A stretch of 64,000 nucleotides of DNA. It comes from Dimorphilus gyrociliatus (lineage: Eukaryota > Animalia > Annelida). Where the stretch lies: the NCBI GenBank assembly GCA_904063045.1, contig CAJFCJ010000003.1, positions 992,001-1,056,000 on the forward strand. The letters are read 5' to 3'. The position numbers and the translations under genes are program-made. Under the pieces are notes generated by a model. It did no database searches, was not told the origin of the DNA, and was given only the letters and a program-made list of their open reading frames with translations. Of the stretch, positions 1-64,000 are shown piece by piece. Each line of letters starts with the position of its first letter. Positions within the stretch are counted from its first letter, which is position 1.

Positions 1-2286
1 TTTTATTTATTTCGGAAGTTATTAATGGTAGAAAGAGAAACGATTTTGGGCTTTTCTCTATATTTATTTAGTTATATTTATAAGGAAATCCGTAAGACTG
101 TTCGTTATTAACCTTGCTAATCAAATATTAAGGGCGAAACGACACGCGATACCCCCATAGTGCTGGGGCTACAAAGCTCTTATTCTGTATTGTTGTAGTT
201 GATGCAAAAGGTAAAGTCAATGAATGTTTATTATTAAAATGTCACTAGTTTCTTTCAAAGAACGCCCTAGGAACGGACGTAGTGCTCCCCTAGGCCTATA
301 ATAAATCATGGTAAACTTATCCCTTCACTGAAATAGTAACGACCGAGTAAGCGTGATGTATGTCTCTAAGGACTTAGGCTAAGAATATAAAAAGAACTAA
401 AGAAGGGGGGAGGGAGGAGGTTGAGTAAGAAAAGAATGGATATAATAGGTAGGCGGAATGAGCATATATAACTAAAAGAGAAAGGATATCAAGCAAAGAA
501 AACATAAAAAAATATAAGAGATACACTTCACGTTTCAAAGGAGAAGTTAATTTTTTAAGAAGTAAAAGAGAACACATGAAAAAAAAAACCAGGGAAACGA
601 AAAAAAAAATAAAGAGAATATATATAGTGTACACATTCCCTAAGGGTTCATGGGCTACACGATCCGAGATTTGAGATGACCTTCACCCTTTTACTCATTC
701 GTTTTATCCCTTTCTTTTAGAAAATTGAATAAAAATTTATCTAACATATGGACACGGCATGAATTATGTTAAAAATAGTAAAAAACTTATTAATCTATGG
801 TATTTTGTTAAAGTTTATGAATAATTAATAATTTTTTTTAAAAGAATACAAAGAAATATATTATTTTTTATAAAAAAACAGTAATTTTTAATGAAAATAA
901 TGAGAATTATATTGAGATCTTTTTCGTATTTAACTCACTTTTTTTTAAATATCTTTAAAAAGAAAGATTTCTTTATTTTCTACTAAAATATAGGAAAGGA
1001 AAAGAAAAGTGGAAGAAGAGTGTTTCTAATAAAAATTTCTTTAAAATAGCCTTTAAATTTTTGAAAAAGGCATTCAAGCGATCGAAATAAGGTTGAAAAG
1101 CAATATTTGAAAACTCTACGCTCCCTTTTGTAAATCTTTTAATCACTCACCGTCAAATTGTTGAAGAGCCTTTTTAAACCAGCTCGAACTACTGTCCGTA
1201 TTATTTTTAATAATATCCTCCAGCGTTAATGCGGCATAGTTTTTATATTTTTCCTCCACCTGCTTATTACAACAAGACAATTGCCTTTTTTCACTGCAAA
1301 GCGTTGCTGTTCGATCTAGTTTTTTTCCAATAACAAAAGAAAAACAAGAATTAGCTTTTTTTTTTCATATACGTATATTTGCTGCTTAATTGATTAAGAA
1401 ATATTAATTAAATACCTTGAACTTTCGACCTCGGAACGTCGATAAAAGTTAAATCATTTCTGGTAAAATCCCTTTGAGTTAGAGAGCAATCCGAGGAAAA
1501 AGTTTGGGGGAGGAAGAGAAGAATAATGAAGGCACACAGCGTGTGCATAGTCATCCACCTTTGTTCATGAATTATCCGATTAGAACAAATTTATATTATT
1601 GTGTTTTTATTAAGGCCTAATCTCGCTTTGTTATATTTTTTTCCCTTGTCTTCTTTTTTATGTCTAACTATTGACGAAACCGACAAGATAAAGTCACATA
1701 GTTGTACGCGCGCGCGCTGGTTTCCTTTTGATTTCAGCTGTCCCTAGATGTCGCTCTAGTGTATGTGGTTGGGTTTTTTATCGAAATATATAACGAAAAA
1801 TACGTAAAAGAGTAAAAGAGTCGTTAAAATGAGCAGACCTTTTCTGTTATTTGTGTTGAATGACTTGGTGACTTTTTTATTCAATAGATAAACGAATGAA
1901 TGTCGGAAACTACTCACGAATAATATCCGGCTTACAATAAGTATAAACCATACATAACACAAGTTTCATAAAATCACAAGTACAAGTAAACAAGTGCTTA
2001 ACTTGTTAGAGACAGGCCAAAATTAGGATAAAGTAATTGTTAATTTGCTTGTTAAAGTATTACATCAGTGACAAGAATTTTTAATTTCTAATGCTATGTG
2101 ACTTGGCTATATCAATATATTTAGCATACAGAGACAGGATAATTATTGTAAATTATCCTAAATTATATATAATATAACCATTTTTTTACAGGGTGGACTT
2201 ATTGATTGTCTAGCTTCTATTTTCGTTTTGTTGTTTAAGTTCAATTCTCTTAATTAGCTTTTATGATATTTTTGGGAGAGAAGAAT

Positions 2287-2312
2287 AGAGAGAGAGAGAG
2301 AGAGAGAGAGAG
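2287..2312. repeat. (AG)n microsatellite
   Basis: Uninterrupted AG run seen directly. Confidence 0.95.
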
Positions 2313-2648
2313 GGAAGGGTGGAAGGAAACGGGAGAAATAATAAATAAATTCAAAGGTAAGGGAGAATGATTTCTTCTATTCAGATATATATAAATAAGA
2401 GAGACAAGAGAAGAATAACAAGTAAACGTATATATGTAAATAATTAAAGAAAATTTAAAATAATTAGTTTATCATCTATCCTTTCGCTTTCTTTCAATGT
2501 TAGCGATAATAGAAATTAATGCAATTAAAGTTAAAAATCTTCTATCTATACAGTTTATATAAATAAATATATTAATTAATCTTTACATTCTATTCTATTT
2601 CTTTATACCAGTTTTCATAATTATAACAAGTATTTAAATTATACATTA

Positions 2649-2651
<3 letters not shown>

Positions 2652-2697
<46 letters not shown>
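2652..2697. repeat. (TA)n microsatellite
   Basis: About 23 uninterrupted TA units seen directly. Confidence 0.95.
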
Positions 2698-2700
<3 letters not shown>

Positions 2701-3499
2701 AATGTTCTCGTTCTCATGGAACGAAGAGGTTTGTCTTTCCCTTCGAGAAAAATTCTCATTAAACTCTCTAAGGTAATAGTTATGAGAAATTATATATATA
2801 TATATATCTTTTTAAACTATAGGCCGATATAATAGTATAAAGAACTTAAAGAGGAGAGGAAAGAAAACTCCTGTATTATTAAAAAAATATATCATATGGA
2901 AAAGATAAGAATTTCGTTTATATCGTAAAACCTCTATTTAAAATATTGTATAAGAGGTACTTTACAGATAATAAAATCAATTTCATTACTTTTATTCTCT
3001 TGGTCTGGTGTATATTTTGTTCTTTTTATAGTAAAAAACAATAAGAAATAGGTAATTCGCCTTGCTTTATTCTTATACAATTGTTCCGAAAGGAAGGATT
3101 TGTTGTTTGTATTTCTTAGTCTTTTTTATTATATTTATAATAAAAATAATAAAATGGTTTACCTTCTTATTCAATAAAATTAACAGTTTCAGATTTCTGT
3201 TGTTCAGAATAATATGAAAGAAATTGTTAAAATTAGGATTAATTACTAAAAAATCCAATTAAAATATATTTTCTTCCATTTTATGATCATTCAATTCTAT
3301 TATTTATACTTTTATGGTTATTTGTTTTATATTTTTCTCTTTATTGAATTGTGCACCCAACCGCTAGTATATCTTTCTGCTATTTGAATGATAGTAGCCC
3401 CCTCTATTGGACAAGCGAATTGAAATATCCTCGAGATGTTGCTACGTGAGTTCTATCGAGCAGACGACAAAAAGAAAGTCCAGCGAATATTCATCGGAA

Positions 3500-3556
3500 A
3501 TGGTGAAAATTGATCACTATTTACGTGAAAATGGGCGAAAAAAGGAGCAAATCTAA
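3500..3556 (+). promoter_or_regulatory. Out-of-frame upstream ORF (18 aa, MVKIDHYLRENGRKKEQI*) overlapping the HS6ST start codon
   Basis: ATG at 3500 in a different frame from the main ATG at 3531; stop TAA at 3554-3556, downstream of the main start. Whether it is in the mRNA is unknown. Confidence 0.45.
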
Positions 3557-6416
3557 ATTAATTAAAATTACACTATTAATTATAGCATTATCGTTATTGT
3601 TTATATGGGGTATATTCTACTCTAGAAGAAGATGTTTCGGTTCTTGTCTGTCTGGAACTCTCACTGATAGTAAATTGGACAAATACAATTTGTTAGAAAA
3701 TGAAGAATACGTTTTAGTATTCCTTCATATTCAAAAAACTGGTGGTAGCTATTTCGGGAGGCAGTTAGTTAAGAGTTTATTGATGAGGAAACCTTGCAAA
3801 TGCGTTCCTGGAAGGAAACGATGTAGCTGTCTACATAAAGGAAACAATTGGATATTTAGTAGATTTTCCACAGGTTGGGCTTGTGGTTTACATGCAGATT
3901 GGACGGAATTACATGAATGTATTGATAAGAAGATGAATAGAATAGAGAGAAAAAGGAGAAAGAGAAGGTATGTTCTTCGTTAGTAGTCGTAAAGGGGTAA
4001 ATATTTTCCAGGTTATTCTTATCGCTTTTAAGATAAAAAAAAATGGCAAAAAGAAAATAGAGTACTTTTGATTAATAGGATAGAGAATGTTTTTTATATA
4101 AAAGACCTAAATTTGACAGAAGATGTAAGAGTTGGAAATATTTTCTTTTATATTATACAAGTATATTAATAAATTTACATTACAAAACAAATCAATATCC
4201 TTCAGACCTCTTCATCCTAATATTAGGTAAAGAGGAAAGAAATACCAAATTCTTGATATTGATGAATGTGCAATAATTTATTATATACGACGCTAAAAGG
4301 TTGTTAAACTTAAGGTAGCAGACAATTACCAGTTATTTAATAAAATTCTATAATATTAGCAAGTATATTTAGCTAATTTAAACATTTCCTATGCTTTTTT
4401 CCTATAACAAATATTCCTTTATTTATTCAATAAATCACCTATAAAATTTTTATTGAATATTTTAAGGATTACTATTCAAAGTATATTAGTGAATAATACA
4501 TTAATCTTCCATCTAGGTGTTTTCGTATATGCAATATATACTGTATGTGTATATAATGTAATATTGCATAAATTTATCTATCCAATTAACTACTAATTCT
4601 CTTGATGTATATTCAGCATAATACGATTAGTAATGATGTGTAAAAATACGTTAGAACTTGAAATTATATACGAAAGAAAATTCACAGTTTTAATCATCTT
4701 CCCCCTTTTGCATCTTTTTCTATCTTCTTAAAATTCTTACCATTATGCAAAGTTCTCTCTCTCATTCTATTTCTTATTATTGACGTTTATTATGCTTGAT
4801 TAAAAAAACGTTACAGGAAGTGTTCTTGAAGATTACTCCATTAATTTCTATATTATAAAAAGAACAATAGAGACAAATAGAATTATGTAAAAAATAAAAA
4901 AGTTGACTATGACAAGGATTACTTGACAGCGTTTTTAATCTTCCAATTTCAACTTGACAATAACGTTACATAGTTTCTGGGGCATTTTTTTATTAGAAAT
5001 GTTAAAATATAGGATTAATTTCTGCAAATTTTCAACTCTTGTTAACTCTAGGGAGACAGATAGGAGATTGTAAATTGTATATATATATAGTTATCGTACG
5101 AGAATCTTAGATCATTGGAAAGGATTATTACACATTTTTTCATTAATCCATCTATAAAGACTACAAAAGTAAGATAGCAAGATAGATAGAGAAATGAAAC
5201 GAGAGAGATACATAGCTAGACAGACTGAGTGATGGGCATGGAATGATAAATCGATTTGGGATACACAATTTTGTCGTTATTATGTAAATTTTTACTAGAT
5301 TTAAATTACAAATCGTTGTAGTAGTGTTTCTGCCTTTTGAATTTTATTTATGAATCGACTTTTACAACAGTTTTCATTTATACTTTCTATTCAAATATTT
5401 GACATTGTATTTTATCAATTTGTTATTTGAAGTAAATGATTATCTTCTCCATAAGCATAGTATACTATACTATACTATTTCACGTACCTGTGTTTTTTCA
5501 AAAATAACCTTTCGACATGATCTGTCAATTCTCATAAATCCCATAATGACATTAAACTAATTTCTCGCCTTCGCTCAGATATCTCTACATAACGAACATT
5601 AGAGAGCCTGTTAAGAGATACTTAAGCGAGTGGAAGCATACTCAACGAGGAGCTACGTGGAAAGAAGCTACACTCTCGTGTCAGGGAAAGAAATATAGAA
5701 ATTTAATACCTAAATGCTATAAAGGTCAGCTTTGAAGGTTTCTTCATAACATTAGTTGTATTTTTTATTAATTTTTCATGTTTATAGGTCAAAATTGGAA
5801 ACGTGCAAGCTTAAAAGAATTCTGCTCCTGTCCTTATAATCTTGCAAATAATAGACAAACCCGTATGCTGTCAAATCTCTCTCTAATTGAATGCTATAAC
5901 TCATCTTTACCAGTTAACGTTCAAGAAGAGATTATGTATAATTCAGCAAAGAAGAATTTGCAAGAGTTAGCTTTTTTCGCTCTAACAGAATATCTGGTTG
6001 AATCGCAATTTTTATTTGAAAGAACTTTTAAGACCAAGTTTTTAATTAATTTTGTTACCAGCAACGAAACTAAAGCGGATACAATTGAACTTTCAAAAGG
6101 AGAGTTAAGACTTGTTCGTCTGGTTAATAAACTGGATGTAAAACTGTATAAATTTGCAAAAAAACTATTTTTTAAACGATATAATGCAGCTAAAAAAGAC
6201 TATTTTGATGAAATGGGATTCGAATATCAGTCAGAGAAAGATATTATTAATAACACAGCATTAGAAGATATATTAGAAACAGCTACCGATGAAGACATAA
6301 AGAATATTAAAAAGAATGGTCTTTCCTTGCTCAAAAGTACAAATAAAATCTTAAAAATTTCAAATAAAACAAAGATCACATTGAGAGCCTTATCTAAAAA
6401 ATCATCTCTCAAATGA
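3531..6416 (+). CDS. HS6ST: Heparan sulfate 6-O-sulfotransferase, 403 aa; join(3531..3967,5579..5724,5788..6416)
   Basis: Type II membrane anchor (ITLLIIALSLLFIWGIF), 5'-PSB motif FLHIQKTGGS, WIFSRFSTGWACGLHADWTEL, exon 2 YITNIREPVKRYLSEWKHTQRGATW (3'-PB), exon 3 CPYNLANNRQTRML. All match the HS6ST family. GT-AG introns with compatible phases (2, 1); the joined CDS is 1212 nt. Confidence 0.95.
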
Positions 6417-7610
6417 ACAATATCGCCTTTTGCCAATAATTTTTAATCACTTTTTAATTGTTTTCCATTCGTTAAGTAGCTTGTTTGCTATTATTTCAAC
6501 AATTGTTTTGAGTTTTTAATACATTATTGTCTTTTTAAAAGTTTTGTTTTCAATTTTTCTCTTCTTTTTTCGTCTTGAATAGAAGATTATGATATTATTT
6601 TTCATTGTATATTTTCATCGTTCACAACGAGAATAAATCATTTTGTTTCTGTTAAGCCTATATACTGTATGTTATTGATTATTGCTTGGAATATATTTTC
6701 CACGTCAAAGTTTTTATATATCTGAAGTGAAAATATTATACACTCTATATAATATTTGGTTAATACAACAGCGAGATATTAATTGCTAATTTACTGATAT
6801 TATTCTATTATATCTAATATACAGTATATATATATACTGTGTATTGCATAAGATACGCTTTAGCCTCCGGTTTTTCTTTGTTTGTATACTTGAAAGCAGA
6901 CAGTTTATATATTATACTTTTCACTTTTTGCTTTTGTCAATATTTTCCTTCAATTTTTGATTTACCATTAAAAATATAATTTGTACAGAGTCAACAATAA
7001 ATACTTTCCTTTTATTTCTATTTTCATTGCTACAGCAAGGTTACTCTACACAAAGCTCTAATTACATTAGCTTTTGAGTGTTTCAAAGGGAAGGCATCTA
7101 GAAGGTTTTTCTCTTTTCTTACTGTAAAAGAAAAAAATTGAAAGTCGATGTTCTTTTTATCAATAATTTTATGAGGGATATAGACGATTAGGAGAAAGGG
7201 AGTGAATGGTCCCATTGGGGTTAATGCCAAGGGCAATTGATAAGCCCCTATGGTTTTATAAAATGAATATAACATAAATGAGTACTGAATAGATTCATTA
7301 AACCTAGCTTTTTTAGTACGAATAATATCAAAAATGCCCAGAATAATATATAAGAATGATTAGATTAAAACGTCCTTGACTTTCATATAAATTCTGCAGA
7401 GATCGATGATGAGTATATCAAAGAGACTTTATTCTTAATAAATTAAATTAAAACGTTTTAAACAAATAAATTAAATAATCAGAAAATAGCCACAAGCCAA
7501 CATATTAAAATTTATTACAAGTTTGTAATTACACTACTGCCGTCGCTTTTCTTCCTTAAATCCAGCTGTTGCATTTCCGATGAAGGATCAACAATATTAT
7601 TTATGTAAAT

Positions 7611-7642
<32 letters not shown>

Positions 7643-10600
7643 AACAAGTAAAGAATCTACTAAGATTCTGTTTTCAAACTGAAAATTTTCTTTTAATGAG
7701 GTGAAACTGTAAAGTGAAAAAAAGCAGACCAACTGCAAAGTAGAATGGTTTGGTTTGTTTTATTTATTTTAGTTTTTTTCTTTTTTGCGAATGGCATATT
7801 ATGCTTGGTAAAGAGTGAGAGAGGGGCTAAGTTATTAAAAGGAGGAAAGGATGGAAAGAGGAACTGTTTTGTTCTTTTTAAAATAATGATACATTTTCAT
7901 TAGGGAAACAATTAACTGCAAGTGTTTTTTTTTATTCGTCTTATTATTAATAAATTCATTCGTTAAATTTTATTCAACGAACTTGTGTTTGTTTAGCTTT
8001 TGCCTTTACCAACAATATAAAAGATTCCCCGCGGAATTGATTACAAAAATTTCTCTTTCCTTATTATTTGTATGCTTTTTTCATTGTCTTTACTTTTACG
8101 TTGATTAATGATGTATTAATCTTCTAAAGTAAAGTATCTTTTCACATAAATTAATTGAATACTTGAATAATTGAAAGACAACTGCTTTAGGAACATTATT
8201 GATCACTTAGGCATTTGTTTATGGTTGTTTACATTTCAATGTAAACAAGGAAGCTCTGCCTTGTCCAAGTAAAGTTTAATATTAATATAGAATTTCCGAT
8301 GTTTCTGTCCAATTATACGTAGAAAAGATAACAGTAAAAACTATATAGAAGTTTGCTTACACCAATAAAAAGAAATGTTAAACTATAATGTATTTGTTAA
8401 GTATTAAATTTAAAAGTGAAGTTGAAAAGTATGAAAAATAACAAAAATTGGTAAATAGAATAGTCTCCTCTTCAATTTTTTCCCCTACTCCCGTTCCCCC
8501 CTTAGAAATAAAAGATTAGGCAGAGGATAAAAAAATATATTGACATCTAATTAAAAAGGATAATATCTTTTTTTCCGTATTTAATTCCCCGGATAATTCT
8601 AATTCCAGTTTTTGAAAAAGGAAAAAAATAACTAATCACATAAAATTATTAGGTTCTGCAATCCAAATGAAATATCTTTCTTGTTCAAACATTCCTTTTT
8701 ATCATTGTTCTTAAAGGGAAAGTTATTAATTTTACTCTGATAGATAAATCGTTATAAAGACAATGGTATCATATAAAATTCTTGAATAATTAATTATTAT
8801 CTGTCAATTCTTCATTCTCTCTTTTTTTGAAGAGATTAGTTAATTAATACACTAATTAATTCTTAATTACTAACTCTCCTTAATTTTTCCATTTTCCTTT
8901 ACTAGTAGTACTAAATGCGTAGATTTCAAATTGGAATATTAGTTTTCCTAAATGAAAAAATAGGTAATATATTACTTCAATGGCCTATTTCCTGTTAATT
9001 ATAAAATGATATATTTTACATTAAAAGTTTGACCTCTCTGTTGATTTTATTTAATATAGTCTATTCATAAAATTCATTAAATTAAACAATCTCTCCCCAG
9101 AAAAGAAAGCTCTGGCCTGAAGGTTTCGCCTCTTCCTCTTCTCAAAAAGGCAGACCCATTTGCTAGTATAGAAGATATAAATTAGACAAGTGATTTTTAC
9201 TTTATACTCTTTTTTTTCAGTAAAAATAACTATAATCAATAAAGAGAATGATGATATGGATTGATCGAACATTTATCCAAAATACTTTAGTCGATAATCT
9301 ATAATAAAAAAAAAATATAGTAGTAAATCAACTGGCTGAAAACTAGTTTATCGAATAGAGAATAATCAGCATAAAAGGGTCATATGAAGTATATTTAGTT
9401 ACGCAATTTTCGTCTTCTTCTTCATCTTTTTCTACTTTTTTTGTTTGCTAAATAAATTAAATAGAATGACAAATAAATAAAAAATAAGTTAAAGGTTAAA
9501 TAGTTATTTCTCCTCTCTTTCTCTCCCTCTCGGTACGTTGGATACTTATATTATTCGTTACTATTTGTATAGATCACTTTCTTCCTTTCCATTCAGTTTA
9601 AACATGATTATAGGCACATAAAGTAGAAGATTTAAAACTGCCCTCTTTTGATTATGGGCATCTGTTATTGCAAAATCTTAATAGTAGTCATCTTTCCTGT
9701 AAGGTGATTACAGAGTTTCCTCTATTGAATTATCGATCATTTTCCCAGCAGGTAACCAATTTTTGGCCAATTATCGAATTTGTAAATTAAATTTTATAAC
9801 AATCGACAAATACACTTGTTCATTTTAATTCGTTAATATACGTTTATATTTATATATATATAGTTAAATTGTTAGAAAGGTTTTAAAAACAAAAATCTAA
9901 TTTTTTATTGTCACAAAACATTAGCTTCTCATTATGAAATTGCAGAATCTAATCCATTCCAGTGTTAACTGTGCTAAAATAAAAGTGTAAAACTGGAAAA
10001 TACACTAAAAAAGAAAAAACATAAATTCTTATAAATCTTAAGAGATTCCTTCTTCTATACGTCTAGGGAATCGTTCAATTATTGATTTATAACAGCTTAT
10101 AATTATAATAAATATAAAGAAAAAAACAAAGTGTACAGTCTAACTTTTTAATATCTTAAACTGTTATATGTTTGATATGTAAATTTATTGAATCTAACTA
10201 CTATTTTAGGAGGGATTTTCATCGTATAAACATCAAATCCATTTCTATTACTATTTTTCAATGTCTAATTTCTAATATCCCCTTATTTTAGCATTATAAA
10301 GCACACTAATTTTACCACAATCGAAAGGAAATAGTATGAATATCTTTGTTAAATTATATATTATTAAATGATCTATTAGGAAATATATATAAAAAAGAGT
10401 TTAAGAGTTTAATATATGTTTTATAATAAATCTATATTTCGGGTATAAAGCTATATTTATATAAAGATAAGAATTTTTATTATAATCAAACTCATATCCA
10501 CCGCTTTATTCATTACAGTAAAGATATATATATATGTTAAAATATTAATATTTAGCTTATTGAAAATAGTCATTGACGTTGTCCAGATGTTGGAAAATTT

Positions 10601-13534
10601 TAATTAGGATAAGCCTATCATTTATATACCTATTTGGTAATGTTATTGTCCTTTCTAACCTTGTTTTCTACTCTCTCCTCCACCCGTTCCAAAAAAACAG
10701 ATTTTAGACTCAACAGTGGATTCTATCAGATCTTTAAATCCCTAAATTAGACAAAATCCACCCAATATAGTATTTAATTAATCTATAATGTATAGATAAA
10801 AAGATTAGAGTTTATTTCAACAAATACAACTAAAGTTGCTGTATTTTTCAGTTATGTATTTTATTTATCTGTTCTGTAATATTGAAAAAAAGATTTCCTT
10901 TTCATGGAAAGATTCATTAAAATTTTTATAGACTTAAGTTAATCCTTTCATTTTTAAACTATCTAATTAATTATCATACTACTTTGGATTGTAATCTTAA
11001 TCCTCAATTCTCTTTCCCAGGGGCGATTTTAAAAAAAAATTTACAAGGCCATTCGAAATAAGGAAAAATACATTCTTTTGATGAATCTGTTATTCAGTTG
11101 TTCATTTTAAAAAGACCAATAACTGAGAAAGTAGAATGCTGTGTAGCTTATCACTTAAACGACTTGCCGTTCTATTAAAGTTCGCAAAACGTCAAATATT
11201 TCTTTAAATAAACGTTCAAGGCAAAATCTACAAAGTATATATGCTCTCATATTTACATATTTAAAAGAAAATTTTTGCTTATTGAATAACTAATATAATA
11301 TGAAAATTACATATGTACAGTATAGATATATACTTTGCATCGGCTGTGTCTCCTTATGAATATTGCAGAATGTAAGGAATAGAATCAATCTTCAAAGTTT
11401 AGACAATAAAACTAAATGGTTGGACCAATTCTCTATGGAATTAATGTAATATGGAATGATTTTGAAATAGACACGTCATTCATTACATATATTTATATGA
11501 ATTTGGTATTCGATACTATTCTAGGCATTAAACAATGGTAGCCAATTCACTGTTGTTAACATACATACAACTCTCTTAAATTGATGACAGCAAATCCACT
11601 AATAAGAGTACCGAGAAAAAATATTGATAAGATCATATCATCAGGTATAAATAAATTGTAAACAAAGGATTCTTACTACCGCGATTTTCTTCCTAGCATT
11701 ACATTTAACTTTTAATAACAAACCAAAGTAAAAGGGAATAAGATCATTTGCTACATTCAATTATTACTTCTTGATTCATGCTTCAATTCGAAGACAGTTA
11801 ATATGGTTTATCATTAATACTGCTCAATAAACTCTTGAACTCTTTCAAACCTTTTTATGAAAATAATAAGCTAATCAATATACTACTTAGTTGCTAATTT
11901 TTTTAAACAATAACGTTCACTTCGTTGATTAGCAAATTACTTCATCAGTGTGTTGAAATTGAATCCTTAGAGCAAGGAAATTAACTACTTTAGATCTAAG
12001 GCAGTTTTTCAGTAAAGATGTTACAAAAACGTGTATAAAATCCCTGAAATATTCATCTAAGTATACGCTAAGTAGACGAATACTACTGAAATAAACATGA
12101 ACTAATCGTCGTTAAGCAGATAATAATTTTTTTTTCAATAGGCCATATAATGTAAAAGTTTACCCTAATTTAACATTCAAATTTCAATAACTTATGAGTT
12201 CAATAAATCAATTTTAATCGATTCCTTCTAAAAGTTTAACAATAAATGGGTTCTTTGTATTTTATGTATTCAGTTTCTTATATTCAATACGCTATTAACA
12301 AAATAGAGATCTCTTTTCTTTGTTTGATATCGATATAAAAAATATTTAATAAATCATTTAAATGAATAATAACACTTTTTCTTTAATTTTTACCTTTTAC
12401 GCCCCAAAAATACCTTCTATTGATAAGATTTTATTGAATTATTACTATTTCTAGCGTAATAAAAGTACTAATAAACGTAGAAGTTGTAAAAATTCAACAA
12501 TAAATCTATAATCTATTTAAATGATCCATAATTTAAATTTCCTTTTATTCTAAGAGAAGTTTCTCACTCTAGAGATACACAGGGATAGATATATAGATAA
12601 AGAGAGTCTAACAATAGAAAATAAATTTATATATTAACTTATAAAGCATGTTGCAGATACGTATGAAAAAGATCAATCATTGATTAGCAAAAGATGAGAT
12701 AAAAGGATTGAGGTAACATTTGAAACTAACGATATGAAAAACTAAAAAGTCTTTCTAGGAAAAATAGCTTAAGGTTAATAAACTCATCAATCTATATTTC
12801 CTACCATATGAGATTAACCTAGATAGGTTTTCTAGCCATTTGATTAATGAATAAATAAATATGTCTTCATAGAAAGATGCTCTATTTCGTACGATGTGAG
12901 GACAATATATAATTCTTTTTATAGTTCTCACATAGGGAATAATTTCGTCTCTAAAAGAAAACAAGACTCTCTGTTACTCTAGTATTCAGACAAGACGATG
13001 TGATACAGTTTACTAAACCACAAACGTTTCTACGTTCGTTGGATAAAGATTCGCTGATAAACATCCCCCTGCAATATTTAGTATGACTTTTATATTTGAT
13101 TGACTAACAAATTAAGCACTTGTATAAAATCTTCACTTCCGTTTACACTAAATTTGGATATTTTTCTTGTATTATATATTTAAAAATAGCTGTTACACTG
13201 TCTAAAGTCCAAAATGGAATGATTATTAATTCATATTTCACTTTTGATTTCAATCTAAAAAGATTAGACAGCATTATATTGCAAAATTTAGCTATAGAAA
13301 CTTATAGAAATGACTGCTTATCTCTTAACAATTAGTATGTCATTTCTTTACATTAAGATAACTGTAGTAATCTGTAAGAGATTATACTTTATTAATTAAA
13401 TGTTTAATTATTTAAATTGATAAGAAAGATTATATTTTCATTGAGAAAAAAATCATATATAAATAGTAGTAGAAGCTTTAAATTCTTATTTACAAAGCTG
13501 AAAAGAGAGGACCGGAAGAGATTGAATTTTAAAA

Positions 13535-15471
13535 ATGAAAATTCTATTGATTTTCTCAGGTTTTGTACATTTAGTTGTAAATTGAATATTAATTTAATGT
13601 TTTTTTTTATTGTAGTTCTCTTATTTGTTGGACAAGCTCTTTCCAACTATGTTTGTCCTCGTGACGAATATTTGAAACCTGTTGATGGCGCGTTTGCTGA
13701 TCCTAATAATTGTGGAATCTTTTATCATTGTACAAACGGTACTGCCTACGCTCAACAATGCCCACCTGGTTTACATTTTACAATATTGAGAAAAAATTGT
13801 CAATTCTTTACTTGTGTTGATCCAAAAGATGCCGATTGCCCTGGAAACAATTCCGTAAACGATGCAGAGTTTAGACCATGTTCTGAAAGTACACCGGTCG
13901 CCCTCAATTCGGATCAAGCTTGTTACAGCAAGGATAATGAATGTCAAATCACAGTGAATGGAACTTTTCCGAATAAGAAAGATTGTAGACAATACTATCA
14001 TTGCGTAAATGGAATCGCTTGGCCTCAACAATGTCCCAATGGACACTACTTCAGTCCATCATTAAATGTAAGAGATTGTAATTCAAAGTTATGCGTTCCA
14101 CTGGAAGAAGCACAGTGCAGCATTAACGGTAATTGGTCAACTTGGTCTGAATGGGAACAATGCGAGCCATCATGTGGTGATGGTATTAGCATACGTCGAC
14201 GAAGCTGCACCAATCCTCCTCCTTCTAATGGAGGAGCAAACTGTGAAGGTAGCGAATACGACATCAAACCCTGTATTAGTGAACCTTGTAGACTCTTGTC
14301 TCAGCCATCTTTTATGGTTGCCCAAAGAAATCTTGACACATATTCACAGGGAATCATTCGTTGGAGTAAAGTATGGTATAATTTTCAAGATCTCTTTGAT
14401 CCCGAAAAGAATAGCTTAAATATTTCTGAGAGCGGGTTTTATATTTTATCATTGTCTGCCGCTTTAGCTTCACGCCAAGGAATTACATTTAGACAAACAA
14501 CCCCTCAAAATAATGGTCTATATAGGAGAGCTGATGGAAATAATATTTATGAAGAGGATATGATATCTCAAACAGGAATTCATTTTTTAACCCGACTTAG
14601 CTCACCATTAATTCGTCAAACTTCTTCTTCAACTCGCCTATTCAGCTCTTTAAATGGTAGAGAAACATCTTGGTCCGGTTTTAAATATGAATCAAATAAC
14701 GTTCTCTATGCGGGTACTCTTAGTTCCATAATCTATCCTTCAAAGTTACGTTTGGAGAGAATTGCCACAATTAGGGGCTTTTCCCAATCTGATAATAAGG
14801 AAGACTTTAAAACGTCAGAGGGTGGTTGGTATTACATTAATTTTGGAGTGGGTTTCTATCAAAATCGAATGGCCCAAATTGCTCTTCAAATTAACAATGA
14901 AGTTCAATTTAAGAAGACATTAATAAGATCACATACCAGTTACTCGACCCGTGACCAAGGATCTAGAGGATTAGTTGTAAGACTAAATTCATCGGATACC
15001 ATTGGTTTACGTTTCATCAGCGGTGTTATTTATTCCGGAAATAGCCTAGTAACATATCTAACAGCTTGCAAACTAAATAGTTCAGATGGCTCTCCTCTAT
15101 TATACGCCTATAGAAAAAATGACTTTTCGTCATCCCAATTCTCATCATTAACCTATAATACTACTGTTATTGATACTACAAATTCGTGGAATGGTGAATA
15201 TTATACCGCAAATATATCAGGCTTGTATCATGTCGATATCTCTATTGGTCTTCAGTCGAGAAAAGATGCTCATTTAAGAATATATGTAGACAATGAAGAA
15301 GTTTTATCACTCCTTCGTTATTCAAGGCTTCATTCAGGTATCGATACAATATCTAGAACAGGACTAGTTAAATTGAAAAGAGGCTCTAAATTGCAAATAA
15401 AAGCAAATGGTGATTTAGCAAGTGATAATAAAGAATTAATATCGATAACTATATTTCTAATATCGCAATGA
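13535..15471 (+). CDS. Copy A: secreted 2xCBM14 - TSP1 - 3x gC1q protein, 626 aa; join(13535..13559,13616..15471)
   Basis: Spliced signal peptide MKILLIFS|VLLFVGQALS with a 56-nt phase-1 intron. Two peritrophin-A-like Cys domains (C..FYHC..QQCPPGLHF), a TSP1 repeat (WSTWSEWEQCEPSCGDG..RRRSC), and three C1q-like segments (PSFMV..GFYILSL; GWYYINFG..SRGLVVRL; GLYHVDISI..SRTGLVKL). TATATAAA at 13456. Confidence 0.9.
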
Positions 15472-15799
15472 ATATCCTAATATAAATATATAATAAATGA
15501 TAATATAATCTTAATATACTCTGTTAAAATAGTTTATTATTTAGTTATTAAACGTTAAAAAAGCCTATTCTACTTTTCCATACTACTGGAGTTTGAATAA
15601 TAAATACCCAATCTCTATTTTAAATAACAATGAAAATACAATTGTTACGTTTTCAGAGTCTGAGCTACTATTATAGTTTTCTTCAAAGACGTTAAACGGA
15701 GTATGAAAATATTCAAATACTCTTCATTTTGCTATAACATAATTTGATAGATAATTCTTTTTCTGTTACCCTTCATATATCAACTGTGTTTGTATATAC

Positions 15800-16420
15800 C
15801 TATACATCCTTTCAAATAGGTTCATAGATTTTCAATGGGATTTAGACCAAAACTCTGGGCTGGCTAATCTCGCAGGTATTTTTTCTTGTTTTTCCTTAAG
15901 TATTACAGGATACTTTTTAAAGTATGGCATGTTGCTTCATCTTGAACTAGCACACACTATCTTTTACAATATGATCTCTGATAAATCTCCTGATATTTTG
16001 AGAAACTAAGGTTGCTTTTATACAAATCCCCCCTCTTCTACCATCATTTTTTATGGAACCCCATCTTTATAGATATGTATAGAGAAGCATTTGCCTCTCA
16101 TGCATACTCAAATAGAAGAGCCTTTTTGGAAACGTTTTCCTATTAAGGAAATGTTTTTTTTTCAAAAGAGGTTTTTAGCTGCCACATAGCCTCTTAAGTC
16201 ATCTTTCCTTAATATCCTATTGACGATGGAAGTGAAATCCAAAGTGAGATGCCACCAAAACTCATTTCGTGAACCAGAAGGGGGTTTCTTTTGGATATTA
16301 GGCACAATTTTCTTTCGTGCCACTTACTTAACTTGAGAACCTTGAGTGTTATCGGAAGATTTTCTATAGTGAAAAACTTCTGAAACTTTTCCAAATCTTT
16401 TCAGCACACCTCAGCAATTT
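15800..16420 (-). mobile_element. Decayed Tc1/mariner (IS630-Tc1) transposase remnant
   Basis: Minus-strand translation across stops and frameshifts gives, in the correct order, KLSKWHERKL..KRNP, IVNRILRKDDLRGYVAAK, WGSI..KYQEI, VQDEATCHT and *PAQSFGLNPIENL*TYLK. These match Tc1 motifs (LRG..AAKKP, VWG, QDNAPCH, WPxQSPDLNPIENLW). No terminal inverted repeats identified. Confidence 0.8.
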
Positions 16421-17256
16421 AATTTAAAGATATCCCTTCTTTAATGCTATCAAATAACGAATTGCTTTATTAAAAAAACTGTTTTGACAAGGTAAATAGT
16501 ATCTAAAACGGAATGGATAGAGCGCTTTCCATCCTACTTTTTACCTTATATAACAAGTCTTATCCATCGAATTAGCATAATCTAATTTATAATGTAAATT
16601 TAATGCTCTTATCATAAGATCTTACTTAATAAAACACGTTGATATTAATGCGCCTTATAGATAAATATCGAAAGTATAAAATCAGCAGAGTCCAACGTTC
16701 TATTAAATTTATAAATCTGTTGCAAAATTTTCTAATTCTTATTAAATCAACCACTGCAGCAATGAAAATAGCATATTATGAAAGATGTCCTGTAAAATTT
16801 GTATAGCCAATCATGAAGCAAATATTTATTATTAGATGGATAATCAAAATTGATTAGTCAGCAATAAAATGATAATATATGAAGTATAAGGAAAGAAAGA
16901 TGAACAATTGAACAATTACACTGGAAAGTGTATATGTAAAAAGACCTAAAAAGAGGATTAATCATACGGTGAAGAACTAGAACTACTAAGATAAATAAAA
17001 CACTTTTACCGTTTTTAAAAACAAGACTATCAATTGATAAACACTCTCACATGTAATTTAGAAACTGAATAAAAATCAGAAAATTCAAGCCTCACTGCTT
17101 AATTAGCATAAAAACGTATTACATTCTTATTAATATTCATAATTTTCTACCTGATCTTCATACTTTTTCTAAAATAGTATTTCTCTTGATCGATATTACA
17201 TATTAAGAAATATTCAAGTGTAGTACAGTTACGTACATTTCTCTTTAGAAGTTGCA

Positions 17257-17288
17257 TTATCTGCCTTATCGCTGCTATTTTATGATAA
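17257..17288. promoter_or_regulatory. Three GATAA cores upstream of copy B (mirrored upstream of D)
   Basis: TTATCT 17257, CTTATC 17265 and TGATAA 17283, about 80-110 bp upstream of TATAAA at 17367. The AT-rich background lowers significance. Confidence 0.35.
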
Positions 17289-17293
17289 CCTAA

Positions 17294-17299
<6 letters not shown>

Positions 17300-17335
<36 letters not shown>
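17300..17335. repeat. (AT)18 in the copy B promoter
   Basis: Seen directly; ends ~30 bp before the TATA box. Confidence 0.95.
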
Positions 17336-17338
<3 letters not shown>

Positions 17339-17401
17339 TCTGACAATCAACTACTCCGAAACATTTTATAAAGTGAGCTAAAAGAAGTAAAGACAAAAAA
17401 A

Positions 17402-19387
17402 ATGAAAATTCTTCTTTTAACCATTTTCGGTAAAGTATTTAATTAAATAAACATATGAACAATATTATCTAATAAAAAGTTAATGCTTATTCAATGTGTC
17501 TTTTTTATAACAGCGTTCCTTTCAATCGGTTTCTCTATTCAATTTCAATGTCCGTTAAATTCGGATTTACAACCAATTGATGGAGCATTTGCCGACCCAG
17601 AATTTTGTGGTGTATACTATCATTGTATAAGCGGTACTCCTTTCCCTCAACAATGCCCTCCAGGACTCTTTTTCACCGTTTCTCTAACCAACTGTGAATA
17701 CTCAACTTGTGTAGAACCTGAAGAAGCTGAATGTCCAGGTGGAAATTCTACACTTATCGTTAAGAATCAAGATTTTCGTCAATGTTCTACTGAACCTGAC
17801 GAGGTGATGTCTTTTGAAGAACCATGTTATATGAAGAATTCGGATTGTGATGGAAAAATGAATGGAACATATCCAAACAATAATGATTGTAGACAATATT
17901 ATCATTGTTATAATGGTCTTTCTTGGCCTCAGCAATGTCCAGATGGATATTTTTTCAGTCCATCATTAAATGTTCGAGATTGTACTACGAAAATGTGTGT
18001 AACAATTGAAGAATCCGAGTGTCCAATGCCAGGAGGATGGTCTGAATGGTCAAGTTGGTCGGATTGTGATCCATCCTGCGGTGATGGTCTTCGAACTCGT
18101 ACAAGGAGTTGTACAAATCCGCCACCAATGAATGGAGGCGAAGATTGTCCTGGAAATTCAGTTGATATAGATTTGTGCTTTAATCCACCTTGCGGTGTAG
18201 TCAAAGAGCCAGCATTTATGGTATCAATGACAAGTCTTGTATCTCTTTCTCGTGGTACTGTCAAGTGGCATCGAATAAATATTAATAATGGCAATCTTTT
18301 TAATGCTACAACAAATTCATTAAATGTTAAAGATAGAGGATTTTTCTTCAGTTCTATAACAGCAACGACACAAAGTTTAGGAGGTGTGTATTTTGTAGAC
18401 GAAGGATCGGGCATTTCTTCTGCTTTATACAAAAGAAAAGATCGTATTGATCTGCGAAATTCTGAAACGTTATCCAAATCGGGCACCTACTTTTTCTCAT
18501 CTCCTTCAAATAAAAAATATTTTCACGAAAATTCAGCCGCCAGTGTAGTTGGATCGGTATCAAGCAGTGATACAGCATGGACAGCATTCCGATATGAAAC
18601 AAATAATGCATTTTTTGTTTCAACAACTTCAGCATTTTTTGGGACTGAAAGAATGATACCATTCAATAGAATAGTATCGCTTCGTGGCTTTGCTATGGAT
18701 CCAAATAGACAACGATTAACTGTCTCAACTAAAGGTTGGTATTTTATAAATATTGGACTTGGATTTGAATCTAGGAGGGCCGCAAAAGCATCTTTTGTTA
18801 TTAATGATCTCAATAACAAACCCGGTTGTGAGATAGGGAGAAGTGATACTAGATATGTTGGTAACAATCAGGCATCAAGAGGATTTATAGTAGAACTAAA
18901 TCCTGATGATAAAATTGGTTTGAAGTTAATAGAAGGACGAGTGAGATCACTTCTTTTTTATACTTATATGACTGGATTTAAACTAAACGCAACTAGTGAT
19001 AGTCCCGCATTTTACGCTTATAGTAGTGTTAGTCAAAGTATAACAACGAGAAGGAAACTAGCATTTGACACAGTCGTTTTAGATGTGTCATCAGGATGGA
19101 GTACAATTGATAATACATACAAAGTGGCTGTATCAGGTCTCTACTATATTGAAATATCAGTGGGTGTGTTTCCTCAAAGTCAATCCGTTGTCGAAGTTGT
19201 GGTTAATAATGATGTAAAGTTGGGAATGCGTTATTTATCAACTGCACATAACGCGTATGATGTAAAAAGTAGAGGAGGTTTGCTTCAAGTTCAAGAAGGC
19301 GATTCAATTTCTATTGAAACTTCAAATCCCGCTTATAGTGATGAATTAAAATTGACTTCATTCACTTTGTTGTACGTTTCACCATAA
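17402..19387 (+). CDS. Copy B: secreted 2xCBM14 - TSP1 - 3x gC1q protein, 633 aa; join(17402..17429,17514..19387)
   Basis: Signal peptide MKILLLTIF|AFLSIGFS with an 84-nt phase-1 GTAAAG..CAG intron. Same domain order as copy A. TATAAA at 17367. Confidence 0.92.
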
Positions 19388-19696
19388 TATATAATCTGCT
19401 TAGGTCGTCATATTAAGTTGTGTATTATTTGATATTGTCAGATTCAAATTATTTAATTCATTATCTGAATCAATTGTATGTTTTGTTCGTAAAGATGTCG
19501 ATTCTAAAGGAAATTGAGATGTGGAAATTTTCTATTATCGCTTGATAACATACACTCTTTTTTGAACTATAGAAACTTTTAAACTATTTAATAGAATGCT
19601 CTCAGTATTATTGAAATTCTTCTATTTAACCAAAGTTGAGATGAAACCTTTTGATATAAGGACTATAAACTTTCGAAATACTGGAAATTTAAGAAA

Positions 19697-20525
19697 AGAA
19701 TTAACTTTAACGAATGCAATTTATTCAATGCTACGAGGAACTCAATCATTTTTAGAGATATAGAATTCTACTTTATGTGTCTTTCAAGAACAAACACAGG
19801 TGGAGGATATCTATATTTTACAGCAAATCAATCCTTTTCATATGGACTTACGAAACCAACAATGCTTTTTTTGTTGCTAGGACTTCGGGACAAGAGATTC
19901 CAGTCCTGCTTTCTTTTAGTCAAATTATAGCTCTTCGTAGTCTTAGTATTGATTGTAATCGACAGATGTTAACCGTCTGGACTAAAGGCTGGTACTCTAT
20001 AAGTATTGGAGTTGGATTTGTAACTAGAAGATTAACTAAACTTAGCATGGTGATTAATAATAATACTAGCAGGCCAGAATATGATTTAGGTATAGATTAT
20101 ACGAATCCAAGTAGCTATACTCAAGCATCCAGAGGATTCATTGTTGAGTTAGAGAGTTCTGACAAAATTGGTTTGAAATTGCTTGAGGGTCAAATAAGGT
20201 CACAGCATTTGTACATATATCTAACCGGATTCAAGCTAAATGCTACCAGTGACAGTCCTACATTTTATGCATACAGTAGCGTTAGTCAAACCATAACATC
20301 CAGAGGGCAAATAGCATATGATACAGTTGTCTTAGATACAACTTCATCATAGAGTTCAATAGATAATATATATAAAGTTGCTATATGAGGTCTCTACTAT
20401 ATTGATATGTCTGAAGGCATTATTCCCGGAACTCAATCAGTAGTAACTGTTTTGGTGAACAATTCTGTGAAAATGAGAATGCGTTTTTTGGAAACAGGAC
20501 AACGGTCTTATGGTATGCAGAGCAC
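19697..20525 (+). pseudogene. 5'-truncated pseudogene containing only C1q-domain sequence of the same family
   Basis: Begins RINFNECNLFNATRNS (cf. B RININNGNLFNATTNS). An internal deletion with frameshift near 19845 jumps to YETNNAFF..GWYSISIG..ASRGFIVEL. Premature stops at TAG 20350-20352 (W in B) and TGA ~20386 (S in B). Homology fades near 20525. No signal peptide, CBM14 or TSP1. Confidence 0.9.
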
Positions 20526-21033
20526 CTGTTTATCTTATGATTTTTAACTTATAGTATTTTTTGAACTTTTTTCTATAGATTAATAATACAAAGTATGGAA
20601 TTAACTTTCATTCAAGATTAATAATAAATCATACGATGTTATATATAGAAAATAGCTCGTATCATTTTAAGTGTAAAAGAATACACAAAAAGAACCATTT
20701 CTTGACCTTTTTCATATGATATATCATCAATCAATCTAGTTTATAATTAATTATCGTTAAAACTAATAACTTTCAAGAATTGTTGCGTAATTGAGAAATT
20801 TCTTTTGTTTATTAGTAGATAATTATAATATATTCATAATAAGCAAACATCTTAAATTTGATAATTATTTGTTTGGTAAAAGAAAACGCACACATTCATT
20901 AATATCATTATCTTTACGATAGTGTAGATATGATTTAAGATTCAGTAGTGTTTTTCGTAGACGGACTTGATAAGATTTAAATGATGTTTAATTGTTACAA
21001 AGAAGTAATTCAAACGATTTACAACAAACTATT

Positions 21034-23012
21034 TTAAGAAGAAATGTAAAACAAAGTGAATGATGTCAATTTTAATTCATCACTATAAGCGGGATTTGAA
21101 GTTTCAATAGAAATTGAATCGCCTTCTTGAACTTGAAGCAAACCTCCTCTACTTTTTACATCATACGCGTTATGTGTAGTTGATAAATAACGCATTCCCA
21201 ACATTACATCATTATTAACCACAACTTCGACAACGGATTGACTTTGAGGAAACACACCCACTGATATTTCAATATAGTAGAGACCTGATACAGCCACTTT
21301 GTATGTATTATCAATTGTACTCCATCCTGATGACACATCTAAAACGACTGTGTCAAATGCTAGTTTCCTTCTCGTTGTTATACTTTGACTAACGCTACTG
21401 TATGAAAAGAATGCAGGTTTATCGCTTGTGGCAGTTATCTTAAATCCGGTCATATATGTTAAAGCCCCTGAATTCGATCTACTTGTTCCATCAATTAGTT
21501 TTACGCCTATTTGATCATTAGCATTCAGTCGAACAATGAATCCTCTGGAACCTTGAGATTCACCAACGTAATTGCTGCTTTTTCTGCCGAGGCTGTACTC
21601 TGGTCTAGTAGCATGATCATTAATAACAAAAGACAATAATCCAGGTGAACGTGATGAAAATCCACTGCCCAAATTTACAAAATACCAACCATCCGTTGAG
21701 ACAGTTAATCTTTCAGGAGATTGTCTTGCTAAACCACGTAATGTTAATACGCTATTAAATGCTATAAGTTTTTCTCTACCCAAAATTGACGTAGTGCTGG
21801 CTACATAGAAAACATTGTTTGTTTCATATCGAAAACCTGTCCATGAGGTTTCACTACCTTCAGGTGATCCAGTTATTAAAGAAAATCTAATTGCATCATA
21901 TCTTGGTGAATTTATGGTTGTATACAATTTTGTTCCTGCCCTGGTTAAGGATTCTGAATATGCGGCAGTAGAATCCCTTGTGAATCTATGAAGAAAGTGA
22001 CTTACAGCTGATCCTCTTGATGAAACCTGAAATGAGGTTGTCCTTCTTATTGAAAATGTCAGTGAACCATAGTAAAACCCGGTTTCATTAATTCTCAAAG
22101 AATTTGTGAGAATATTAAAAACATTACCACGATTGTGATTAATTCTCTGCCATCTAATTATTCCTGCACGTATTACATCGTCCGATCTCATTGATACCAT
22201 AAATGCTGGCTCTTTGACTACACCGCAAGGTGGATTAAAGCACAAATCTATATCAACTGAATTTCCGGGACAATCTTCGCCTCCATTCATTGGTGGCGGA
22301 TTTGTACAACTCCTTGTACGAGTTCGAAGACCATCACCGCAGGATGGATCACAATCCGACCAACTTGACCATTCAGACCATCCTCCTGGCATTGGACACT
22401 CGGATTCTTCAATTGTTACACACATTTTCGTAGTACAATCTCGAACATTTAATGATGGACTGAAAAAATATCCATCTGGACATTGCTGAGGCCAAGAAAG
22501 ACCATTATAACAATGATAATATTGTCTACAATCATTATTGTTTGGATATGTTCCATTCATTTTTCCATCACAATCCGAATTCTTCATATAACATGGTTCT
22601 TCAAAAGACATCACCTCGTCAGGTTCAGTAGAACATTGACGAAAATCTTGATTCTTAACGATAAGTGTAGAATTTCCACCTGGACATTCAGCTTCTTCAG
22701 GTTCTACACAAGTTGAGTATTCACAGTTGGTTAGAGAAACGGTGAAAAAGAGTCCTGGAGGGCATTGTTGAGGGAAAGGAGTACCGCTTATACAATGATA
22801 GTATACACCACAAAATTCTGGGTCGGCAAATGCTCCATCAATTGGTTGTAAGTTTGAATTTAATGGACATTGAAATTGAATGGTTAAGGTAAATGAAAGA
22901 ATTACTGCACAAGAAAAATAATATAAAGATTAAATACAAAATGAATGAAAATATTTCTAGTTTGTTTTGAACGCGAATTCATACCTGAGATGAATAGAAA
23001 CAGATTCTTCAT
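21034..23012 (-). CDS. Copy C (mosaic): secreted 2xCBM14 - TSP1 - 3x gC1q protein, 632 aa; complement(join(21034..22904,22985..23012))
   Basis: Signal peptide MKNLFLFIS|VILSFTLT with an 80-nt phase-1 GTATG..CAG intron. The frame is open upstream of the track's GTG start at 22614. TATATAA at 23047..23053. Confidence 0.92.
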
Positions 23013-24417
23013 GGCGTTTATTACAGTTCACTTAGTTGTACTGTTCTTATATAGCTATTTTATCTGTTGGTAATGATTAGTAAACTTTTTTATCTTTGAC
23101 TACAGTATATAGTTAATAGAATGATATTATATATCTTTGAGGTCGTAGCCTTAATAAAGCTTATCCTTAAGTAATATTTTTCCATTTATCGTATATAAAG
23201 CCACTTAAATTGTTATTTTAACAATGTTGGTAGTTTTTGTTTTTGAATAATTATTTTTCAGGATGTGTTAAGAAATTTGCAACAATTTGTCAAGTGTGTT
23301 TGCTTAGCTGTGTGGTTTTTTCTAGAAGTAAGGTTGTTGACATGTAGTCATTCTGTACCTCTTATCACGTGTTATAGAGTTCCTCTCTCCTTTAGATTAT
23401 AATATAATAAATATAAAACTCAGTGATTAGCATTATTACTTAAGATTAGACGAAGAACTTATCTATTTCACAAGTTTCTGTACCAATTTCTGACACAAAA
23501 AATGTCATTTTATAGTTACATTTTCTTTTAATCTAATCAAAATTAAAAGTCAAGTCATTCAGGAAGGCATCTCTTGCTTTTTTTTGTAATTAACAATTAA
23601 CCAGAATTTTAAGTTTTCAATATAATAAATTACCAGTTTAACTTTAATTACCGGCCAAATGAATTGATTTCTAAGCAAAAAACTTAATTTTATCCAAATA
23701 GTTGGTCTAATAATACCCTTTTCCTAACTGTTTTTTCAAGTAGTCACGTTTAAATAAAACATCTCCTTTTAGAGAAGGGTTAGTATCATTTCCAAATCTT
23801 CTTCAATTTATATTTTGTCCTATCTATTTACTATACTTTTCAGTAAGGATTTAAAATCATTATCTAAACTTTCTTTACTTTTTAGATAGTAATTTAAATG
23901 TCTGTTACATCTTCTTCAATTACATAAATTTGTACTATAGTGTTCGGAACCAGAAAAAAAATTACACATTACGTTTTGTTCCCTTTTCATTATATTAACA
24001 TGACAATAGGCATCTAGGGCAGCAAGCTCTTTTTAGTTGTCTTAAATTGACCTACCAAAATAGTGCAGTAGTTCAAAATGACAGTTGTAGTTGTGGCGAT
24101 GAAAAAGCATTTCAGTTTTCAGTATTTCGGAAGTATATAGTCCTTATATCAAAAGGTTTCATTTCTCCACTTTGGTTAAATAGAAGAATTTCAATAATAC
24201 TGAGAGCATTCTATTAAATAGTTTAAAAGTTTCTATAGTTCAAAAAAGAGTGTATGTTATCAAGCGATAATAGAAAATTTCCACATCTCAATTTCCTTTA
24301 GAATCGACATCTTTACGAACAAAACATACAATTGATTCAGATAATGAATTAAATAATTTGAATCTGACAATATCAAATAATACACAACTTAATATGACGA
24401 CCTAAGCAGATTATATA

Positions 24418-26403
24418 TTATGGTGAAACGTACAACAAAGTGAATGAAGTCAATTTTAATTCATCACTATAAGCGGGATTTGAAGTTTCAATAGAAATTG
24501 AATCGCCTTCTTGAACTTGAAGCAAACCTCCTCTACTTTTTACATCATACGCGTTATGTGCAGTTGATAAATAACGCATTCCCAACTTTACATCATTATT
24601 AACCACAACTTCGACAACGGATTGACTTTGAGGAAACACACCCACTGATACATCAATATAGTAGAGACCAGATACAGCCACTTTGTATGTATTATCAATT
24701 GTACTCCATCCTGATGACACATCTAAAACGACTGTGTCAAATGCTAGTTTCCTTCTCGTTGTTATACTTTGACTAACACTACTATAAGCGTAAAATGCGG
24801 GACTATCACTAGTTGCGTTTAGTTTAAATCCAGTCATATAAGTATAAAAATGAAGTGATCTCACTCGTCCTTCTATTAACTTCAAACCAATTTTATCATC
24901 AGGATTTAGTTCTACTATAAATCCTCTTGATGCCTGATTGTTACCAACATATCTAGTATCACTTCTCCCTATCTCACAACCGGGTTTGTTATTGAGATCA
25001 TTAATAACAAAAGATGCTTTTGCGGCCCTCCTAGATTCAAATCCAAGTCCAATATTTATAAAATACCAACCTTTCGTTGAGACAGTTAATCGTTGTCTAT
25101 TTGGATCCATAGCAAAGCCACGAAGCGATACTATTCTATTGAATGGTATCATTCTTTCAGTCCCAAAAAATGCTGAAGTTGTTGAAACAAAAAATGCATT
25201 ATTTGTTTCATATCGGAATGCTGTCCATGCTGTATCACTGCTTGATACCGATCCAACTACACTGGCGGCTGTATTTTCGTGAAAAGTTTTTTTATTTAAA
25301 GAAGGTAAGAAAAGGTAAGTGCCCGATTTGGATAACGTTTCAGAATTTCGCAGATCAATACGATCTTTTCTTTTGTATAAAGCAGAAGAGATGCCCGATC
25401 CTTTGTCTTCAAAATACACACCTCCTAAACTTTGTGTCGTTGCTGTTATAGAACTGAAGAAAAATCCTCTATCTTTAACATTTAATGAATTTGTTGTAGC
25501 ATTAAAAAGATTGCCATTATTAATATTTATTCGATGCCACTTGACAGTACCACGAGAAAGAGATACAAGACTTGTCATTGATACCATAAATGCTGGCTCT
25601 TTGACTACACCGCAAGGTGGATTAAAGCACAAATCTATATCAACTGAATTTCCGGGACAATCTTCGCCTCCATTCATTGGTGGCGGATTTGTACAACTCC
25701 TTGTACGAGTTCGAAGACCATCACCGCAGGATGGATCACAATCCGACCAACTTGACCATTCAGACCATCCTCCTGGCATTGGACACTCGGATTCTTCAAT
25801 TGTTACACACATTTTCGTAGTACAATCTCGAACATTTAATGATGGACTGAAAAAATATCCATCTGGACATTGCTGAGGCCAAGAAAGACCATTATAACAA
25901 TGATAATATTGTCTACAATCATTATTGTTTGGATATGTTCCATTCATTTTTCCATCACAATCCGAATTCTTCGTATAACATGGTTCTTCAAAAGACATCA
26001 CCTCGTCAGGTACAGTAGAACATTGACGAAAATCTTGATTCTTAACGATAAGTGTAGAATTTCCACCTGGACATTCAGCTTCTTCAGGTTCTACACAAGT
26101 TGAGTATTCACAGTTGGTTAGAGAAACGGTGAAAAAGAGTCCTGGAGGGCATTGTTGAGGGAAAGGAGTACCGCTTATACAATGATAGTATACACCACAA
26201 AATTCTGGGTCGGCAAATGCTCCATCAATTGGTTGTAAATCCGAATTTAACGGACATTGAAATTGAATAGAGAAACCGATTGAAAGGAACGCTGTTATAA
26301 AAAAGACACATTGAATAAGCATTAACTTTTTATTAGATAATATTGTTCATATGTTTATTTAATTAAATACTTTACCGAAAATGGTTAAAAGAAGAATTTT
26401 CAT
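24418..26403 (-). CDS. Copy D: secreted 2xCBM14 - TSP1 - 3x gC1q protein, 633 aa; complement(join(24418..26291,26376..26403))
   Basis: Inverted near-duplicate of B with the same exon structure; 14 amino-acid differences. TATAAA at 26433..26438. Confidence 0.92.
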
Positions 26404-26466
26404 TTTTTTTGTCTTTACTTCTTTTAGCTCACTTTATAAAATGTTTCGGAGTAGTTGATTGTCAGA

Positions 26467-26469
<3 letters not shown>

Positions 26470-26501
<32 letters not shown>
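26470..26501. repeat. (AT)16 in the copy D promoter
   Basis: Paralogous to the (AT)18 of copy B, two units shorter. Confidence 0.95.
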
Positions 26502-26507
<6 letters not shown>

Positions 26508-28546
26508 TTAGGTTATCATAAAATAGCAGCGATAAGGCAGATAATGCAACTTCTAAAGAGAAATGTACGTAACTGTACTACACTTGAATATTTCTTAATA
26601 TGTTGAACATTAGATTTTCTCTTGAGAGAGTTTGCTTTTTATATATACAATATATATACGTATGCATACATATATGCAGTATATATATATATATTTTTTA
26701 ATAAATTAATTAAACTACTATTTATCATCATGAGCTTCAAATACTCCTTATTTATTGACCTTTTTTTATCAATAATCTAAAGATTATAAACATTTTATTA
26801 AGTTCTTTGAGGTTGCGACCTCTGAATCATTCATGATTATAATATACTTAGGTCGCTTTCTTTCATGTGATTGCTATAGACCCATTTCGAGTTCAAGTAA
26901 TTTAGTTTGATTATCTCCTTCGATAACAAAAACTAACGATATATATTTTTTGACGCCGAAATAATTGGTTAACTATTTTTGATTTATTCCTTGATAATAG
27001 TAAAGGAATTTCCAGATTTTTTGACATCTCTGTTTCTCTTATGACAGACCACTTTCAGTATCTGAAATTAGCGACAGCTAATATAATTTCATATATAAAG
27101 AAAGATAATGCAATTGCATCTTGATCATTTATAGAAAACGATTCCATTCTCTTCAGGAAAATGTAATAAAATGAAAGAAACACGAAAAATTGAAACTTTT
27201 AACTTAATGACTATCAAAAAGATTTTATTCATTCATTATTAAAATTGTTTGAAATATAGATGAGCAGTTTGAATTTCTTTCAGATATTCTTTTAGGAGAA
27301 AAGAACAGTTTCACCAAGGAGATACATTTTAAGTGGCGTATTTTTCATTCAGCCAGCTTTTTTCAAAAAGCTTCTTTAGAGAGTTGTTTTAATGTAATTT
27401 GAACTAACTAATGTTAACATCCCTATATATTCATATAGTTAAAGACATTTCAACGGTAGTTGGCAAAGTTAAAACTACTTTTCAAACATAAACAATTTGT
27501 CATTTAATTTTCCATCTTGTTGTTTCAAAATCTGTTTCCATACTCCTTCTATCTTATCTCAATCGTTGACCTTTTTATGTTTATTTATAGTGTTTTCTCA
27601 ATGCATAGAGAATTATAAAAATACTTTATTATTAATAAAAAAATTAGATGACCGTAATTAAACTATGGCAATTTCTGTCACAAGTTACCACTTTCTTCCT
27701 GTCTCCTACGCACTGTATCTCTTTCTCTCTTCATTTGTCTCTGTCTCTCTGTCTTTCTTTCTGCTGTGAGACCTACCATATGCGTAATATTTCTGTCCTG
27801 TTTTTATTATACTTATTTATACCTTTTTCGAACCTGATTCAATACAAACTAGTATATTATCGATACAATTTAAATATTCATTTTGAACGAGTATTTTCTC
27901 TTCTTCGAACGAAAAATTCATAAATATACTAATTTAATTCATATTGATAGTTAATTAAACAAAGTTAAACTACTCAATTTCGTATGCCCTATTTGTCCTT
28001 TTAAATATTATCTTTATGTATTTTTGATATGGACTGACTCTTTCAAAGTTTAAAAAAATTGGCTAATGTCGCATATGGTTTTTTCTCTTAATACTAAATT
28101 TAATATGGCTATTTTTAGATACAAACAAATGCTAACTAATAAGAGGAAGGGACATATTTTAAATAAGATATAAATATAATAATACGTTTGTATAAGAAAT
28201 CAATAAAAGCAATAAATTGACAAACATTTTCATTAGCATTCCTATGCTGTTTATAAATTTATATTTACATACATAAGAAGACTGATAGAGGGTTGAAGTT
28301 TATGTAACACATATGAAAATCTTATTCATTTTTTATACAAATCAAGTACGAAAAGTATACGATACAGTGTAAGGCCATATAATAATTTTTAGCAAAGCAT
28401 AGGCGGATATCTGGGAACTTTATGATATGTTACATATGGAAAATTTAACAGAAATATATATTTACAACTAAATATAAACATTTCAGAGAGTATATAAGCT
28501 GAAAAATTTTATTGAGAGACAGTCCGATCTTGACTGAATAATAAAG

Positions 28547-29421
28547 ATGAAAGTTCTAGCTTTACTTGCTCTTGTTGCTGTTGCCGTTCAGGCTAAACCA
28601 CGTGATCCTGCTTTCTTGACCACTGAAGTTGGTTACATCGTTGGAGGTGAAGATGCTTCCCCTGGTGAATTTCCATGGCAAGTATCTTTGCAAAGATGTT
28701 CTGGTGCTTCATGCAGCCACAACTGTGGAGCCATCGTCATGAATGCCGACTGGGTTTTGACTGCTGCCCATTGTATCCAAAACCCATCCCTCGCTTCTCA
28801 TAGATTGGTCTTCGGTCTTCACAGACGTAGTGATGAATCTGGAGCTCAAGCTAGAACTCCATCCATTGTTAGACCCCATCCAGATTGGATCAATGACGGT
28901 AGCTTGGGATTCCCCAACGATGTCGGTGTCATGAAAGTCTCTGAATCTGTTGTTCTTTCTGGAAATGTTGCTGCAGCTACTCTTGTATCTTCATCTGTTG
29001 GAAATTTGGCCGGACAAGCCTGTGTCATCTCTGGTTGGGGACGTACCGCTGGTGGAGCACCTTTACCCGATGTTCTCCAAAAAGCCGACACCCGTGTCTT
29101 GTCCACTGCTGAGTGCCAAGCTCAAGGAATTCCTCAAGCTGATGATGACTTCCATATTTGTCTTAACAACGATGCCGGAACTACCAACTCCTGCAACGTA
29201 AGTCTAACATCTTACAAAACATTTTGTACAAATTCTTAATATAAAATCTTTTCCAGGGTGACTCTGGTGGCCCATTGAACTGCCCAATCGGAAGCGGTGG
29301 CTCTATTCAAATTGCTGGTGTTACATCTTTCGGTATCATCTTCTGCCCACCAAACAGACCAGCTGGGTATGCCCGTGTTTCTTACTACCGTGACTGGATC
29401 GATTCCAACTCCCAAGATTAA
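28547..29421 (+). CDS. Secreted S1A serine protease (chymotrypsin/elastase-type pocket), 271 aa; join(28547..29197,29257..29421)
   Basis: Signal peptide, propeptide ending GY|IVGG, HNCGA, TAAHC (His57), PNDVGV (Asp102). A 59-nt phase-0 intron precedes GDSGGP (Ser195). Residue 189 is Asn, not Asp. TATATAA at 28491, AATAAA at 29447. Confidence 0.95.
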
Positions 29422-31453
29422 GTAGCTGTGTAAAATAAGGAAACCCAATAAACAATCGTCTTAATGATAAATAAATATTAAAATCTTAAATTTAAACTTT
29501 AAAGTTTAAACTTTCTCTTAAAAGAATTATTATATTAATATATAGTTTAATGAAACTTGTAGTCTTTATACTTTGAACCTATAATTTTGGTTCGCATCTC
29601 TCGCGTAATCGCTTAAATTTACCGTTTTTGACTTGCTCCATAAATAAACTATAATTCATTATAAATAAGCTATAAAGATATCACTTGTTATTCAATAGGG
29701 ACTTTATCATTCATCTCCCTCTATAAAATGTTGAGTAAATTCGTTTTGAACCATTTAGGAGCCAGCTTTTTCAACATTTTCGTTGTTCTTCATATTCAAA
29801 TAGCCTTTTCATTCGACATTATTCAAGTGCAATTTGATCTATTCTCACCTGTTTTTCGACCAATGCTTCTCTTTTCAACAAAACCATTGGTTGCCATCAT
29901 CCCTATTATTCTGATCTATGTATAGGCTAAATCCTGAAATAAGTAACATCTTGAAGTATGATCGCATTAGACTAGACGCTCTTTTTTTGTCTTATACAAA
30001 TATATAAAGCATATTATACTTTGTAGAGAGATATGAACTAGATATATTATTCAATTCTAAACTCAACTTGGATAGACCCTTTTCTATAATATAGTCAGAA
30101 TCATTGACTTACGATATCTTACTTTATAAAAGGCAGCTGTAAAAATGATACTTTTGTTCAGCAAAAGTGAACTTATATCTGTAGTTTAATATGAAGTAAT
30201 AAATTTAAATAATCAATTGGAAATTCAACATAAATGAATGTAGTTTTTTTTTGGGGTCGTTAAATATGAAAGATTTTCACCTATTTACTAATCCATAGAG
30301 ACTAGGAATTTGTATTGTCTCTTATATGTAAAATCATTTTGTTTCCATGGTATTAAATTAATAATGGAACAGAATTTATATATAATTGACCAATTTCAAC
30401 TGGTGGTAGACAAGTGTATGAACGAAGTGATACCTAACTGAGTATTTTCTTAAGAGAGAGAAAAACATTTAGAAATCTTTTCAAGATTAAACTTTCATGC
30501 TTTAAGCATATTAAATACAAACATTTCCCCTAAACTGTTCTTTTTGCTCCACTGGAAACAGTTAACATGAGACTGATGGCTTTAAAGTATAAATAAATGA
30601 TATAATAGCTAAGAACTATGAAGAAAACGTCCACAAATATACGTTTTAACCCTAGCCCTAACCGCCCAGGTGACAATCTACTTTGCATTTTAAAGAATCT
30701 GATCCTTAGTTTAGCCCATAATTGGAATGCGATTAGGTTTTAATTTTTCTAACCCTAGAGATGCTCCTAACCAAGCCTCAAAGTTTACCCTTAGTGGATA
30801 TTTTCTTTCTTCTCTCTCAAGCTTTACTCTTACTCGATAACGACTTTGTGAAGAAGGATATGAACATATCTCCAAATAATGAATGAAATAAAACTTTCTA
30901 ATTGCATGCAATGTAAAAATAGCAAAATATTCTATTAATCAAATAATAATTGATATTCTTTCATATGATAATGAAAGGTAAAAGAACAACCATCTGGTGC
31001 AATTTCTGTCTTGCTAAAGTTACAATTTATAATAAATCATTATTCATTGTTGATTCTATGTTATCTTTATGTATTAGCAATAGATAAATTCGTACCAAAC
31101 AAGAGATAAAAATCCTTCTCTAATAACCAAAAGCCTGATAGCTTAATAGGTTTTGCATTGAAAAAATAGAAATATTGACAATCATGTTTAAACGTTTAAG
31201 CTCCCTTCCTTAATATACAATCAATATTGCAACTACAAGTCTATATTTTGCCCCTTTTCATGAATGAAAGTATATTTCGCGATAATGATGTTAAAAATGA
31301 ATAGAATTTTAATTATTTACTACGCAATGTGAAAAAACATGCGGTTTATATGAAATTTGAGTATGAAAGTGTGTGAAATAACATTTCTTAAAGAGTATAA
31401 AAGCGCTTGTGTCTCTTCAGTCTTTACTCAATTTTGGTTGAATTCAAAACATC

Positions 31454-32331
31454 ATGAAAGTTTTAGCTGTTCTCGCTCTTATTGTAGTGGCCTCTCAGGC
31501 TAGACCAAGTTCCAACAAAGCTAATTTGCAACCTTTTGTTGGCCGTATCATCGGAGGAGAAGACGCAGCACCAGGCGCTTGGCCATGGCAAGCATCTCTA
31601 CAAAGATGCACCATCGGATGTTCTCACAGTTGTGGTGCCGTTGTTGTCAATGAAAACTGGGTTCTAACTGCTGCTCATTGTATCCAAAATCCTGATCCTT
31701 CCGGATACAGAGTTGTTGCTGGACTTCACCGCCGTAGTGACGAATCTGGTGCTCAACCTAGAGATGCTTCCCAAGTTATTTCCCACCCTGAATTCATCCA
31801 AGATGGAAGTCTTGGATTCCCCAATGATGTTGGTGTTGTCAGAGTTTCTTCTGCTTTTGATTTGAGTGCTTCAAATGTAGCTGCAGCTACTCTTGTCCCA
31901 AGCAATGCTCCAAATTTCGCTGGACAAGCTTGTACTATCTCTGGTTGGGGTCTTACCGTTGGAGGAGGATCCGGTTTACCTGATGTTCTTCAACAAGCTG
32001 ATACCCGTGTTTTATCCACCGCTGATTGTCAAGCTCAAGGAATCCCACAAGCTGATGATGACTACCATATATGTATCAATGATGACGATTTGGAAACCAG
32101 CTCATGCAACGTAAGTTTAATTCATATAATTCTACAGAATTCTTACTAATTTCAAACATATTTTAGGGTGACTCTGGTGGCCCATTGAACTGCCCAGTTG
32201 GAGCAAATGGCGCTTACCAAGTTGCTGGAATCACCTCTTTCGGTATTATTTTCTGCCCAGAAGATACCCCAGCCGGATATGCTCGTGTATCTACCTACCG
32301 TCAATGGATCGATGACAACATCAGCGCTTAA
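31454..32331 (+). CDS. Secreted S1A serine protease paralogue (chymotrypsin-type pocket), 273 aa; join(31454..32110,32167..32331)
   Basis: Signal peptide, propeptide ending GR|IIGG, TAAHC, PNDVGV, 56-nt phase-0 intron before GDSGGP. Residue 189 is Ser. TATAAAA at 31396, AATAAA at 32365. Confidence 0.95.
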
Positions 32332-34339
32332 GAAGGAAAAGACTACAATTTATCAAATGATATAAATAAATTGTTGCCATTAATAAAACGACCCAAAGAT
32401 TAAACTAAACTTTTCGAACTAAGTCTATTCAGAGAATAATGTTTTAATTTAAAAAACAATAACATCAATTTACAAAAACACCTGAAAATTATAAAAGAGA
32501 AATTATTAATGAGAGTCTTTCACTTCTCTTTTACAGACAGAAACATCTCAATCTATAATTTTAAAGAATTTTACATATCTTGGTTTATAGCACCTTTTTA
32601 GCTGTTTACTTGTCAACAAACAACCTAAAACTTTCCAGTTAAATTAGGAAAGTTGATTAGTAACTATATAATTCTTTATCAAGGGGAAACCGGCTGAAAT
32701 CAAAGTTCTTTCCACTTCCGTTTAAATCAAAAAAAGATACGTTAATTTCGTTTGAATTTAAGCTTTGAATAACCTAAGGTTTAAAAAGAATTATGGTGGG
32801 CCATAACTTGAAAAGCAGCTCTAGCTTGACCTTCTTTACATTGATGATAGGTCTAGAAAGTGATCCATAAATTACTTATCATTTTATACACTCCAATATT
32901 GACCTCAAATAAACTGATAATTCTAAGAGTAAATTAAATAAATGTTAATATTTAGGTCTTCTTTACCTCTCAATATAACTTTTTAATAGTAGAAGTAACT
33001 GAAAATTATCAAGAAATCAAAAAATGTTGAGCAGCTGTGAAAAATCCAATTATAATTTTCATACAAATAGACTCTTGAAAGTATGGGAACAAGCATACTT
33101 ATTGTTAACAAATGACATCATATTCATAACAAAAGTTAATCATTAAACAATTCAATCTTAGCCGGCAATAAAAAAAAACACTGAATGAAATCTTTTGTAA
33201 CTCTTATCCATTTCGCAATGACCGATAAGGCTAATTTGCAGGAAAATGAGGATTATTGACCAGTGATGTTGGTCCAATCATTGGTTGAGTAGACATTGCT
33301 CCAGGCAATATGCTCTAGAAAATATTTTTGCAAAGACGTTCTAGTGCTTAATGTGTACGTAGGTTTGCAGCCCATTCTACTTGTATCATATATGGTATCT
33401 GGCAATTCCCAATGATAATGTGAAATTCGATGAAGCTCTTGCTCTTTCTGCAAATGTTTTTTCATAGTGATGATAGTTGAACTAGCTTATACAACGTAGC
33501 AAAAACGTATATTTTCATACTTATTAACTACTCAATCAAATTCAACAGAGTTTACTAAACCGTCTGCTGCCCACCATATGGACTATCAGGTTAAGCTCTT
33601 ATTTTCTTATACAGACCTTGAATCAACATTCTCTCCTCGATTTCGTGAATTGAAAAAACACAGTTTACTTAAATAAACTAACAATTAGTTTTAACTATTA
33701 TATAATACGGTATATATTACAGATGTTAATAGAGAGACTATTAGAATTAGGATGAAGTCTCTAATTAGTACGTGTAGAACAAATCAATAATCCTTACAAA
33801 AAGTTTGTTATTCGTTTAGCAAGAGAATTTTACAACCTAACTACCAATTATGAATATATTATTTACTTTACATATTACATCTTAAACAATTATACATAGT
33901 ATTTGTGTTGTAAGGATGAAGTAGCTTGTCTCAGAATTCTCCTAATAGTTATTAATTGAAAGAGAATCTTGGTCAGAATGATCTGAATAAAATAACAGTG
34001 AGGAAAACGATGAAAAAGATGGTATAGTTAACATATATAGAGGCTAAATCAACTAACAATTTTAAAGGAGGAGAGTCAGTCTAATAAGCAACATTCACCC
34101 TTAGAGAATCTGAATATGCTTCACTCCAATATTATATATGTAAATAAGGTTGAAGAATATTAATAAAAGAAATTATATACAGATAAAAAGTCTTAGGTCT
34201 CCATTAATAATATTGTATATTTTCTATATTTCGCCTTAAAACGAACAGAAATAAACTGAAATCGTCACTATTAAACAATTTTAATAGTTTATAAATTCTA
34301 TTTTCATTCTATTAAAAATTTCGTTTTTCATAAAACTCT

Positions 34340-36265
34340 TTAACTTGATACGATAAACATTGTTAGAGAAATAACTCTTCTATTATTACTATTTAAGCCA
34401 TCTGTAGCTTTAATTTGAACTCTATCTTTTTCCTTCAAATTCAATAGACCAGACCTTGACATAGTATCAAAGTTATTATGCAAATTCGAAGTACGTACTA
34501 GTGAAAGTCTCCTTTGTCCATTGACATGAATTTCTAAATTAAGTCTTGTATTTGGTGAGCTTCCAGCGTTTACTTCTATAAAATATAAGCCAGAGTATTC
34601 AATTTCGTATTCGCTGGTTGAACTATGCCATATATTTCCATTGTTAAAAACCACATCATCGTATGAAACATTTGATAGAGATGAGCTAAAAAAATCCCCA
34701 GAACGGCGTACGTAGAGAACGGGCGTGAAAAACGTAGTATTCAATTTCATTGCCGTCATATACGTATATAAATTATTTGTTGACCTAATAGCACCAGACA
34801 ATAAGCGAAGACCTATGACGTCATTTGCTTCCAAGAAAACGACTCCACCCCTTGACGCTTGGTCATTTTGGAAGTTGTTCGATTGGCTTCTGCTTAATGA
34901 GAAATTAGTTTGTGGCTCGTTATTAATAGTCAGTACTACATCTGACGTTGTTCTAGCTTCAAAGCCAGTTCCGATATTGATATAATACCATCCACTATCA
35001 GCAACTCTATAGGAATAAGAATTAGGAACGGGTGCAGCCCCTCTTAGAACGATTATTTCTTGCAATCTGATATCTCCTGGATTATTTTCATTAAGTGAAC
35101 TACCGCAAAATAGTAAATTTCTCGATTCGTATCTAAAAGCTAACCAAGATGTTTCGTAGCCATCCTCTCTACTAAAAATAGGAGTGCTAAAAGTTTCAAA
35201 TTCAGCGTAGGGATTAAATAATCTATTCAGAGAAAATATGCCACTTCTCGAAAATGTATCCACTCCATTAAAAGATGATCCAGTTTGTCTAAAGAGTGCC
35301 GATAGTCTGCCGGTACCTTGTAGTGAAGAGTGATATCCATTTCCTGTGCTTGATCCTCCACTTAACGACATGTAATAAAAGCCATTTTCTTCAACCTTCA
35401 TTTCTGAATTGGATGGATTATATAGGTCCTTATTGTTAATTACAACAGAATTCCATATCATTTTTCCAGGAAGTAGAAAGGGAGAATTTCTATAACCAAC
35501 AAAAAAGGCTGGACTAGAACCAAAAGTACAATTTCTACTTTGACAGACTTCTATATCTGTTGACGATCCAGGGCATTTTGCACCGCCATTGGCTGGTGGA
35601 GGATTGTTACAACTTCTTTCTCGTATTCTGATACCAGTTCCACATTCTGGTTCGCAAGGGCTCCAACTCGACCACGAACTCCAGGAACCACCAGTTGGAC
35701 ATGCGGCATTTTCAAGCGGAACACATATCCTTCTATCGCAATTCCTAGTATTCAAGCTAGGATTAAAGAAAAAACCAGAAGGACATTTTTCAGCATACAC
35801 TCTATCAGAAAAACAATGAAAGTATTGAGTACAATCCGTATTATTAGCAAAAGTTCCATTTTGTTGACAAGTTTCGTAGGACTCTTCTGAAGCTTTGGCA
35901 TCGAAATCATTGAAAAATTTAACTTCATTTTCCTCAGATTGATTATAGCTTGGACAATTCGATTCGGCGGGCGAAGTACACATAGTAAAATGACAATCCT
36001 TATGAGCAATTGTAAAGTGAAGACCGGGAGGACACTGCCTTAGGTGAAACGTACCGTTGATACAATGATAATAATTATTACAATTTATTGGATCGATAAA
36101 AGCTCCATCGATATAATTAAAATCATCATCAGTTGGGCAAGAAAACTGCGACAAGGCTCCGTGCAAGAGGATAAAAGCTAATATTAAAATAACATTAGGA
36201 TTAATACAGAATTAAAGATTATATAAATAAAACTTACCGAAAGTCAAAAGGATAAGACCCTTCAT
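34340..36265 (-). CDS. Copy E: secreted 2xCBM14 - TSP1 - 3x gC1q protein, 621 aa; complement(join(34340..36177,36238..36265))
   Basis: Signal peptide MKGLILLTF|AFILLHGALS with a 60-nt phase-1 GTAAG..TAG intron. Same domain order, but a divergent paralogue. TATAAAT at 36305..36311. Confidence 0.92.
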
Positions 36266-36345
36266 GTTTCTCAGGCTGATTAAGTTGTAGCAGCTTGCTT
36301 CAATATTTATACTCTTTCATCCATAGATACAAAATTACAAAATAC

Positions 36346-36373
36346 CTTATCTTTATCAATTTATTATTGATAA
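36346..36373. promoter_or_regulatory. Three WGATAA sites upstream of copy E
   Basis: CTTATCT 36346, TTTATCA 36352 and TGATAA 36368, 35-65 bp upstream of the TATA box. Confidence 0.4.
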
Positions 36374-37437
36374 AGTGATTAACAAAGTAAATACCTTTGA
36401 AGAGAATTAAGATTTATTCTTATTGCATCTATAATACGTCAACTTACCTTATGCAAACTTCAATAATACAATATATAATACTTATAGTCTCTATTTTATA
36501 TAAATTCATTAAGCAGTTTAGTTAAGGCAGCTACCTTATTTTTTATGTTTTTCTATCAAATCTTAAACATCAAAGAAGTTAATTTTTTCGATACGAGATT
36601 AGAGTAGGCGTTTTGCGTGGGAGGCATTCCATTTTATTAGATTAGGCTAAATAGGATAATCTTTCTAATAAGTTTCTCACTTTTTTAAGTTTCTATTATT
36701 TTAATAACTAAATACTTTTCCACTTTAGGCCTATATAGAGATTTATAATTTATGAAAATATACTAAATCTATTCGAAGAATCAAAATGATAAGATTATAA
36801 TTAAAATGATGATAAAAAAGAACGTTTGTTGCAATTTATTAGATGTTTGATAATACTCGTTCAAGTTTATTTATATATCTTGAATGCAAACTCGCAATAA
36901 TTTATTATCCTTGTTATGTTCATAATATTCTTCGTTAAATATATAAATTAGATCTATTTGGGTATTTTAAGTACCGTATCTTCAATTCGATAATAATAAA
37001 CATTTATTACCTACTTTGCGGTTTTCAAGTCAGCAGTTAAGAGATAAGAGAATAAGCTAGTTAAAAGTTTATTTTCGTATAAATTTGTAGAAAAAGCGTC
37101 AATAAGCAGAGGACAATTATTAATTTGTTCTTATTTTCTATTATTATTATTCGATTTGTCAGAATGTTTCATAATCTTCTTGCAGAGAAATCGAATACAA
37201 GATGTTAACATTCTATAAAAAATAAAAGTTCAGTAATTTATGTTTTCTATTTATTTCTCATATAGAATCATATTAACGACTGGAAAATACTGAAATGAGT
37301 GGTACGATTGATATTTTGTCTCCTTTAGATGATAAGATAACTTCTATAGTCAAGGCCTGGATCTAGGCGGAATGATTGAATGGTAAAAAAAATGATAACT
37401 ATTATTCAAGGTTATTTATTTTACAAGTCAGATGGCA

Positions 37438-38966
37438 CTAGAAGAGGATTGATAGGTTATCGACACCTTGCTTCTATATTTAATATTCCAATCTTCTTAT
37501 ATTTGAATTTTAGTCCTTATTGATATGGTTTCCTTCTTTATTTAAGAGATTAAACTTACCAGATATAACAAAGAGGAGGGAAACTCTTTAGAATTAATAA
37601 TCTGTAATCTAAGTCTTTTCTTGTAGTAATTAATATAGATTTGTTTAAACATTAAGTACTAATTTATAACTATTTATTACAAAAAGAAATTAAAATGATC
37701 CTTTACCCAATATAGATATACAACAGAATGAACTAAATACAATCCAGACAGGTCCAAAAACGATCTATATTTAGCCGTCTTCACTGATACATCAAAGTCT
37801 AACAAAAAACTACTAATTTGTTTTGCAAGTTTCTGAAACACTATGAATTTCCTCGTAAAAACTTTTCTGGATTAAACAGTAATATTCTAGTTGACAATTC
37901 CCTTATTTGAAAGCCATTTATGCATATAAATCTTGTATGATTATGTATACAAGAACATAAAATAATGCATTTTATGAATAGTTTTATTATTATGAAAGAC
38001 ACGTAAAGCTGCCTATAATCTTTATGAAACGAAAAAAAAATGTTTATAGGCTTTATAAATCACTGTACGAAGTGGATAGATTGAACAGTCTTCATAGTTT
38101 TGCTTTTGTATATGGTCTTGAATCAAATGAGTAAAATATTCACCAATTAGCAGGTGATACAGCGTTCAAATCCCTATTCGTAAACTGTTTAAATACTTTG
38201 TTAAAGTTAGTATGACATTTTTGTAGATTTGCCCTTTTAGCTGATACTTTTTCCTGCAAACATTGCTGATTGCTTAGCCAATTTGCTAGTTGAAATCCTA
38301 GACGTCCTTTGCCAACATCAGTCATTTCTGGTGGACTGGCTCTACCACTTGGGCAGGCCGATGTGTTACTTGACTCAATTGATTGCAAAGACACAGAGTC
38401 CTCTTCCTTTTGTTGGTTTTGCATTTCATGACGATTTCGAAATCTATAGACGTCTTCAAAGCTGAAACTGAATTAACAGAATAATTATTAACAACACTTT
38501 ATAGTAACATACAATATATAAAGAAGAGTTTACTTTCAAAAATCCTTTGTACTTGTTTTTTACAAGTAATATAAATAAAAAAATAAAAAAAGAACTATAA
38601 AAAAAAACTTGATAGAACAGAATAATTGTTTTTTTCAAAAATCGAAGCATAAGAGATAAGTTAGGTTAAAAAACAGAAATATACAAGAGATAATTGTCTA
38701 GTTTTAGACTTATTTAGGTCAGTACATGCTTAATATTAGATGTAAACAATGGAATATTTAAAGAGCTTTCAAAAGATATATCCTAACGGAAAAGAAACTT
38801 ACTGGTTTCGTCGGAGCGGTGGCGGTTTTGATGTTGAGTTTTCAGTAGCTTTTACTACTTCTGTGTTTCCCTCTTTCATTTTTGATTTAAATGTGTTTCT
38901 TCTTTTCTCTTTATTCTGCAGGATATTTCTACTTTTATAGGAAGATATTCTGTTGGATGTCGCCAT
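37438..38966 (-). CDS. Uncharacterised multi-exon protein, ~160-230 aa. Exon 1 is 38803..38966 and exon 2 starts at 38461; likely further exons at 38069..38116, 37741..37832, 37560..37608 and 37438..37473
   Basis: ATG at 38966 gives MATSNRISSYKSRNILQNKEKRR..KPPPLRRN, then a GTAAGT donor (phase 2) that joins in frame to a TTTCAG acceptor at 38462 (HFEDVYRFRNRHEMQNQ..GRLGFQLANWL). Downstream phase-compatible exons give KLAKQISSFLLDFDV..RSFLDLSG|LLQIINSKEFPSSLLYL|KQGVDNLSILF*. The 3' exon structure is uncertain and no family is recognised. Confidence 0.62.
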
Positions 38967-39683
38967 TTATTTTAAAAAAATCAGGATAGCGCGTCTTTAA
39001 ATAGTAAATCTTGTTAATATTACCTTTATTCGAAGGGTTTTAAAAACCGCAAACTCCTTGAACACCCATTTTAATACAGTCTGTTGGCAAGCACGATTAC
39101 GAATAATCTGTTATTGATAAGAAAGTTTAGAACTCACGATTTTTATGTCGTACAACCTATAGAGGACTGACTATAAAATAACTTTCAAAATGGCAACCAT
39201 ATTGAACATTATTAGAAAATTAAACATGGATCCAATCTCAAGATTATTAAGAAGCGACGATTGGTTATTAAATAGCACGTGATCGTCTGTTAATAAAAAA
39301 AAGGCAAAATCCGCCAGATGGCGAACATATTATGAACAGTCCTGAACGATTTGCATGAGTTAATTCTGAATTTATGAGAATCAAGATCAAAGAATTATTA
39401 TTTATTTTTGTGAAGATAACTTGGATCAAAATTTTCTGCAGAGATAAACCTTGACAACTTTTATTCAGGTAATAACTTTTCTTAAAGAACATGACCCGCC
39501 TCAGTGACTCACATTAATGACTGAAATATTTCCTTTAATCGCCAGATTAAAACCAAGGAATCAACTGTTTAAAAACCCCTACTTGAATATATATATATGA
39601 ACTGTGATATATAAGAAGAATTCTCATTTTGTGAAATTAATCATTCGGGCGATAAAAGGAATTTTTAAGGAAGAAGCCAAGTT

Positions 39684-42600
39684 ATGCCCCTTAAAGTTCC
39701 TATTTTTTCACCTAAAAAGCGTCGGGAAAAAAACCAACAGGAAAAGAGTCAAATAGTCACAAGTGTTCAATTACAAGGTTCACATATGGATGTAAACTCT
39801 GTTCGAATGTCGAATCCAAAATTCGAAAAAATTGACATAGGCGACGCCCCCGTTTCCAATGCTGAAGACTCAAAACTAAAGCATAAAGATTCTGTATTAA
39901 GATCGCCAGTCTTGAGTTTAAGACAAGCGTTAAATAAAAAACGTGGTCCTCAACAACCATTAAGAAAGAGGGATAGTGCCGAACCAATATTACATTTTGG
40001 TGACCGATTCGACGATTTTACTGTAAAACGTCAAAGTGATCAAAGTTCTCAAAGCAGTAATATCTATGACAATGGTGATTCCGATTGTGATACTTTAAAT
40101 GATAGTTCAGGAAGTATAAATCTGTAAGTACAATATTAGATTTATCATTTTAACGACATATTTATGATTCTTTCGATATTTTCTACCATAAAAAACCAAA
40201 CCATAATAGTTATTTTTAATAAAATTAAGCTATATATAAAGAATTTAAACTATATAATCAATAAACAAAACGTGATACATCTTGTAGAATTTTTAGTATA
40301 GGAAAAAGTCTACATTTTCCCATTTAATATTCTATATATCTTATAACAATATCCTTGCTGTTAATTTCCTTATCTATTAGTAGATTTTATTAATAATTTC
40401 CTTTTTTTGACATATTGTAAAATTTTTATATCATAATAAGAGAATTATACAAAGAAAATAGTTGTTGAAATTAGTCCTATATACAGTAAATAAAGTATAT
40501 ATATTAAATTATTATGATATTTTTTTTTGTCTCTTTTAAAACAAAAATTAACCGCCAAAAACAAAATAAAAACATTAATGTTAAAAGAAGGAATTCTTCG
40601 AAAAGTGAAAGGTAAATAATAATTTTTGTTAATTTAATTAATTAATTAAATTAATATGCACAATTTATTATTATTATTAATTGTTACCTTTATTCCTTAT
40701 TGAATTTCCCTCTTTATCTTATTGTTTGTGTGTTGTGTGTGTGTGTGTGTGTGTTTTTGTATTTGTTAATTTTATTAAAGAGTTTATAGTTTTTATTATT
40801 CTATTCTGTTTGATAATGTTAATAATATCTAATTATTCCAATTTATTTTGACTTTTATGTATTTTAAATTATATACAGTATAAATTTAATTAATGCATGT
40901 ATTTAGATCAAGCACAGTTGCTATATTTATATACATTTCTAATTTTTTCCCTTCCCTATAGAACAAAAGAAATACAAAGATCTATTGAATGTCTTGATCA
41001 AATATTAGCTGAATTTAGCGACGGAGAGGAAGGTTCGATGGAATAAAATATTTTTTATTTAATTATCTGTATAGAATGTTTTCTTTTTCCTTTATAGAAC
41101 TTCCTCCACAACCTCCAGTTGCTCCAAGTCGAAAGAGGAATAGTGCGGTATGTTATTCTTTTACTCTTTTTTATTTTAATATAAAAGATTCCATGTGTTT
41201 GCACTAAACTAACCGTAAAGTTGGCATCGTCATTTTGTTAACTTTGACCGACTTTGGGGTTTTTTTTTCCCGCAAAGTCAATTTTGTGTGTATATCACTA
41301 TTTATTCAATAAATATAAAAGTTTTGATAGTAGGCGCCATCTTCTGTCGAAAACGTACAAGATATTTAACAATTGATCTATTTGAATTCTCTGCAAAGAA
41401 ATATTTTATAGGTTAATTTATTTCTGATTATAGCCAACCTTCCCCTATTTCAATACGTTCACCTTGTAATTCAATTGTAAATGTAATAGTTAGTATTTGA
41501 GCAATTCTATGGAATTACTGAACGTAATATTAAGAAAAGGTTTAACCTACTATCTAGTAAGATTCTATGGGAGTGACTAGGCGAGGGAGGAGGATCGATA
41601 GTTATTAGTATAAAAGATATATACTCATTTCAAATCCTGCTTTCAGTCGTGTTTCGTTTATGATAAATTACTCTCTACCCTCATATTTCCGTCTTGTTCG
41701 CTTGATTTTTTTTAAGGAAAAGCTAGGCCTTTAGCATACTGCTGGAGATCCGTGTTTATATTTAAGTAGCGCTATAGTGATATTCGTAAGCGCTTGTTTT
41801 AGTTGGTACTATTGGAAGGAAGTCTGATACAGCTTAGCTATTTGGCCGGTGTATATATATATATATATATATATTCAATATTGAAATCACCTTTTATGAA
41901 TATTTTTGAGTGAATAACATTTATAATAAAGTAGAAGGTGTAACAGTTTGGTGTCAGTCATGCCAGGGAAGAGAAAAAGAAGAAAGGTTAAACGAAAGCC
42001 TTCGGCTACGATGCCAGTTATTGGTAGCCGATTACCTTTTCGTCCAATGAGTCTATTTCAAAGAAATGGCTCTATAAGGAAAAAGACGACTCTTGATCAG
42101 CGTAAACACGACCTCCAGTCTGCTCTTCTTAACGGCGGAAGGGTATTTAAGCCTAGCTTTTTACAGTCGAACGACAATATTGTTAACCAATTCGATTTGG
42201 ATGAAATGCGCCAATGGATGGAATCCAACAAGGTAGTTTCTATTACTTTTCCTTGAGAAACTTACCAACATGTTCTGCTAATTAGGTTATATAGGAACTT
42301 GATCAGAGACTGATAAGTAGTTTTCCATGTCTCAAATATTTTCTTACCGAAATCGTTTTTGTTATTATTCTTAAAGAGTTGTATTAGTTAGATATTCTGT
42401 ACAAAGCTGTACTCTCAGATAATTATATTTCCTTAATGGGAAATCTACTTAAAATCCTACTATAGTTCATTTATATTACGTATACAATATCGCAACTATT
42501 TTAAGAAAAGTTTTATATATGAAGAAGAAGAAAAAAATACAAGTATATACGCTTTCATGCTTATCCAGATGATCTCAAAAGGCCTGAATTTTCATTTGAA

Positions 42601-45600
42601 AGGCTCCAAGTTTGTTTTATAACAAATGTGGGTTAAAAGTGGTGAAATGTGGTAGAAATATGGCGTTGAATAGCGGAGAAAGGGGCGATTTTCGATTTTT
42701 ATCTGGGCCGTTAGTGACGTCACCATAGCAACGCATCTGGCGCTGTTTCTTTTTGCAGTTGGATAGCGCTTTTCCCTTGTTTCATACCAGTAGATTTTCG
42801 CGTATACTTTATCGATTTTTTTCCCGGTCTCTTTCTTTGTTTATTGTCACTTTTCCGTCAGTATTAAATATCAGATTGGTGCTGATTCCCATGCAAAGGG
42901 CCATAAAATTCTTATTAAAGAATTTCTGATTTTCTTTTACCAATTTTTATCGAGTAAAGCAGCGAATCGATCGGCTCTTTGTATGTACTCCATTTTGTGG
43001 CAGTGATCAACTCTAAAAAAGGATTTTTTTGCGGTAAAATGATGGTAAACAATTTTTTTTTGCAGTTCAATTCGATCAAACTTATATTGGGGAATTTATT
43101 TAAATTTCTTTTGTATTATTATAAATAGATCATGTATGAGATATTAACAAATATTCATTTTATTTATTTATATACAGTCGATTGCTAAAATGAAAAGGAA
43201 TGCCGGCCCTATACCAGTATCGACCCCGGTTGTACCAGGAGTACGTAAAGTTTTCATTTTTCCTATATATAATAATGTATAGATTTTTAAATATCTTAAA
43301 GTACCTCTCTTGTAAATTTATCTACATTTTAGATGGGAAATGAACATTGTTTTTTTTTTTTCATACTATATTTACACAAGAAAGGACAACAGTATATTTT
43401 CTTTTATAGATTTTATTCCTATATTTTAATGCATCTTTAAATATTAATAATAAGTTGTAGTGTACAAACAATAGCAGTTCTTGTATTGAAGTCTATAACT
43501 GTTTTATACTACATTCAATATATGTCGTTTTGTTTTTTTTGCCCCCTTTCTTATTAAAATAATATAGAAACACTCGAGGAGAAGATAATAAGCAAAGAAA
43601 CAAGGATTCATTTAGATTCTACACCTAAATTAGTTTCATCAACAAGAAAGAATCCAACTCATTACCTTCACATAGAATTTTATTTTCCAATAATATTGGA
43701 ATAGTCTTCTACTGAGAGAAATATAGAAAGATTATTTATTCGCAAAAATAGTAAAATAATAAGAAAATATGTACAAAGTTTTCAGACTGTTTTATTTTCA
43801 TCTTTGCTATGAAAAAACAAATATTTGCCCTATTTTCGAATGATATGTATAATATATCTATGTTATCTTGAAAATTACCTATTTCAGACTAGATTAGATG
43901 TAATATAGGAAGGGATCTAAGTTTGAATATATTAAACTTGTATATAGGACTATATACCAAGGGTATCATTTTCAAATGAAAATTTATCACTTGAGAAGCA
44001 TTTTGTATACTGAATTAATAATATAACATAAATTGTTGAAGTTAAGTTACATATAACACTTGAAATCTGATGATTTATATATTAATTGTCTGTATAAGAT
44101 ATAAATTAAAACAAATTGTTTCCGACAGGTGCCACCGGAATCAGGATATACAACACGTGAAGGTTCCGTGTCAAGTCACGTCGCCCAAAGTCTTGGATCT
44201 GAATTTGATACTTTAACATTGTCCTCCCAAGGTTCTTTTCGTGAAGAGAATACACTAAATTACACCTATAGCACTGCAGAATGCGACTTCGAACCTATCC
44301 CGGAGCCACCGAAAAGTTCCGAGCCTACTGAATTTTTTTCAATTGTACCACCACCTCCGCCTCCCCAATCGGTTCCGGCGGTACCACCGCCTCGAAAAAA
44401 CGGTATACAAGGAAAAGTTGACCAACCCAAAGCATCTGATCCCGTAGATTCCTCCCAATCACATAAAACGACAGAAAAGTCAACAAACGGAAGATATCCT
44501 CCACCTCCAGAATCGACTATATCAGATTCCAGTCGTTATCAAACAATCTCTATAGGAGATGGTTCTGATATTTATGAAACAATAGATGAAAGTAAAATGG
44601 CAAACATTTATAATCTAAATACCAATGGTTCAATGCCTACTGGGGAAATGTTCATTGAAACCGTGCCCGCTCCACCATCAATAAATGAAGTTCTTCATGT
44701 ACCAATAGTGCCACCTCCTCCCCCTTCAAATGATCTAGAAATTGAATCTCGTTCAAAGGGACACGTGGATTACTCGGAACCGTTTAGAGCAATCCCTTCT
44801 CCTAGTTCAACAGATCTGATACCATCAGGGGTTCCTCCACCACCGGAATCAGGAGATAAAATTTCATCCCCACAACTTGCTCCCCGAGGAGCACCAGCGA
44901 TTCCGGATCCTCCAATTGCTCCAGCACCTCCACCTCCACCACAGGGAGTTGCCCCGGATCCACCTTTTACTTCAGAGACACCATCCTTGCATGAGTTACC
45001 ACCACCGCCACCAGTGCACACTTCAAATCTTAAATTACAAATAGGCAGTTCCAGTAAGCCTCCTACAATGCAACGACAAACTGAACCTGTCGTTTCCAAG
45101 GCTGTGGCTCCACTAAAAATACCAACACCACCACCTATTAGAGACAATTTTAATTCATCATCACATACAATAAATGAAGAAAATTTACCTACAGTTCCAC
45201 CCCCTCCACCAATCGAAAAATTTGCACAATTACGGAAAACAGATGATCAACTGCTACAAGCTACTAATTCTTCACCTTCCGTTAATCCAAAAACTGAATT
45301 ATTACAAGCTATTAATAGATTCCAAGAGGATAAAACAGTCTCGAGAGCTCCTAAGCAAATTGTATTAAATAGAGAAACGTCTGAATCGGAGACCGTGCCT
45401 AAAAGGCCAGCCCCTCCCCCAACAATGCCTAGATTAAATGCTACATTATCTTCAACTGTTCAATCTAATCAATCGTCGGGTATAGAAGTTCCCCGAAAAA
45501 GAAGTGTTACAGACATTGTCAAGTCTCTTGGAAATGAGAGAAAAAGCGAAGATCTTCCACCGCCCCCTCCTCCTCTCGCTCCTCTTGATTCTTTTGAATA

Positions 45601-48600
45601 CGCTTCATTGGACAATATACCTCCTCCACCCCCAGTTGGCGGTGTTTCTGATAAAGCAATACCGATTGCCCCACCCCCACCCCCACTTTCTTTAACACTT
45701 CCTACTGATTCATCCAAAAGAGGGCCACCGACTAAACCGAAAATGGCTCCACCTACAGCCAGTAAGTTTGAAATTGTTTTTATTTCCTTCTTACTTATTT
45801 AAGGCTAGGAAAATACCTTTATGACCATATGTTATACATGTTTAGATGCAGTTTACTGCAATAATCGAAACTTCTTTAGCTTGTAATTCAGTTAAAATTC
45901 TTAAATATCTAAATAATCAATTCGTATGGTTAAAATTAGAGAAAATGGAAAAAAGTAAACCAATTTCTAGAACTGTTTCTAGCCTAAAAAATAAATAAGG
46001 AAAGGAGTACGTTAAATAAATTTAATTAAATGGAGGAGGTCAATTTCTGTCGGCTAATAAAGAGCCATGCTGTAATTATGGGTAAAAAAAAGCTTTTTAC
46101 AGTTGCACTCCGTTCGATAGTCAAAAATTAAATATAAAACGTGTTAGATGTAAAACGGCAGGGCATTTTAATTATCGAATTATCGATTTAGTTTAGATCA
46201 ATCCGTTAAATGTAAACATTTGGCGAGCTTGTCTCAATGAGGTTTGTAGTTTGATCATTTTTAGCCTATATACCTTAAAACTAGAGTAATATCATCAAAC
46301 TTTGATAAATCACGAATCGTCTTCATACTTTTTATCTCTTTTATCATTTTTATCAAATTGGAGACGATTCAAGGAGAAGAACTTATATTATGACATTTTA
46401 CGGAGGTCCTTACCCCGGAAGTATTCGTATGTTGATTACTAAACATCGATTCCCCAAAGCTCGACAGATGCCGATTTTTTTATTTAATCTGATTTTTATT
46501 AGCATAATCGATAGGTTTCTTTCTCTTAAAAAATTTTCCAGTTGTTACGATTACTTTTTATGCGCTGTTGTTATTTTGCTCCTCATTTTACCTTTTGCAG
46601 ATAAACCGCAAAAGACGCAACCTGCGGTTGAGCACGCTGAATTACTCAACCAAATTCACCAAGGCCTTTCATTGAAACCAACTAAGTTTGGTTCTAAGAT
46701 ACGAACAGGTAAGAGAACACCTACTATTACTCTATCTATAAGAATTCCTACTTGTTCATTAGCTTAGTGGTATTTTTTTTTTTTTTTGTTTGTTTTCTTT
46801 AGAAAAAAAAATATATATATTAAGAATGTAAGCCTATCTTTTATAAAAAAAAGAGTTATGTATCTGTATGTATAAATGTATACTTATCTCTTTATCTATC
46901 TACATATATTGTGTATATATCATTATAGCTATTGTAGATGAATTTTTAGCGGTAGTCAAATGTAATCGATCTTAAAAAGAGAAACTTTTACAGTTAACAT
47001 TAACGTCTTTTCCCTCTTTCATTATAATAAGTAGTGTATATTAATTTAGAACGATGCTTTTTATATTATATTGTCTGTTATAAGTCGAAAAACGAAATGC
47101 TTATCAAGTATAGCTAATTCTGCCTTTAATTAATCGATCATATATGTAAAATAGCTATTATAACGAAAAATTGTCATACTTATAGATTGTATACATATTT
47201 TACTGTATACACGTATGCTTATCCTTAAAAAATGCCAAAGATTTATAGTAGAAGAACAAAAGTTAATGCCGTGTTTCTTTTAAGTGGTTGAAAAGCTAAA
47301 GCATTTTTATGTAGTTATAAAACGTGCTTGGGAAAGTTAAAATACGACAAGTAATTATTCGTAACTATTATAAAGATAAAGCATGTACAAGCATCTAGTT
47401 ATATAAAGTTAACAATAGGATTTATTTATTCGAACAGAAGAACACCAAAACGGTCAGGACACGCCAATCTTTTCTCCTGAGGAAATTGCACAACCTGTTC
47501 CAAAATCTTCTCCTCCACCCACGTCTACTAAACCTAAAAAAGGTATGTTTGTTGAAATGATTAAATTTAATTAAAATCATCTTATGGACTTAATATGTAA
47601 AATCCTATTAATCTCATCCCTAAGATTAATTAGAAAGCATTTTAACGGTTTTCACAAACATTTTAGGCAATACTTTGAAGTAGTAATTTTCCCACATAAA
47701 ACCACTATTTGTACGTATGTACAGTAAATATAGTATCTAATGAAATATTACATGTAGGTATTTATTTACACTTACGTATGTGAAATTTGCTTAGTTCTTA
47801 ACTAGTTTCAATACTAAATAAGATGATTCACAAATTTTTACTATAAATAGTAGATTATCGAAATTGTTAGTTGCATTGAAATAACACTATATACAAGTTA
47901 TATTTCCTTAGCTATAAGGTGAATGGCTTTAGGAAAAGCATCCAATAACCGTGTCATGTCTTTCTATACAATGTTTTAATTTGTGTTCAACTGTAACATT
48001 TATACATGATATTTTCAATCTTTTTCTGTATAAAATAGCGTATGAATATAACGATGGCATTCGTTTCTTGACATCGTGTTGTAATTTATATTCTGTTTGT
48101 CACGCCTGTTTTGACTTGCCATATACCTGTACGTCAGCATGAGTATCGGTAAGCATTCTGTTTATATGTTTGGATTTTTATCTAAACCAATTTGTTTTTG
48201 TTTTAATTGAAATATTTCAACAATATGGATTAAATTGTACACTTTTTTATTTTATCTACTATTGAAACAGCCATCAATTTTAGTCATTGCCAACCTAGAC
48301 CTATTTGTCTGTATGAGAGACGAGAGAAGAACGCTGTATTAAAACTTGTCAATAGTCAGTTCGAAGAGGGAGAAGAAGATACAGAAAGCACCGTTGAAGA
48401 GGAAAGTTATCATTGGCAAACAGAGGACGATTTGATAGATTATTGTAATATTCTATTGATGTCTATCTGATGTATTATCTGTCGTATGTCAATGTCTTCA
48501 ATCTAGTATTTAGGGAGAATCACGTTAAAAATTATAGTGCTTAAATCTATGTTTAGTTTGATATCTATTTACTTTGGATTTACGTCATCAAAAGATACCT

Positions 48601-49704
48601 TAAAATCTACTATGCAAAGATTGTATAGCGTCGAAAATCGGAAAAGTTTACTTAAAAGCAAGCGTTTTTTCTTGTAGAAAACTTCTAATTTTAATCAAAT
48701 TTTTATCGAATTCTAATAGAATTTAGTTAATTTGATTTTAATGAAGGGTTAATTTCCGCTATTGAAGTTTAGATATTAAAACGGTTCATCAAATAATCAA
48801 GTCATCTCACGATTTTCTGTATTATGTTTTTTAAAAAAAAACAAAAGAAAACAAAAAAAGCATTAGATAGGAAAAAATATCAAATTATGCCAATTTTTTG
48901 TTGATTATTATATCGTCTGCTTTAATTTCCTATGGTTTAATGATTTTTCTATATTTATTTTTATGTGTTTCCTAAAAAGCTTCGACTACTACACCTACAC
49001 TATCGCCTACTCCTACAACTACAACTATGCCATCGTATAGTGACGAATTCGTCTTCGGTAAGCTTAATATTTTTTCCACTTTTTATCACTATTATTATAC
49101 TTTAACCTTGGAAATGTCTTATTTTTTATTTGATAGATCCAACTACTTGTCCAAATTACCAACCAATTCCTGATAATTGTCCAGAATGGAAACGTTCCAT
49201 GCTCGAGGACAAGAACAAGAAATTGTACGAAGATGCTAAAGTGAGTAGTTTCGATTTTTATCTGCAATTAATTTACAGTTTATTTATTATTTAAACCCTT
49301 TCTCCTTCTTTTAAACCAGGAATTAATTTAATAAGTAAAAAAAAAATAAATTTTACCTACAGGCCCGATGGGAAACTGCTAGGGCTGAGGAGGAAAGATG
49401 GAGAGATGTTCCGGCTTGGAAGAAAAATTTAATTAAGCATCAAGAACAAAGAAAGAAAGTTGAAAATGTAAAATAACTATATTATTTGTAGTCATATGTC
49501 AATCTATATATATATCATATATAACCGTAGAGAAATACTTTGCTTTAAAAACATACAAATTTCTAGATATAAATTACTTTTCAACCTGTTTAGGCACCAG
49601 CTGAAGTGGAAAGACAAAAGCACGAAGCTGAAATGGAACGACTGAATAAGTTACCGGATTGGAAGAAAAATTTAATTTTAAAGAAAAGAGGAGAAATTGA
49701 TTAA
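39684..49704 (+). CDS. Proline-rich WH2 actin regulator with espin/forked-like C-terminal PxW repeats, ~955 aa; join(39684..40123,40962..41032,41098..41147,43178..43240,44129..45761,46601..46708,47438..47542,48980..49057,49137..49240,49363..49467,49594..49704)
   Basis: Eleven GT-AG exons with compatible phases sum to 2868 nt. Long polyproline exon; WH2 motif HAELLNQIHQGLSLKPT. C-terminal repeats CPEWKRSML, VPAWKKNLI and LPDWKKNLILKKRGEID resemble the espin actin-bundling module as I recall it (..PAW..; ..PWQRQVILKKGD). The gene model is well supported; the espin-like label is tentative. Confidence 0.78.
40734..40754. repeat. (TG)n microsatellite in an intron
   Basis: Seen directly. Confidence 0.9.
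41960..42232 (+). CDS. Probable alternative first coding exon of the WH2 gene (91 aa, MPGKRKRRKVKRK..WMESNK)
   Basis: Open from ATG 41960 to AAG|GTAGTT, phase 0, matching the acceptor at 43178. No in-frame acceptor was found that would make it an internal exon after 41147. Confidence 0.65.
42715..42732. promoter_or_regulatory. Overlapping CRE (TGACGTCA) and RFX X-box (GTCACCATAGCAAC)
   Basis: 42719..42732 fits the 14-bp X-box consensus GTHNYY-AT-RRNAAC exactly; 42715..42722 is a perfect CRE palindrome. Both lie in a CpG-enriched intronic patch. Confidence 0.55.
48271..48470 (+). CDS. Probable alternative terminal exon of the WH2 gene (acidic, Trp-containing)
   Basis: Polypyrimidine..CAG acceptor, phase 1 like the donor at 47543. 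Open for 66 codons: AINFSHCQPRPICLYERREKNAVLKLVNSQFEEGEEDTESTVEEESYHWQTEDDLIDYCNILLMSI*. Confidence 0.6.
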
Positions 49705-52700
49705 ACAATTCAAACATCGACGAATTTCAAAAGAAAACGCAAGATCTATCTATGCGAAAAATTTGTACTTCTTTTAGTTTCTTCTCCGTTTATGATTATC
49801 TCAAATATTCCTTGGCTTAGTAATTCAATATTTTATAATTCAAAAAAAGAAAATCATTTTGCCTCTATCTCTTTCACGAAGAAAATCCCCTCTCCCAAAA
49901 AAATAAAAAAAAATACAAAGGACATGAATATTTATTAGATAATTAGAATATATTCATAGTCCTTTTTGCAATGTCTTTTTTTAGTCACATATAGATCATT
50001 AAAGAAGAAGAATAATATCAATTATAGAGAAAGAATTTTAAATTGGTAAATTTTCTGGTGCTTTAGTCATTATCACACTCCACATATTTCTATATATACA
50101 GTATATACAGTATACTGTATATACCTTTATGCAGTATGTTCAATATACAATTATTATTATGACTTTTATTTTATATTTGGAGGAAGAATGTCTTTCGTTT
50201 GTGTTGTGACAATAGCATATAATTTCTCAAATTTAGCATTTGTTTACAAAAAAAAGGCCTATGTATTCATTCAAGCGTCTCAATTTATAAACTCAGCAAA
50301 AAAAAAATAGACAAGAATGATTAAAATATATAAATAAATATATATAAAAGTATAATAAACTATATATAAGACTGTTATATATAGTTTGTATTCCCTTTTG
50401 TTTTTCCTGGCCTTAATTTTAGCTGTGATTACCACTGATCATTATTTTAAATGATGTATAGAATATATGCAGTATATCTGTATGCGTGCAATATTCATAT
50501 ATACTGTATTTTTAGCAGCAATCTAACCATTGCTTTCCTTTAATTTTGTATGATTTACGGTATATTATTTGATTTTAATAATTGATAGAAAGAGAATAAT
50601 GTACACTGTTATACCCTCTTTTGAACGGATAATACAAATTCATTATTATACTTCGAAAGAGAATGGACTCTTTATCTAATAAGATTTTTAAATTGTTATC
50701 TGTTTTAATTGTATAAATCATGGAAACCAGCTGAAATGTTTAAAATTATCTTTACGAAATACTATCTTACAGTTAAAAAATAGTTTTCGCTTAGTCATAC
50801 ATTTATATAAAATATTTTATAGACGTCATGGAAAAGAAATAGAAATTATAGCCAATTCTTACCAATTTGTAATTAATAGTAAAATTCTAAGTAGCCTGCT
50901 GATTTAATTAGACAGAGTAAAGAATCTATATTTATATGATGAGTCTTTCTTCCTGATGCCCAACAGGTGAAATATAACAGCCCTTTCTCTTGTTCTAATC
51001 CCATCAATTCTTTTATGAGAGTACCTACATTAGAAACGATTGGATATGGATGTAGAGAATAAGTTTAGAATAAGAAAAGGGTATTAAATATAGAGAGTGT
51101 CGGAGATAGAAAGATAAATCTAGAAAAAACAAAAAATTGCCAATACGCGCAGTGTTTCATTATCCTTATTAGTAAGAAATCTCGTTATACCGACGATTAA
51201 AGTATCACATAATTTTCTAATATTGATAAGCATTACTGGATCAGTAAAAGTTATTCTAAAAATTGGTTGACTAGTTAGAATTTTAAATGTTAGATGGCGC
51301 GCATACGTTGAATTGACAGAACACTGTTTTTTTTAAAAAATCGATACCGATTTAATAAATATAAAATTGTTAATCGAAATTATCTATATTTTTAAACAAT
51401 GTATTAAAACGTGGCTCCATCTAATGGTTAATTGACCAGATGGTTATTGACCTAGGCAAATTGAAAAAAAACGAAAAAAAAAAAACAATAAGTTTTCTTG
51501 TTCCATTTGTAAAGTTAATAGTTTTTATATTTATATATTCAGTTAATTAACTAAATGTATTTACACTTAATTATATCTTGAGCGTAAATATTCGAAAAAT
51601 TAGAGTATTACACTGTATATACTCTACAGTATAATATAACTACATCTACTATTTATAAAAGATAATTTAATGTAAGACTACCTTAGTAAAGAGATAAATT
51701 TCCTCATATTTCATTTATTCTGATGCTGTTTTTGATTAACAAAAAAAAATCTATTTAATTACCAAACTAAAGAGAGAAAGTGATCGAATATGAAAAGGGA
51801 AACTCTTCTTATATTACTTTTCTTCTTTTTTGCTTCCTTCTCATTGCCATTAAATCACCTTTTCCTATCTTAAATAAGACTTATACATAGCAAATAATAT
51901 ATTAGTATAAACATACATATTGTATATAAATGTAGCAAGTTACTTATTGAACATGTACAAAACAAAGGTCAGGGATTTCTATGGACATGGAAAAGGATCT
52001 TGGCCTAAATTTTATTTGAATAATGCAAGTTTATATATTTATTATATAGAAATGGAATCATAAGTATGGAAAAAAAAGGCGACATGCTGAAAGAAAACAC
52101 GTCTCAGGGGAGAGAAAGTAGTGAATTTCTGCGATCAAAATATTTTTATTGCGTTAATATCGGTAATCCGGTAGACCGAGAGCCATTACCGATATCGGCT
52201 ATCAGGATGACGTTTCGTTCGGTTAAGGGAACATCGTCAATAATGACGGGAATACAATTTTCCACCCATATCTTTTCTCTCTTTTCTCTAGTAAGAAAAT
52301 TCCATTATACCCTTCCTTTCCTTCCATGAAAGATTACCATTTAAACTATGTAACTCATTCTTAAAAGAATTTGTTGATTATTATTATCATAGCAATTGCA
52401 GTATTTTTTTTAGCTCTCTCTATATATTGAACTAAACAGATTAATCTATTTTGATATATAAAAAAGAATATAGAAATAATAATTTATAATAGATTATTTA
52501 AGTTAAGTATACAACTTGGACCTAAAATAAAGTATCTCTCTTTTCGTACAATATATAACCTTCAAACACCTTGAAGATATATGTATAACGTATATTCTTA
52601 TAGATGAAATATGTAGAAAAATTGGGAATACAAATTGACGAGAGAGAAAGAGAGCGATGGAAAAAATGATAAATAGGTCATAGGCGAATTTTTATAACAC

Positions 52701-55700
52701 TGTGAATTATAATACTTAACTTTCTAACCTATATATTTAATTATGCTTTTTATCATTTTTATATTTTTATGTATGTTTATATAAATACTGTAAAAATACA
52801 GATGGAAAGTTTTTTATATATAAAAATACTGTTAAGGGAAAAGAAAATACTAAAAAAATAGTAATAGAGAATTAAATTTGGTAAAAGAGAGAAAAATAAG
52901 AAATAACTACTTGTCAATTCCAAACGAAACACCTGTAGATGGTTTATACGTCTTGATAAGATAGATAACTTATCCAACAAAATTTTTTTATCTATTTTAA
53001 ATTTTGAAGTGGATCTTCTGTATGAATGAAATAATGTACTTAATTAAGAATATATTGAACTTTTAATTCTCAACTAGCGATATAATCTTTTATTAATTAA
53101 TGAATGTTTTATAAAAAAAACGAGACCGGTAATAAAAAAAACTACGAAACTCAGTCTGTAGTATCATCTTTTATTTGAGGTTTAATATTTCTTGTCCCAA
53201 TTTATTCTATATTTCTTTTTTCTTCTTCTCGTTGCATAATAACATATAGATGTCCTTATGTAGATTCTACTTATTAATAAATGAAAATTATATTCCTCCA
53301 AAATGGAAAAATAGGGATGATATAGTATAGATAACGGGAGAAATAAGGTAGGATATAAAGGAAAAGGAGGGAGAAGATGATTGGGTTTCTGTTTGGTTTG
53401 CAACTAGAATTAGTCGAATTATAGAGCCCTTAGCTTCAAGATGGTAGAAATTTCGATTTAAATCGGTCTATAAAAGGACCTTAGAGGAAAGGTTAACGTT
53501 CTTGTCTTCCGGGACTAAAAAGTAGGATATTCTTCTGAAAAAGTAGGAGTTTCTCCCATTTCACGCTTTCCTTTGTTATTTATCTATCTTGATTAGCTTA
53601 GAACTCATGTAGTACTCAAATTCAGGGTTAGATTACAATCCTTATCATTACGGCACTCATCAAACAATTCAATTTAGCAAAAAGAACTTTATATTGTTCT
53701 TCTATTATCAAGACATTTTCTATTTACGTCATTACAAATCATTGTATTACGAATTACTTTTCTTTTTTTTATGAAGAATTTCCGGGAGTTTGATGCAGCC
53801 GGAAGATAAATAATCATAAGAATATTTCCTACGTAACATTATACACGTTACCCTGTCTATCTCTTTTTCTCTCTCGTTCTCCCTCTCTCCTCTTTCGTTG
53901 TTTGCCAATGAGAATAGAAAAAAAAAGATAGTATAACACACTCGCACTATTTTTCTGTTTTTTTTTATATGTAAAAATAACTTTAAATGGCACTGAACTT
54001 GCAATATTTTTGACGAAAGAACACTGTAGATGAAACAACAGCGTAGATTTTATATATTTAATAATACGATATTTAAAACATCAACCATCATATGGATATT
54101 TACCAAATATGACCTTTTAACATGATTAAATTAAGAATTAGCTCACTAGGAACCTTACTATTACCCGATTACAGCAATTTTTTTAATGCGTGCTTATTTA
54201 GTTTCTAATTTCTACTATTAGTCGCATTCAAGTATTTCCTATATACTGTATACTTTTATGTTACATATTTAAAATGATAAAATAACTATTTTTTTTAAAA
54301 AAAAATATTTTAAAAATGTTATCAGTCTCTTCGTTTTCACTACTGTTATGTGAGTAGTTCTTTGTAAATATATATAATGTCTATAGTTAAATATATATAT
54401 ATATATACATTATATAGATGTATTTATATATTAGTATATACTGTATATATAATAATCCGCCTCATTCTTTCTCCAAAGAAAAATTTTAATCATTTGGGAA
54501 TTTCTTTAAGAAGATATAGAAGAAAAGTGAGAAATGAAATGAAATATAAGAAAAGTCATATAATGCAAATATTAATTCAGCATAGTTGATCTTCATTATT
54601 ATTGTTCTATTTTAATAAACAATCGAAAAAAAATTCTAGGAATTTCTTTTCTTATTTTTTTTGTAATTTTCTTTTTTTCTTTTAGTCTATTCACTATTTC
54701 TCTTGCTCTTGCTCCCTCTCTCCCTCTCCCTCTCCCTCCTGTCTCTCTCTATCTAGCTCTATCTCTATCTCTCTCTCTCTCTTCCTCTCTCCCTTTCACT
54801 TACGTTTTGTTGTATCCCAGTTGTTTCTGGTCTTTCCTCTTTTACATTTGCTAACTAGTTTAGTCCAAAAGAATATTAAAATTAAGAATAAAAACGATGG
54901 TCTCATAAGGCAAATATGACGTGTATTTATTTAGTAAAGCCTTTGCGCTCCAGTTTGCGGATAGGAAGAAAAAATTGCAACAGCTTAAAGCGTGTTTGGA
55001 GAGGAATTACTTGTATTTTTGCTAATTTTTCATATAATTACTTTTTCATTTAAATAAGAAAAAAATAATAATATGTCAATTAAAATGTTGCTAGAAAAGC
55101 AAAAAATATATGTATTTATATATACTGTATATAAGGACGAAGGAAACATAGGGTAATTTTACCTGTGGAAAGAATAAAATAGACTTTTTTCCATGTGTGT
55201 ATATGTGCGTGTGTATGTGTATATATGTGTGTATGCATATGTGTATGTTATCTTTTTTGTTCCTATCAATCTCTTCTTGTCGTACTTGAACTATTACTTT
55301 TGCGAATTAAATAAACTTTGGAAAACTATCAATTGTATAAAAGCATCTGGAAATATAAGATTTTTGCTTTATTTTTTAGAGGGAAAATAAAGAGTGCCAC
55401 CTGGTTTAAACGATCTTTGTCTCTAAAACCAGATTCTTGAGCAGCGATTAAAGCAATTTGTTTTATAGGATTTGCATGTCATAATTGTTGTATTGAGCTT
55501 ACGTACAAAATTATTTATATATATATGGTCAATTGCCCTAATTAGGAAGTAAGATTATCGATTGATTGACGCCACATACGAATAACTGCGGTTAATGGAC
55601 CCAGGGAGCGTATTGTTAGAGAATTTAGCGAATGCGTGAATTAGGTTTTTTTTTTGTTAAAAGCGTCTATTCATACTTCAGCTAAGAACATGTTATTTTG

Positions 55701-55898
55701 TTTAAAATAAAATAGTTTTTCTCCCTTATCCATTGTTTATGTATTATTATTTTTAGTTTCTGCCAGTTCGGGGCACCAATCGAGCAAAATTATTTAAAGC
55801 AATGTTTATAGTGAAATTTACAACAGCTAACGAATGAATAAGTAGTTGAAATAGAGAAAGGATGAGGGGCAGGAGGAGGAAGAGGGAGGGGGAGGGGG

Positions 55899-55902
<4 letters not shown>

Positions 55903-55973
<71 letters not shown>

Positions 55974-56020
55974 GAGAGAGAGACAGAGAGAGACAGAGAG
56001 ATAGATAGATAGAGAGATAG

Positions 56021-56072
<52 letters not shown>
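55903..56072. repeat. Compound (AG)n/(AGAC)/(AGAT)n microsatellite
   Basis: Seen directly; ~680 bp upstream of the ATPase beta start codon. Confidence 0.95.
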
Positions 56073-56073
<1 letters not shown>

Positions 56074-56749
56074 AACTAGATAGAAAGAGCAATAACGTAA
56101 AAGAGAAGGATAGTAATGGTGGGTTGAAAGTAATAGGGTGTAGAGAAATTTCTCCATTTTCCTTTTTTTTTAAACAAAAATAAACTATTCTATTCTCCTT
56201 GCAAGTCCTCTGATTTTTTATTTTCAATGATTTTTAACAATCCCTGTATTGAATTTATCAAATATATAAAATTTTTATTTAAATATTGTCTTACACTACT
56301 AGGACTAAAGATAAAATTGGAAAAATACACCGTATTATTCATAAATTCTCATATTGATTTTGACTGTTACTCAACAACACTAATGTACAATAGTTGTTAA
56401 TTAGTTATTCTGATACGTGTATTATCGTTATTTGAAAAATTTTAATGAATACATAATCTTAGAATTTATAAGTGATAATTTATCGAAAGATGGCGCTGCA
56501 TAAAACACTTATTCATCATATTAAATTTAGTAGCTTTTTTTGGCTAATTTAAATGATTTATAGCAATTTGGGTCAATAAAATTTATAAGTATTTTTTTTT
56601 AAATTTACCTAATATCTCTTTCAGTAAATTTATAGAAAATAAAAGGGCGATATTATAATGAGTACAATATTGAAAAAAAAAACCAACGAGCGCCACCTGC
56701 CCCAACATCCGGGACTCGATTCGTTCCCCGGCTCATTTTGCCTAAAAAC

Positions 56750-59700
56750 ATGGCGTCGTCAGATTCCAATAATCAGTCAAAATTACAGGCTTTTCTTGAG
56801 TTTATGTACGATAGTAAAAATGGCACTGTTATGGGCAGAACCGGAATTAGCTGGGGTAAGTGTTTATTGTCAGATATTCCTTCGTTTTCGATCGATTATG
56901 GGCAATATATATTGACCTTGAATACGTCGTGCTCTTTTAAAAAAAAGAAGCATGTTTGAGTAGTTTAACTGTGTCTCATATGTTCGATAAATAATATTAT
57001 ACGTAAAAAATCATTTCCAGTAGTGTTTTGTATTGGAACTAGAAATACCTCAAAATGTGTTACGGTTGATTGACCCTCAAAAGTGTATCACCTGTGGATC
57101 GCTTTGGTCTCTCAAGTATAAGCATAGTATCTATCAAAATGTATTAAACAACTTTTTCATTATTTATCAGTACGAAAAAAAAAATCGAATTTTTCTTAGC
57201 TGAACGAAAAAAATCGAATCATATTCAAACTAAACTGAGGACGTAAATCGATGATAGTATTTACCGAATAGAAATTGTTCTATTCGAAAAGAAATTGATT
57301 GACGAAAATTTTCTTTCTTTTCAATCGATATTATATAAAGTCTAGGTAGAGGTCTACAAGTTAAAAGGGGACAATAGGGTCGATGCAGGAAAAACCTCTA
57401 TTTTAGTCACGTGACAGTATGCCACAAGTTATATTTAAGAGACGACGCGCTTTTTTATTCATGACATTAAAGAAGTATAAAAAAAGTCTAGGTTTTTTTT
57501 TATAAGGCTGGGACTTAAGGAAAAGTTTTTGGGTAATCTGTTTAGTGTCTTAGGCTATTAAAAAAGACATCAGGCAAAGGCTGTAAGGTTCAAAGATGGT
57601 TACATTAAGGATTTAGATCTTTGACAGGTACAGTTTTCGTTATAGTAAGCTCCCTGGAGATTTAATTTAAAATATCACTCATAACCCATATGCTATTAAT
57701 TTTATAAAACCATTTAATATCATGTGATCTCTTATTAATTAAAAGACATAGATTAATCTGTTTAATGAATTGTGAGATGGTAATTTTCATACGTTTCAAA
57801 CGTTTTATATTCGTTTATTCAAAGTAACAATGGTAATAATATGACCTTTCTATCTAAACAGCAAAAATCGGAGTGTTCTACCTCGTCTTCTATTCGTGCC
57901 TGGCAGCTTTCTTCGCCGCCATGTTGGCCCTCTTCTTCACCACAATCGATAAAAATGAACCAAGACTTCAAGGATATGACAGTCTACTGAAAATGAATCC
58001 AGGTTTGAATTTAAAATTCATTTCTTTGTGAGTCAATATTTTTTCAAGCAGACGACTATTTTTTCCTTTAAACGCTAATGAGAATACAGCCTCAAAAAAC
58101 TTTGTGCCCTTTTGATAAGTGAGATAAGATAGGCCCAGTTATTTTATTGCAAGATAATATAATGTAGATCGCTATATATATATTTATAGAAAATTTTTCC
58201 ACTCTGCTCTTATCGATTCGATAATTTTTACTGGGTGTCAATCGGTGTTGGCGAGTGCGTCTAAAAAAATTAAACACATTTTTCTTTGCGATAACACAAT
58301 GATAATACTTGAGCTTTGAAATCCATTGTCTTGGAAGTATTCAATATCTCGAATGAATACTAAGCCGAAAGTTTATCATCGATAGCTACAACAATAGCTC
58401 TACCATACTAACTTAAGTATTGATAATAACAAGTAATCGTGGTTTATTCCCCTCCTCCATAATTTATCTGTCTTTCCCGTTGTATAAATTATTAAATTAG
58501 CATACAGCTTTTGAATTTTTGTATGCATGTCCTAGTTGAAGGTCGTATGTAAATGTTTGCAAATACTTCAGAATGAATGGCAAATATTGCTTGCTTAGAA
58601 ATTTTTATTACAGATCGTCTTTTGTAGGCTAAAAACACGTCTTTTGTCGATTCAAGTGTTTGTTTTATCGTACAGCAATAATCATTACCTATTTTTGTTT
58701 GTCTTTCAAGAGTTACAACTAAGCATTACTTTAATGAATTAATTTAATGTTAATTAAATTCGACCTTTAGGAAAAATCGTTGTGAAATTTCTTTCAGTAT
58801 TGATACCTTTTTTGTGAAGAAAACACCCTTTTTTTATTAATGGAGATGCATACTGGCTGGTAATTGATTCCGATTTCGTAATTTATTTCATTGATATGTA
58901 TCACGTAAAAAAGAGCGTATAATAGATAGATTTTTCATTCACTCGAAGCAGACCTAGAAAGCGAAAATCTAGGCAAAGTTATTGATTAGGCAGTATTGAT
59001 CTATTAACATTTTGTGCTGATATTGCGTTTTTAGACGTGGGAAGAAGTTGCACTATTATTGCAAACGATTCTTCTATGCGAATGTGACAGATGGATTACA
59101 CGAGCCAATTTTGCATTCTTGACTTAGACAACTGTTGGGTCGTTTAAGAAACTTGACTTGTATTTCTTTTTTTTGTTGGTCTGATCTGTCTTGGTTTGTC
59201 ACATAGCTTTGATACTTTCTTCTATAAATTTGAGAGAAGAAGTCGTGCGAATGATGTATTGCAATCAAATCTGATATTGGTAGCAAAGTTAGAATTAAAT
59301 ATAATAGTCAAGCCGACAAACTAAAATTGGCAAGGTGCAATTATTATGAATCAGAGGGCTAATCATTTATATTCCTGAAAGCCAGTAATAGAAAAAAATC
59401 GTTCGTCCGATTTAAAATAGGTACAGATATTTATTTTAGTGTAAATATATCTTATAGATATATATTCTATCGATATCTTTTAATTTTTTTTCAATGCTGT
59501 AAATGCTGATTAAAAGTAATGTAAAATAAACGTCATACGTTATAGTTTTCGGTTTTGTATATATCACTGTTTAGAGAGTATTTTTCGTTGAAAAAAAAAG
59601 GACGAAACCAATAGGACTCAACGTATAATTGATGCGAATGGGATTAGGCTGACGTAATGATTCAATAATCCTTTATTAACAAGACCGACAGGAGCGGTTT

Positions 59701-62700
59701 GTCTTTCATTTTGTTTCTAAAAATGGAAGAAAAAAATTAGCTATTTCTCCAAGAGGCGTAAGACGAAGTAATGCACTATTCGAAGGCTGCGAGGTAAAAT
59801 TCTCCTCGAGGCGTCCAACGGCTTTTTATATATTTGCAAGCAAAGTTACGAGATTTTTCCATACTGACGTCACTTGTTTACGGTTAGGTTAGGCAAAAGG
59901 CCCCGAAATGCCGAAGCTTAGAAGGATTCTTTTGCATGGTTTGTAGTCTGATTGCGTCCTTTCGGACGCAGGCAGCTGTTTACGTAAACTTTACCATCTT
60001 GGCGAATATTTCGCTGAGCTTGCGCTTTACTCTGCGGTTTTTTTGCAGTTGGCAGGTGTGAGTAAAAAGATTGGGTGTTGATATACTTTGTTTTAGAAGC
60101 TAGTTTATAAATTAAAAAGATTCCACATCAATTTATAATATAAATGCAACGATTTCATTACAAGAAAATGATATATTTTTTTACTGAAATTATACTCTAT
60201 TTGAATGGTACTCTCATGGCAAACAAGAAATACAGTAATGAAAATATAATTTTTTCTATATATTTTGCGCTGCAACAACATTGTTGTTTATCCTGCTGTG
60301 TAAAAAAAAAGCCTTTGACTATTAAACAACGTCATGCTAGATTTTATAGTTTTATAAGTCAAATTGTCTTTTCTTCTTTGGATAAATTTAAAATGGAGAG
60401 AAAATGGTTTAAATCTTTTTTCTTCAGAGTAGAAAATGTGTTTATAATTAGTTTAGTTTTAGTTTCACATCAAATTTTACGGAATATTCTCTATGGATCA
60501 AATATTTCTCGTAGCAAATCAATCAGGAGTTTAGCAAATAAGAAGATAGTTTTCTACATTTTTCTCTCGAAGTATTCCTCTGATACATACTCCCCTACAA
60601 ATAACTTGTTCTTTTTGATCTATCTACGTGGAAAATATCGTATAAAATTTGCTATATATCTACATAGGAGTAAACAACTATTTTGATGAATTTGGCTTAA
60701 ATATATAAATATTTTTGATACTTTTACGTTTTTATAAACATTTAAAGAGGGAATGTAGAGCAAATACTTTTTTCTTTCGATAACATTATTGCAAATGAGT
60801 TGTACTATTGACCGGTAGCTAGATGTCTAATTACAGAAAAACAATTACAAGCGTGCATAGGAGTGTGAAGAAACTATTATTTGTTGACAATGTTGTGTGT
60901 TAATTATGGGAGGAAAAGGATTTGATGAAAGAAAATATTTCTTTTTCGTATAGCGTAAAAGGGTTCGGTTTATATTGTAAATTGAAATTCGTTATTATCA
61001 GTAAATGGAGCGTTTATTATTAGAGATTATAGGTTTGCACAACGTTGGTGCGTGTAAAGAGATTAAGTGTTCGATACTTAATGTTTGTATTCATAGGAAA
61101 TATGCATCATTTGTTTTGGTATTACCGTTACCAGATAAAGATTTTTTTAGACAGATCATTTAGCTTTATAAAGATTTGCTAGAGTGAGATCACGAAGGAA
61201 ATAAGATTTTCTTTAAGGCTAAATTGCAATTTTATTGGCAGTTATTAACTGCTAAAAATTCATCAGACAGTGAAATAGCTGATTAAAAATTGATATAAAA
61301 TATCAAATTGTCTATCAATCTTCAGGAAAGTCCATCACATATATGGAGAGAGTCCATCAAATTGTATTCGTTATTGTTAGAAAAGAATGTAGACGGAAGA
61401 TATGTAAGTCGGTACGGATTTAGGGCGCTACTGTTGTTAAATAACGATGGATTTTTATGTTTTCTCCTCTATTCACGAAATATAAATACCGTTAAAAAGT
61501 AAATCATTTTATACTCTTTCGAGTACCTATTTTATAAGATTATTGTGGAAATTTTTTAATGGGCGTATTGACACCGTCAAGTATTCAGATTAGGTCAAGA
61601 TTGCCACTCCCGATCATTGATCTTGATCGATTGCGATGAACGACGAAAGTTGTAAAACTTTCTTTCGACAGTCTGCTTGAAATATATTTTATTACATTTT
61701 TCCTTAATTACCAATAAATATTAGTTATGTTTTTTAATCAATAGGTATGAGTTTCGAACCCCAAGTCAACGTGGAATCGACTTTGATTAGATTTCAAGCT
61801 GACAGTCAGGAACAAATCAAGGATAGGCTTCAAACATTTATGAAACGTAAGTTTTTATATGATATTTATTTTTATCTATCTTTTTGATACTCTTGACTCC
61901 ATTGACGTAAACCGCAGATTACCGTAGATAAACTCTTAACGTAAATGTCATCCTGAATTGCAAAGTAACCTTTGTAGACGTCAAGATAAATTTTATTTGA
62001 AATTTAATAGATTTTTAGAGATTTTGACCATGAATACGCTATTCGCTCTATTGATATATGAAAGAAGATATTTTTAAGTTAAAAATAGAAAAGAGTTTTG
62101 CTAAATGTCAGCGAGGACAGACGATTGCAATTAGATAAAATTTAATGTGTCACTACTTGTTACAGCTTATTTAAAAGAGAACAAAGACAACTTAAAAGAT
62201 TGTGGAGATGACGAAGAGGCAGATGACGAATCCGGCTGCATAGTAAAAGATAGTTGGTCAGCAATTGATTGCCACGAGGTAAGGAAAATATTTTTAGAAT
62301 TATTCTGTATATATATGATAAAATGGCTTATTGTAATTGACACACAAAACTTGATTTATCTTCGATATCCTGACTTTTTTAGACTTCGTTTAGCTATAGA
62401 TAGGCAGCTAATAAGAATTAAGACTTCATTATCTATAAGCATAAAGTTTTTAATCATGTCGTAGAAAGAAGTAAACTCGATCACTATATGGTATTCTTCC
62501 ATAAACGATTCTGATAGTTACCTTCAAGATAAAAAAGACATGCGGCTTATATATTAACAGTAGATATAGATAGTAAAACAAGCAAATCTCGTTGAAAAAA
62601 AAAGACATAGTCTCTTGAAGGAGACTTAATGTTTTTTTTAAACAATTTTTATAAATATAGGCTTGATAAAGAATATCTATAATTAAGAATGCTGTCTAAT

Positions 62701-63128
62701 ATCAGTTTAACTATTTTCAGAAAAATGATTATGGTTTCACATCTTCTACGCCATGCGTTGCGCTTACTCTTAATAGAATATACGGTTGGAAACCAGAAGT
62801 TTTCGAAAGTGGGAATACATCTTCAGACATCCCGGCAGAAGTACAAGCAAAATTTGACGGCAACCATGTTGTTGTCGGATGTTTTGGAGAAAACCCACTA
62901 GATAAAGAATTAGTGGGTCAAATTCAATATTCAGTTGTTGGTTTCCACAAGAAATTTTACCCCTACAAGCAACAACGTGGATATTTGTCACCAGTCGTCA
63001 TGATAAAATTTAAAAATATTAGAGAAGGTGTTCTTGTGCAAGTAGAATGTAAAGCTTATGCCAAAAATATTAAACATCACCGTAACGATAGAGCGGGTTC
63101 GACGCATTTCGAGATTATCTCAGATTAA
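56750..63128 (+). CDS. ATP1B: Na+/K+-ATPase beta subunit (nervana-like); exons 56750..56855, 57862..58002, 61745..61847, 62166..62278, 62721..63128
   Basis: FMYDSKNGTVMGRTGISW|AKIGVFYLVFYSCLAAFF (family N-terminus and TM helix), NPG..VESTLI, DYGF..PCVALTLNRIYGWKP, FYPY..GYLSPVVMIKF, VECKAYAKNI..DRAGSTHFEI. One splice-phase mismatch between exons 3 and 4 (see findings). Confidence 0.93.
57406..57415. promoter_or_regulatory. Perfect GTCACGTGAC palindrome (CLEAR/USF/MITF-type E-box) in intron 1
   Basis: The 10-bp consensus is seen directly; function is untested. Confidence 0.35.
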
Positions 63129-63245
63129 ACGTGGTTTTTTGTTTAACAAATTTAAGTTTTAGGAGCGTTAGATTATATTTTCCTTTTTTTTCATTTCATA
63201 TTATTATCCCATTGATTTATTTGTTGCGGTTGTAATGTTTGTGTG

Positions 63246-63293
63246 AAAAAGCGGGCTTTTTAAAACATTTCGAGCTTCTTAAGCCCGCTTTTT
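63246..63293 (+). other. 13-bp perfect stem-loop in the probable ATP1B 3' UTR
   Basis: AAAAAGCGGGCTT (63246..63258) pairs with AAGCCCGCTTTTT (63281..63293); 22-nt loop. Confidence 0.7.
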
Positions 63294-63554
63294 TGGGTTG
63301 TTAATTTCTTTTCCGTGAATATTTTCCTTTTGCAAACGCGGTTGGTAGTGTTTAAAATCAGCCTATAGTCTTTTTGAAATACTTATGGCCCGTTTTCATC
63401 AACTGCGTTAAAGATAAATTACTTAAATTACTTTTATTTTTAAAACATTTCATTGGCTAAAAATATTAATATTTGTAAAAAATGAAACCTCAGTTCCATT
63501 CTTTTATCTTTTATCTTTTAAAAAATTTCTGTGCTTTCGTCGATCATGTATGAA

Positions 63555-63760
63555 TGTACATATACATATATAGTGTATATAAATATATTCATTTGCATAT
63601 GTATATATATATGTATGTATATATATATGTGTGTGTACAAATATATTAGCATGTATATATATATAGATATGGATATATGATTATATATATATATATATGT
63701 ATGTGTGAATTTATAAATGTACATATATATATATATTTATATATATATATATTTGTATAT
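63555..63760. repeat. Degenerate (TA)/(TG) low-complexity tract
   Basis: Seen directly. Confidence 0.85.
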
Positions 63761-64000
63761 GTTACACTAATTTTTATCCAATATGTTCTTTTTTAAAAAG
63801 ACTGTTACCGCTCTTGGTGAGACTGGGCCGTTTCCATGTGTGTATATTCTCTGCGTCATATCTGTTTTCGAAACTAGTTTTAAAAAAAAAAGATCCAATG
63901 TATATTCTTGTTGTAGTGTTATGAAAATTCTAGAAAATTTTTTTTCTTAAAAAAAATGGGTATGTTGGTAGCGTTGGCCAAAGCTGATAAAAGAGATAAT

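Follow-up and report, generated by a model that had tools for sequence, protein, structure and literature searches.

A clustered family of secreted CBM14–TSP1–triple gC1q proteins in Dimorphilus gyrociliatus, a possible tethered recognition system of the annelid gut

What purpose is served by a secreted protein that combines a pair of CBM14 domains, a TSP1 repeat and three gC1q domains in one chain? The question is raised by a 64,000-nucleotide stretch of the Dimorphilus gyrociliatus genome (contig CAJFCJ010000003.1, positions 992,001 to 1,056,000; 'the window'), which carries five intact two-exon paralogues, A to E, all with the order signal peptide–2×CBM14–TSP1–3×gC1q. An earlier, sequence-only reading had proposed this domain order, and both gene models and Pfam searches bear it out.

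Five paralogues and a remnant

Copy A (DgyrCDS2147; 626 aa) lies on the forward strand at 13535..15471, with exons 13535-13559 and 13616-15471 and domain starts at 13654 (CBM14a), 13942 (CBM14b), 14128 (TSP1) and 14305, 14695 and 15091 (gC1q-1 to -3). Copy B (17402..19387, forward; 633 aa; exons 17402-17429 and 17514-19387) has the corresponding starts at 17549, 17846, 18032, 18209, 18602 and 19001. On the reverse strand are C (DgyrCDS2148; 21034..23012; 632 aa; exons 23012-22985 and 22904-21034), D (24418..26403; 633 aa; exons 26403-26376 and 26291-24418) and E (DgyrCDS2151; 34340..36265; 621 aa; exons 36265-36238 and 36177-34340). Each gene has a single stop and one phase-1 GT-AG intron (56-84 nt) inside the signal peptide, and the products span 621-633 aa. 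The predicted introns are confirmed by splicing in an RNA-like sequencing run (X1), which holds a spliced contig of B/D type and in which the intron of C is also removed. B and D look transcribed, yet both are missing from the public gene calls.

Exon 2 of every copy matches Pfam CBM_14 twice (E 3e-20 to 4e-16), TSP_1 once (E 3e-10 to 1e-12) and C1q in two to three stretches (E 8e-12 to 3e-17). Every match exceeds its curated cut-off, and this is the outcome of the InterProScan/Pfam check that the sequence-only reading had suggested. The third gC1q is revealed by an AlphaFold model and fold search, and the single TSP1 repeat has an intact WxxWxxW motif. The proteins had been described as secreted and free of a TM segment or collagen stalk, and scans of A-E agree: after the signal peptide no hydrophobic 19-mer scores above 1.4, and there is no Gly-X-Y run. 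Nor does the model contain a long helix after the signal peptide that could serve as a coiled-coil stalk, and Pfam finds no Ig family domain in A-E.

A pseudogene had been credited with the same complete architecture, but only a remnant of the head is present (about 19694..20523, forward; 57% aa to B). It comprises parts of gC1q-1 to -3, corresponding to residues 263-308 and 365-595 of B, and is broken by a deletion or frameshift near 19835-19842 and by stops at 20350 and 20386. Neither a signal peptide nor CBM14 or TSP1 could be detected in it. The remnant begins 7 nt beyond the edge of the inverted duplication described below, and run X1 includes a contig that covers it; the first AATAAA downstream of B stands at 20623, and the remnant probably lies within the 3' UTR of B.

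The C1q head and the CBM14 pair

In the AlphaFold model the three gC1q domains pack as one pseudo-trimer (pLDDT 91.9, pTM 0.92), which matches a single-chain adiponectin trimer (Z 46.4, rmsd 2.3 Å over 367 residues) and a single-chain C1q head (Z 44.9); single gC1q chains match at Z 18-19.5. The C1q/TNF fold assigned earlier to all three domains is therefore supported by model and fold search alike. Each 68-kDa monomeric chain is predicted to fold its tandem gC1q domains into one C1q-like head, which would need no collagen or coiled-coil stalk and whose faces would be free to differ. Such a natural single-chain, three-faced head would match what was previously available only as an engineered product, for vertebrate C1q and adiponectin, and the many variants of the family lend themselves to studies of gC1q specificity. 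The Asp of the C1QL 'NYDY' motif, D214 in C1ql1, is an axial Ca2+ ligand (PMC12749725); an Asp of E gC1q-3 aligns with it, and the axial Ca2+ site position is acidic in 18/28, 16/27 and 15/25 members. The apical C-D and E-F loops are 10-14% identical and variable in length, the basal loops 14-36% identical and mostly of fixed length. The head has a pI of 9.4-9.6 in A-D and the N-terminal part one of 4.1-5.0. A cationic, apically variable head may bind anionic surfaces of microbes or food particles, with the TSP1 rod setting it apart from an acidic CBM14 pair that would anchor the chain to the lining of the gut, through peritrophic chitin or through a mucus glycan or protein.

Whether the tether holds chitin is a matter of about even odds. 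The six-Cys peritrophin-A core is present, together with an extended C-terminal hairpin bearing a seventh Cys that co-varies between both domains, and the pair is probably disulfide-locked; the C2-C6 Cys pair is jointly lost in four members. The exposed aromatic of canonical chitin binding lies two residues after Cys5 (CHIT1 Trp465, tachycitin Trp55). With Cys5 taken from the model hairpin, an aromatic residue occupies the matching position in one of 27 copies of CBM14a and in none of 28 copies of CBM14b, which speaks against chitin binding; taking the extra Cys of CBM14a as Cys5, a less favoured assignment, would put Phe or Tyr at the chitin site in 20 of 28. The annelid peritrophic matrix includes chitin (PMC6109156). 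Some CBM14 proteins do not bind it, among them Der p 23 and Aplysia EHEP, a mollusc gut protein and the second-best PDB match of the CBM14 pair (E 4e-7). EHEP has three CBM14 domains and binds phlorotannin, not chitin (PMC10619976).

Duplication, family range and predicted expression

D is an inverted duplicate of B (98% aa), carried on the right arm (24116..26603, reverse) of a 2.49-kb, 98.8% identical duplication whose left arm (17198..19687, forward) holds B and its promoter. The differences between the two copies cluster in a patch of gC1q-1 at 18485..18535 (forward; codons 334-350; partner 25270-25320): 12 of the 21 nucleotide changes fall in that domain (binomial p 0.0003), 10 non-synonymous and 2 synonymous, too few to prove positive selection, and they lie in the basal D-E and F-G loops, not at the apex. 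The pseudogene is ruled out as a silent donor for the patch, since it has lost the counterpart of B 309-364, and elsewhere in the window the best ungapped match is 33-34/63. Copy C is a mosaic, 99% identical to B over 22188-22881 and 94% over 21041-21463; its tether is 99% identical to that of B, against aa identities of 38% for gC1q-1 and 54% for gC1q-2. DgyrCDS3193/3194 form a second locus with the same constant-tether pattern, so that sequence comparison documents, at two loci, neighbour gene conversion that homogenises the tether. However, gC1q-3 of C has also been converted, and conversion may therefore simply track sequence similarity. An assembly artefact is ruled out by independent contigs without differences, which cover both inner duplication junctions and the unique middle of C, not the 22188 junction.

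Across the family the median identity is 46-55% for CBM14/TSP1 and 23-31% for the heads. This accords with the earlier picture of an anchor displaying variable C1q heads, and shows the tether to be the near-constant part, but the timing of the variation is another matter. E and its orthologue in a second species (64% identical) are 71% identical in gC1q-1, with a dN/dS of about 0.1; orthologous heads are, by this measure, under purifying selection, which lends no support to an ongoing arms race across all heads. Head variability is mostly old and fixed, not the output of a diversification machine still at work. That gC1q is less conserved than Cys-rich domains is a general rule, and it counts against a recognition reading.

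At least 16 family gene models are present in the D. gyrociliatus genome, and relatives also occur in three sequencing sample sets; Dimorphilus and its relatives probably share the family. A head-only relative, L005, adjoins DgyrCDS14774. Database queries used exon 2 or public protein identifiers, with B and D represented by exon 2. No relatives were found in other named animals among the best 150 protein matches listed, which were crowded by TSP1 repeats, or by head-only word searches, each of which recovered two proteins and failed to find members already known. A metagenome scan returned TSP1-type matches and no triple head, an ESM Atlas feature search gave no match, and whole-window tblastx against foreign loci recovered the protease only. 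Among the publications and database entries found, none names a family with this architecture, as the sequence-only reading had supposed. The text and supplements of the genome paper, which reports few expanded families, mostly local immune duplicates, mention neither C1q nor the family genes (PMC7854359). Annelid secreted C1qDC proteins have been reported as scarce (PMC8878817), yet this gene-poor genome carries at least 16 mosaic copies.

The promoters point, indirectly, to the gut. That of E (36304..36373, reverse) has a TATA box at about 36304-36311 and WGATAA at 36347, 36353 and 36368, positions conserved in the orthologue; that of A (13318..13463, forward) has WGATAA at 13318, 13356 and 13418 and TATA near 13456, and that of C (23046..23095, reverse) TATA near 23046-23053 and WGATAA at 23060 and 23090. 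In eight family promoters WGATAA occurs 24 times against 7.4 expected (about 3×, p 1e-6), and it is the top non-TATA 5-mer and 6-mer of an unbiased scan; five foreign homologue promoters have 3-5 GATA sites each. Annelid GATA456 is expressed mainly in the gut (PMC2938726), as well as in mesoderm, and the excess thus indicates midgut, or GATA-driven mesoderm, expression. We take constitutive production in the midgut to be the likeliest case; no NF-kB-like sites were found in the family's promoters, which speaks against NF-kB inducibility. Females of the species possess a gut and its dwarf males do not, so that the gut hypothesis is directly testable.

Two secreted trypsin-family serine proteases, unrelated to the family and presumably digestive, are encoded on the forward strand at 28547..29421 (271 aa) and 31454..32331 (273 aa). 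The former has Asn at S1 and is hence not trypsin-specific; the latter, convergent with E, has Ser there and a chymotrypsin-like S1. Their promoters have no GATA sites. A proto-complement link finds no support: both proteases are zymogens of a single domain that lack CUB/CCP, and no GATA signature is shared with the family.

Recognition, its rivals and known systems

We favour, at a probability of about one half, a gut-secreted, tethered, lectin-like recognition family that functions like the VCBPs without being one. Duplication would supply new head specificities, later fixed, and microbes would be trapped on the gut barrier in the VCBP manner with different parts. The recognition role is predicted from sequence and model. 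Against it stand the occurrence of gC1q, CBM14 and TSP1 in structural matrices, the purifying selection on orthologous heads, the missing CBM14 aromatic, the mesodermal expression of GATA456, and the absence of NF-kB-like sites from the family promoters and of GATA sites from those of the proteases. A fuller version would make the family an independent annelid VCBP counterpart: GATA-driven in the gut, its disulfide-locked CBM14 pair bound to chitin and presenting a repertoire of asymmetric single-chain C1q heads at the peritrophic matrix, while conversion holds the tether constant and heads diverge under selection. We regard this version as rather doubtful; if it is true, the family belongs to the few expansions that the smallest annelid genome has retained.

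It is unlikely that the proteins are instead structural cross-linkers of peritrophic matrix, gliding mucus, cuticle or egg cocoon, in which CBM14 pair and head bridge polysaccharide and matrix proteins in the way of collagen-X/otolin-type gC1q, and no non-self is recognised. CBM14 and TSP1 are enriched in a tubeworm tube proteome (PMC8476170), shell matrices commonly contain C1q and CBM14 (PMC6368272), and both the TATA promoters lacking NF-kB-like sites and the conservation of orthologous heads would suit such a role. Yet the paralogue number, the divergence of the heads and their variable apical loops exceed the needs of a scaffold, and the proteins have only two CBM14 domains, no mucin stalk and no multimerising domain. 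D. gyrociliatus has no chaetae and is not known to form a tube or shell.

We think it improbable that the family is a digestive helper in the gut lumen, which binds food particles, to sort or agglutinate them, or captures inhibitors from the diet, algal polyphenols for instance, and so protects enzymes like the neighbouring proteases. EHEP binds such inhibitors, the canonical CBM14 aromatic is missing here too, the promoters carry GATA sites, and the orthologue of E also adjoins a trypsin-family gene. EHEP, however, has no C1q head, which is the variable part here; the proteases lack the GATA signature that co-regulation would predict, and the other family loci stand beside unrelated genes. 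Least probable in our estimate is the reverse polarity or a humoral role, an opsonin, secreted by GATA-driven coelomic cells, whose CBM14 pair detects chitin of foreign origin (fungi, diatoms) while the head, as effector, docks on host cell receptors or proteases. Receptor binding is frequent among C1q/TNF heads (C1QL-BAI3, Cbln1-GluD2), the B/D changes are basal and GATA456 is also mesodermal. Against this, a constant tether and a variable head suit a head that meets the variable partner, head-only relatives exist, the neighbouring proteases are not MASP-like, and in Dimorphilus the coelom is reduced and a blood vascular system is lacking.

How does the family compare with known systems? The gC1q jelly roll of A-E makes them C1qDC proteins, although C1q-like types I and II are defined by one gC1q preceded by a stalk, collagen or coiled coil, which A-E lack. 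Vertebrate C1q, adiponectin, C1QL and CTRP4 have the same trimer geometry and, in part, the same axial Ca2+ site, but the worm head is a natural single-chain pseudo-trimer without collagen, at 13-19% identity. Closer in layout are the bivalve smultiC1q proteins, such as the mussel HcC1qDC6, a protein with three gC1q domains that binds bacteria, LPS and peptidoglycan (PMC5519582). They too have a signal peptide, tandem gC1q domains and tandem gene clusters, and L005 is exactly of this type. The class admits only an optional coiled coil, further domains being classed as 'other' (PMC6835236), and A-E add two CBM14 domains and a TSP1, a single long coding exon and an annelid host. The bivalve sSUEL/C1q and gastropod QREP (Ig-C1q) proteins (PMC6835236) likewise place a lineage-specific binding module before a C-terminal C1q, but the worm module is CBM14×2-TSP1, not SUEL or Ig, and there are three C1q per chain. 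The TSP1-to-gC1q junction is colinear with molluscan TSP1/C1q proteins (36% over 106 aa, E 4e-20), including Mercenaria LOC123538063 and the ESM Atlas 'hemicentin-1-like' cluster, so that this unit probably predates the family; those proteins, however, have several TSP1 before each single gC1q, no CBM14 and no contiguous triple head. Properdin is an all-TSP1 chain of six to seven repeats, unlike the single repeat here. Peritrophins and Aplysia EHEP share the six-Cys core, but the worm CBM14 domains have the hairpin and seventh Cys, lack the aromatic at the Trp465 position and are fused to TSP1 and C1q.

The VCBPs of tunicates and lancelets (PMC4757023, PMC6109156) are likewise secreted without a membrane anchor and pair CBM14 with a diversified recognition module; they are proposed to tether microbes at the gut barrier, as is proposed here, and VCBP-C links bacteria to chitin (PMC6109156). 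They have two N-terminal Ig V-type domains and one C-terminal CBM14, whereas the worm proteins have two N-terminal CBM14, a TSP1 spacer, no Ig V domain, an independent origin and a gut or chitin role that is only predicted. The VCBP-like logic proposed by the sequence-only reading is supported in the layout of tether and variable head; the proteins are not themselves VCBPs. If the favoured reading is right, annelids evolved chitin- or mucus-tethered gut recognition independently, using a C1q head in place of Ig domains, which would support a convergent design of gut barrier immunity.

Gene models and transcripts of the cluster

Within the window, a tblastn search recovered the five full-length paralogues recognised in the sequence-only reading, together with one remnant. 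Copies A (13535-15471, + strand, DgyrCDS2147), B (17402-19387, +), C (21034-23012, -, DgyrCDS2148), D (24418-26403, -) and E (34340-36265, -, DgyrCDS2151) all open with a short exon of 25-28 nt; a phase-1 GT-AG intron then interrupts the signal peptide, the rest being encoded by a single long exon, and their products are 621-633 aa in length with one stop each. The public calls for this region comprise A, C, two proteases and E, while B and D are missing; exon 2 of E matches DgyrCDS2151 at 100%. Spliced models were joined locally, and databases were queried with exon 2 or public protein ids. The remnant between B and C (19694-20523, +), previously taken for a pseudogene sharing the whole domain order, consists of broken head sequence only, and its start coincides with the edge of the B/D duplication. 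Apparent annotation fusions include DgyrCDS14768, DgyrCDS9668, DgyrCDS14789 and DgyrCDS3193, in which a family member has been fused to a caspase or unrelated N-terminus, or a single model contains two units; the family portion of DgyrCDS14768 is identical to DgyrCDS14767.

The sequencing run X1, whose contigs were aligned to the cluster, behaves as RNA. All sampled words of E are found in the run. On 19390-24110 its contigs have exactly the predicted intron of C removed, and one contig shows the exons of a B/D-type copy spliced as predicted. Coverage is free of differences over the remnant and over the part of C that is unique to it, and is empty at 20654-20969; being contigs, the data bear on splicing and sequence rather than on level, strand or tissue. 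They also cross each of the inner junctions of the inverted duplication, which confirms B and D as two genuine copies. One contig in 22985-24196 covers the 3' flank of D and the spacer, then enters exon 1 of C and is spliced to exon 2, and the first AATAAA past D lies about 10 nt upstream of the C ATG; D-to-C read-through or overlapping UTRs are possible, the contig being no proof of a single transcript.

Among the neighbours, T1 (28547-29421) and T2 (31454-32331) encode secreted chymotrypsin/elastase-like serine proteases, 75% identical in nucleotides over 680 bp. Their promoters carry TATA boxes, with a CATATG E-box at T1 and a GAAAGTGTGTGAAA element common to the T2 promoter and that of a protease at L001, a locus outside the window. 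A two-exon gene resembling heparan sulfate 6-O-sulfotransferase (3507-6413; Sulfotransfer_2 match) precedes the cluster by some 7 kb, a position that is probably coincidental. A multi-exon gene at 39669-46764, with one proline-rich exon of 565 aa, has no Pfam match, and the exon at 62700-63125 belongs to a Na,K-ATPase beta subunit.

Head and tether

The proposed domain calls held in Pfam, where each of the five copies scores above cut-off for two CBM_14, one TSP_1 and C1q, as did the absence of a transmembrane segment and a collagen stalk, A-E having neither a second hydrophobic segment nor a collagen repeat. A-E are thus C1qDC proteins. AlphaFold places three ten-stranded sandwiches after TSP1 in copy A, and the head modelled alone (pLDDT 91.9, pTM 0.92) can be aligned from end to end with single-chain trimers engineered from adiponectin (Z 46.4, 2.3 A, 367 residues), from C1q (Z 44.9) and from Cbln1. 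As modelled, the chain would be a natural single-chain C1q pseudo-trimer, which would explain why no stalk is present. The whole triple head is also matched (TM 0.83) by an ESM Atlas chordate cluster of 908 aa labelled 'TNFR-Cys domain-containing protein', which suggests another natural single-chain C1q/TNF pseudo-trimer.

With loops assigned by the standard gC1q topology, conservation across the family alignment is lowest, and variation in length greatest, in the apical C-D and E-F loops of the head. The A-D heads are cationic and the N-terminal parts acidic. Two extra gC1q-3 cysteines, one of them in a C-terminal GCL motif, occur in many members outside the window clade and are absent in A-E. 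The Asp preceding strand F in gC1q-3 of E aligns with the C1QL 'NYDY' Asp, which in C1ql1 is the axial Ca2+ ligand D214 (PMC12749725); this position is acidic in about 60% of members per gC1q domain, which makes Ca2+ binding plausible in just a subset of the copies.

In each CBM14 an extended hairpin is tipped by a seventh Cys, and because the two extra cysteines are either lost together (in two relatives) or kept together (in all others), they suggest an inter-domain disulfide locking the pair, predicted as Cys70-Cys163 in the numbering of A. In CHIT1, Trp465, two residues past Cys5, is important for chitin binding (PMC4844120); in a hairpin-based register the equivalent position is aromatic in 1 of 27 first and 0 of 28 second CBM14 domains. 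Other aromatics are conserved, namely a Phe/Tyr in the first hairpin and a Trp in the second CBM14, and chitin-binding residues vary among CBM14 proteins. Judging from these residues, the family's tether departs from the usual chitin-binding type and is an atypical candidate for binding chitin.

Duplication, conversion and relatives

B and D lie on the two arms of an inverted duplication of 2.49 kb (98.8%), in which gC1q-1 holds 12 of the 21 coding differences (p 0.0003; 10 non-synonymous); no donor for these was found in the window. The duplicated promoter includes a (TA)n microsatellite (17301-17335 and 26471-26501), which separates the GATA sites from the start and differs in length by 4 nt between the two copies. 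Compared with B, copy C is 99-100% identical across the CBM14 pair and TSP1, synonymous sites included, and 94% in gC1q-3, as against 38% in gC1q-1 (dN/dS 0.71) and 54% in gC1q-2 (dN/dS 0.34). Copy C is a mosaic, of the kind left when gene conversion has recently overwritten both ends, and the DgyrCDS3193/3194 units on another contig follow the same pattern at the protein level (tether 89-97%, heads 63% and 38%).

At least 11 further family gene models exist in the D. gyrociliatus genome. A head-only relative at L005 (14020-15427 of that locus), beside DgyrCDS14774, encodes 440 aa comprising a signal peptide, a short acidic linker and three gC1q domains, and keeps the same signal-peptide intron. 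Relatives with this intron were also found in three Logan sets of sequencing samples; they are interleaved among D. gyrociliatus genes in the tree and are probably from dinophilids. Among them is an orthologue of E (64%), which, like E in the window, is convergent with a protease. Between E and this orthologue gC1q-1 is conserved (dN/dS about 0.1): the heads diverge once duplicated and are constrained thereafter.

Promoters, proposed role and known systems

GATA sites, tested because they mark gut genes, are enriched in the 300-bp upstream regions of eight family genes, with 24 WGATAA observed against 7.4 expected (p 1e-6), although paralogous promoters are not fully independent. GATAA and GATAAG rank first after TATA-like words in an unbiased k-mer scan, and the excess fades further upstream. 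Nine control promoters, a small set, average 0.8 sites against 3.0 for the family (p 0.005), and the T1/T2 protease promoters have none. Five foreign homologue promoters contain 3-5 sites each, and three sites and the TATA box are position-matched between E and its orthologue. NF-kB-like sites were not found in the family promoters. Since annelid GATA456 is expressed mainly in the endoderm of the gut and the mesoderm associated with it (PMC2938726), and since the coelom of D. gyrociliatus is reduced and blood vessels are absent (PMC7854359), the midgut is the best guess for the site of expression.

The reading we favour, at roughly even odds, is a monomer secreted in the gut, which would be tethered to the gut lining by its locked CBM14 pair, while the TSP1 rod would hold out a variable, cationic C1q head toward microbes or particles. 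Chitin is present in annelid peritrophic matrices (PMC6109156). A structural cross-linker of the matrix is an unlikely alternative for a chain with so variable a head. EHEP, from Aplysia digestive fluid, is the second-best PDB match to the CBM14 region and, like Der p 23, a CBM14 protein without any chitin binding (PMC10619976); an EHEP-like digestive helper is less likely still. A reversed or humoral opsonin, in an animal devoid of vessels, is the least probable of these.

The suggestion that the architecture is not a named family stands, no description having been found in the literature searched, a body of text with few subscription papers in it; the proteins are unnamed in public databases. 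The expansion may already be counted, since the genome paper reports nine expanded families, mostly immune, that its text does not name (PMC7854359). The proposed VCBP-like logic survives as an analogy, in that the family may work like VCBPs; membership fails, for VCBPs have Ig domains (PMC4757023, PMC6109156), whereas this family lacks them and follows another domain order. The TSP1-gC1q junction is common to the family and unnamed molluscan proteins. The closest C1qDC class to A-E is the bivalve three-domain smultiC1q, and the sSUEL/C1q and QREP mosaics offer a parallel to the family's mosaic build.

Follow-up and report, generated by a model that had tools for sequence, protein, structure and literature searches.

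In the genome of the annelid Dimorphilus gyrociliatus, a tiny marine worm, two near-identical copies of an immune-type gene face each other across a spacer that holds a third, mosaic copy, and we conclude that this locus is very probably a real inverted segmental duplication, young or homogenised by gene conversion, in a locally expanding gene family. The analysis covered a window of 64 kb, the whole stretch of DNA under study, which lies within a 3.2-Mb contig of the 78-Mb genome assembly and carries no N. Six family members form the local cluster (A, B, psi, C, D and E), and the central four run in the order B(+), psi(+), C(-), D(-), that is B-> psi-> <-C <-D, the layout that had been given in an earlier reading made from the sequence only.

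Architecture of the palindrome

Self-BLAST aligned arm 1, at 17198-19687 on the forward strand, which carries gene B together with the flanks on its 5′ and 3′ sides, with arm 2, at 24116-26603 on the reverse strand, which carries gene D (17198-19687 against 26603-24116), over 2492 columns at 98.8% identity, with 24 mismatches and 2 gap openings. These 2.49-kb inverted arms enclose a non-repeated spacer of 4428 bp (19688-24115), which contains psi and gene C and is itself non-palindromic. The sequence-only reading had described a gene-scale palindrome with intact genes in both arms and inverted arms about 99% identical; both points are borne out, the alignment including promoter side, intron and 3′ flank, and its manual count of 20 substitutions in coding sequence equals the computed number. 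These 20 fall in 19 codons and comprise 15 nonsynonymous and 5 synonymous changes; the two proteins differ at 14 amino acids.

In each arm, 204 bp precede the ATG, exon 1 measures 28 nt and is followed by an 84-nt GT..AG intron, and the 3′ flank accounts for 300 bp. The arms are colinear from the 5′ flank through the 3′ flank, and their homology stops sharply at either end, with unrelated unique sequence beyond, on both sides of each arm. Of the two indels between B and D, one involves 4 bp in an (AT)n microsatellite (17300-17303) and the other an AA at 19640. This microsatellite, (AT)18 at 17300-17335 with (AT)16 as its partner at 26470-26501, lies some 100 bp inwards of the outer end of the arm, and at the inner edge four substitutions and one indel are clustered in the last 50 bp of the arm. 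An excess of B/D differences in coding over flanking sequence reached significance only with these inner 50 bp excluded, and was set aside as evidence on account of that dependence.

Gene B (17402-19387, forward strand), as read from the sequence, consists of exon 1 at 17402-17429, a GT..AG intron at 17430-17513 and exon 2 at 17514-19387, preceded by a TATA-like motif at 17367-17372, and its splice pattern agrees with that of the annotated copy C. Gene D (24418-26403, reverse strand; exon 1 at 26376-26403, intron at 26292-26375, exon 2 at 24418-26291) has an intact ORF and is identical to B in 5′ flank, exon 1 and intron; both arm genes are thus intact, with identical splice sites. Whilst A and C are annotated, as DgyrCDS2147 and DgyrCDS2148 respectively, B and D are absent from the annotated and other public proteins that were searched.

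Two older family members lie further out: gene A (13648-15471, forward strand) upstream of B, with 39% amino-acid identity to it, and gene E (34343-36211, reverse strand) downstream of D, with 37% identity to B and the same domain set. The possibility that A and E form the outer arms of an older, nested palindrome was considered and rejected, the two genes being only 42% identical and not mutual closest relatives.

The encoded protein

Pfam assigned to the secreted B product two CBM14 domains, one TSP1 domain and three C1q domains behind a signal peptide, and found the same two CBM14, one TSP1 and three C1q domains in D. Membership of the C1q family (PF00386) is supported by a score of 60.8 bits against a cut-off of 23.7. 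The AF2 model reaches a pLDDT of 85-95 across the C1q part, and Foldseek matched it best to adiponectin, C1q and Cbln1 heads engineered as single-chain trimers (TM 0.84 for 4DOU and 0.82 for 5HZF, aligned over about 420 columns), with C1QL, Cbln and C1q heads also among the matches. The three C1q domains are therefore predicted, from this model, to fold as a single-chain pseudo-trimer head, and we infer that the B/D product, tethered to chitin, serves in pattern recognition. The engineered structures (4DOU, 5HZF and 5KCA), to which the predicted model comes closest, likewise hold three C1q jelly-rolls in one chain in a trimer-like arrangement; they are, however, laboratory fusions of separate chains, whereas the present gene is natural and its three domains have diverged.

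Gene conversion in the spacer

Gene C (21034-23012, reverse strand) has its own ATG, a 28-nt exon 1 (22985-23012), an 80-nt intron (22905-22984), exon 2 at 21034-22904 and a TATA-like motif at 23053-23047. It is a mosaic paralogue. Across both CBM14 domains and TSP1, positions 17567-18230 of B (forward strand) pair with 22188-22851 of C (reverse strand) over 664 bp, mismatched only at 18151; a B/C tract of this length had been claimed before. This first tract starts just past the signal peptide, and its 3′ edge is the boundary between TSP1 and the first C1q domain. A second tract, which had not been stressed earlier, spans the third C1q domain at 19028-19356 of B (forward strand) and 21065-21393 of C (reverse strand), with 2 mismatches in 329 bp. 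Identity between B and C is about 99-100% inside the tracts, synonymous sites included, against 35-73% beyond them, and inside the tracts C matches B at five of the six sites at which B and D differ.

Such sharp, near-identical tracts in diverged paralogues are those of interlocus gene conversion, and C carries the signature, in its sequence, of an old paralogue overwritten in parts by conversion with an inverted neighbour. This mosaic is direct evidence of gene conversion between inverted copies, and, to judge from the same tracts, recombination between inverted copies has certainly happened at this locus. For C's divergent middle, a genome search found no ectopic donor; B and D are still its nearest kin, at only 48% amino-acid identity.

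The second occupant of the spacer, psi (19697-20523, forward strand), begins 10 bp past the arm end and retains part of the first C1q domain, then the second and third; tblastn gave 43% and 57% amino-acid identity to B. Previously labelled a silent cassette, it is in fact a truncated pseudogene fragment with at least two in-frame stops (one TGA, one TAG), and its nucleotide identity to B, C and D is only about 75% (72-78%). It shows no sign of recent exchange with these genes, and its divergence and stops rule it out as a conversion donor.

Possible youth or homogenisation of the arms

We propose that a 2.49-kb unit, a complete two-exon gene with 204 bp upstream and 300 bp downstream, was copied mirror-wise 4.4 kb away. 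The near identity of B and D would then stem from youth, from arm-to-arm gene conversion, or from both. The constant modules of C (CBM14-TSP1 and the third C1q) were overwritten, most simply, and presumably, from B, whilst its first and second C1q domains kept their old, divergent sequence. Ordinary homologous repair of DNA breaks, with a nearby paralogue as template, is the likely mechanism, in which case conversion tracts would end where homology falls off, and crossing over between these inverted copies would invert the spacer, making orientation polymorphism possible; no contig in the haploid assembly shows a second orientation.

Differences between the arms are unevenly spread. A 138-bp patch in the first C1q domain (18396-18533, forward strand; D partner 25409-25272) holds 12 of the 24 B/D substitutions (P about 1e-9 for this clustering) and falls in the most variable columns of the family. 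When the assembly was searched with either version of the patch, the only matches were B and D, with no third copy or donor; psi was also dismissed as patch donor, since it covers just the first few patch codons and has 43% amino-acid identity there. This island of divergence and the divergent arm edges are the only hints on arm-to-arm conversion.

A plain, very young duplication without arm-to-arm conversion would fit the mere 12 differences in the 2352 bp outside the patch; the patch itself, whose 12 differences in 138 bp include adjacent ones and look templated, would then be a later small conversion or a polymorphism, with a source copy that is absent from the assembly. However, the assembly offers no donor for either patch version, conversion is demonstrably active at the locus, and the substitutions and indel in the last 50 bp fit an older repeat whose edges escape homogenisation, and we consider this simpler history rather unlikely, if plausible.

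The family in the genome

The family of these C1q-type genes has more than 70 genomic matches in the assembly, much of it seemingly missing from public annotation, and follows one pattern throughout: N-terminal domains are conserved and C1q domains are variable. Nine gene families are listed as expanded in the genome paper, most of them immune genes duplicated locally (PMC7854359). Besides B and D, four pairs of family genes are inverted and near-identical (on C65, C74, C193 and C129), and direct family neighbours on C5 are 92-96% identical. The C129 palindrome covers nearly its entire 32-kb contig at about 99% identity and resembles a fold-back artefact, so some palindromes in the assembly may not be real.

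We also considered that B-psi-C-D might exchange modules in the germline or even in somatic cells: recombination among the three inverted or direct copies would keep the chitin-anchor and third-C1q modules identical, protect the two variable C1q domains, and flip the spacer often enough for orientation and promoter-swap variants to coexist in animals and to change which C1q head is made where. We judge this improbable; if it were true, the recurrent inverted near-identical pairs would be a selected architecture and not chance.

Also improbable is an assembly artefact, in which B and D would be two alleles, or one gene read twice, that the assembler or haplotype merger had misplaced as a mirrored pair. 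The structure is known from one haploid assembly (PacBio/PBcR/HaploMerger2), whose pipeline includes haplotype merging and long-read scaffolding and whose 78 Mb exceed the estimated genome size of 71-74 Mb; the near whole-contig palindrome of C129 adds to this suspicion, and a B/D divergence of about 1% is of the order expected for alleles at a polymorphic immune locus. Genome-wide heterozygosity in D. gyrociliatus is, however, merely 0.16% (PMC7854359), and the 2.5-kb arms are shorter than the size-selected reads of more than 5 kb. Each arm is moreover bordered on both sides by different unique sequence, in a multi-megabase contig and a window without N, whilst a haplotype fold-back would mirror B's outer flank at D's, and these flanks do not mirror. 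Nor is the spacer symmetric, psi lying on one side and the full gene C on the other, and neither a further copy of the locus flanks nor an alternative contig of the region was found anywhere in the assembly.

Proposed inversion and the shufflon comparison

In the bacterial R64 shufflon (Rci/sfx), a dedicated tyrosine recombinase acts at 19-bp specific sites, with one promoter and promoterless alternative ends. The sequence-only reading had proposed that a crossover in the 664-bp B/C tract would act likewise, changing the C1q cassette under B's promoter. Its geometry holds: here as in R64, inverted repeats flank segments whose inversion would place different 3′ parts behind a constant 5′ part, the inverted 664-bp and 329-bp tracts (about 99-100%) and the 2.49-kb arms are good inversion substrates, past B/C exchange is evident, and the variable part is the ligand-recognition head. 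The switch itself is unsupported. Gene C is no silent cassette, having its own TATA-like motif, start codon, exon 1, intron and annotation, and because the shared tract begins just past the signal peptide, a B x C crossover would be reciprocal and yield the same two mature proteins, exchanging only promoter and signal peptide. The arms are colinear from 5′ to 3′ flank, and therefore no B x C crossover is fixed in the assembled haplotype. No recombinase, transposase or integrase was found among the scanned ORFs of at least 130 aa in the 64-kb window (17 such ORFs, of which 14 were Pfam-scanned and the other three are antisense or overlapping, a survey that could miss split genes); Pfam matches of the 14 are CBM14/TSP1/C1q, trypsin and sulfotransferase only. 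Nor do the tract edges show short specific crossover sites, the only inverted repeats in 14-30 kb being gene-length paralogous tracts, and psi is too diverged and broken to serve as a donor. With recombinase, specific sites and the single promoter with promoterless ends, the features of R64, none of them found here, a programmed or regulated inversion of this kind is highly improbable. The duplication is an ordinary one, with copy-and-paste repair between its copies, and nothing points to a programmed switch.

Discussion

A close structural parallel to a real inverted duplication of this kind is with mammalian sex-chromosome palindromes (human Y P1-P8, VCY; PMC6790999), which likewise combine inverted arms of about 99% identity, a unique spacer and intact arm genes, and in which arm identity is accepted as the product of arm-to-arm gene conversion and arm crossovers invert the spacer (PMC6790999). 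Their arms, however, measure 10 kb to more than 1 Mb and carry testis-expressed genes, as against 2.5 kb and an immune-type gene here; in D. gyrociliatus it is a third paralogue in the spacer that exchanges sequence with the arms, and arm-to-arm conversion is one possible source of the identity.

Among immune loci, the Sp185/333 (SpTransformer) clusters of the purple sea urchin (PMC3091723) also consist of small two-exon secreted immune genes in tight clusters, with near-identical segmental duplications of gene plus flanks and microsatellites at or near the duplication edges, and gene conversion has been proposed as a source of their mosaic diversity (PMC3091723). The protein families are unrelated, the duplications described there are tandem whereas these are inverted, and the microsatellite here lies about 100 bp inside the arm instead. 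Expansions of bivalve C1qDC genes (PMC6835236, PMC5519582) share the lineage-specific local duplication of secreted, lectin-like genes with C1q heads, and HcC1qDC6 even has three tandem C1q domains (PMC6835236, PMC5519582); in the worm, by contrast, the C1q triplet is joined to two CBM14 and one TSP1.

Taken together, the locus shows neatly and on a small scale how an immune-type gene family can grow and be reshuffled in a compact animal genome, by inverted local duplication followed by conversion that would homogenise the 'constant' modules whilst leaving the recognition modules distinct. Attention is also drawn to a large family of natural, predicted single-chain C1q heads fused to chitin-binding domains, which could serve as a useful system for invertebrate pattern recognition. 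A word search in other public data with B's variable middle returned no match, a length-limited search that carries little weight. The combination of three C1q domains, two CBM14 and TSP1 was seen, in a word search of public assemblies, only in D. gyrociliatus and a few others.

B and D are near-identical inverted genes

Repeat finding and self-BLAST aligned window positions 17198-19687 with the reverse complement of 24116-26603 at 98.8% identity over 2492 columns (24 mismatches, 2 gap openings), bearing out the inverted, ~99% identical arms described in a sequence-only reading. Base-by-base alignment located one indel within an (AT)n microsatellite (17300-17303) and the other at position 19640, and homology was found to stop abruptly at either end, the sequence beyond being unrelated. 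The arms carry genes B(+) and D(-), and between them lie psi(+), a truncated pseudogene fragment (19697-20523), and C(-), a paralogue (21034-23012), as the same reading had ordered them. Its manual count of 20 coding substitutions between B and D was matched by codon comparison, which distributes them over 19 codons and classes 15 as nonsynonymous, 5 as synonymous.

By sequence reading, the TATA-like motif of B lies at 17367-17372 and its start ATG at 17402. Its first exon measures 28 nt (nine codons and one base); a GT..AG intron (17430-17513) separates it from the second exon, which runs to the stop at 19387. C shares this exon/intron layout and its splice is confirmed by its annotated protein; the sequence-only reading's inclusion of promoter, intron and 3' flank in the arms is therefore fair. 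Queried by word search, the B protein identified C as DgyrCDS2148 and A, an older family member upstream of B (13648-15471), as DgyrCDS2147, both on the 3.23-Mb contig. The query in every search was either exon 2 or the open frame.

Pfam revealed two CBM14 chitin-binding domains, one TSP1 and C1q domains in B, a CBM14, TSP1 and C1q fusion that a word search detected only in D. gyrociliatus and a few other public assemblies. The AlphaFold2 model of B exon 2, built from a family alignment of 19 sequences, has a pLDDT of 85-95 over residues 230-624, and in Foldseek it best matches single-chain trimers engineered from adiponectin, C1q and Cbln1 heads (target-normalised TM 0.82-0.84, ~420 columns). 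The prediction is thus that the three tandem C1q domains of B assemble into a single intramolecular head; bivalve proteins with triple C1q are already known (PMC5519582). We infer a putative function for the product as a secreted, chitin-anchored recognition protein; its domain architecture merits study in its own right.

Differences between B and D cluster in the first C1q domain

Half of the B/D substitutions (12 of 24) are packed into 138 bp (18396-18533), far beyond chance (P about 1e-9). In the secondary structure of the first C1q domain as modelled, this patch falls in strand D and the F-G strand/loop region, and all 14 amino-acid differences between B and D fall on family-variable columns. 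The patch could reflect local diversifying change, in line with its 10 nonsynonymous versus 2 synonymous substitutions, numbers too small for a test. It could also be an island spared by arm-to-arm homogenisation, or a small conversion whose donor copy is absent from the haploid assembly; no third copy of either patch version was found in the assembly. No substitution occurs in the 5' flank, in exon 1 or in the intron, and the 3' flank is largely free of them; the final 50 bp at the inner arm edge hold four, plus one indel. As the coding-versus-flank contrast reaches significance only when this inner edge is excluded, we did not use it as support.

Copy C is a mosaic that shares two tracts with B

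Sliding windows and codon alignment delimited two near-identical B/C tracts, the first at 17567-18230 (664 bp, a single mismatch at 18151) and the second at 19028-19356 (329 bp, two mismatches). Between the two tracts, B/C identity drops to 35-73%, and the 5' and 3' flanks of B and C are unrelated. One tract edge lies directly behind the signal peptide, another where TSP1 meets C1q-1, and the remaining ones bracket the third C1q domain. Because the tracts match at synonymous sites too and their edges are sharp, they carry a sequence signature of gene conversion for which purifying selection does not account. B and D are the nearest kin of the middle of C, yet at merely 48% amino-acid identity, and a genome search returned no alternative donor for it in D. 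gyrociliatus. Within the tracts, C sides with B at 5 of the 6 sites that differ between B and D; as B and D themselves differ there by only ~0.5%, B would in the simplest history be donor and C acceptor. Such an exchange would have occurred between inverted copies 2.5-4 kb apart.

It had further been proposed that a crossover in the 664-bp tract would invert the segment between B and C, fusing the 5' end of B to the C1q domains of C. This geometry holds, with 18231-22187 as the inverted stretch, but a programmed, shufflon-like switch is unsupported. As a gene C is complete, carrying a promoter-like motif, a start and an intron of its own, and since the exchange is reciprocal and the tract begins directly past the signal peptide, a crossover would trade just promoter and signal peptide and leave the same two mature proteins, both still made. 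Moreover, psi is a broken, diverged fragment without recent exchange, and no recombinase or transposase turned up among the 14 ORFs of 130 aa or more in the 64-kb window that were scanned with Pfam, out of 17 of that size. B and D are colinear along their full length, so no crossover of this type is fixed in the assembled haplotype. Occasional spacer flips could still arise by ordinary non-allelic recombination.

Inverted pairs recur across the family

In the family DNA sampled, all five near-identical gene pairs are inverted: the B/D locus on contig C3 (arms 2.49 kb, 98.8%) and pairs on C65 (~8.8 kb aligned in blocks of 4.6 and 4.2 kb, 99.95-99.98%), C74 (5.8 kb, 99.7%), C193 (2.0 kb, 99.6%) and C129 (at least 7.5 kb, 99.0-99.3%).

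The genome was assembled from size-selected PacBio reads of adult females with PBcR, polished with Quiver and Pilon, made haploid with HaploMerger2 and then scaffolded with SSPACE-LongRead (PMC7854359). That the B/D palindrome is an assembly artefact appears very improbable, even though the assembly somewhat exceeds the genome (~78 Mb versus an estimated 71-74 Mb; PMC7854359) and the related 32-kb contig C129 is palindromic at ~99% identity over all portions sampled (1-10000 and 20001-30000; 2450-10000 against 30000-22839, centred near the contig middle), as a fold-back artefact could be: the 2.5-kb arms are shorter than the reads and anchored on both sides by differing unique sequence, both sit in a gap-free stretch of the 3.2-Mb contig (the window contains no N), the outer flanks do not mirror each other as a two-haplotype fold-back predicts, the spacer lacks symmetry, the estimated heterozygosity is low (0.16%; PMC7854359) and the locus flanks occur once in the assembly.

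A six-frame search scored 73 family matches in the genome, among which many open frames are full-length. Family members share conserved N-terminal domains but differ in their variable C1q domains (mean pairwise amino-acid identity 0.55-0.63 and 0.32-0.36, respectively). Word searches found no annotated public protein for B, for D or for about a dozen full-length genes that are ~50% identical to B and lie mostly on small contigs; a suspected cause is that repeats were masked or multi-mapping RNA reads discarded, and much of the family may lack annotation. Only nine gene families are reported as expanded in D. gyrociliatus, mostly locally duplicated immune genes (PMC7854359).

Direct-orientation neighbours on contig C5 are 92-96% identical. 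There, three family genes lie in direct tandem (228850-238316), two of them 96% identical throughout; the third, common with these over its first 822 nt alone (93-94%), is another N-terminal-only mosaic, like C. Short C1q-only matches with equal scores are also paired (C81:1839-2213 and 9918-10292; C106:93431-95176; C46:298808-300553), one directly and two inverted by match positions.

The closest known systems are gene-bearing palindromes in which arm-to-arm conversion keeps the arms similar (PMC6790999), sea urchin immune genes that are clustered, segmentally duplicated and associated with microsatellites (PMC3091723) and locally expanded bivalve C1qDC genes (PMC6835236, PMC5519582). Judged at the sequence level, where it is well documented, the B-psi-C-D locus belongs among these known kinds.

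Neighbouring features

Between D and the older family member E (34343-36211) are two trypsin-like serine protease genes, at 28547-29403 and 31454-32313 (Pfam Trypsin, E 1e-34 to 1e-36), which are direct duplicates with ~75% DNA identity. A long open frame at 44129-45802, rich in poly-proline runs and without a Pfam match, falls in the only 2-kb bin of the window that is GC-rich (40%) and strongly skewed; it resembles an exon from a proline-rich protein of the actin-regulator type. A degenerate tandem repeat spans 55873-56088 (units of roughly 35-60 bp, 78-84% identity), with a related inverted stretch at 54686-54800. The open frame at 5778-6416 matches a Sulfotransfer_2 domain over its C-terminal half (E 4.5e-6) and probably represents a single exon from a gene for a sulfotransferase.

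Follow-up and report, generated by a model that had tools for sequence, protein, structure and literature searches.

An island of divergence between the near-identical arms of an inverted C1q gene duplication in Dimorphilus gyrociliatus

In the ampliconic palindromes of primate Y chromosomes, gene conversion takes place from arm to arm. The pair of annelid genes described here, B and D, shares with those palindromes the inverted arms, the unique spacer, an identity of about 99% or higher that continues into non-coding sequence, and an arm edge that has decayed beside the spacer. It differs from them in scale, as the primate arms measure from tens of kb to Mb and those of B and D 2.5 kb, and in that an internal island of divergence, such as the one reported below, is atypical of the primate palindromes.

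Islands of this kind are described for other duplicates under gene conversion, with the name of 'peak of divergence', in exon 5 of the red/green opsins and in RHCE/RHD (PMC3924837); the theory is that of Innan and of Teshima & Innan (reviewed in PMC3924837), and the published reading of the peak is that selection restricts conversion around functionally important differences (PMC3924837). As in B and D, the coding and non-coding sequences of these duplicates are near-identical while a short internal segment is much more diverged, linked silent sites are included, and the peak is centred on amino-acid differences. The opsins and RHCE/RHD are tandem genes; B and D, which are known from one assembly, lie instead in inverted orientation, as arms of a small palindrome.

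At the level of the proteins, the C1qDC genes of the oyster and other bivalves have expanded by local duplication, are secreted, and in some cases have three C1q domains (PMC6835236), with positively selected sites that concentrate in the C-terminal part of the domain (PMC6835236); the term gene conversion has zero occurrences in that paper (PMC6835236). The family of B and D resembles them in its large lineage-specific expansion and in having few localised fast sites on a purifying background, although it is an annelid family and, unlike the bivalve C1qDC, has an N-terminal module of two CBM14 domains followed by TSP1. A further likeness is to the engineered gC1q/TNF trimers, in which three jelly rolls are joined in a single chain and assemble into one head, as in the model of B presented below. 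However, 4DOU, 5HKJ, 5KCA and 4ZCH (APRIL-BAFF-BAFF) are laboratory chain fusions, whereas the head of B is predicted to be a natural one, and the three domains of B, unlike those of the engineered trimers, are strongly diverged, with Pfam recognising mainly the third.

The Dimorphilus gyrociliatus genome has been published as a haploid PacBio assembly of ~78 Mb in about 350 scaffolds (PMC7854359), of the early PacBio type (PBcR, Quiver, Pilon) and made from the DNA of pooled animals (PMC7854359). The whole-genome searches reported here covered 77,897,245 bases in 349 contigs. The window, that is, the whole stretch of DNA that was analysed, has a length of 64 kb (C3:992001-1056000) and is AT-rich (GC 26-40%); positions are counted from its first letter. 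It contains five intronless C1q paralogues, A to E:

13417-15471, forward strand: gene A, an intronless paralogue
17483-19387, forward strand: gene B, 634 aa, intronless, with two CBM14 domains, one TSP1 and three C1q jelly rolls
21034 to about 22940, reverse strand: gene C, in the spacer of the palindrome, a conversion mosaic
24418-26322, reverse strand: gene D, the inverted twin of B, with a CDS identity of 98.95%
34340-36166, reverse strand: gene E, an intronless paralogue

The N-terminus of gene B is signal-peptide-like. Against Pfam, the protein matches the chitin-binding CBM14 domain twice, TSP1 once, and C1q, the last (PF00386) with E=2e-16 and 60.8 bits against a cut-off of 23.7, its best stretch being residues 509-623, which is the third domain. 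The triple-C1q part has more than 100 matches in the species' own 78-Mb genome, and the sample used in the paralogue comparisons (loci L006-L052) comprises about half of these. Many copies of the family are found on small contigs, often as inverted pairs.

The coding sequences of B and D are both 1905 nt long (634 codons), have zero indels between them and differ at exactly 20 positions, which are distributed very unevenly. The initial annotation had pointed to 12 of some 20 differences falling within 138 bp, and to ten of them being non-synonymous and changing nine residues; the exact count is 12 of 20, at the positions indicated, and the ten changes in nine residues were confirmed. This island, or patch, occupies the following places:

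18396-18533, forward strand: the island in B, 138 bp, codons 305-351
25272-25409, reverse strand: the same island in D, as the inverted copy

In the coordinates of B, the differences are at 18396, 18401, 18415, 18487, 18491, 18498, 18500, 18503, 18507, 18518, 18519 and 18533, those at 18415 and 18487 being the synonymous ones, and the residues altered from B to D are V305E, E307K, F337L, S339L, S340P, P341S, S342L, Y346T (a two-base change) and S351T. They form two sub-clusters, one of three differences (18396-18415) and another of nine in 47 bp (18487-18533), with 72 bp between them; outside, the nearest differences between B and D are at 18151 and 18730, so that the island extends over about 580 bp at most. 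When 20 differences were placed at random on the CDS, none of 100,000 placements gave at least 12 in any 138-bp window, nor did any of 100,000 give at least nine in any 47-bp window, which is far beyond chance, these lengths having been picked after the data were seen and the margin being very large. The description of the same stretch as barely alignable among the other paralogues was, in contrast, overstated, since the family has anchors in G334, L338, L342 and P345. Nor does the variability of the nine changed sites across the family exceed that of random sites (entropy 2.44 vs 2.23, p=0.25), and family-wide variability is higher in other segments, such as 443-462.

As regards the structure, AlphaFold2 was applied to residues 238-634 of B (window 18194-19384) with an alignment of 42 paralogues, the model number being the residue number minus 237. 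For both B and D the pLDDT is 92.4 and the pTM 0.92, and the secondary structure is essentially the same in the two, with strand E starting one residue later in D. At full length, Foldseek matches the model to the single-chain trimers 4DOU (adiponectin), 5HKJ (C1q) and 5KCA (Cbln1) with a TM of 0.83-0.84; the ESM Atlas gave no usable match. This full-length match to engineered single-chain trimers leads to the confident prediction that the three C1q domains of the tandem array together make up one natural single-chain pseudo-trimeric head, in B as well as in the corresponding region of D, C, A and E. Residues 305-351 of the patch are residues 68-114 of the model, in the first C1q domain, where the changed ones have the numbers 68, 70, 100, 102-105, 109 and 114 and are situated as follows:

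V305 and E307: end of strand D (model 65-70)
F337: end of strand F (model 90-101)
S339-S342: F-G turn (model 102-106), in a 10-residue block of lower pLDDT (B 81, D 78)
Y346: strand G (model 107-112)
S351: immediately past strand G

According to the model, the changed residues are on a surface hairpin of domain 1. In the canonical C1q/TNF topology, strands A'AHCF make up the inner sheet and B'BGDE the outer one, and both termini lie at the base; the apical loops serve C1q and cerebellin, and the determinants of the D-E loop serve the TNF ligands. As strands D and G are adjacent in the outer sheet, the two sub-clusters would form one surface patch, which, judging from the secondary structure and the canonical topology, would lie on the basal face of domain 1, close to the TSP1 linker. 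The hairpin would then occupy the region of the D-E loop determinants of the TNF ligands, opposite the apical loops of C1q and cerebellin. The CDR-like ligand-contact loop of the initial annotation is a plausible but putative reading of this hairpin.

It could be argued that the patch is an artefact of assembly or polishing, in which errors or mixed alleles came to be written into one arm of a near-identical repeat, given that polishing errors occur in repeats and that this is an early PacBio assembly from pooled animals (PMC7854359). This is highly improbable, firstly, because the 12 differences are all substitutions that leave the reading frame intact and both copies are free of indels and stops, which does not match the error profiles of PacBio; secondly, because both versions yield the same confident fold; and finally, because 12 differences let short reads map uniquely there.

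With the site counts of Nei and Gojobori, the patch and the rest of the gene compare in the following way:

Patch, codons 305-351: synonymous 2/32, non-synonymous 10/109, omega 1.5
Rest of the B/D gene: synonymous 3/387, non-synonymous 5/1374, omega 0.47

These ratios bear on the possibility that recent positive (diversifying) selection alone has produced the patch, B and D being uniformly young, with the same conversion history throughout, and a ligand-contact hairpin being the target. The ten non-synonymous changes to two synonymous, and the eight to none in codons 337-351, are in its favour, as is the position of the changes on a surface hairpin with the predicted fold unaltered; moreover, there are oyster C1q genes with episodic positive selection at few sites (PMC6835236). 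However, the omega of the patch is not above 1 (binomial p=0.47), and in codons 337-351, where omega is undefined, the departure from neutrality has p=0.18. Furthermore, in a uniformly young pair under pure positive selection dN alone should rise, whereas in the patch the silent divergence is also raised: 2/32 synonymous sites, compared with 3/387 elsewhere in the gene (p=0.049) or with 3/917 when the non-coding flanks are included (Fisher p=0.010). This corresponds to a dS of 0.065 in the patch against 0.008 elsewhere, an 8- to 20-fold increase that consists of two changes only, each of them 4-14 bp from non-synonymous ones, with which they may form multi-base events; the elevation of neutral divergence in the patch is suggestive rather than firm. 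In two other young inverted pairs, L046/L047 (nine differences) and L050/L051 (six), the excess in this segment is not significant, 4 of the 15 differences being in residues 292-362 (p=0.30), with each pair changed at 349 or 351; the maximum of divergence does, however, lie in this segment between B and C and in L008/L016. Thus, with omega not above 1 and the silent divergence also increased, selection alone does not explain the patch, and as a complete account it is quite unlikely. The other paralogues, at below 70% aa identity, are too diverged for site models of dN/dS. Purifying selection is indicated for this segment in two further paralogue pairs (L038/L041), where its omega is 0-0.4, and the 10:2 ratio of B and D is above the expectation for an omega of 0.2-0.3 (p=0.003-0.02); therefore, the constraint has been either relaxed or reversed in the patch of B and D.

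The edges of the inverted repeat provide a second measure of its age. Its parts are:

17198-19690, forward strand: left arm, about 2.49 kb, ending sharply on its outer side at 17198
24113-26603, reverse strand: right arm, with a sharp outer boundary at 26603
19637-19690 and 24113-24168: decayed inner (spacer-side) edge, with 6 substitutions and a 2-bp indel in 54 bp, about 89% identity

In the 5′ flank (17198-17482, 285 bp) the sole difference between B and D is a 4-bp indel in an AT repeat, and the 3′ flank, for which some 250 bp of identical non-coding sequence had been claimed, does contain 249 bp (19388-19636) without a difference. The inner edge that follows departs sharply from these adjacent 249 bp (Fisher p=2.5e-5) and is indistinguishable from the patch (p=0.59) and from its silent sites (p=0.70), the counts being small. 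An inner edge as diverged as the patch, beside an identical flank, argues for an old duplication, and against the uniformly young pair that selection alone would need; the simplest reading dates the duplication to roughly 0.07-0.11 substitutions per site, with later homogenisation of the arms everywhere but at the edge and in the patch.

In our opinion, it is on balance probable that B and D are an old inverted duplication which conversion has homogenised, and in which the patch is an unconverted island. Under this explanation the two genes would be the arms of the old duplication, and intrachromosomal gene conversion would hold both coding and flanking sequence near-identical, while the 138-bp core would have gone unconverted for much longer and so would retain an older divergence, in a segment that is predicted to code for a surface hairpin of domain 1, with the ends of strands D and F, the turn between F and G, and the beginning of strand G. 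The persistence of the island could have followed two routes: (i) converted variants would have been selected against, if the copies differ in their binding surface; (ii) the dense mismatches (9 in 47 bp) could themselves block the formation of heteroduplexes. Most likely one or both of these routes would have operated, selection being the putative cause in the first of them; a chance gap between conversion tracts, or a blockage driven by mismatches, would look the same as an island kept by selection.

That conversion is active in the cluster can be seen in gene C, which is about 100% identical to B and D at 17575-18175 and at about 19000-19387, and 40-70% identical between these stretches. 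Its least similar window to B is codons 300-345, with 41% nt identity, which is the same segment as the patch. Outside the patch, C carries the state of B at 17793, 17832, 19135, 19153 and 19154, and that of D at 18151; with C matching B at five of the six informative differences, the most recent exchange of C with B appears to postdate the last homogenisation of B with D. Of the two readings of the initial annotation, protection from homogenisation is thus the better fit, in view of the raised silent divergence, the equally old arm edge and the active conversion in the cluster, whereas diversifying selection fits less well, with an omega of 1.5 at p=0.47.

The mosaic of gene C also lends some credit to a different explanation, in which the patch would be an imported tract, a single short conversion, about 140-580 bp long, having carried it into B or D from a third copy with about 9% divergence (a paralogue since lost, an unassembled copy or a divergent allele). 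A tract of this length is compatible with one such event, and the rise in both dS and dN would also be expected. Nevertheless, neither version of the patch has a third copy in the 77.9-Mb assembly, where queries of 341 bp and 66 bp matched only B and D, and at the homologous positions of 44 paralogue loci (236 kb) there are no variant-specific k-mers, the matches elsewhere being due to chance. The next-closest paralogue is only about 41% identical in the patch, and, by codon comparison, the neighbours A, C and E carry neither version. One more potential donor was considered in the spacer:

19694-20523 (19694-19834 and 19843-20523), forward strand: pseudogene fragment with stops, which starts 4 bp past the arm end

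This fragment matches residues 263-309 of B and then 366-596, and is rejected as a donor because it is without about residues 310-365 and has only about 43% identity before them. Its internal deletion removes nearly the same segment as the patch of B and D. Since the decayed arm edge already marks an old duplication, a donor becomes unnecessary, and the imported tract is unlikely.

The spectrum of the patch comprises six T/C transitions, in both directions, four changes of T to A or G to A, and one dinucleotide change. Nine differences in 47 bp, with the six T/C transitions in a pyrimidine-rich run and a dinucleotide change, could suggest a mutational cluster, left in one copy by one error-prone repair or template-switch event, possibly during conversion. 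Against such an event are the two directions of the transitions, the division of the cluster into two parts 72 bp apart, and two negative results, as no direct or inverted template of at least 12 nt exists in the window for a local template switch, and, for a compensated frameshift, a gapped alignment is no better than plain substitutions. Neither does the patch resemble templated hypermutation of the DGR type, which is rejected on the grounds that there is no third copy of the tract and that the variable positions are A in 4 of 12 cases in D and 1 of 12 in B.

The comparison with the rest of the family also bears on a burst in a single copy. Among 40 other members, 25 have L at position 342, the residue of D, and 17 have Y at 346, the residue of B, while at 340 the family has T, S or N, which is nearer to B. 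This points to derived states in the patches of both B and D, and changes on both lineages speak against a single-lineage burst; a clustered mutation is very unlikely. In addition, B and D share an inserted residue at 339 and have K at 345, a position occupied by P in 34 of 40 members, from which the hairpin would have been remodelled already in the common ancestor of B and D.

The segment recurs as the least conserved part of other comparisons. The lowest-identity window of 46 codons is 300-355 between B and D (93% nt), 300-345 between B and C (41%), and 310-355 (69% nt) in L008/L016, an unrelated pair on other contigs, in which residues 292-362 are peaks both of pS (0.42, 0.30) and of pN (0.28, 0.21), most other bins having a pS of ~0.1. 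L008 (C106:48863-50047) and L016 (C46:278533-279714) make up a conversion-type mosaic, with a C-terminal domain that is 92-99% identical and, in residues 401-440, a pN of 0.25 against a pS of 0.11; contigs C106 and C46 have several matching family fragments in common, and may be haplotigs or a segmental duplication. In the inverted pairs L013/L014 (C65, at about 20.7 kb and 27.5 kb) and L039/L040 (C74, at about 58.3 kb and 77.0 kb) the CDS are 100% identical, a further sign of conversion in the family, although these are either fully homogenised palindromes or assembly duplications. Two further copies, L026 (C74:54179-55339) and L027 (C7:4618820-4619932), have 99.7% identity over about 1 kb, with a frame difference from about residue 343 and internal stops, as would be expected of recently duplicated or transposed pseudogene copies.

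In summary, the pattern of B and D is the known signature of a 'peak of divergence', and a new example of it, in which adaptive evolution is not proven. As it stands, this is a clean case of a well-described population-genetic signature, with no new mechanism, and one in which the sequence identity between B and D misdates the duplication.

If selection keeps the island, it would single out, ahead of any experiment, the few residues by which two secreted C1q receptors, identical in all else, differ in function, and binding and swap experiments in a large invertebrate recognition family would have a precise target. A wider reading, which we hold to be rather unlikely, is that throughout the family conversion would spread a constant scaffold while selection would repeatedly shield a specificity surface of roughly 50 codons, and that the more than 100 copies would be natural single-chain C1q pseudo-trimers on chitin-binding modules, with that surface made up of the last part of strand D, the F-G turn and the first part of strand G. 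If this were true, a miniature annelid would possess a germline-encoded recognition repertoire built on a constant frame and a protected variable patch.

Follow-up and report, generated by a model that had tools for sequence, protein, structure and literature searches.

A Dimorphilus gyrociliatus gene for a secreted triple-C1q protein carries two segments near-identical to a neighbouring paralogue within an otherwise anciently diverged sequence

Interlocus gene conversion with tracts limited to particular domains is known from the globins, the opsins, RHD/RHCE, KIR/Ly49 and Siglec-11/16. On primate sex chromosomes, large inverted repeats are kept identical by conversion from one arm to the other. 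Variable Ig-type domains are joined to a chitin-binding domain in the VCBPs of amphioxus and Ciona. In bivalves, the protein HcC1qDC6 of Hyriopsis cumingii has three tandem gC1q domains (PMC5519582), and the C1qDC genes have expanded by tandem duplication (PMC6835236).

We analysed a stretch of 64,000 nucleotides (hereafter the window) from contig CAJFCJ010000003.1 of the annelid Dimorphilus gyrociliatus assembly GCA_904063045.1. All positions are counted from the first letter of the window, of which 11034..33012 matches positions 1003034..1025012 of the record exactly, in reversed orientation. The window contains a cluster of genes for secreted products, in which a signal peptide is followed by a pair of chitin-binding CBM14 domains, a single TSP1 domain and a tandem of three C1q domains (Pfam scan). 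One of these genes, C, shares two segments of its large exon with its neighbour B. As in the families with domain-limited conversion, its tracts have a dS of about 0 in old paralogues, their edges are sharp, direct or inverted copies lie nearby, and concerted evolution affects one part of the protein but leaves another distinct. Unlike those cases, the host is an uncharacterised annelid family and C has two separate tracts in a single exon, one of which would replace one protomer of a predicted single-chain trimer. The locus resembles the primate palindromes in that B and its mirror copy D are carried by two inverted arms with 98.8% identity over 2492 nt (~2.49 kb), and differs from them in that C sits in the spacer and has only two internal segments in common with the arms. 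By analogy with the bivalve C1qDC proteins, the products could be seen as secreted chains with three C1q domains each, a lineage-specific tandem expansion and a proposed lectin-like immune role, but here the triple C1q is preceded by two CBM14 domains and TSP1. The words 'chitin' and 'thrombospondin' are absent from a 2023 review of invertebrate C1qDC proteins in Mar Drugs. A secreted family with a chitin-binding module and a diversified recognition module may likewise recall the VCBPs, although neither the domain families nor their order is related and there is here no evidence of hypervariability or diversifying selection (dN/dS of 0.40).

Read evidence was taken from k = 31 Logan contigs of four runs, X1 to X4. 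Runs X1, X2 and X4 belong to one study, which is perhaps the source of the assembly itself, while X3 is RNA from another study. Gene A (13.5-15.5 kb, plus strand) is annotated as DgyrCDS2147. Gene B (17402..19387, plus strand), which was identified from the ORF list and RNA contigs, has a first exon at 17402..17429, an 84-nt phase 1 intron at 17430..17513 and a second exon at 17514..19387. Its splice is seen in X2 and X3 RNA contigs, which read ATTTTCG followed directly by CGTTCC. An ORF start at 17483, from which B had been taken to begin, is not the real start, as the RNA contigs place exon 1 upstream of it. Gene D (24418..26403, minus strand) is the mirror copy of B, with exon 1 at 26376..26403, its intron at 26292..26375 and exon 2 at 24418..26291. 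The left arm of the inverted repeat, which carries B, extends over 17198..19687 and the right arm over 24116..26603. The 4.4-kb spacer between them contains C (21034..23012, minus strand), annotated as DgyrCDS2148 (P0001, 632 aa), and a frameshifted paralogue relic, fragment E (19697..20523, plus strand), which retains part of C1q-1, C1q-2 and most of C1q-3 and is about 64-70% identical to B and 56-69% identical to C. Gene F (34346..36148, minus strand) is a further intact and more distant family member. The GCA_904063045.1 annotation calls only A and C, and therefore misses two expressed family genes: B and D, which have no gene models, are intact genes with spliced products that occur in RNA contigs, including a 2144-nt contig of B/D type from X3.

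Gene C begins with a 28-nt exon (22985..23012, minus strand), whose ATG at 23012 opens the signal peptide with MKNLFLFIS. An 80-nt GT..AG intron in phase 1 (22905..22984) interrupts the signal peptide and is followed by exon 2 (21034..22904), which encodes the two CBM14 domains, TSP1 and the three C1q domains up to a stop at 21034 (ORF, Pfam) and matches P0001 residues 11-632. This gene model agrees with the annotated protein DgyrCDS2148 and with a spliced X3 RNA contig that joins 22985 to 22904, skipping 80 nt (CT..AC on the plus strand). In A, B/D and C the intron occupies the same position and phase, with an exon 1 of 25 nt in A and 28 nt in B/D and C. Of the 28 nt of exon 1, 18 are identical between B and C. 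The signal exon and intron of C had been described as unrelated to those of B, which cannot be upheld, since RNA contigs show the same 28-nt exon 1 and phase 1 intron in B/D. This homologous layout in sequence that diverged long ago indicates that C is an old full-length copy. An X3 RNA contig (22864..24198, minus strand) leads from the edge of the D arm at 24198 through 1.2 kb of intergenic sequence into exon 1 of C and from there splices to exon 2. Since contigs do not reveal transcript starts, it could be due to read-through from D or to C having a long 5' leader.

Exon 2 of C is a sharp-edged mosaic with respect to B, as the initial annotation had claimed, and the BLASTN and MAFFT alignments from which we took all tract identities place its four tract edges to within a few bases. 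The 5' coding edge (22852..22904, minus strand) lies outside the tract and shows old divergence from B: over 22852..22881 identity is graded, with 4 mismatches in 30 nt, and further out only faint homology is left. The 5' tract (22188..22851, minus strand) comprises both CBM14 domains, TSP1 and the first strand of C1q-1, ending after EPAFMVSM. It is identical to B 17567..18230 at 663 of 664 nt, the same count as first reported, and to D at 662 of 664. The single difference between B and C is at 18151, where C has the letter of D. When the graded stretch is included, C 22188..22881 is 99.3% identical to B 17537..18230 over 694 nt. The middle (21394..22187, minus strand; 794 nt) contains what remains of C1q-1, the whole of C1q-2 and, from C1q-3, its first strand. 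The high divergence from B reported for it was also found here, with 36-74% identity per 50-nt window, indels and 44% amino acid identity. The 3' tract (21050..21393, minus strand) covers most of C1q-3 and is again near-identical to B, at 327 of 329 nt in its core (21065..21393 against B 19028..19356) and at 341 of 344 nt when extended to 21050. Within it, changes private to C are found at 21177 and 21203. The last 15 coding nt ahead of the stop of C diverge from B again. Both inner tract edges fall just past the first strand of a C1q domain, at PAFMVSM in C1q-1 and PAFFSYS in C1q-3. At the sites within the tracts that distinguish B from D, C follows B five times (17793, 17832, 19135, 19153 and 19154) and D once (18151), exactly as first noted.

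We determined the age of these segments from Nei-Gojobori estimates, given for B versus C unless stated otherwise; protein comparisons used the exon 2 translations of B and D and P0001 for C. The dS values alternate along the gene, with 1.48 in the 17 codons ahead of the 5' tract, 0.007 in the 5' tract, 1.29 in the middle, 0.013 in the 3' tract and 0.97 in the five codons past it. Between A and B, the same segments have a dS of 1.6-2.4. In a Sawyer-type permutation test, which follows GENECONV logic as had been proposed for this locus, the longest concordant runs of B and C spanned 200 and 109 polymorphic sites. The maximum across permutations was 37, so these runs exceed chance (0 of 10000 permutations).

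Phylogenetic trees of the three segments gave different inner orders. The middle grouped B with D and left C outside the pair (support of 100/98), the 5' tract placed B and C as equal, and the 3' tract grouped B with C and left D outside (91/78). A clade of C, B and D was present in all three partitions, and in the middle C was sister to B/D (98/99). The expectation of incongruent segment trees was thus correct for the inner order, where tracts and middle disagree, but not for the position of C, which had been expected to fall away from B/D in C1q-1 and C1q-2 and remains their sister there too. Because the incongruence lies inside the B/C/D clade, taking congruent domain trees as decisive against a mosaic, as the initial annotation did, is too coarse. 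In addition, B and C share the derived state E-I-S, where D and most other aligned family members have D-(I/V)-S. This shared state points to an exchange between B and C after B and D had begun to differ. Near-identity bounded by old divergence, identity at silent sites, long runs and discordant trees, the marks of conversion tracts, are all found in C.

We consider it highly probable (roughly 85%) that C is an old paralogue which, through non-allelic gene conversion, recently exchanged two of its segments with B. The gene would be an old, intact, expressed and full-length paralogue of the B/D pair. Two segments of its large exon, one of 664 nt (both CBM14 domains and TSP1) and one of about 330-345 nt (most of C1q-3), would recently have been made identical to B by interlocus conversion, with the ancient sequence of C retained in the 794 nt between them and in the short coding edges. 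The partner would have been B and not D, and the exchange would postdate the start of the B/D difference. As the middle and the outer edges are of one old age and the tracts of one young age, two converted segments on an old gene are the simplest account. Conversion probably ran from B to C. With E as outgroup, B is 64%, C 56% and the tract 69-70% identical to E, a comparison that may be taken as a weak hint of this direction. Both tracts are of B type and similarly young (1 of 664 and 2 of 329 differences), so a single discontinuous event and two events in close succession would account for them equally well. Against this reading, the C1q-3 tract had to begin in what was then very diverged sequence, which is mechanically awkward unless one long discontinuous event produced both tracts. 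As a mechanism, non-allelic gene conversion between adjacent paralogues is ordinary; the family in which it occurs here is little known. C offers a very clean and read-supported case of segmental concerted evolution inside one exon of a compact annelid genome.

The consequences for the protein depend on how the three C1q domains are arranged. In this part of the protein, which has Pfam C1q and TNF hits, we modelled residues 245-632 of C with AlphaFold2, using 32 aligned relatives (pLDDT of 92.6, pTM of 0.93). The model predicts that the three C1q domains pack into one single-chain pseudo-trimeric head. Its best full-length matches in the PDB are 5hkj, 4dou, 5kca and 4zch, with TM scores of 0.78-0.81 (0.81/0.79 for the C1q head 5hkj). 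These are engineered single-chain trimers of C1q (5hkj), adiponectin (4dou), Cbln1 (5kca) and APRIL-BAFF-BAFF (4zch), on which the predicted head of C superposes over its whole length with a TM score of about 0.8. The PDB trimers are man-made fusions of separate chains, whereas the head of C is a natural single chain with a predicted fold. The triple-C1q part is therefore best seen as one predicted single-chain trimeric head, and the earlier division into two recognition domains and a terminal one is replaced by it. A single-chain trimer of this kind would give C a hybrid head, with protomers 1 and 2 its own and protomer 3 from B, and this head is predicted to sit on an anchor half identical to that of B. 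All named full-length relatives with this architecture are from D. gyrociliatus, and some others come from Logan assemblies.

The initial annotation had further proposed that conversion recurrently homogenises the CBM14-TSP1 half (the anchor half) and the terminal domain. A second cluster of the family (L002 10001..19596, contig CAJFCJ010000005.1) bears on this. Its four copies, G1 to G4, form a duplicated block, G1-G2 and G3-G4, in which G2 is truncated and lacks the C1q part. Between G3 and G4, dS is 0.043 in the CBM14-TSP1 half versus 1.5 in C1q-1, 1.3 in C1q-2 and 1.8 in C1q-3, and the tract stops just past the PAFMVS codons, in the same place as in B and C. Between the block duplicates G1 and G3, dS is 0.12 in the anchor half and 0-0.065 in the heads. 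The anchor half is more diverged than the heads in this pair because it keeps exchanging with G4. G1, G3 and G4 have variants of the anchor half in common in a patchwork pattern, from which it follows that exchange was repeated there. Two public gene models of L002 (758 and 1097 aa) fuse adjacent family copies. A third cluster was approached through the gene models DgyrCDS14767 and DgyrCDS14768, which share one identical unit, so that comparing them carries no information on exchange.

In the two clusters examined, recurrent homogenisation is supported for the CBM14-TSP1 half only. This part of the proposal stands, on the tract dS in C and on G3/G4, while the view of C1q-3 as a constant terminal domain does not: of all segments, C1q-3 has the lowest conservation between A and B (28% amino acid identity), and G3 and G4 have diverged fully in it. 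The C1q-3 tract found in C stands alone and is no family rule. Amino acid identity between A and B is 55% in the anchor half versus 28-33% in the rest. A constant/variable organisation is thus a fair description of the anchor half, but not a general one for C1q-3.

Whether selection has shaped this organisation is a separate matter. Selection may favour conversions that keep the anchor half, and in this case also C1q-3, uniform and remove those that enter C1q-1 and C1q-2, so that the family would work as a germline repertoire in which different heads share one chitin anchor. Such a design would add a cause to the conversion history given above and not replace it, and we hold it to be possible, with the balance of evidence tilted against it. 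In two independent clusters the anchor tract stops at one and the same point, just past the PAFMVS codons; the contrast between anchor half and heads in G1 and G3 points the same way; and the domain content would suit a chitin-binding anchor with C1q heads of a lectin-like kind. Conversely, C1q-3 varies elsewhere in the family, and there was no sign of diversifying selection in C1q-1 and C1q-2, where the dN/dS of the middle is 0.40 for B versus C and 0.39 for A versus B, without an excess of replacements over this background (pairwise estimates, with dS saturated and sequences few). GC3 is 0.20-0.23 and alike in tracts and middle, so that the shift that would be a signature of GC-biased conversion is not seen between them. 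The recurrence of the boundary comes from two clusters only. Moreover, conservation is in any case higher in the anchor half, and similarity-dependent conversion with positive feedback yields the same boundary and explains the pattern without selection.

A more specific form of this idea appears somewhat less likely still. Here, conversion would recur within each cluster, always halt at the first strand of C1q-1 and so keep the anchor uniform, and new specificities would arise when single protomers are kept or swapped. If so, the hybrid head of C would show this process at work for the first time. Should the tract boundary prove to be selected, the family would become a tractable model for invertebrate lectin-like repertoires with a common anchor and varying heads. 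Without selection on the boundary, it would represent a textbook process in a new family.

The mosaic could also have arisen the other way round, as a young duplicate of the B exon body in which the 794-nt middle was replaced, cassette-like, from a diverged donor. This needs one tract and not two, the pseudogene relic E adjoins C, and the existence of unannotated family genes, B and D among them, makes an unseen donor possible. Still, we regard a replaced middle as improbable. The coding edges, exon 1 and intron of C show old divergence from B and yet a homologous layout, so with such old outer edges a young duplicate would have to start and end within the exon. The middle of C is itself sister to B/D in the tree. 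A donor for it was found neither in the window, relic E included, nor at four other family loci nor in protein databases (5.8 billion proteins searched by words and 1.8 billion representatives by HMMER), and nothing in the window, at these loci or in these databases was closer to it than B/D. Cassette conversion from E as a silent donor was rejected as well, given that E is just 56% identical to C in C1q-2 and that the places searched held no matching donor.

An error of assembly or polishing, in which the tracts of C had been collapsed onto B/D reads or wrongly polished with these, is less probable again and in our judgement very unlikely. Three near-identical copies within 9 kb, arranged around a palindrome, are hard to assemble and polish, and the letters private to C at 21177 and 21203 occur in no contig of the four runs, where contigs keep only the majority B/D path. 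The k-mers of the junctions, however, are present in three runs. A contig from X1 (21364..22217) matches C with 0 mismatches and runs exactly 30 nt (k-1) into both tracts before it stops; one from X2 (21504..22217, 0 mismatches) reaches 30 nt (k-1) across the junction at 22188, and one from X4 (21364..21932, 0 mismatches) as far (k-1) across that at 21393. Such ends, k-1 into each tract, are expected if the tract of C equals B/D there. An X3 RNA contig (21406..22043) corresponds to the middle of C with 0 mismatches, and the X3 pieces listed do not bridge the inner junctions. Further X1 contigs cover 22188..24198, with 0 mismatches, and 19607..21094. All four runs have a collapsed contig over 21065..21393, which reads as B/D at 21177 and 21203. 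Unique contigs have roughly a third of its depth, in keeping with a tract in three copies and a middle in one, although contig depth is a poor measure and this is soft evidence. A separate, diverged contig for the C tract was found in none of the four runs, and the letters that distinguish B from D are present in the reads. An assembly chimera is therefore unlikely, and the mosaic is present in the DNA of the organism, as far as contigs tell.

Protein constraint as the source of the tract identity is ruled out by identity at silent sites (tract dS of 0.007 and 0.013), and local hypermutation of the middle by outer coding edges that are equally old, the presence of indels and a dN/dS at the family background.

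Several observations concern other members of the cluster and its surroundings. B and D differ at 22 positions over about 2.3 kb of aligned sequence (17300..19600), and 13 of these are packed into 138 nt of C1q-1 (B 18396..18533, D 25272..25409). No donor for either version of this stretch was found in the window or at four other family loci. The region of relic E (19607..20610, plus strand) is covered by X3 RNA contigs and X2 contigs, which may reflect a long 3' tail of B or read-through. Gene F is 37% identical to B and has no sign of recent exchange with A to D, and a protein from Logan assemblies, P0048, clusters with F in all three partition trees. Genes for trypsin-like serine proteases flank the cluster, at 28547..29239 (plus strand) in the window and at 682..4466 of L001.
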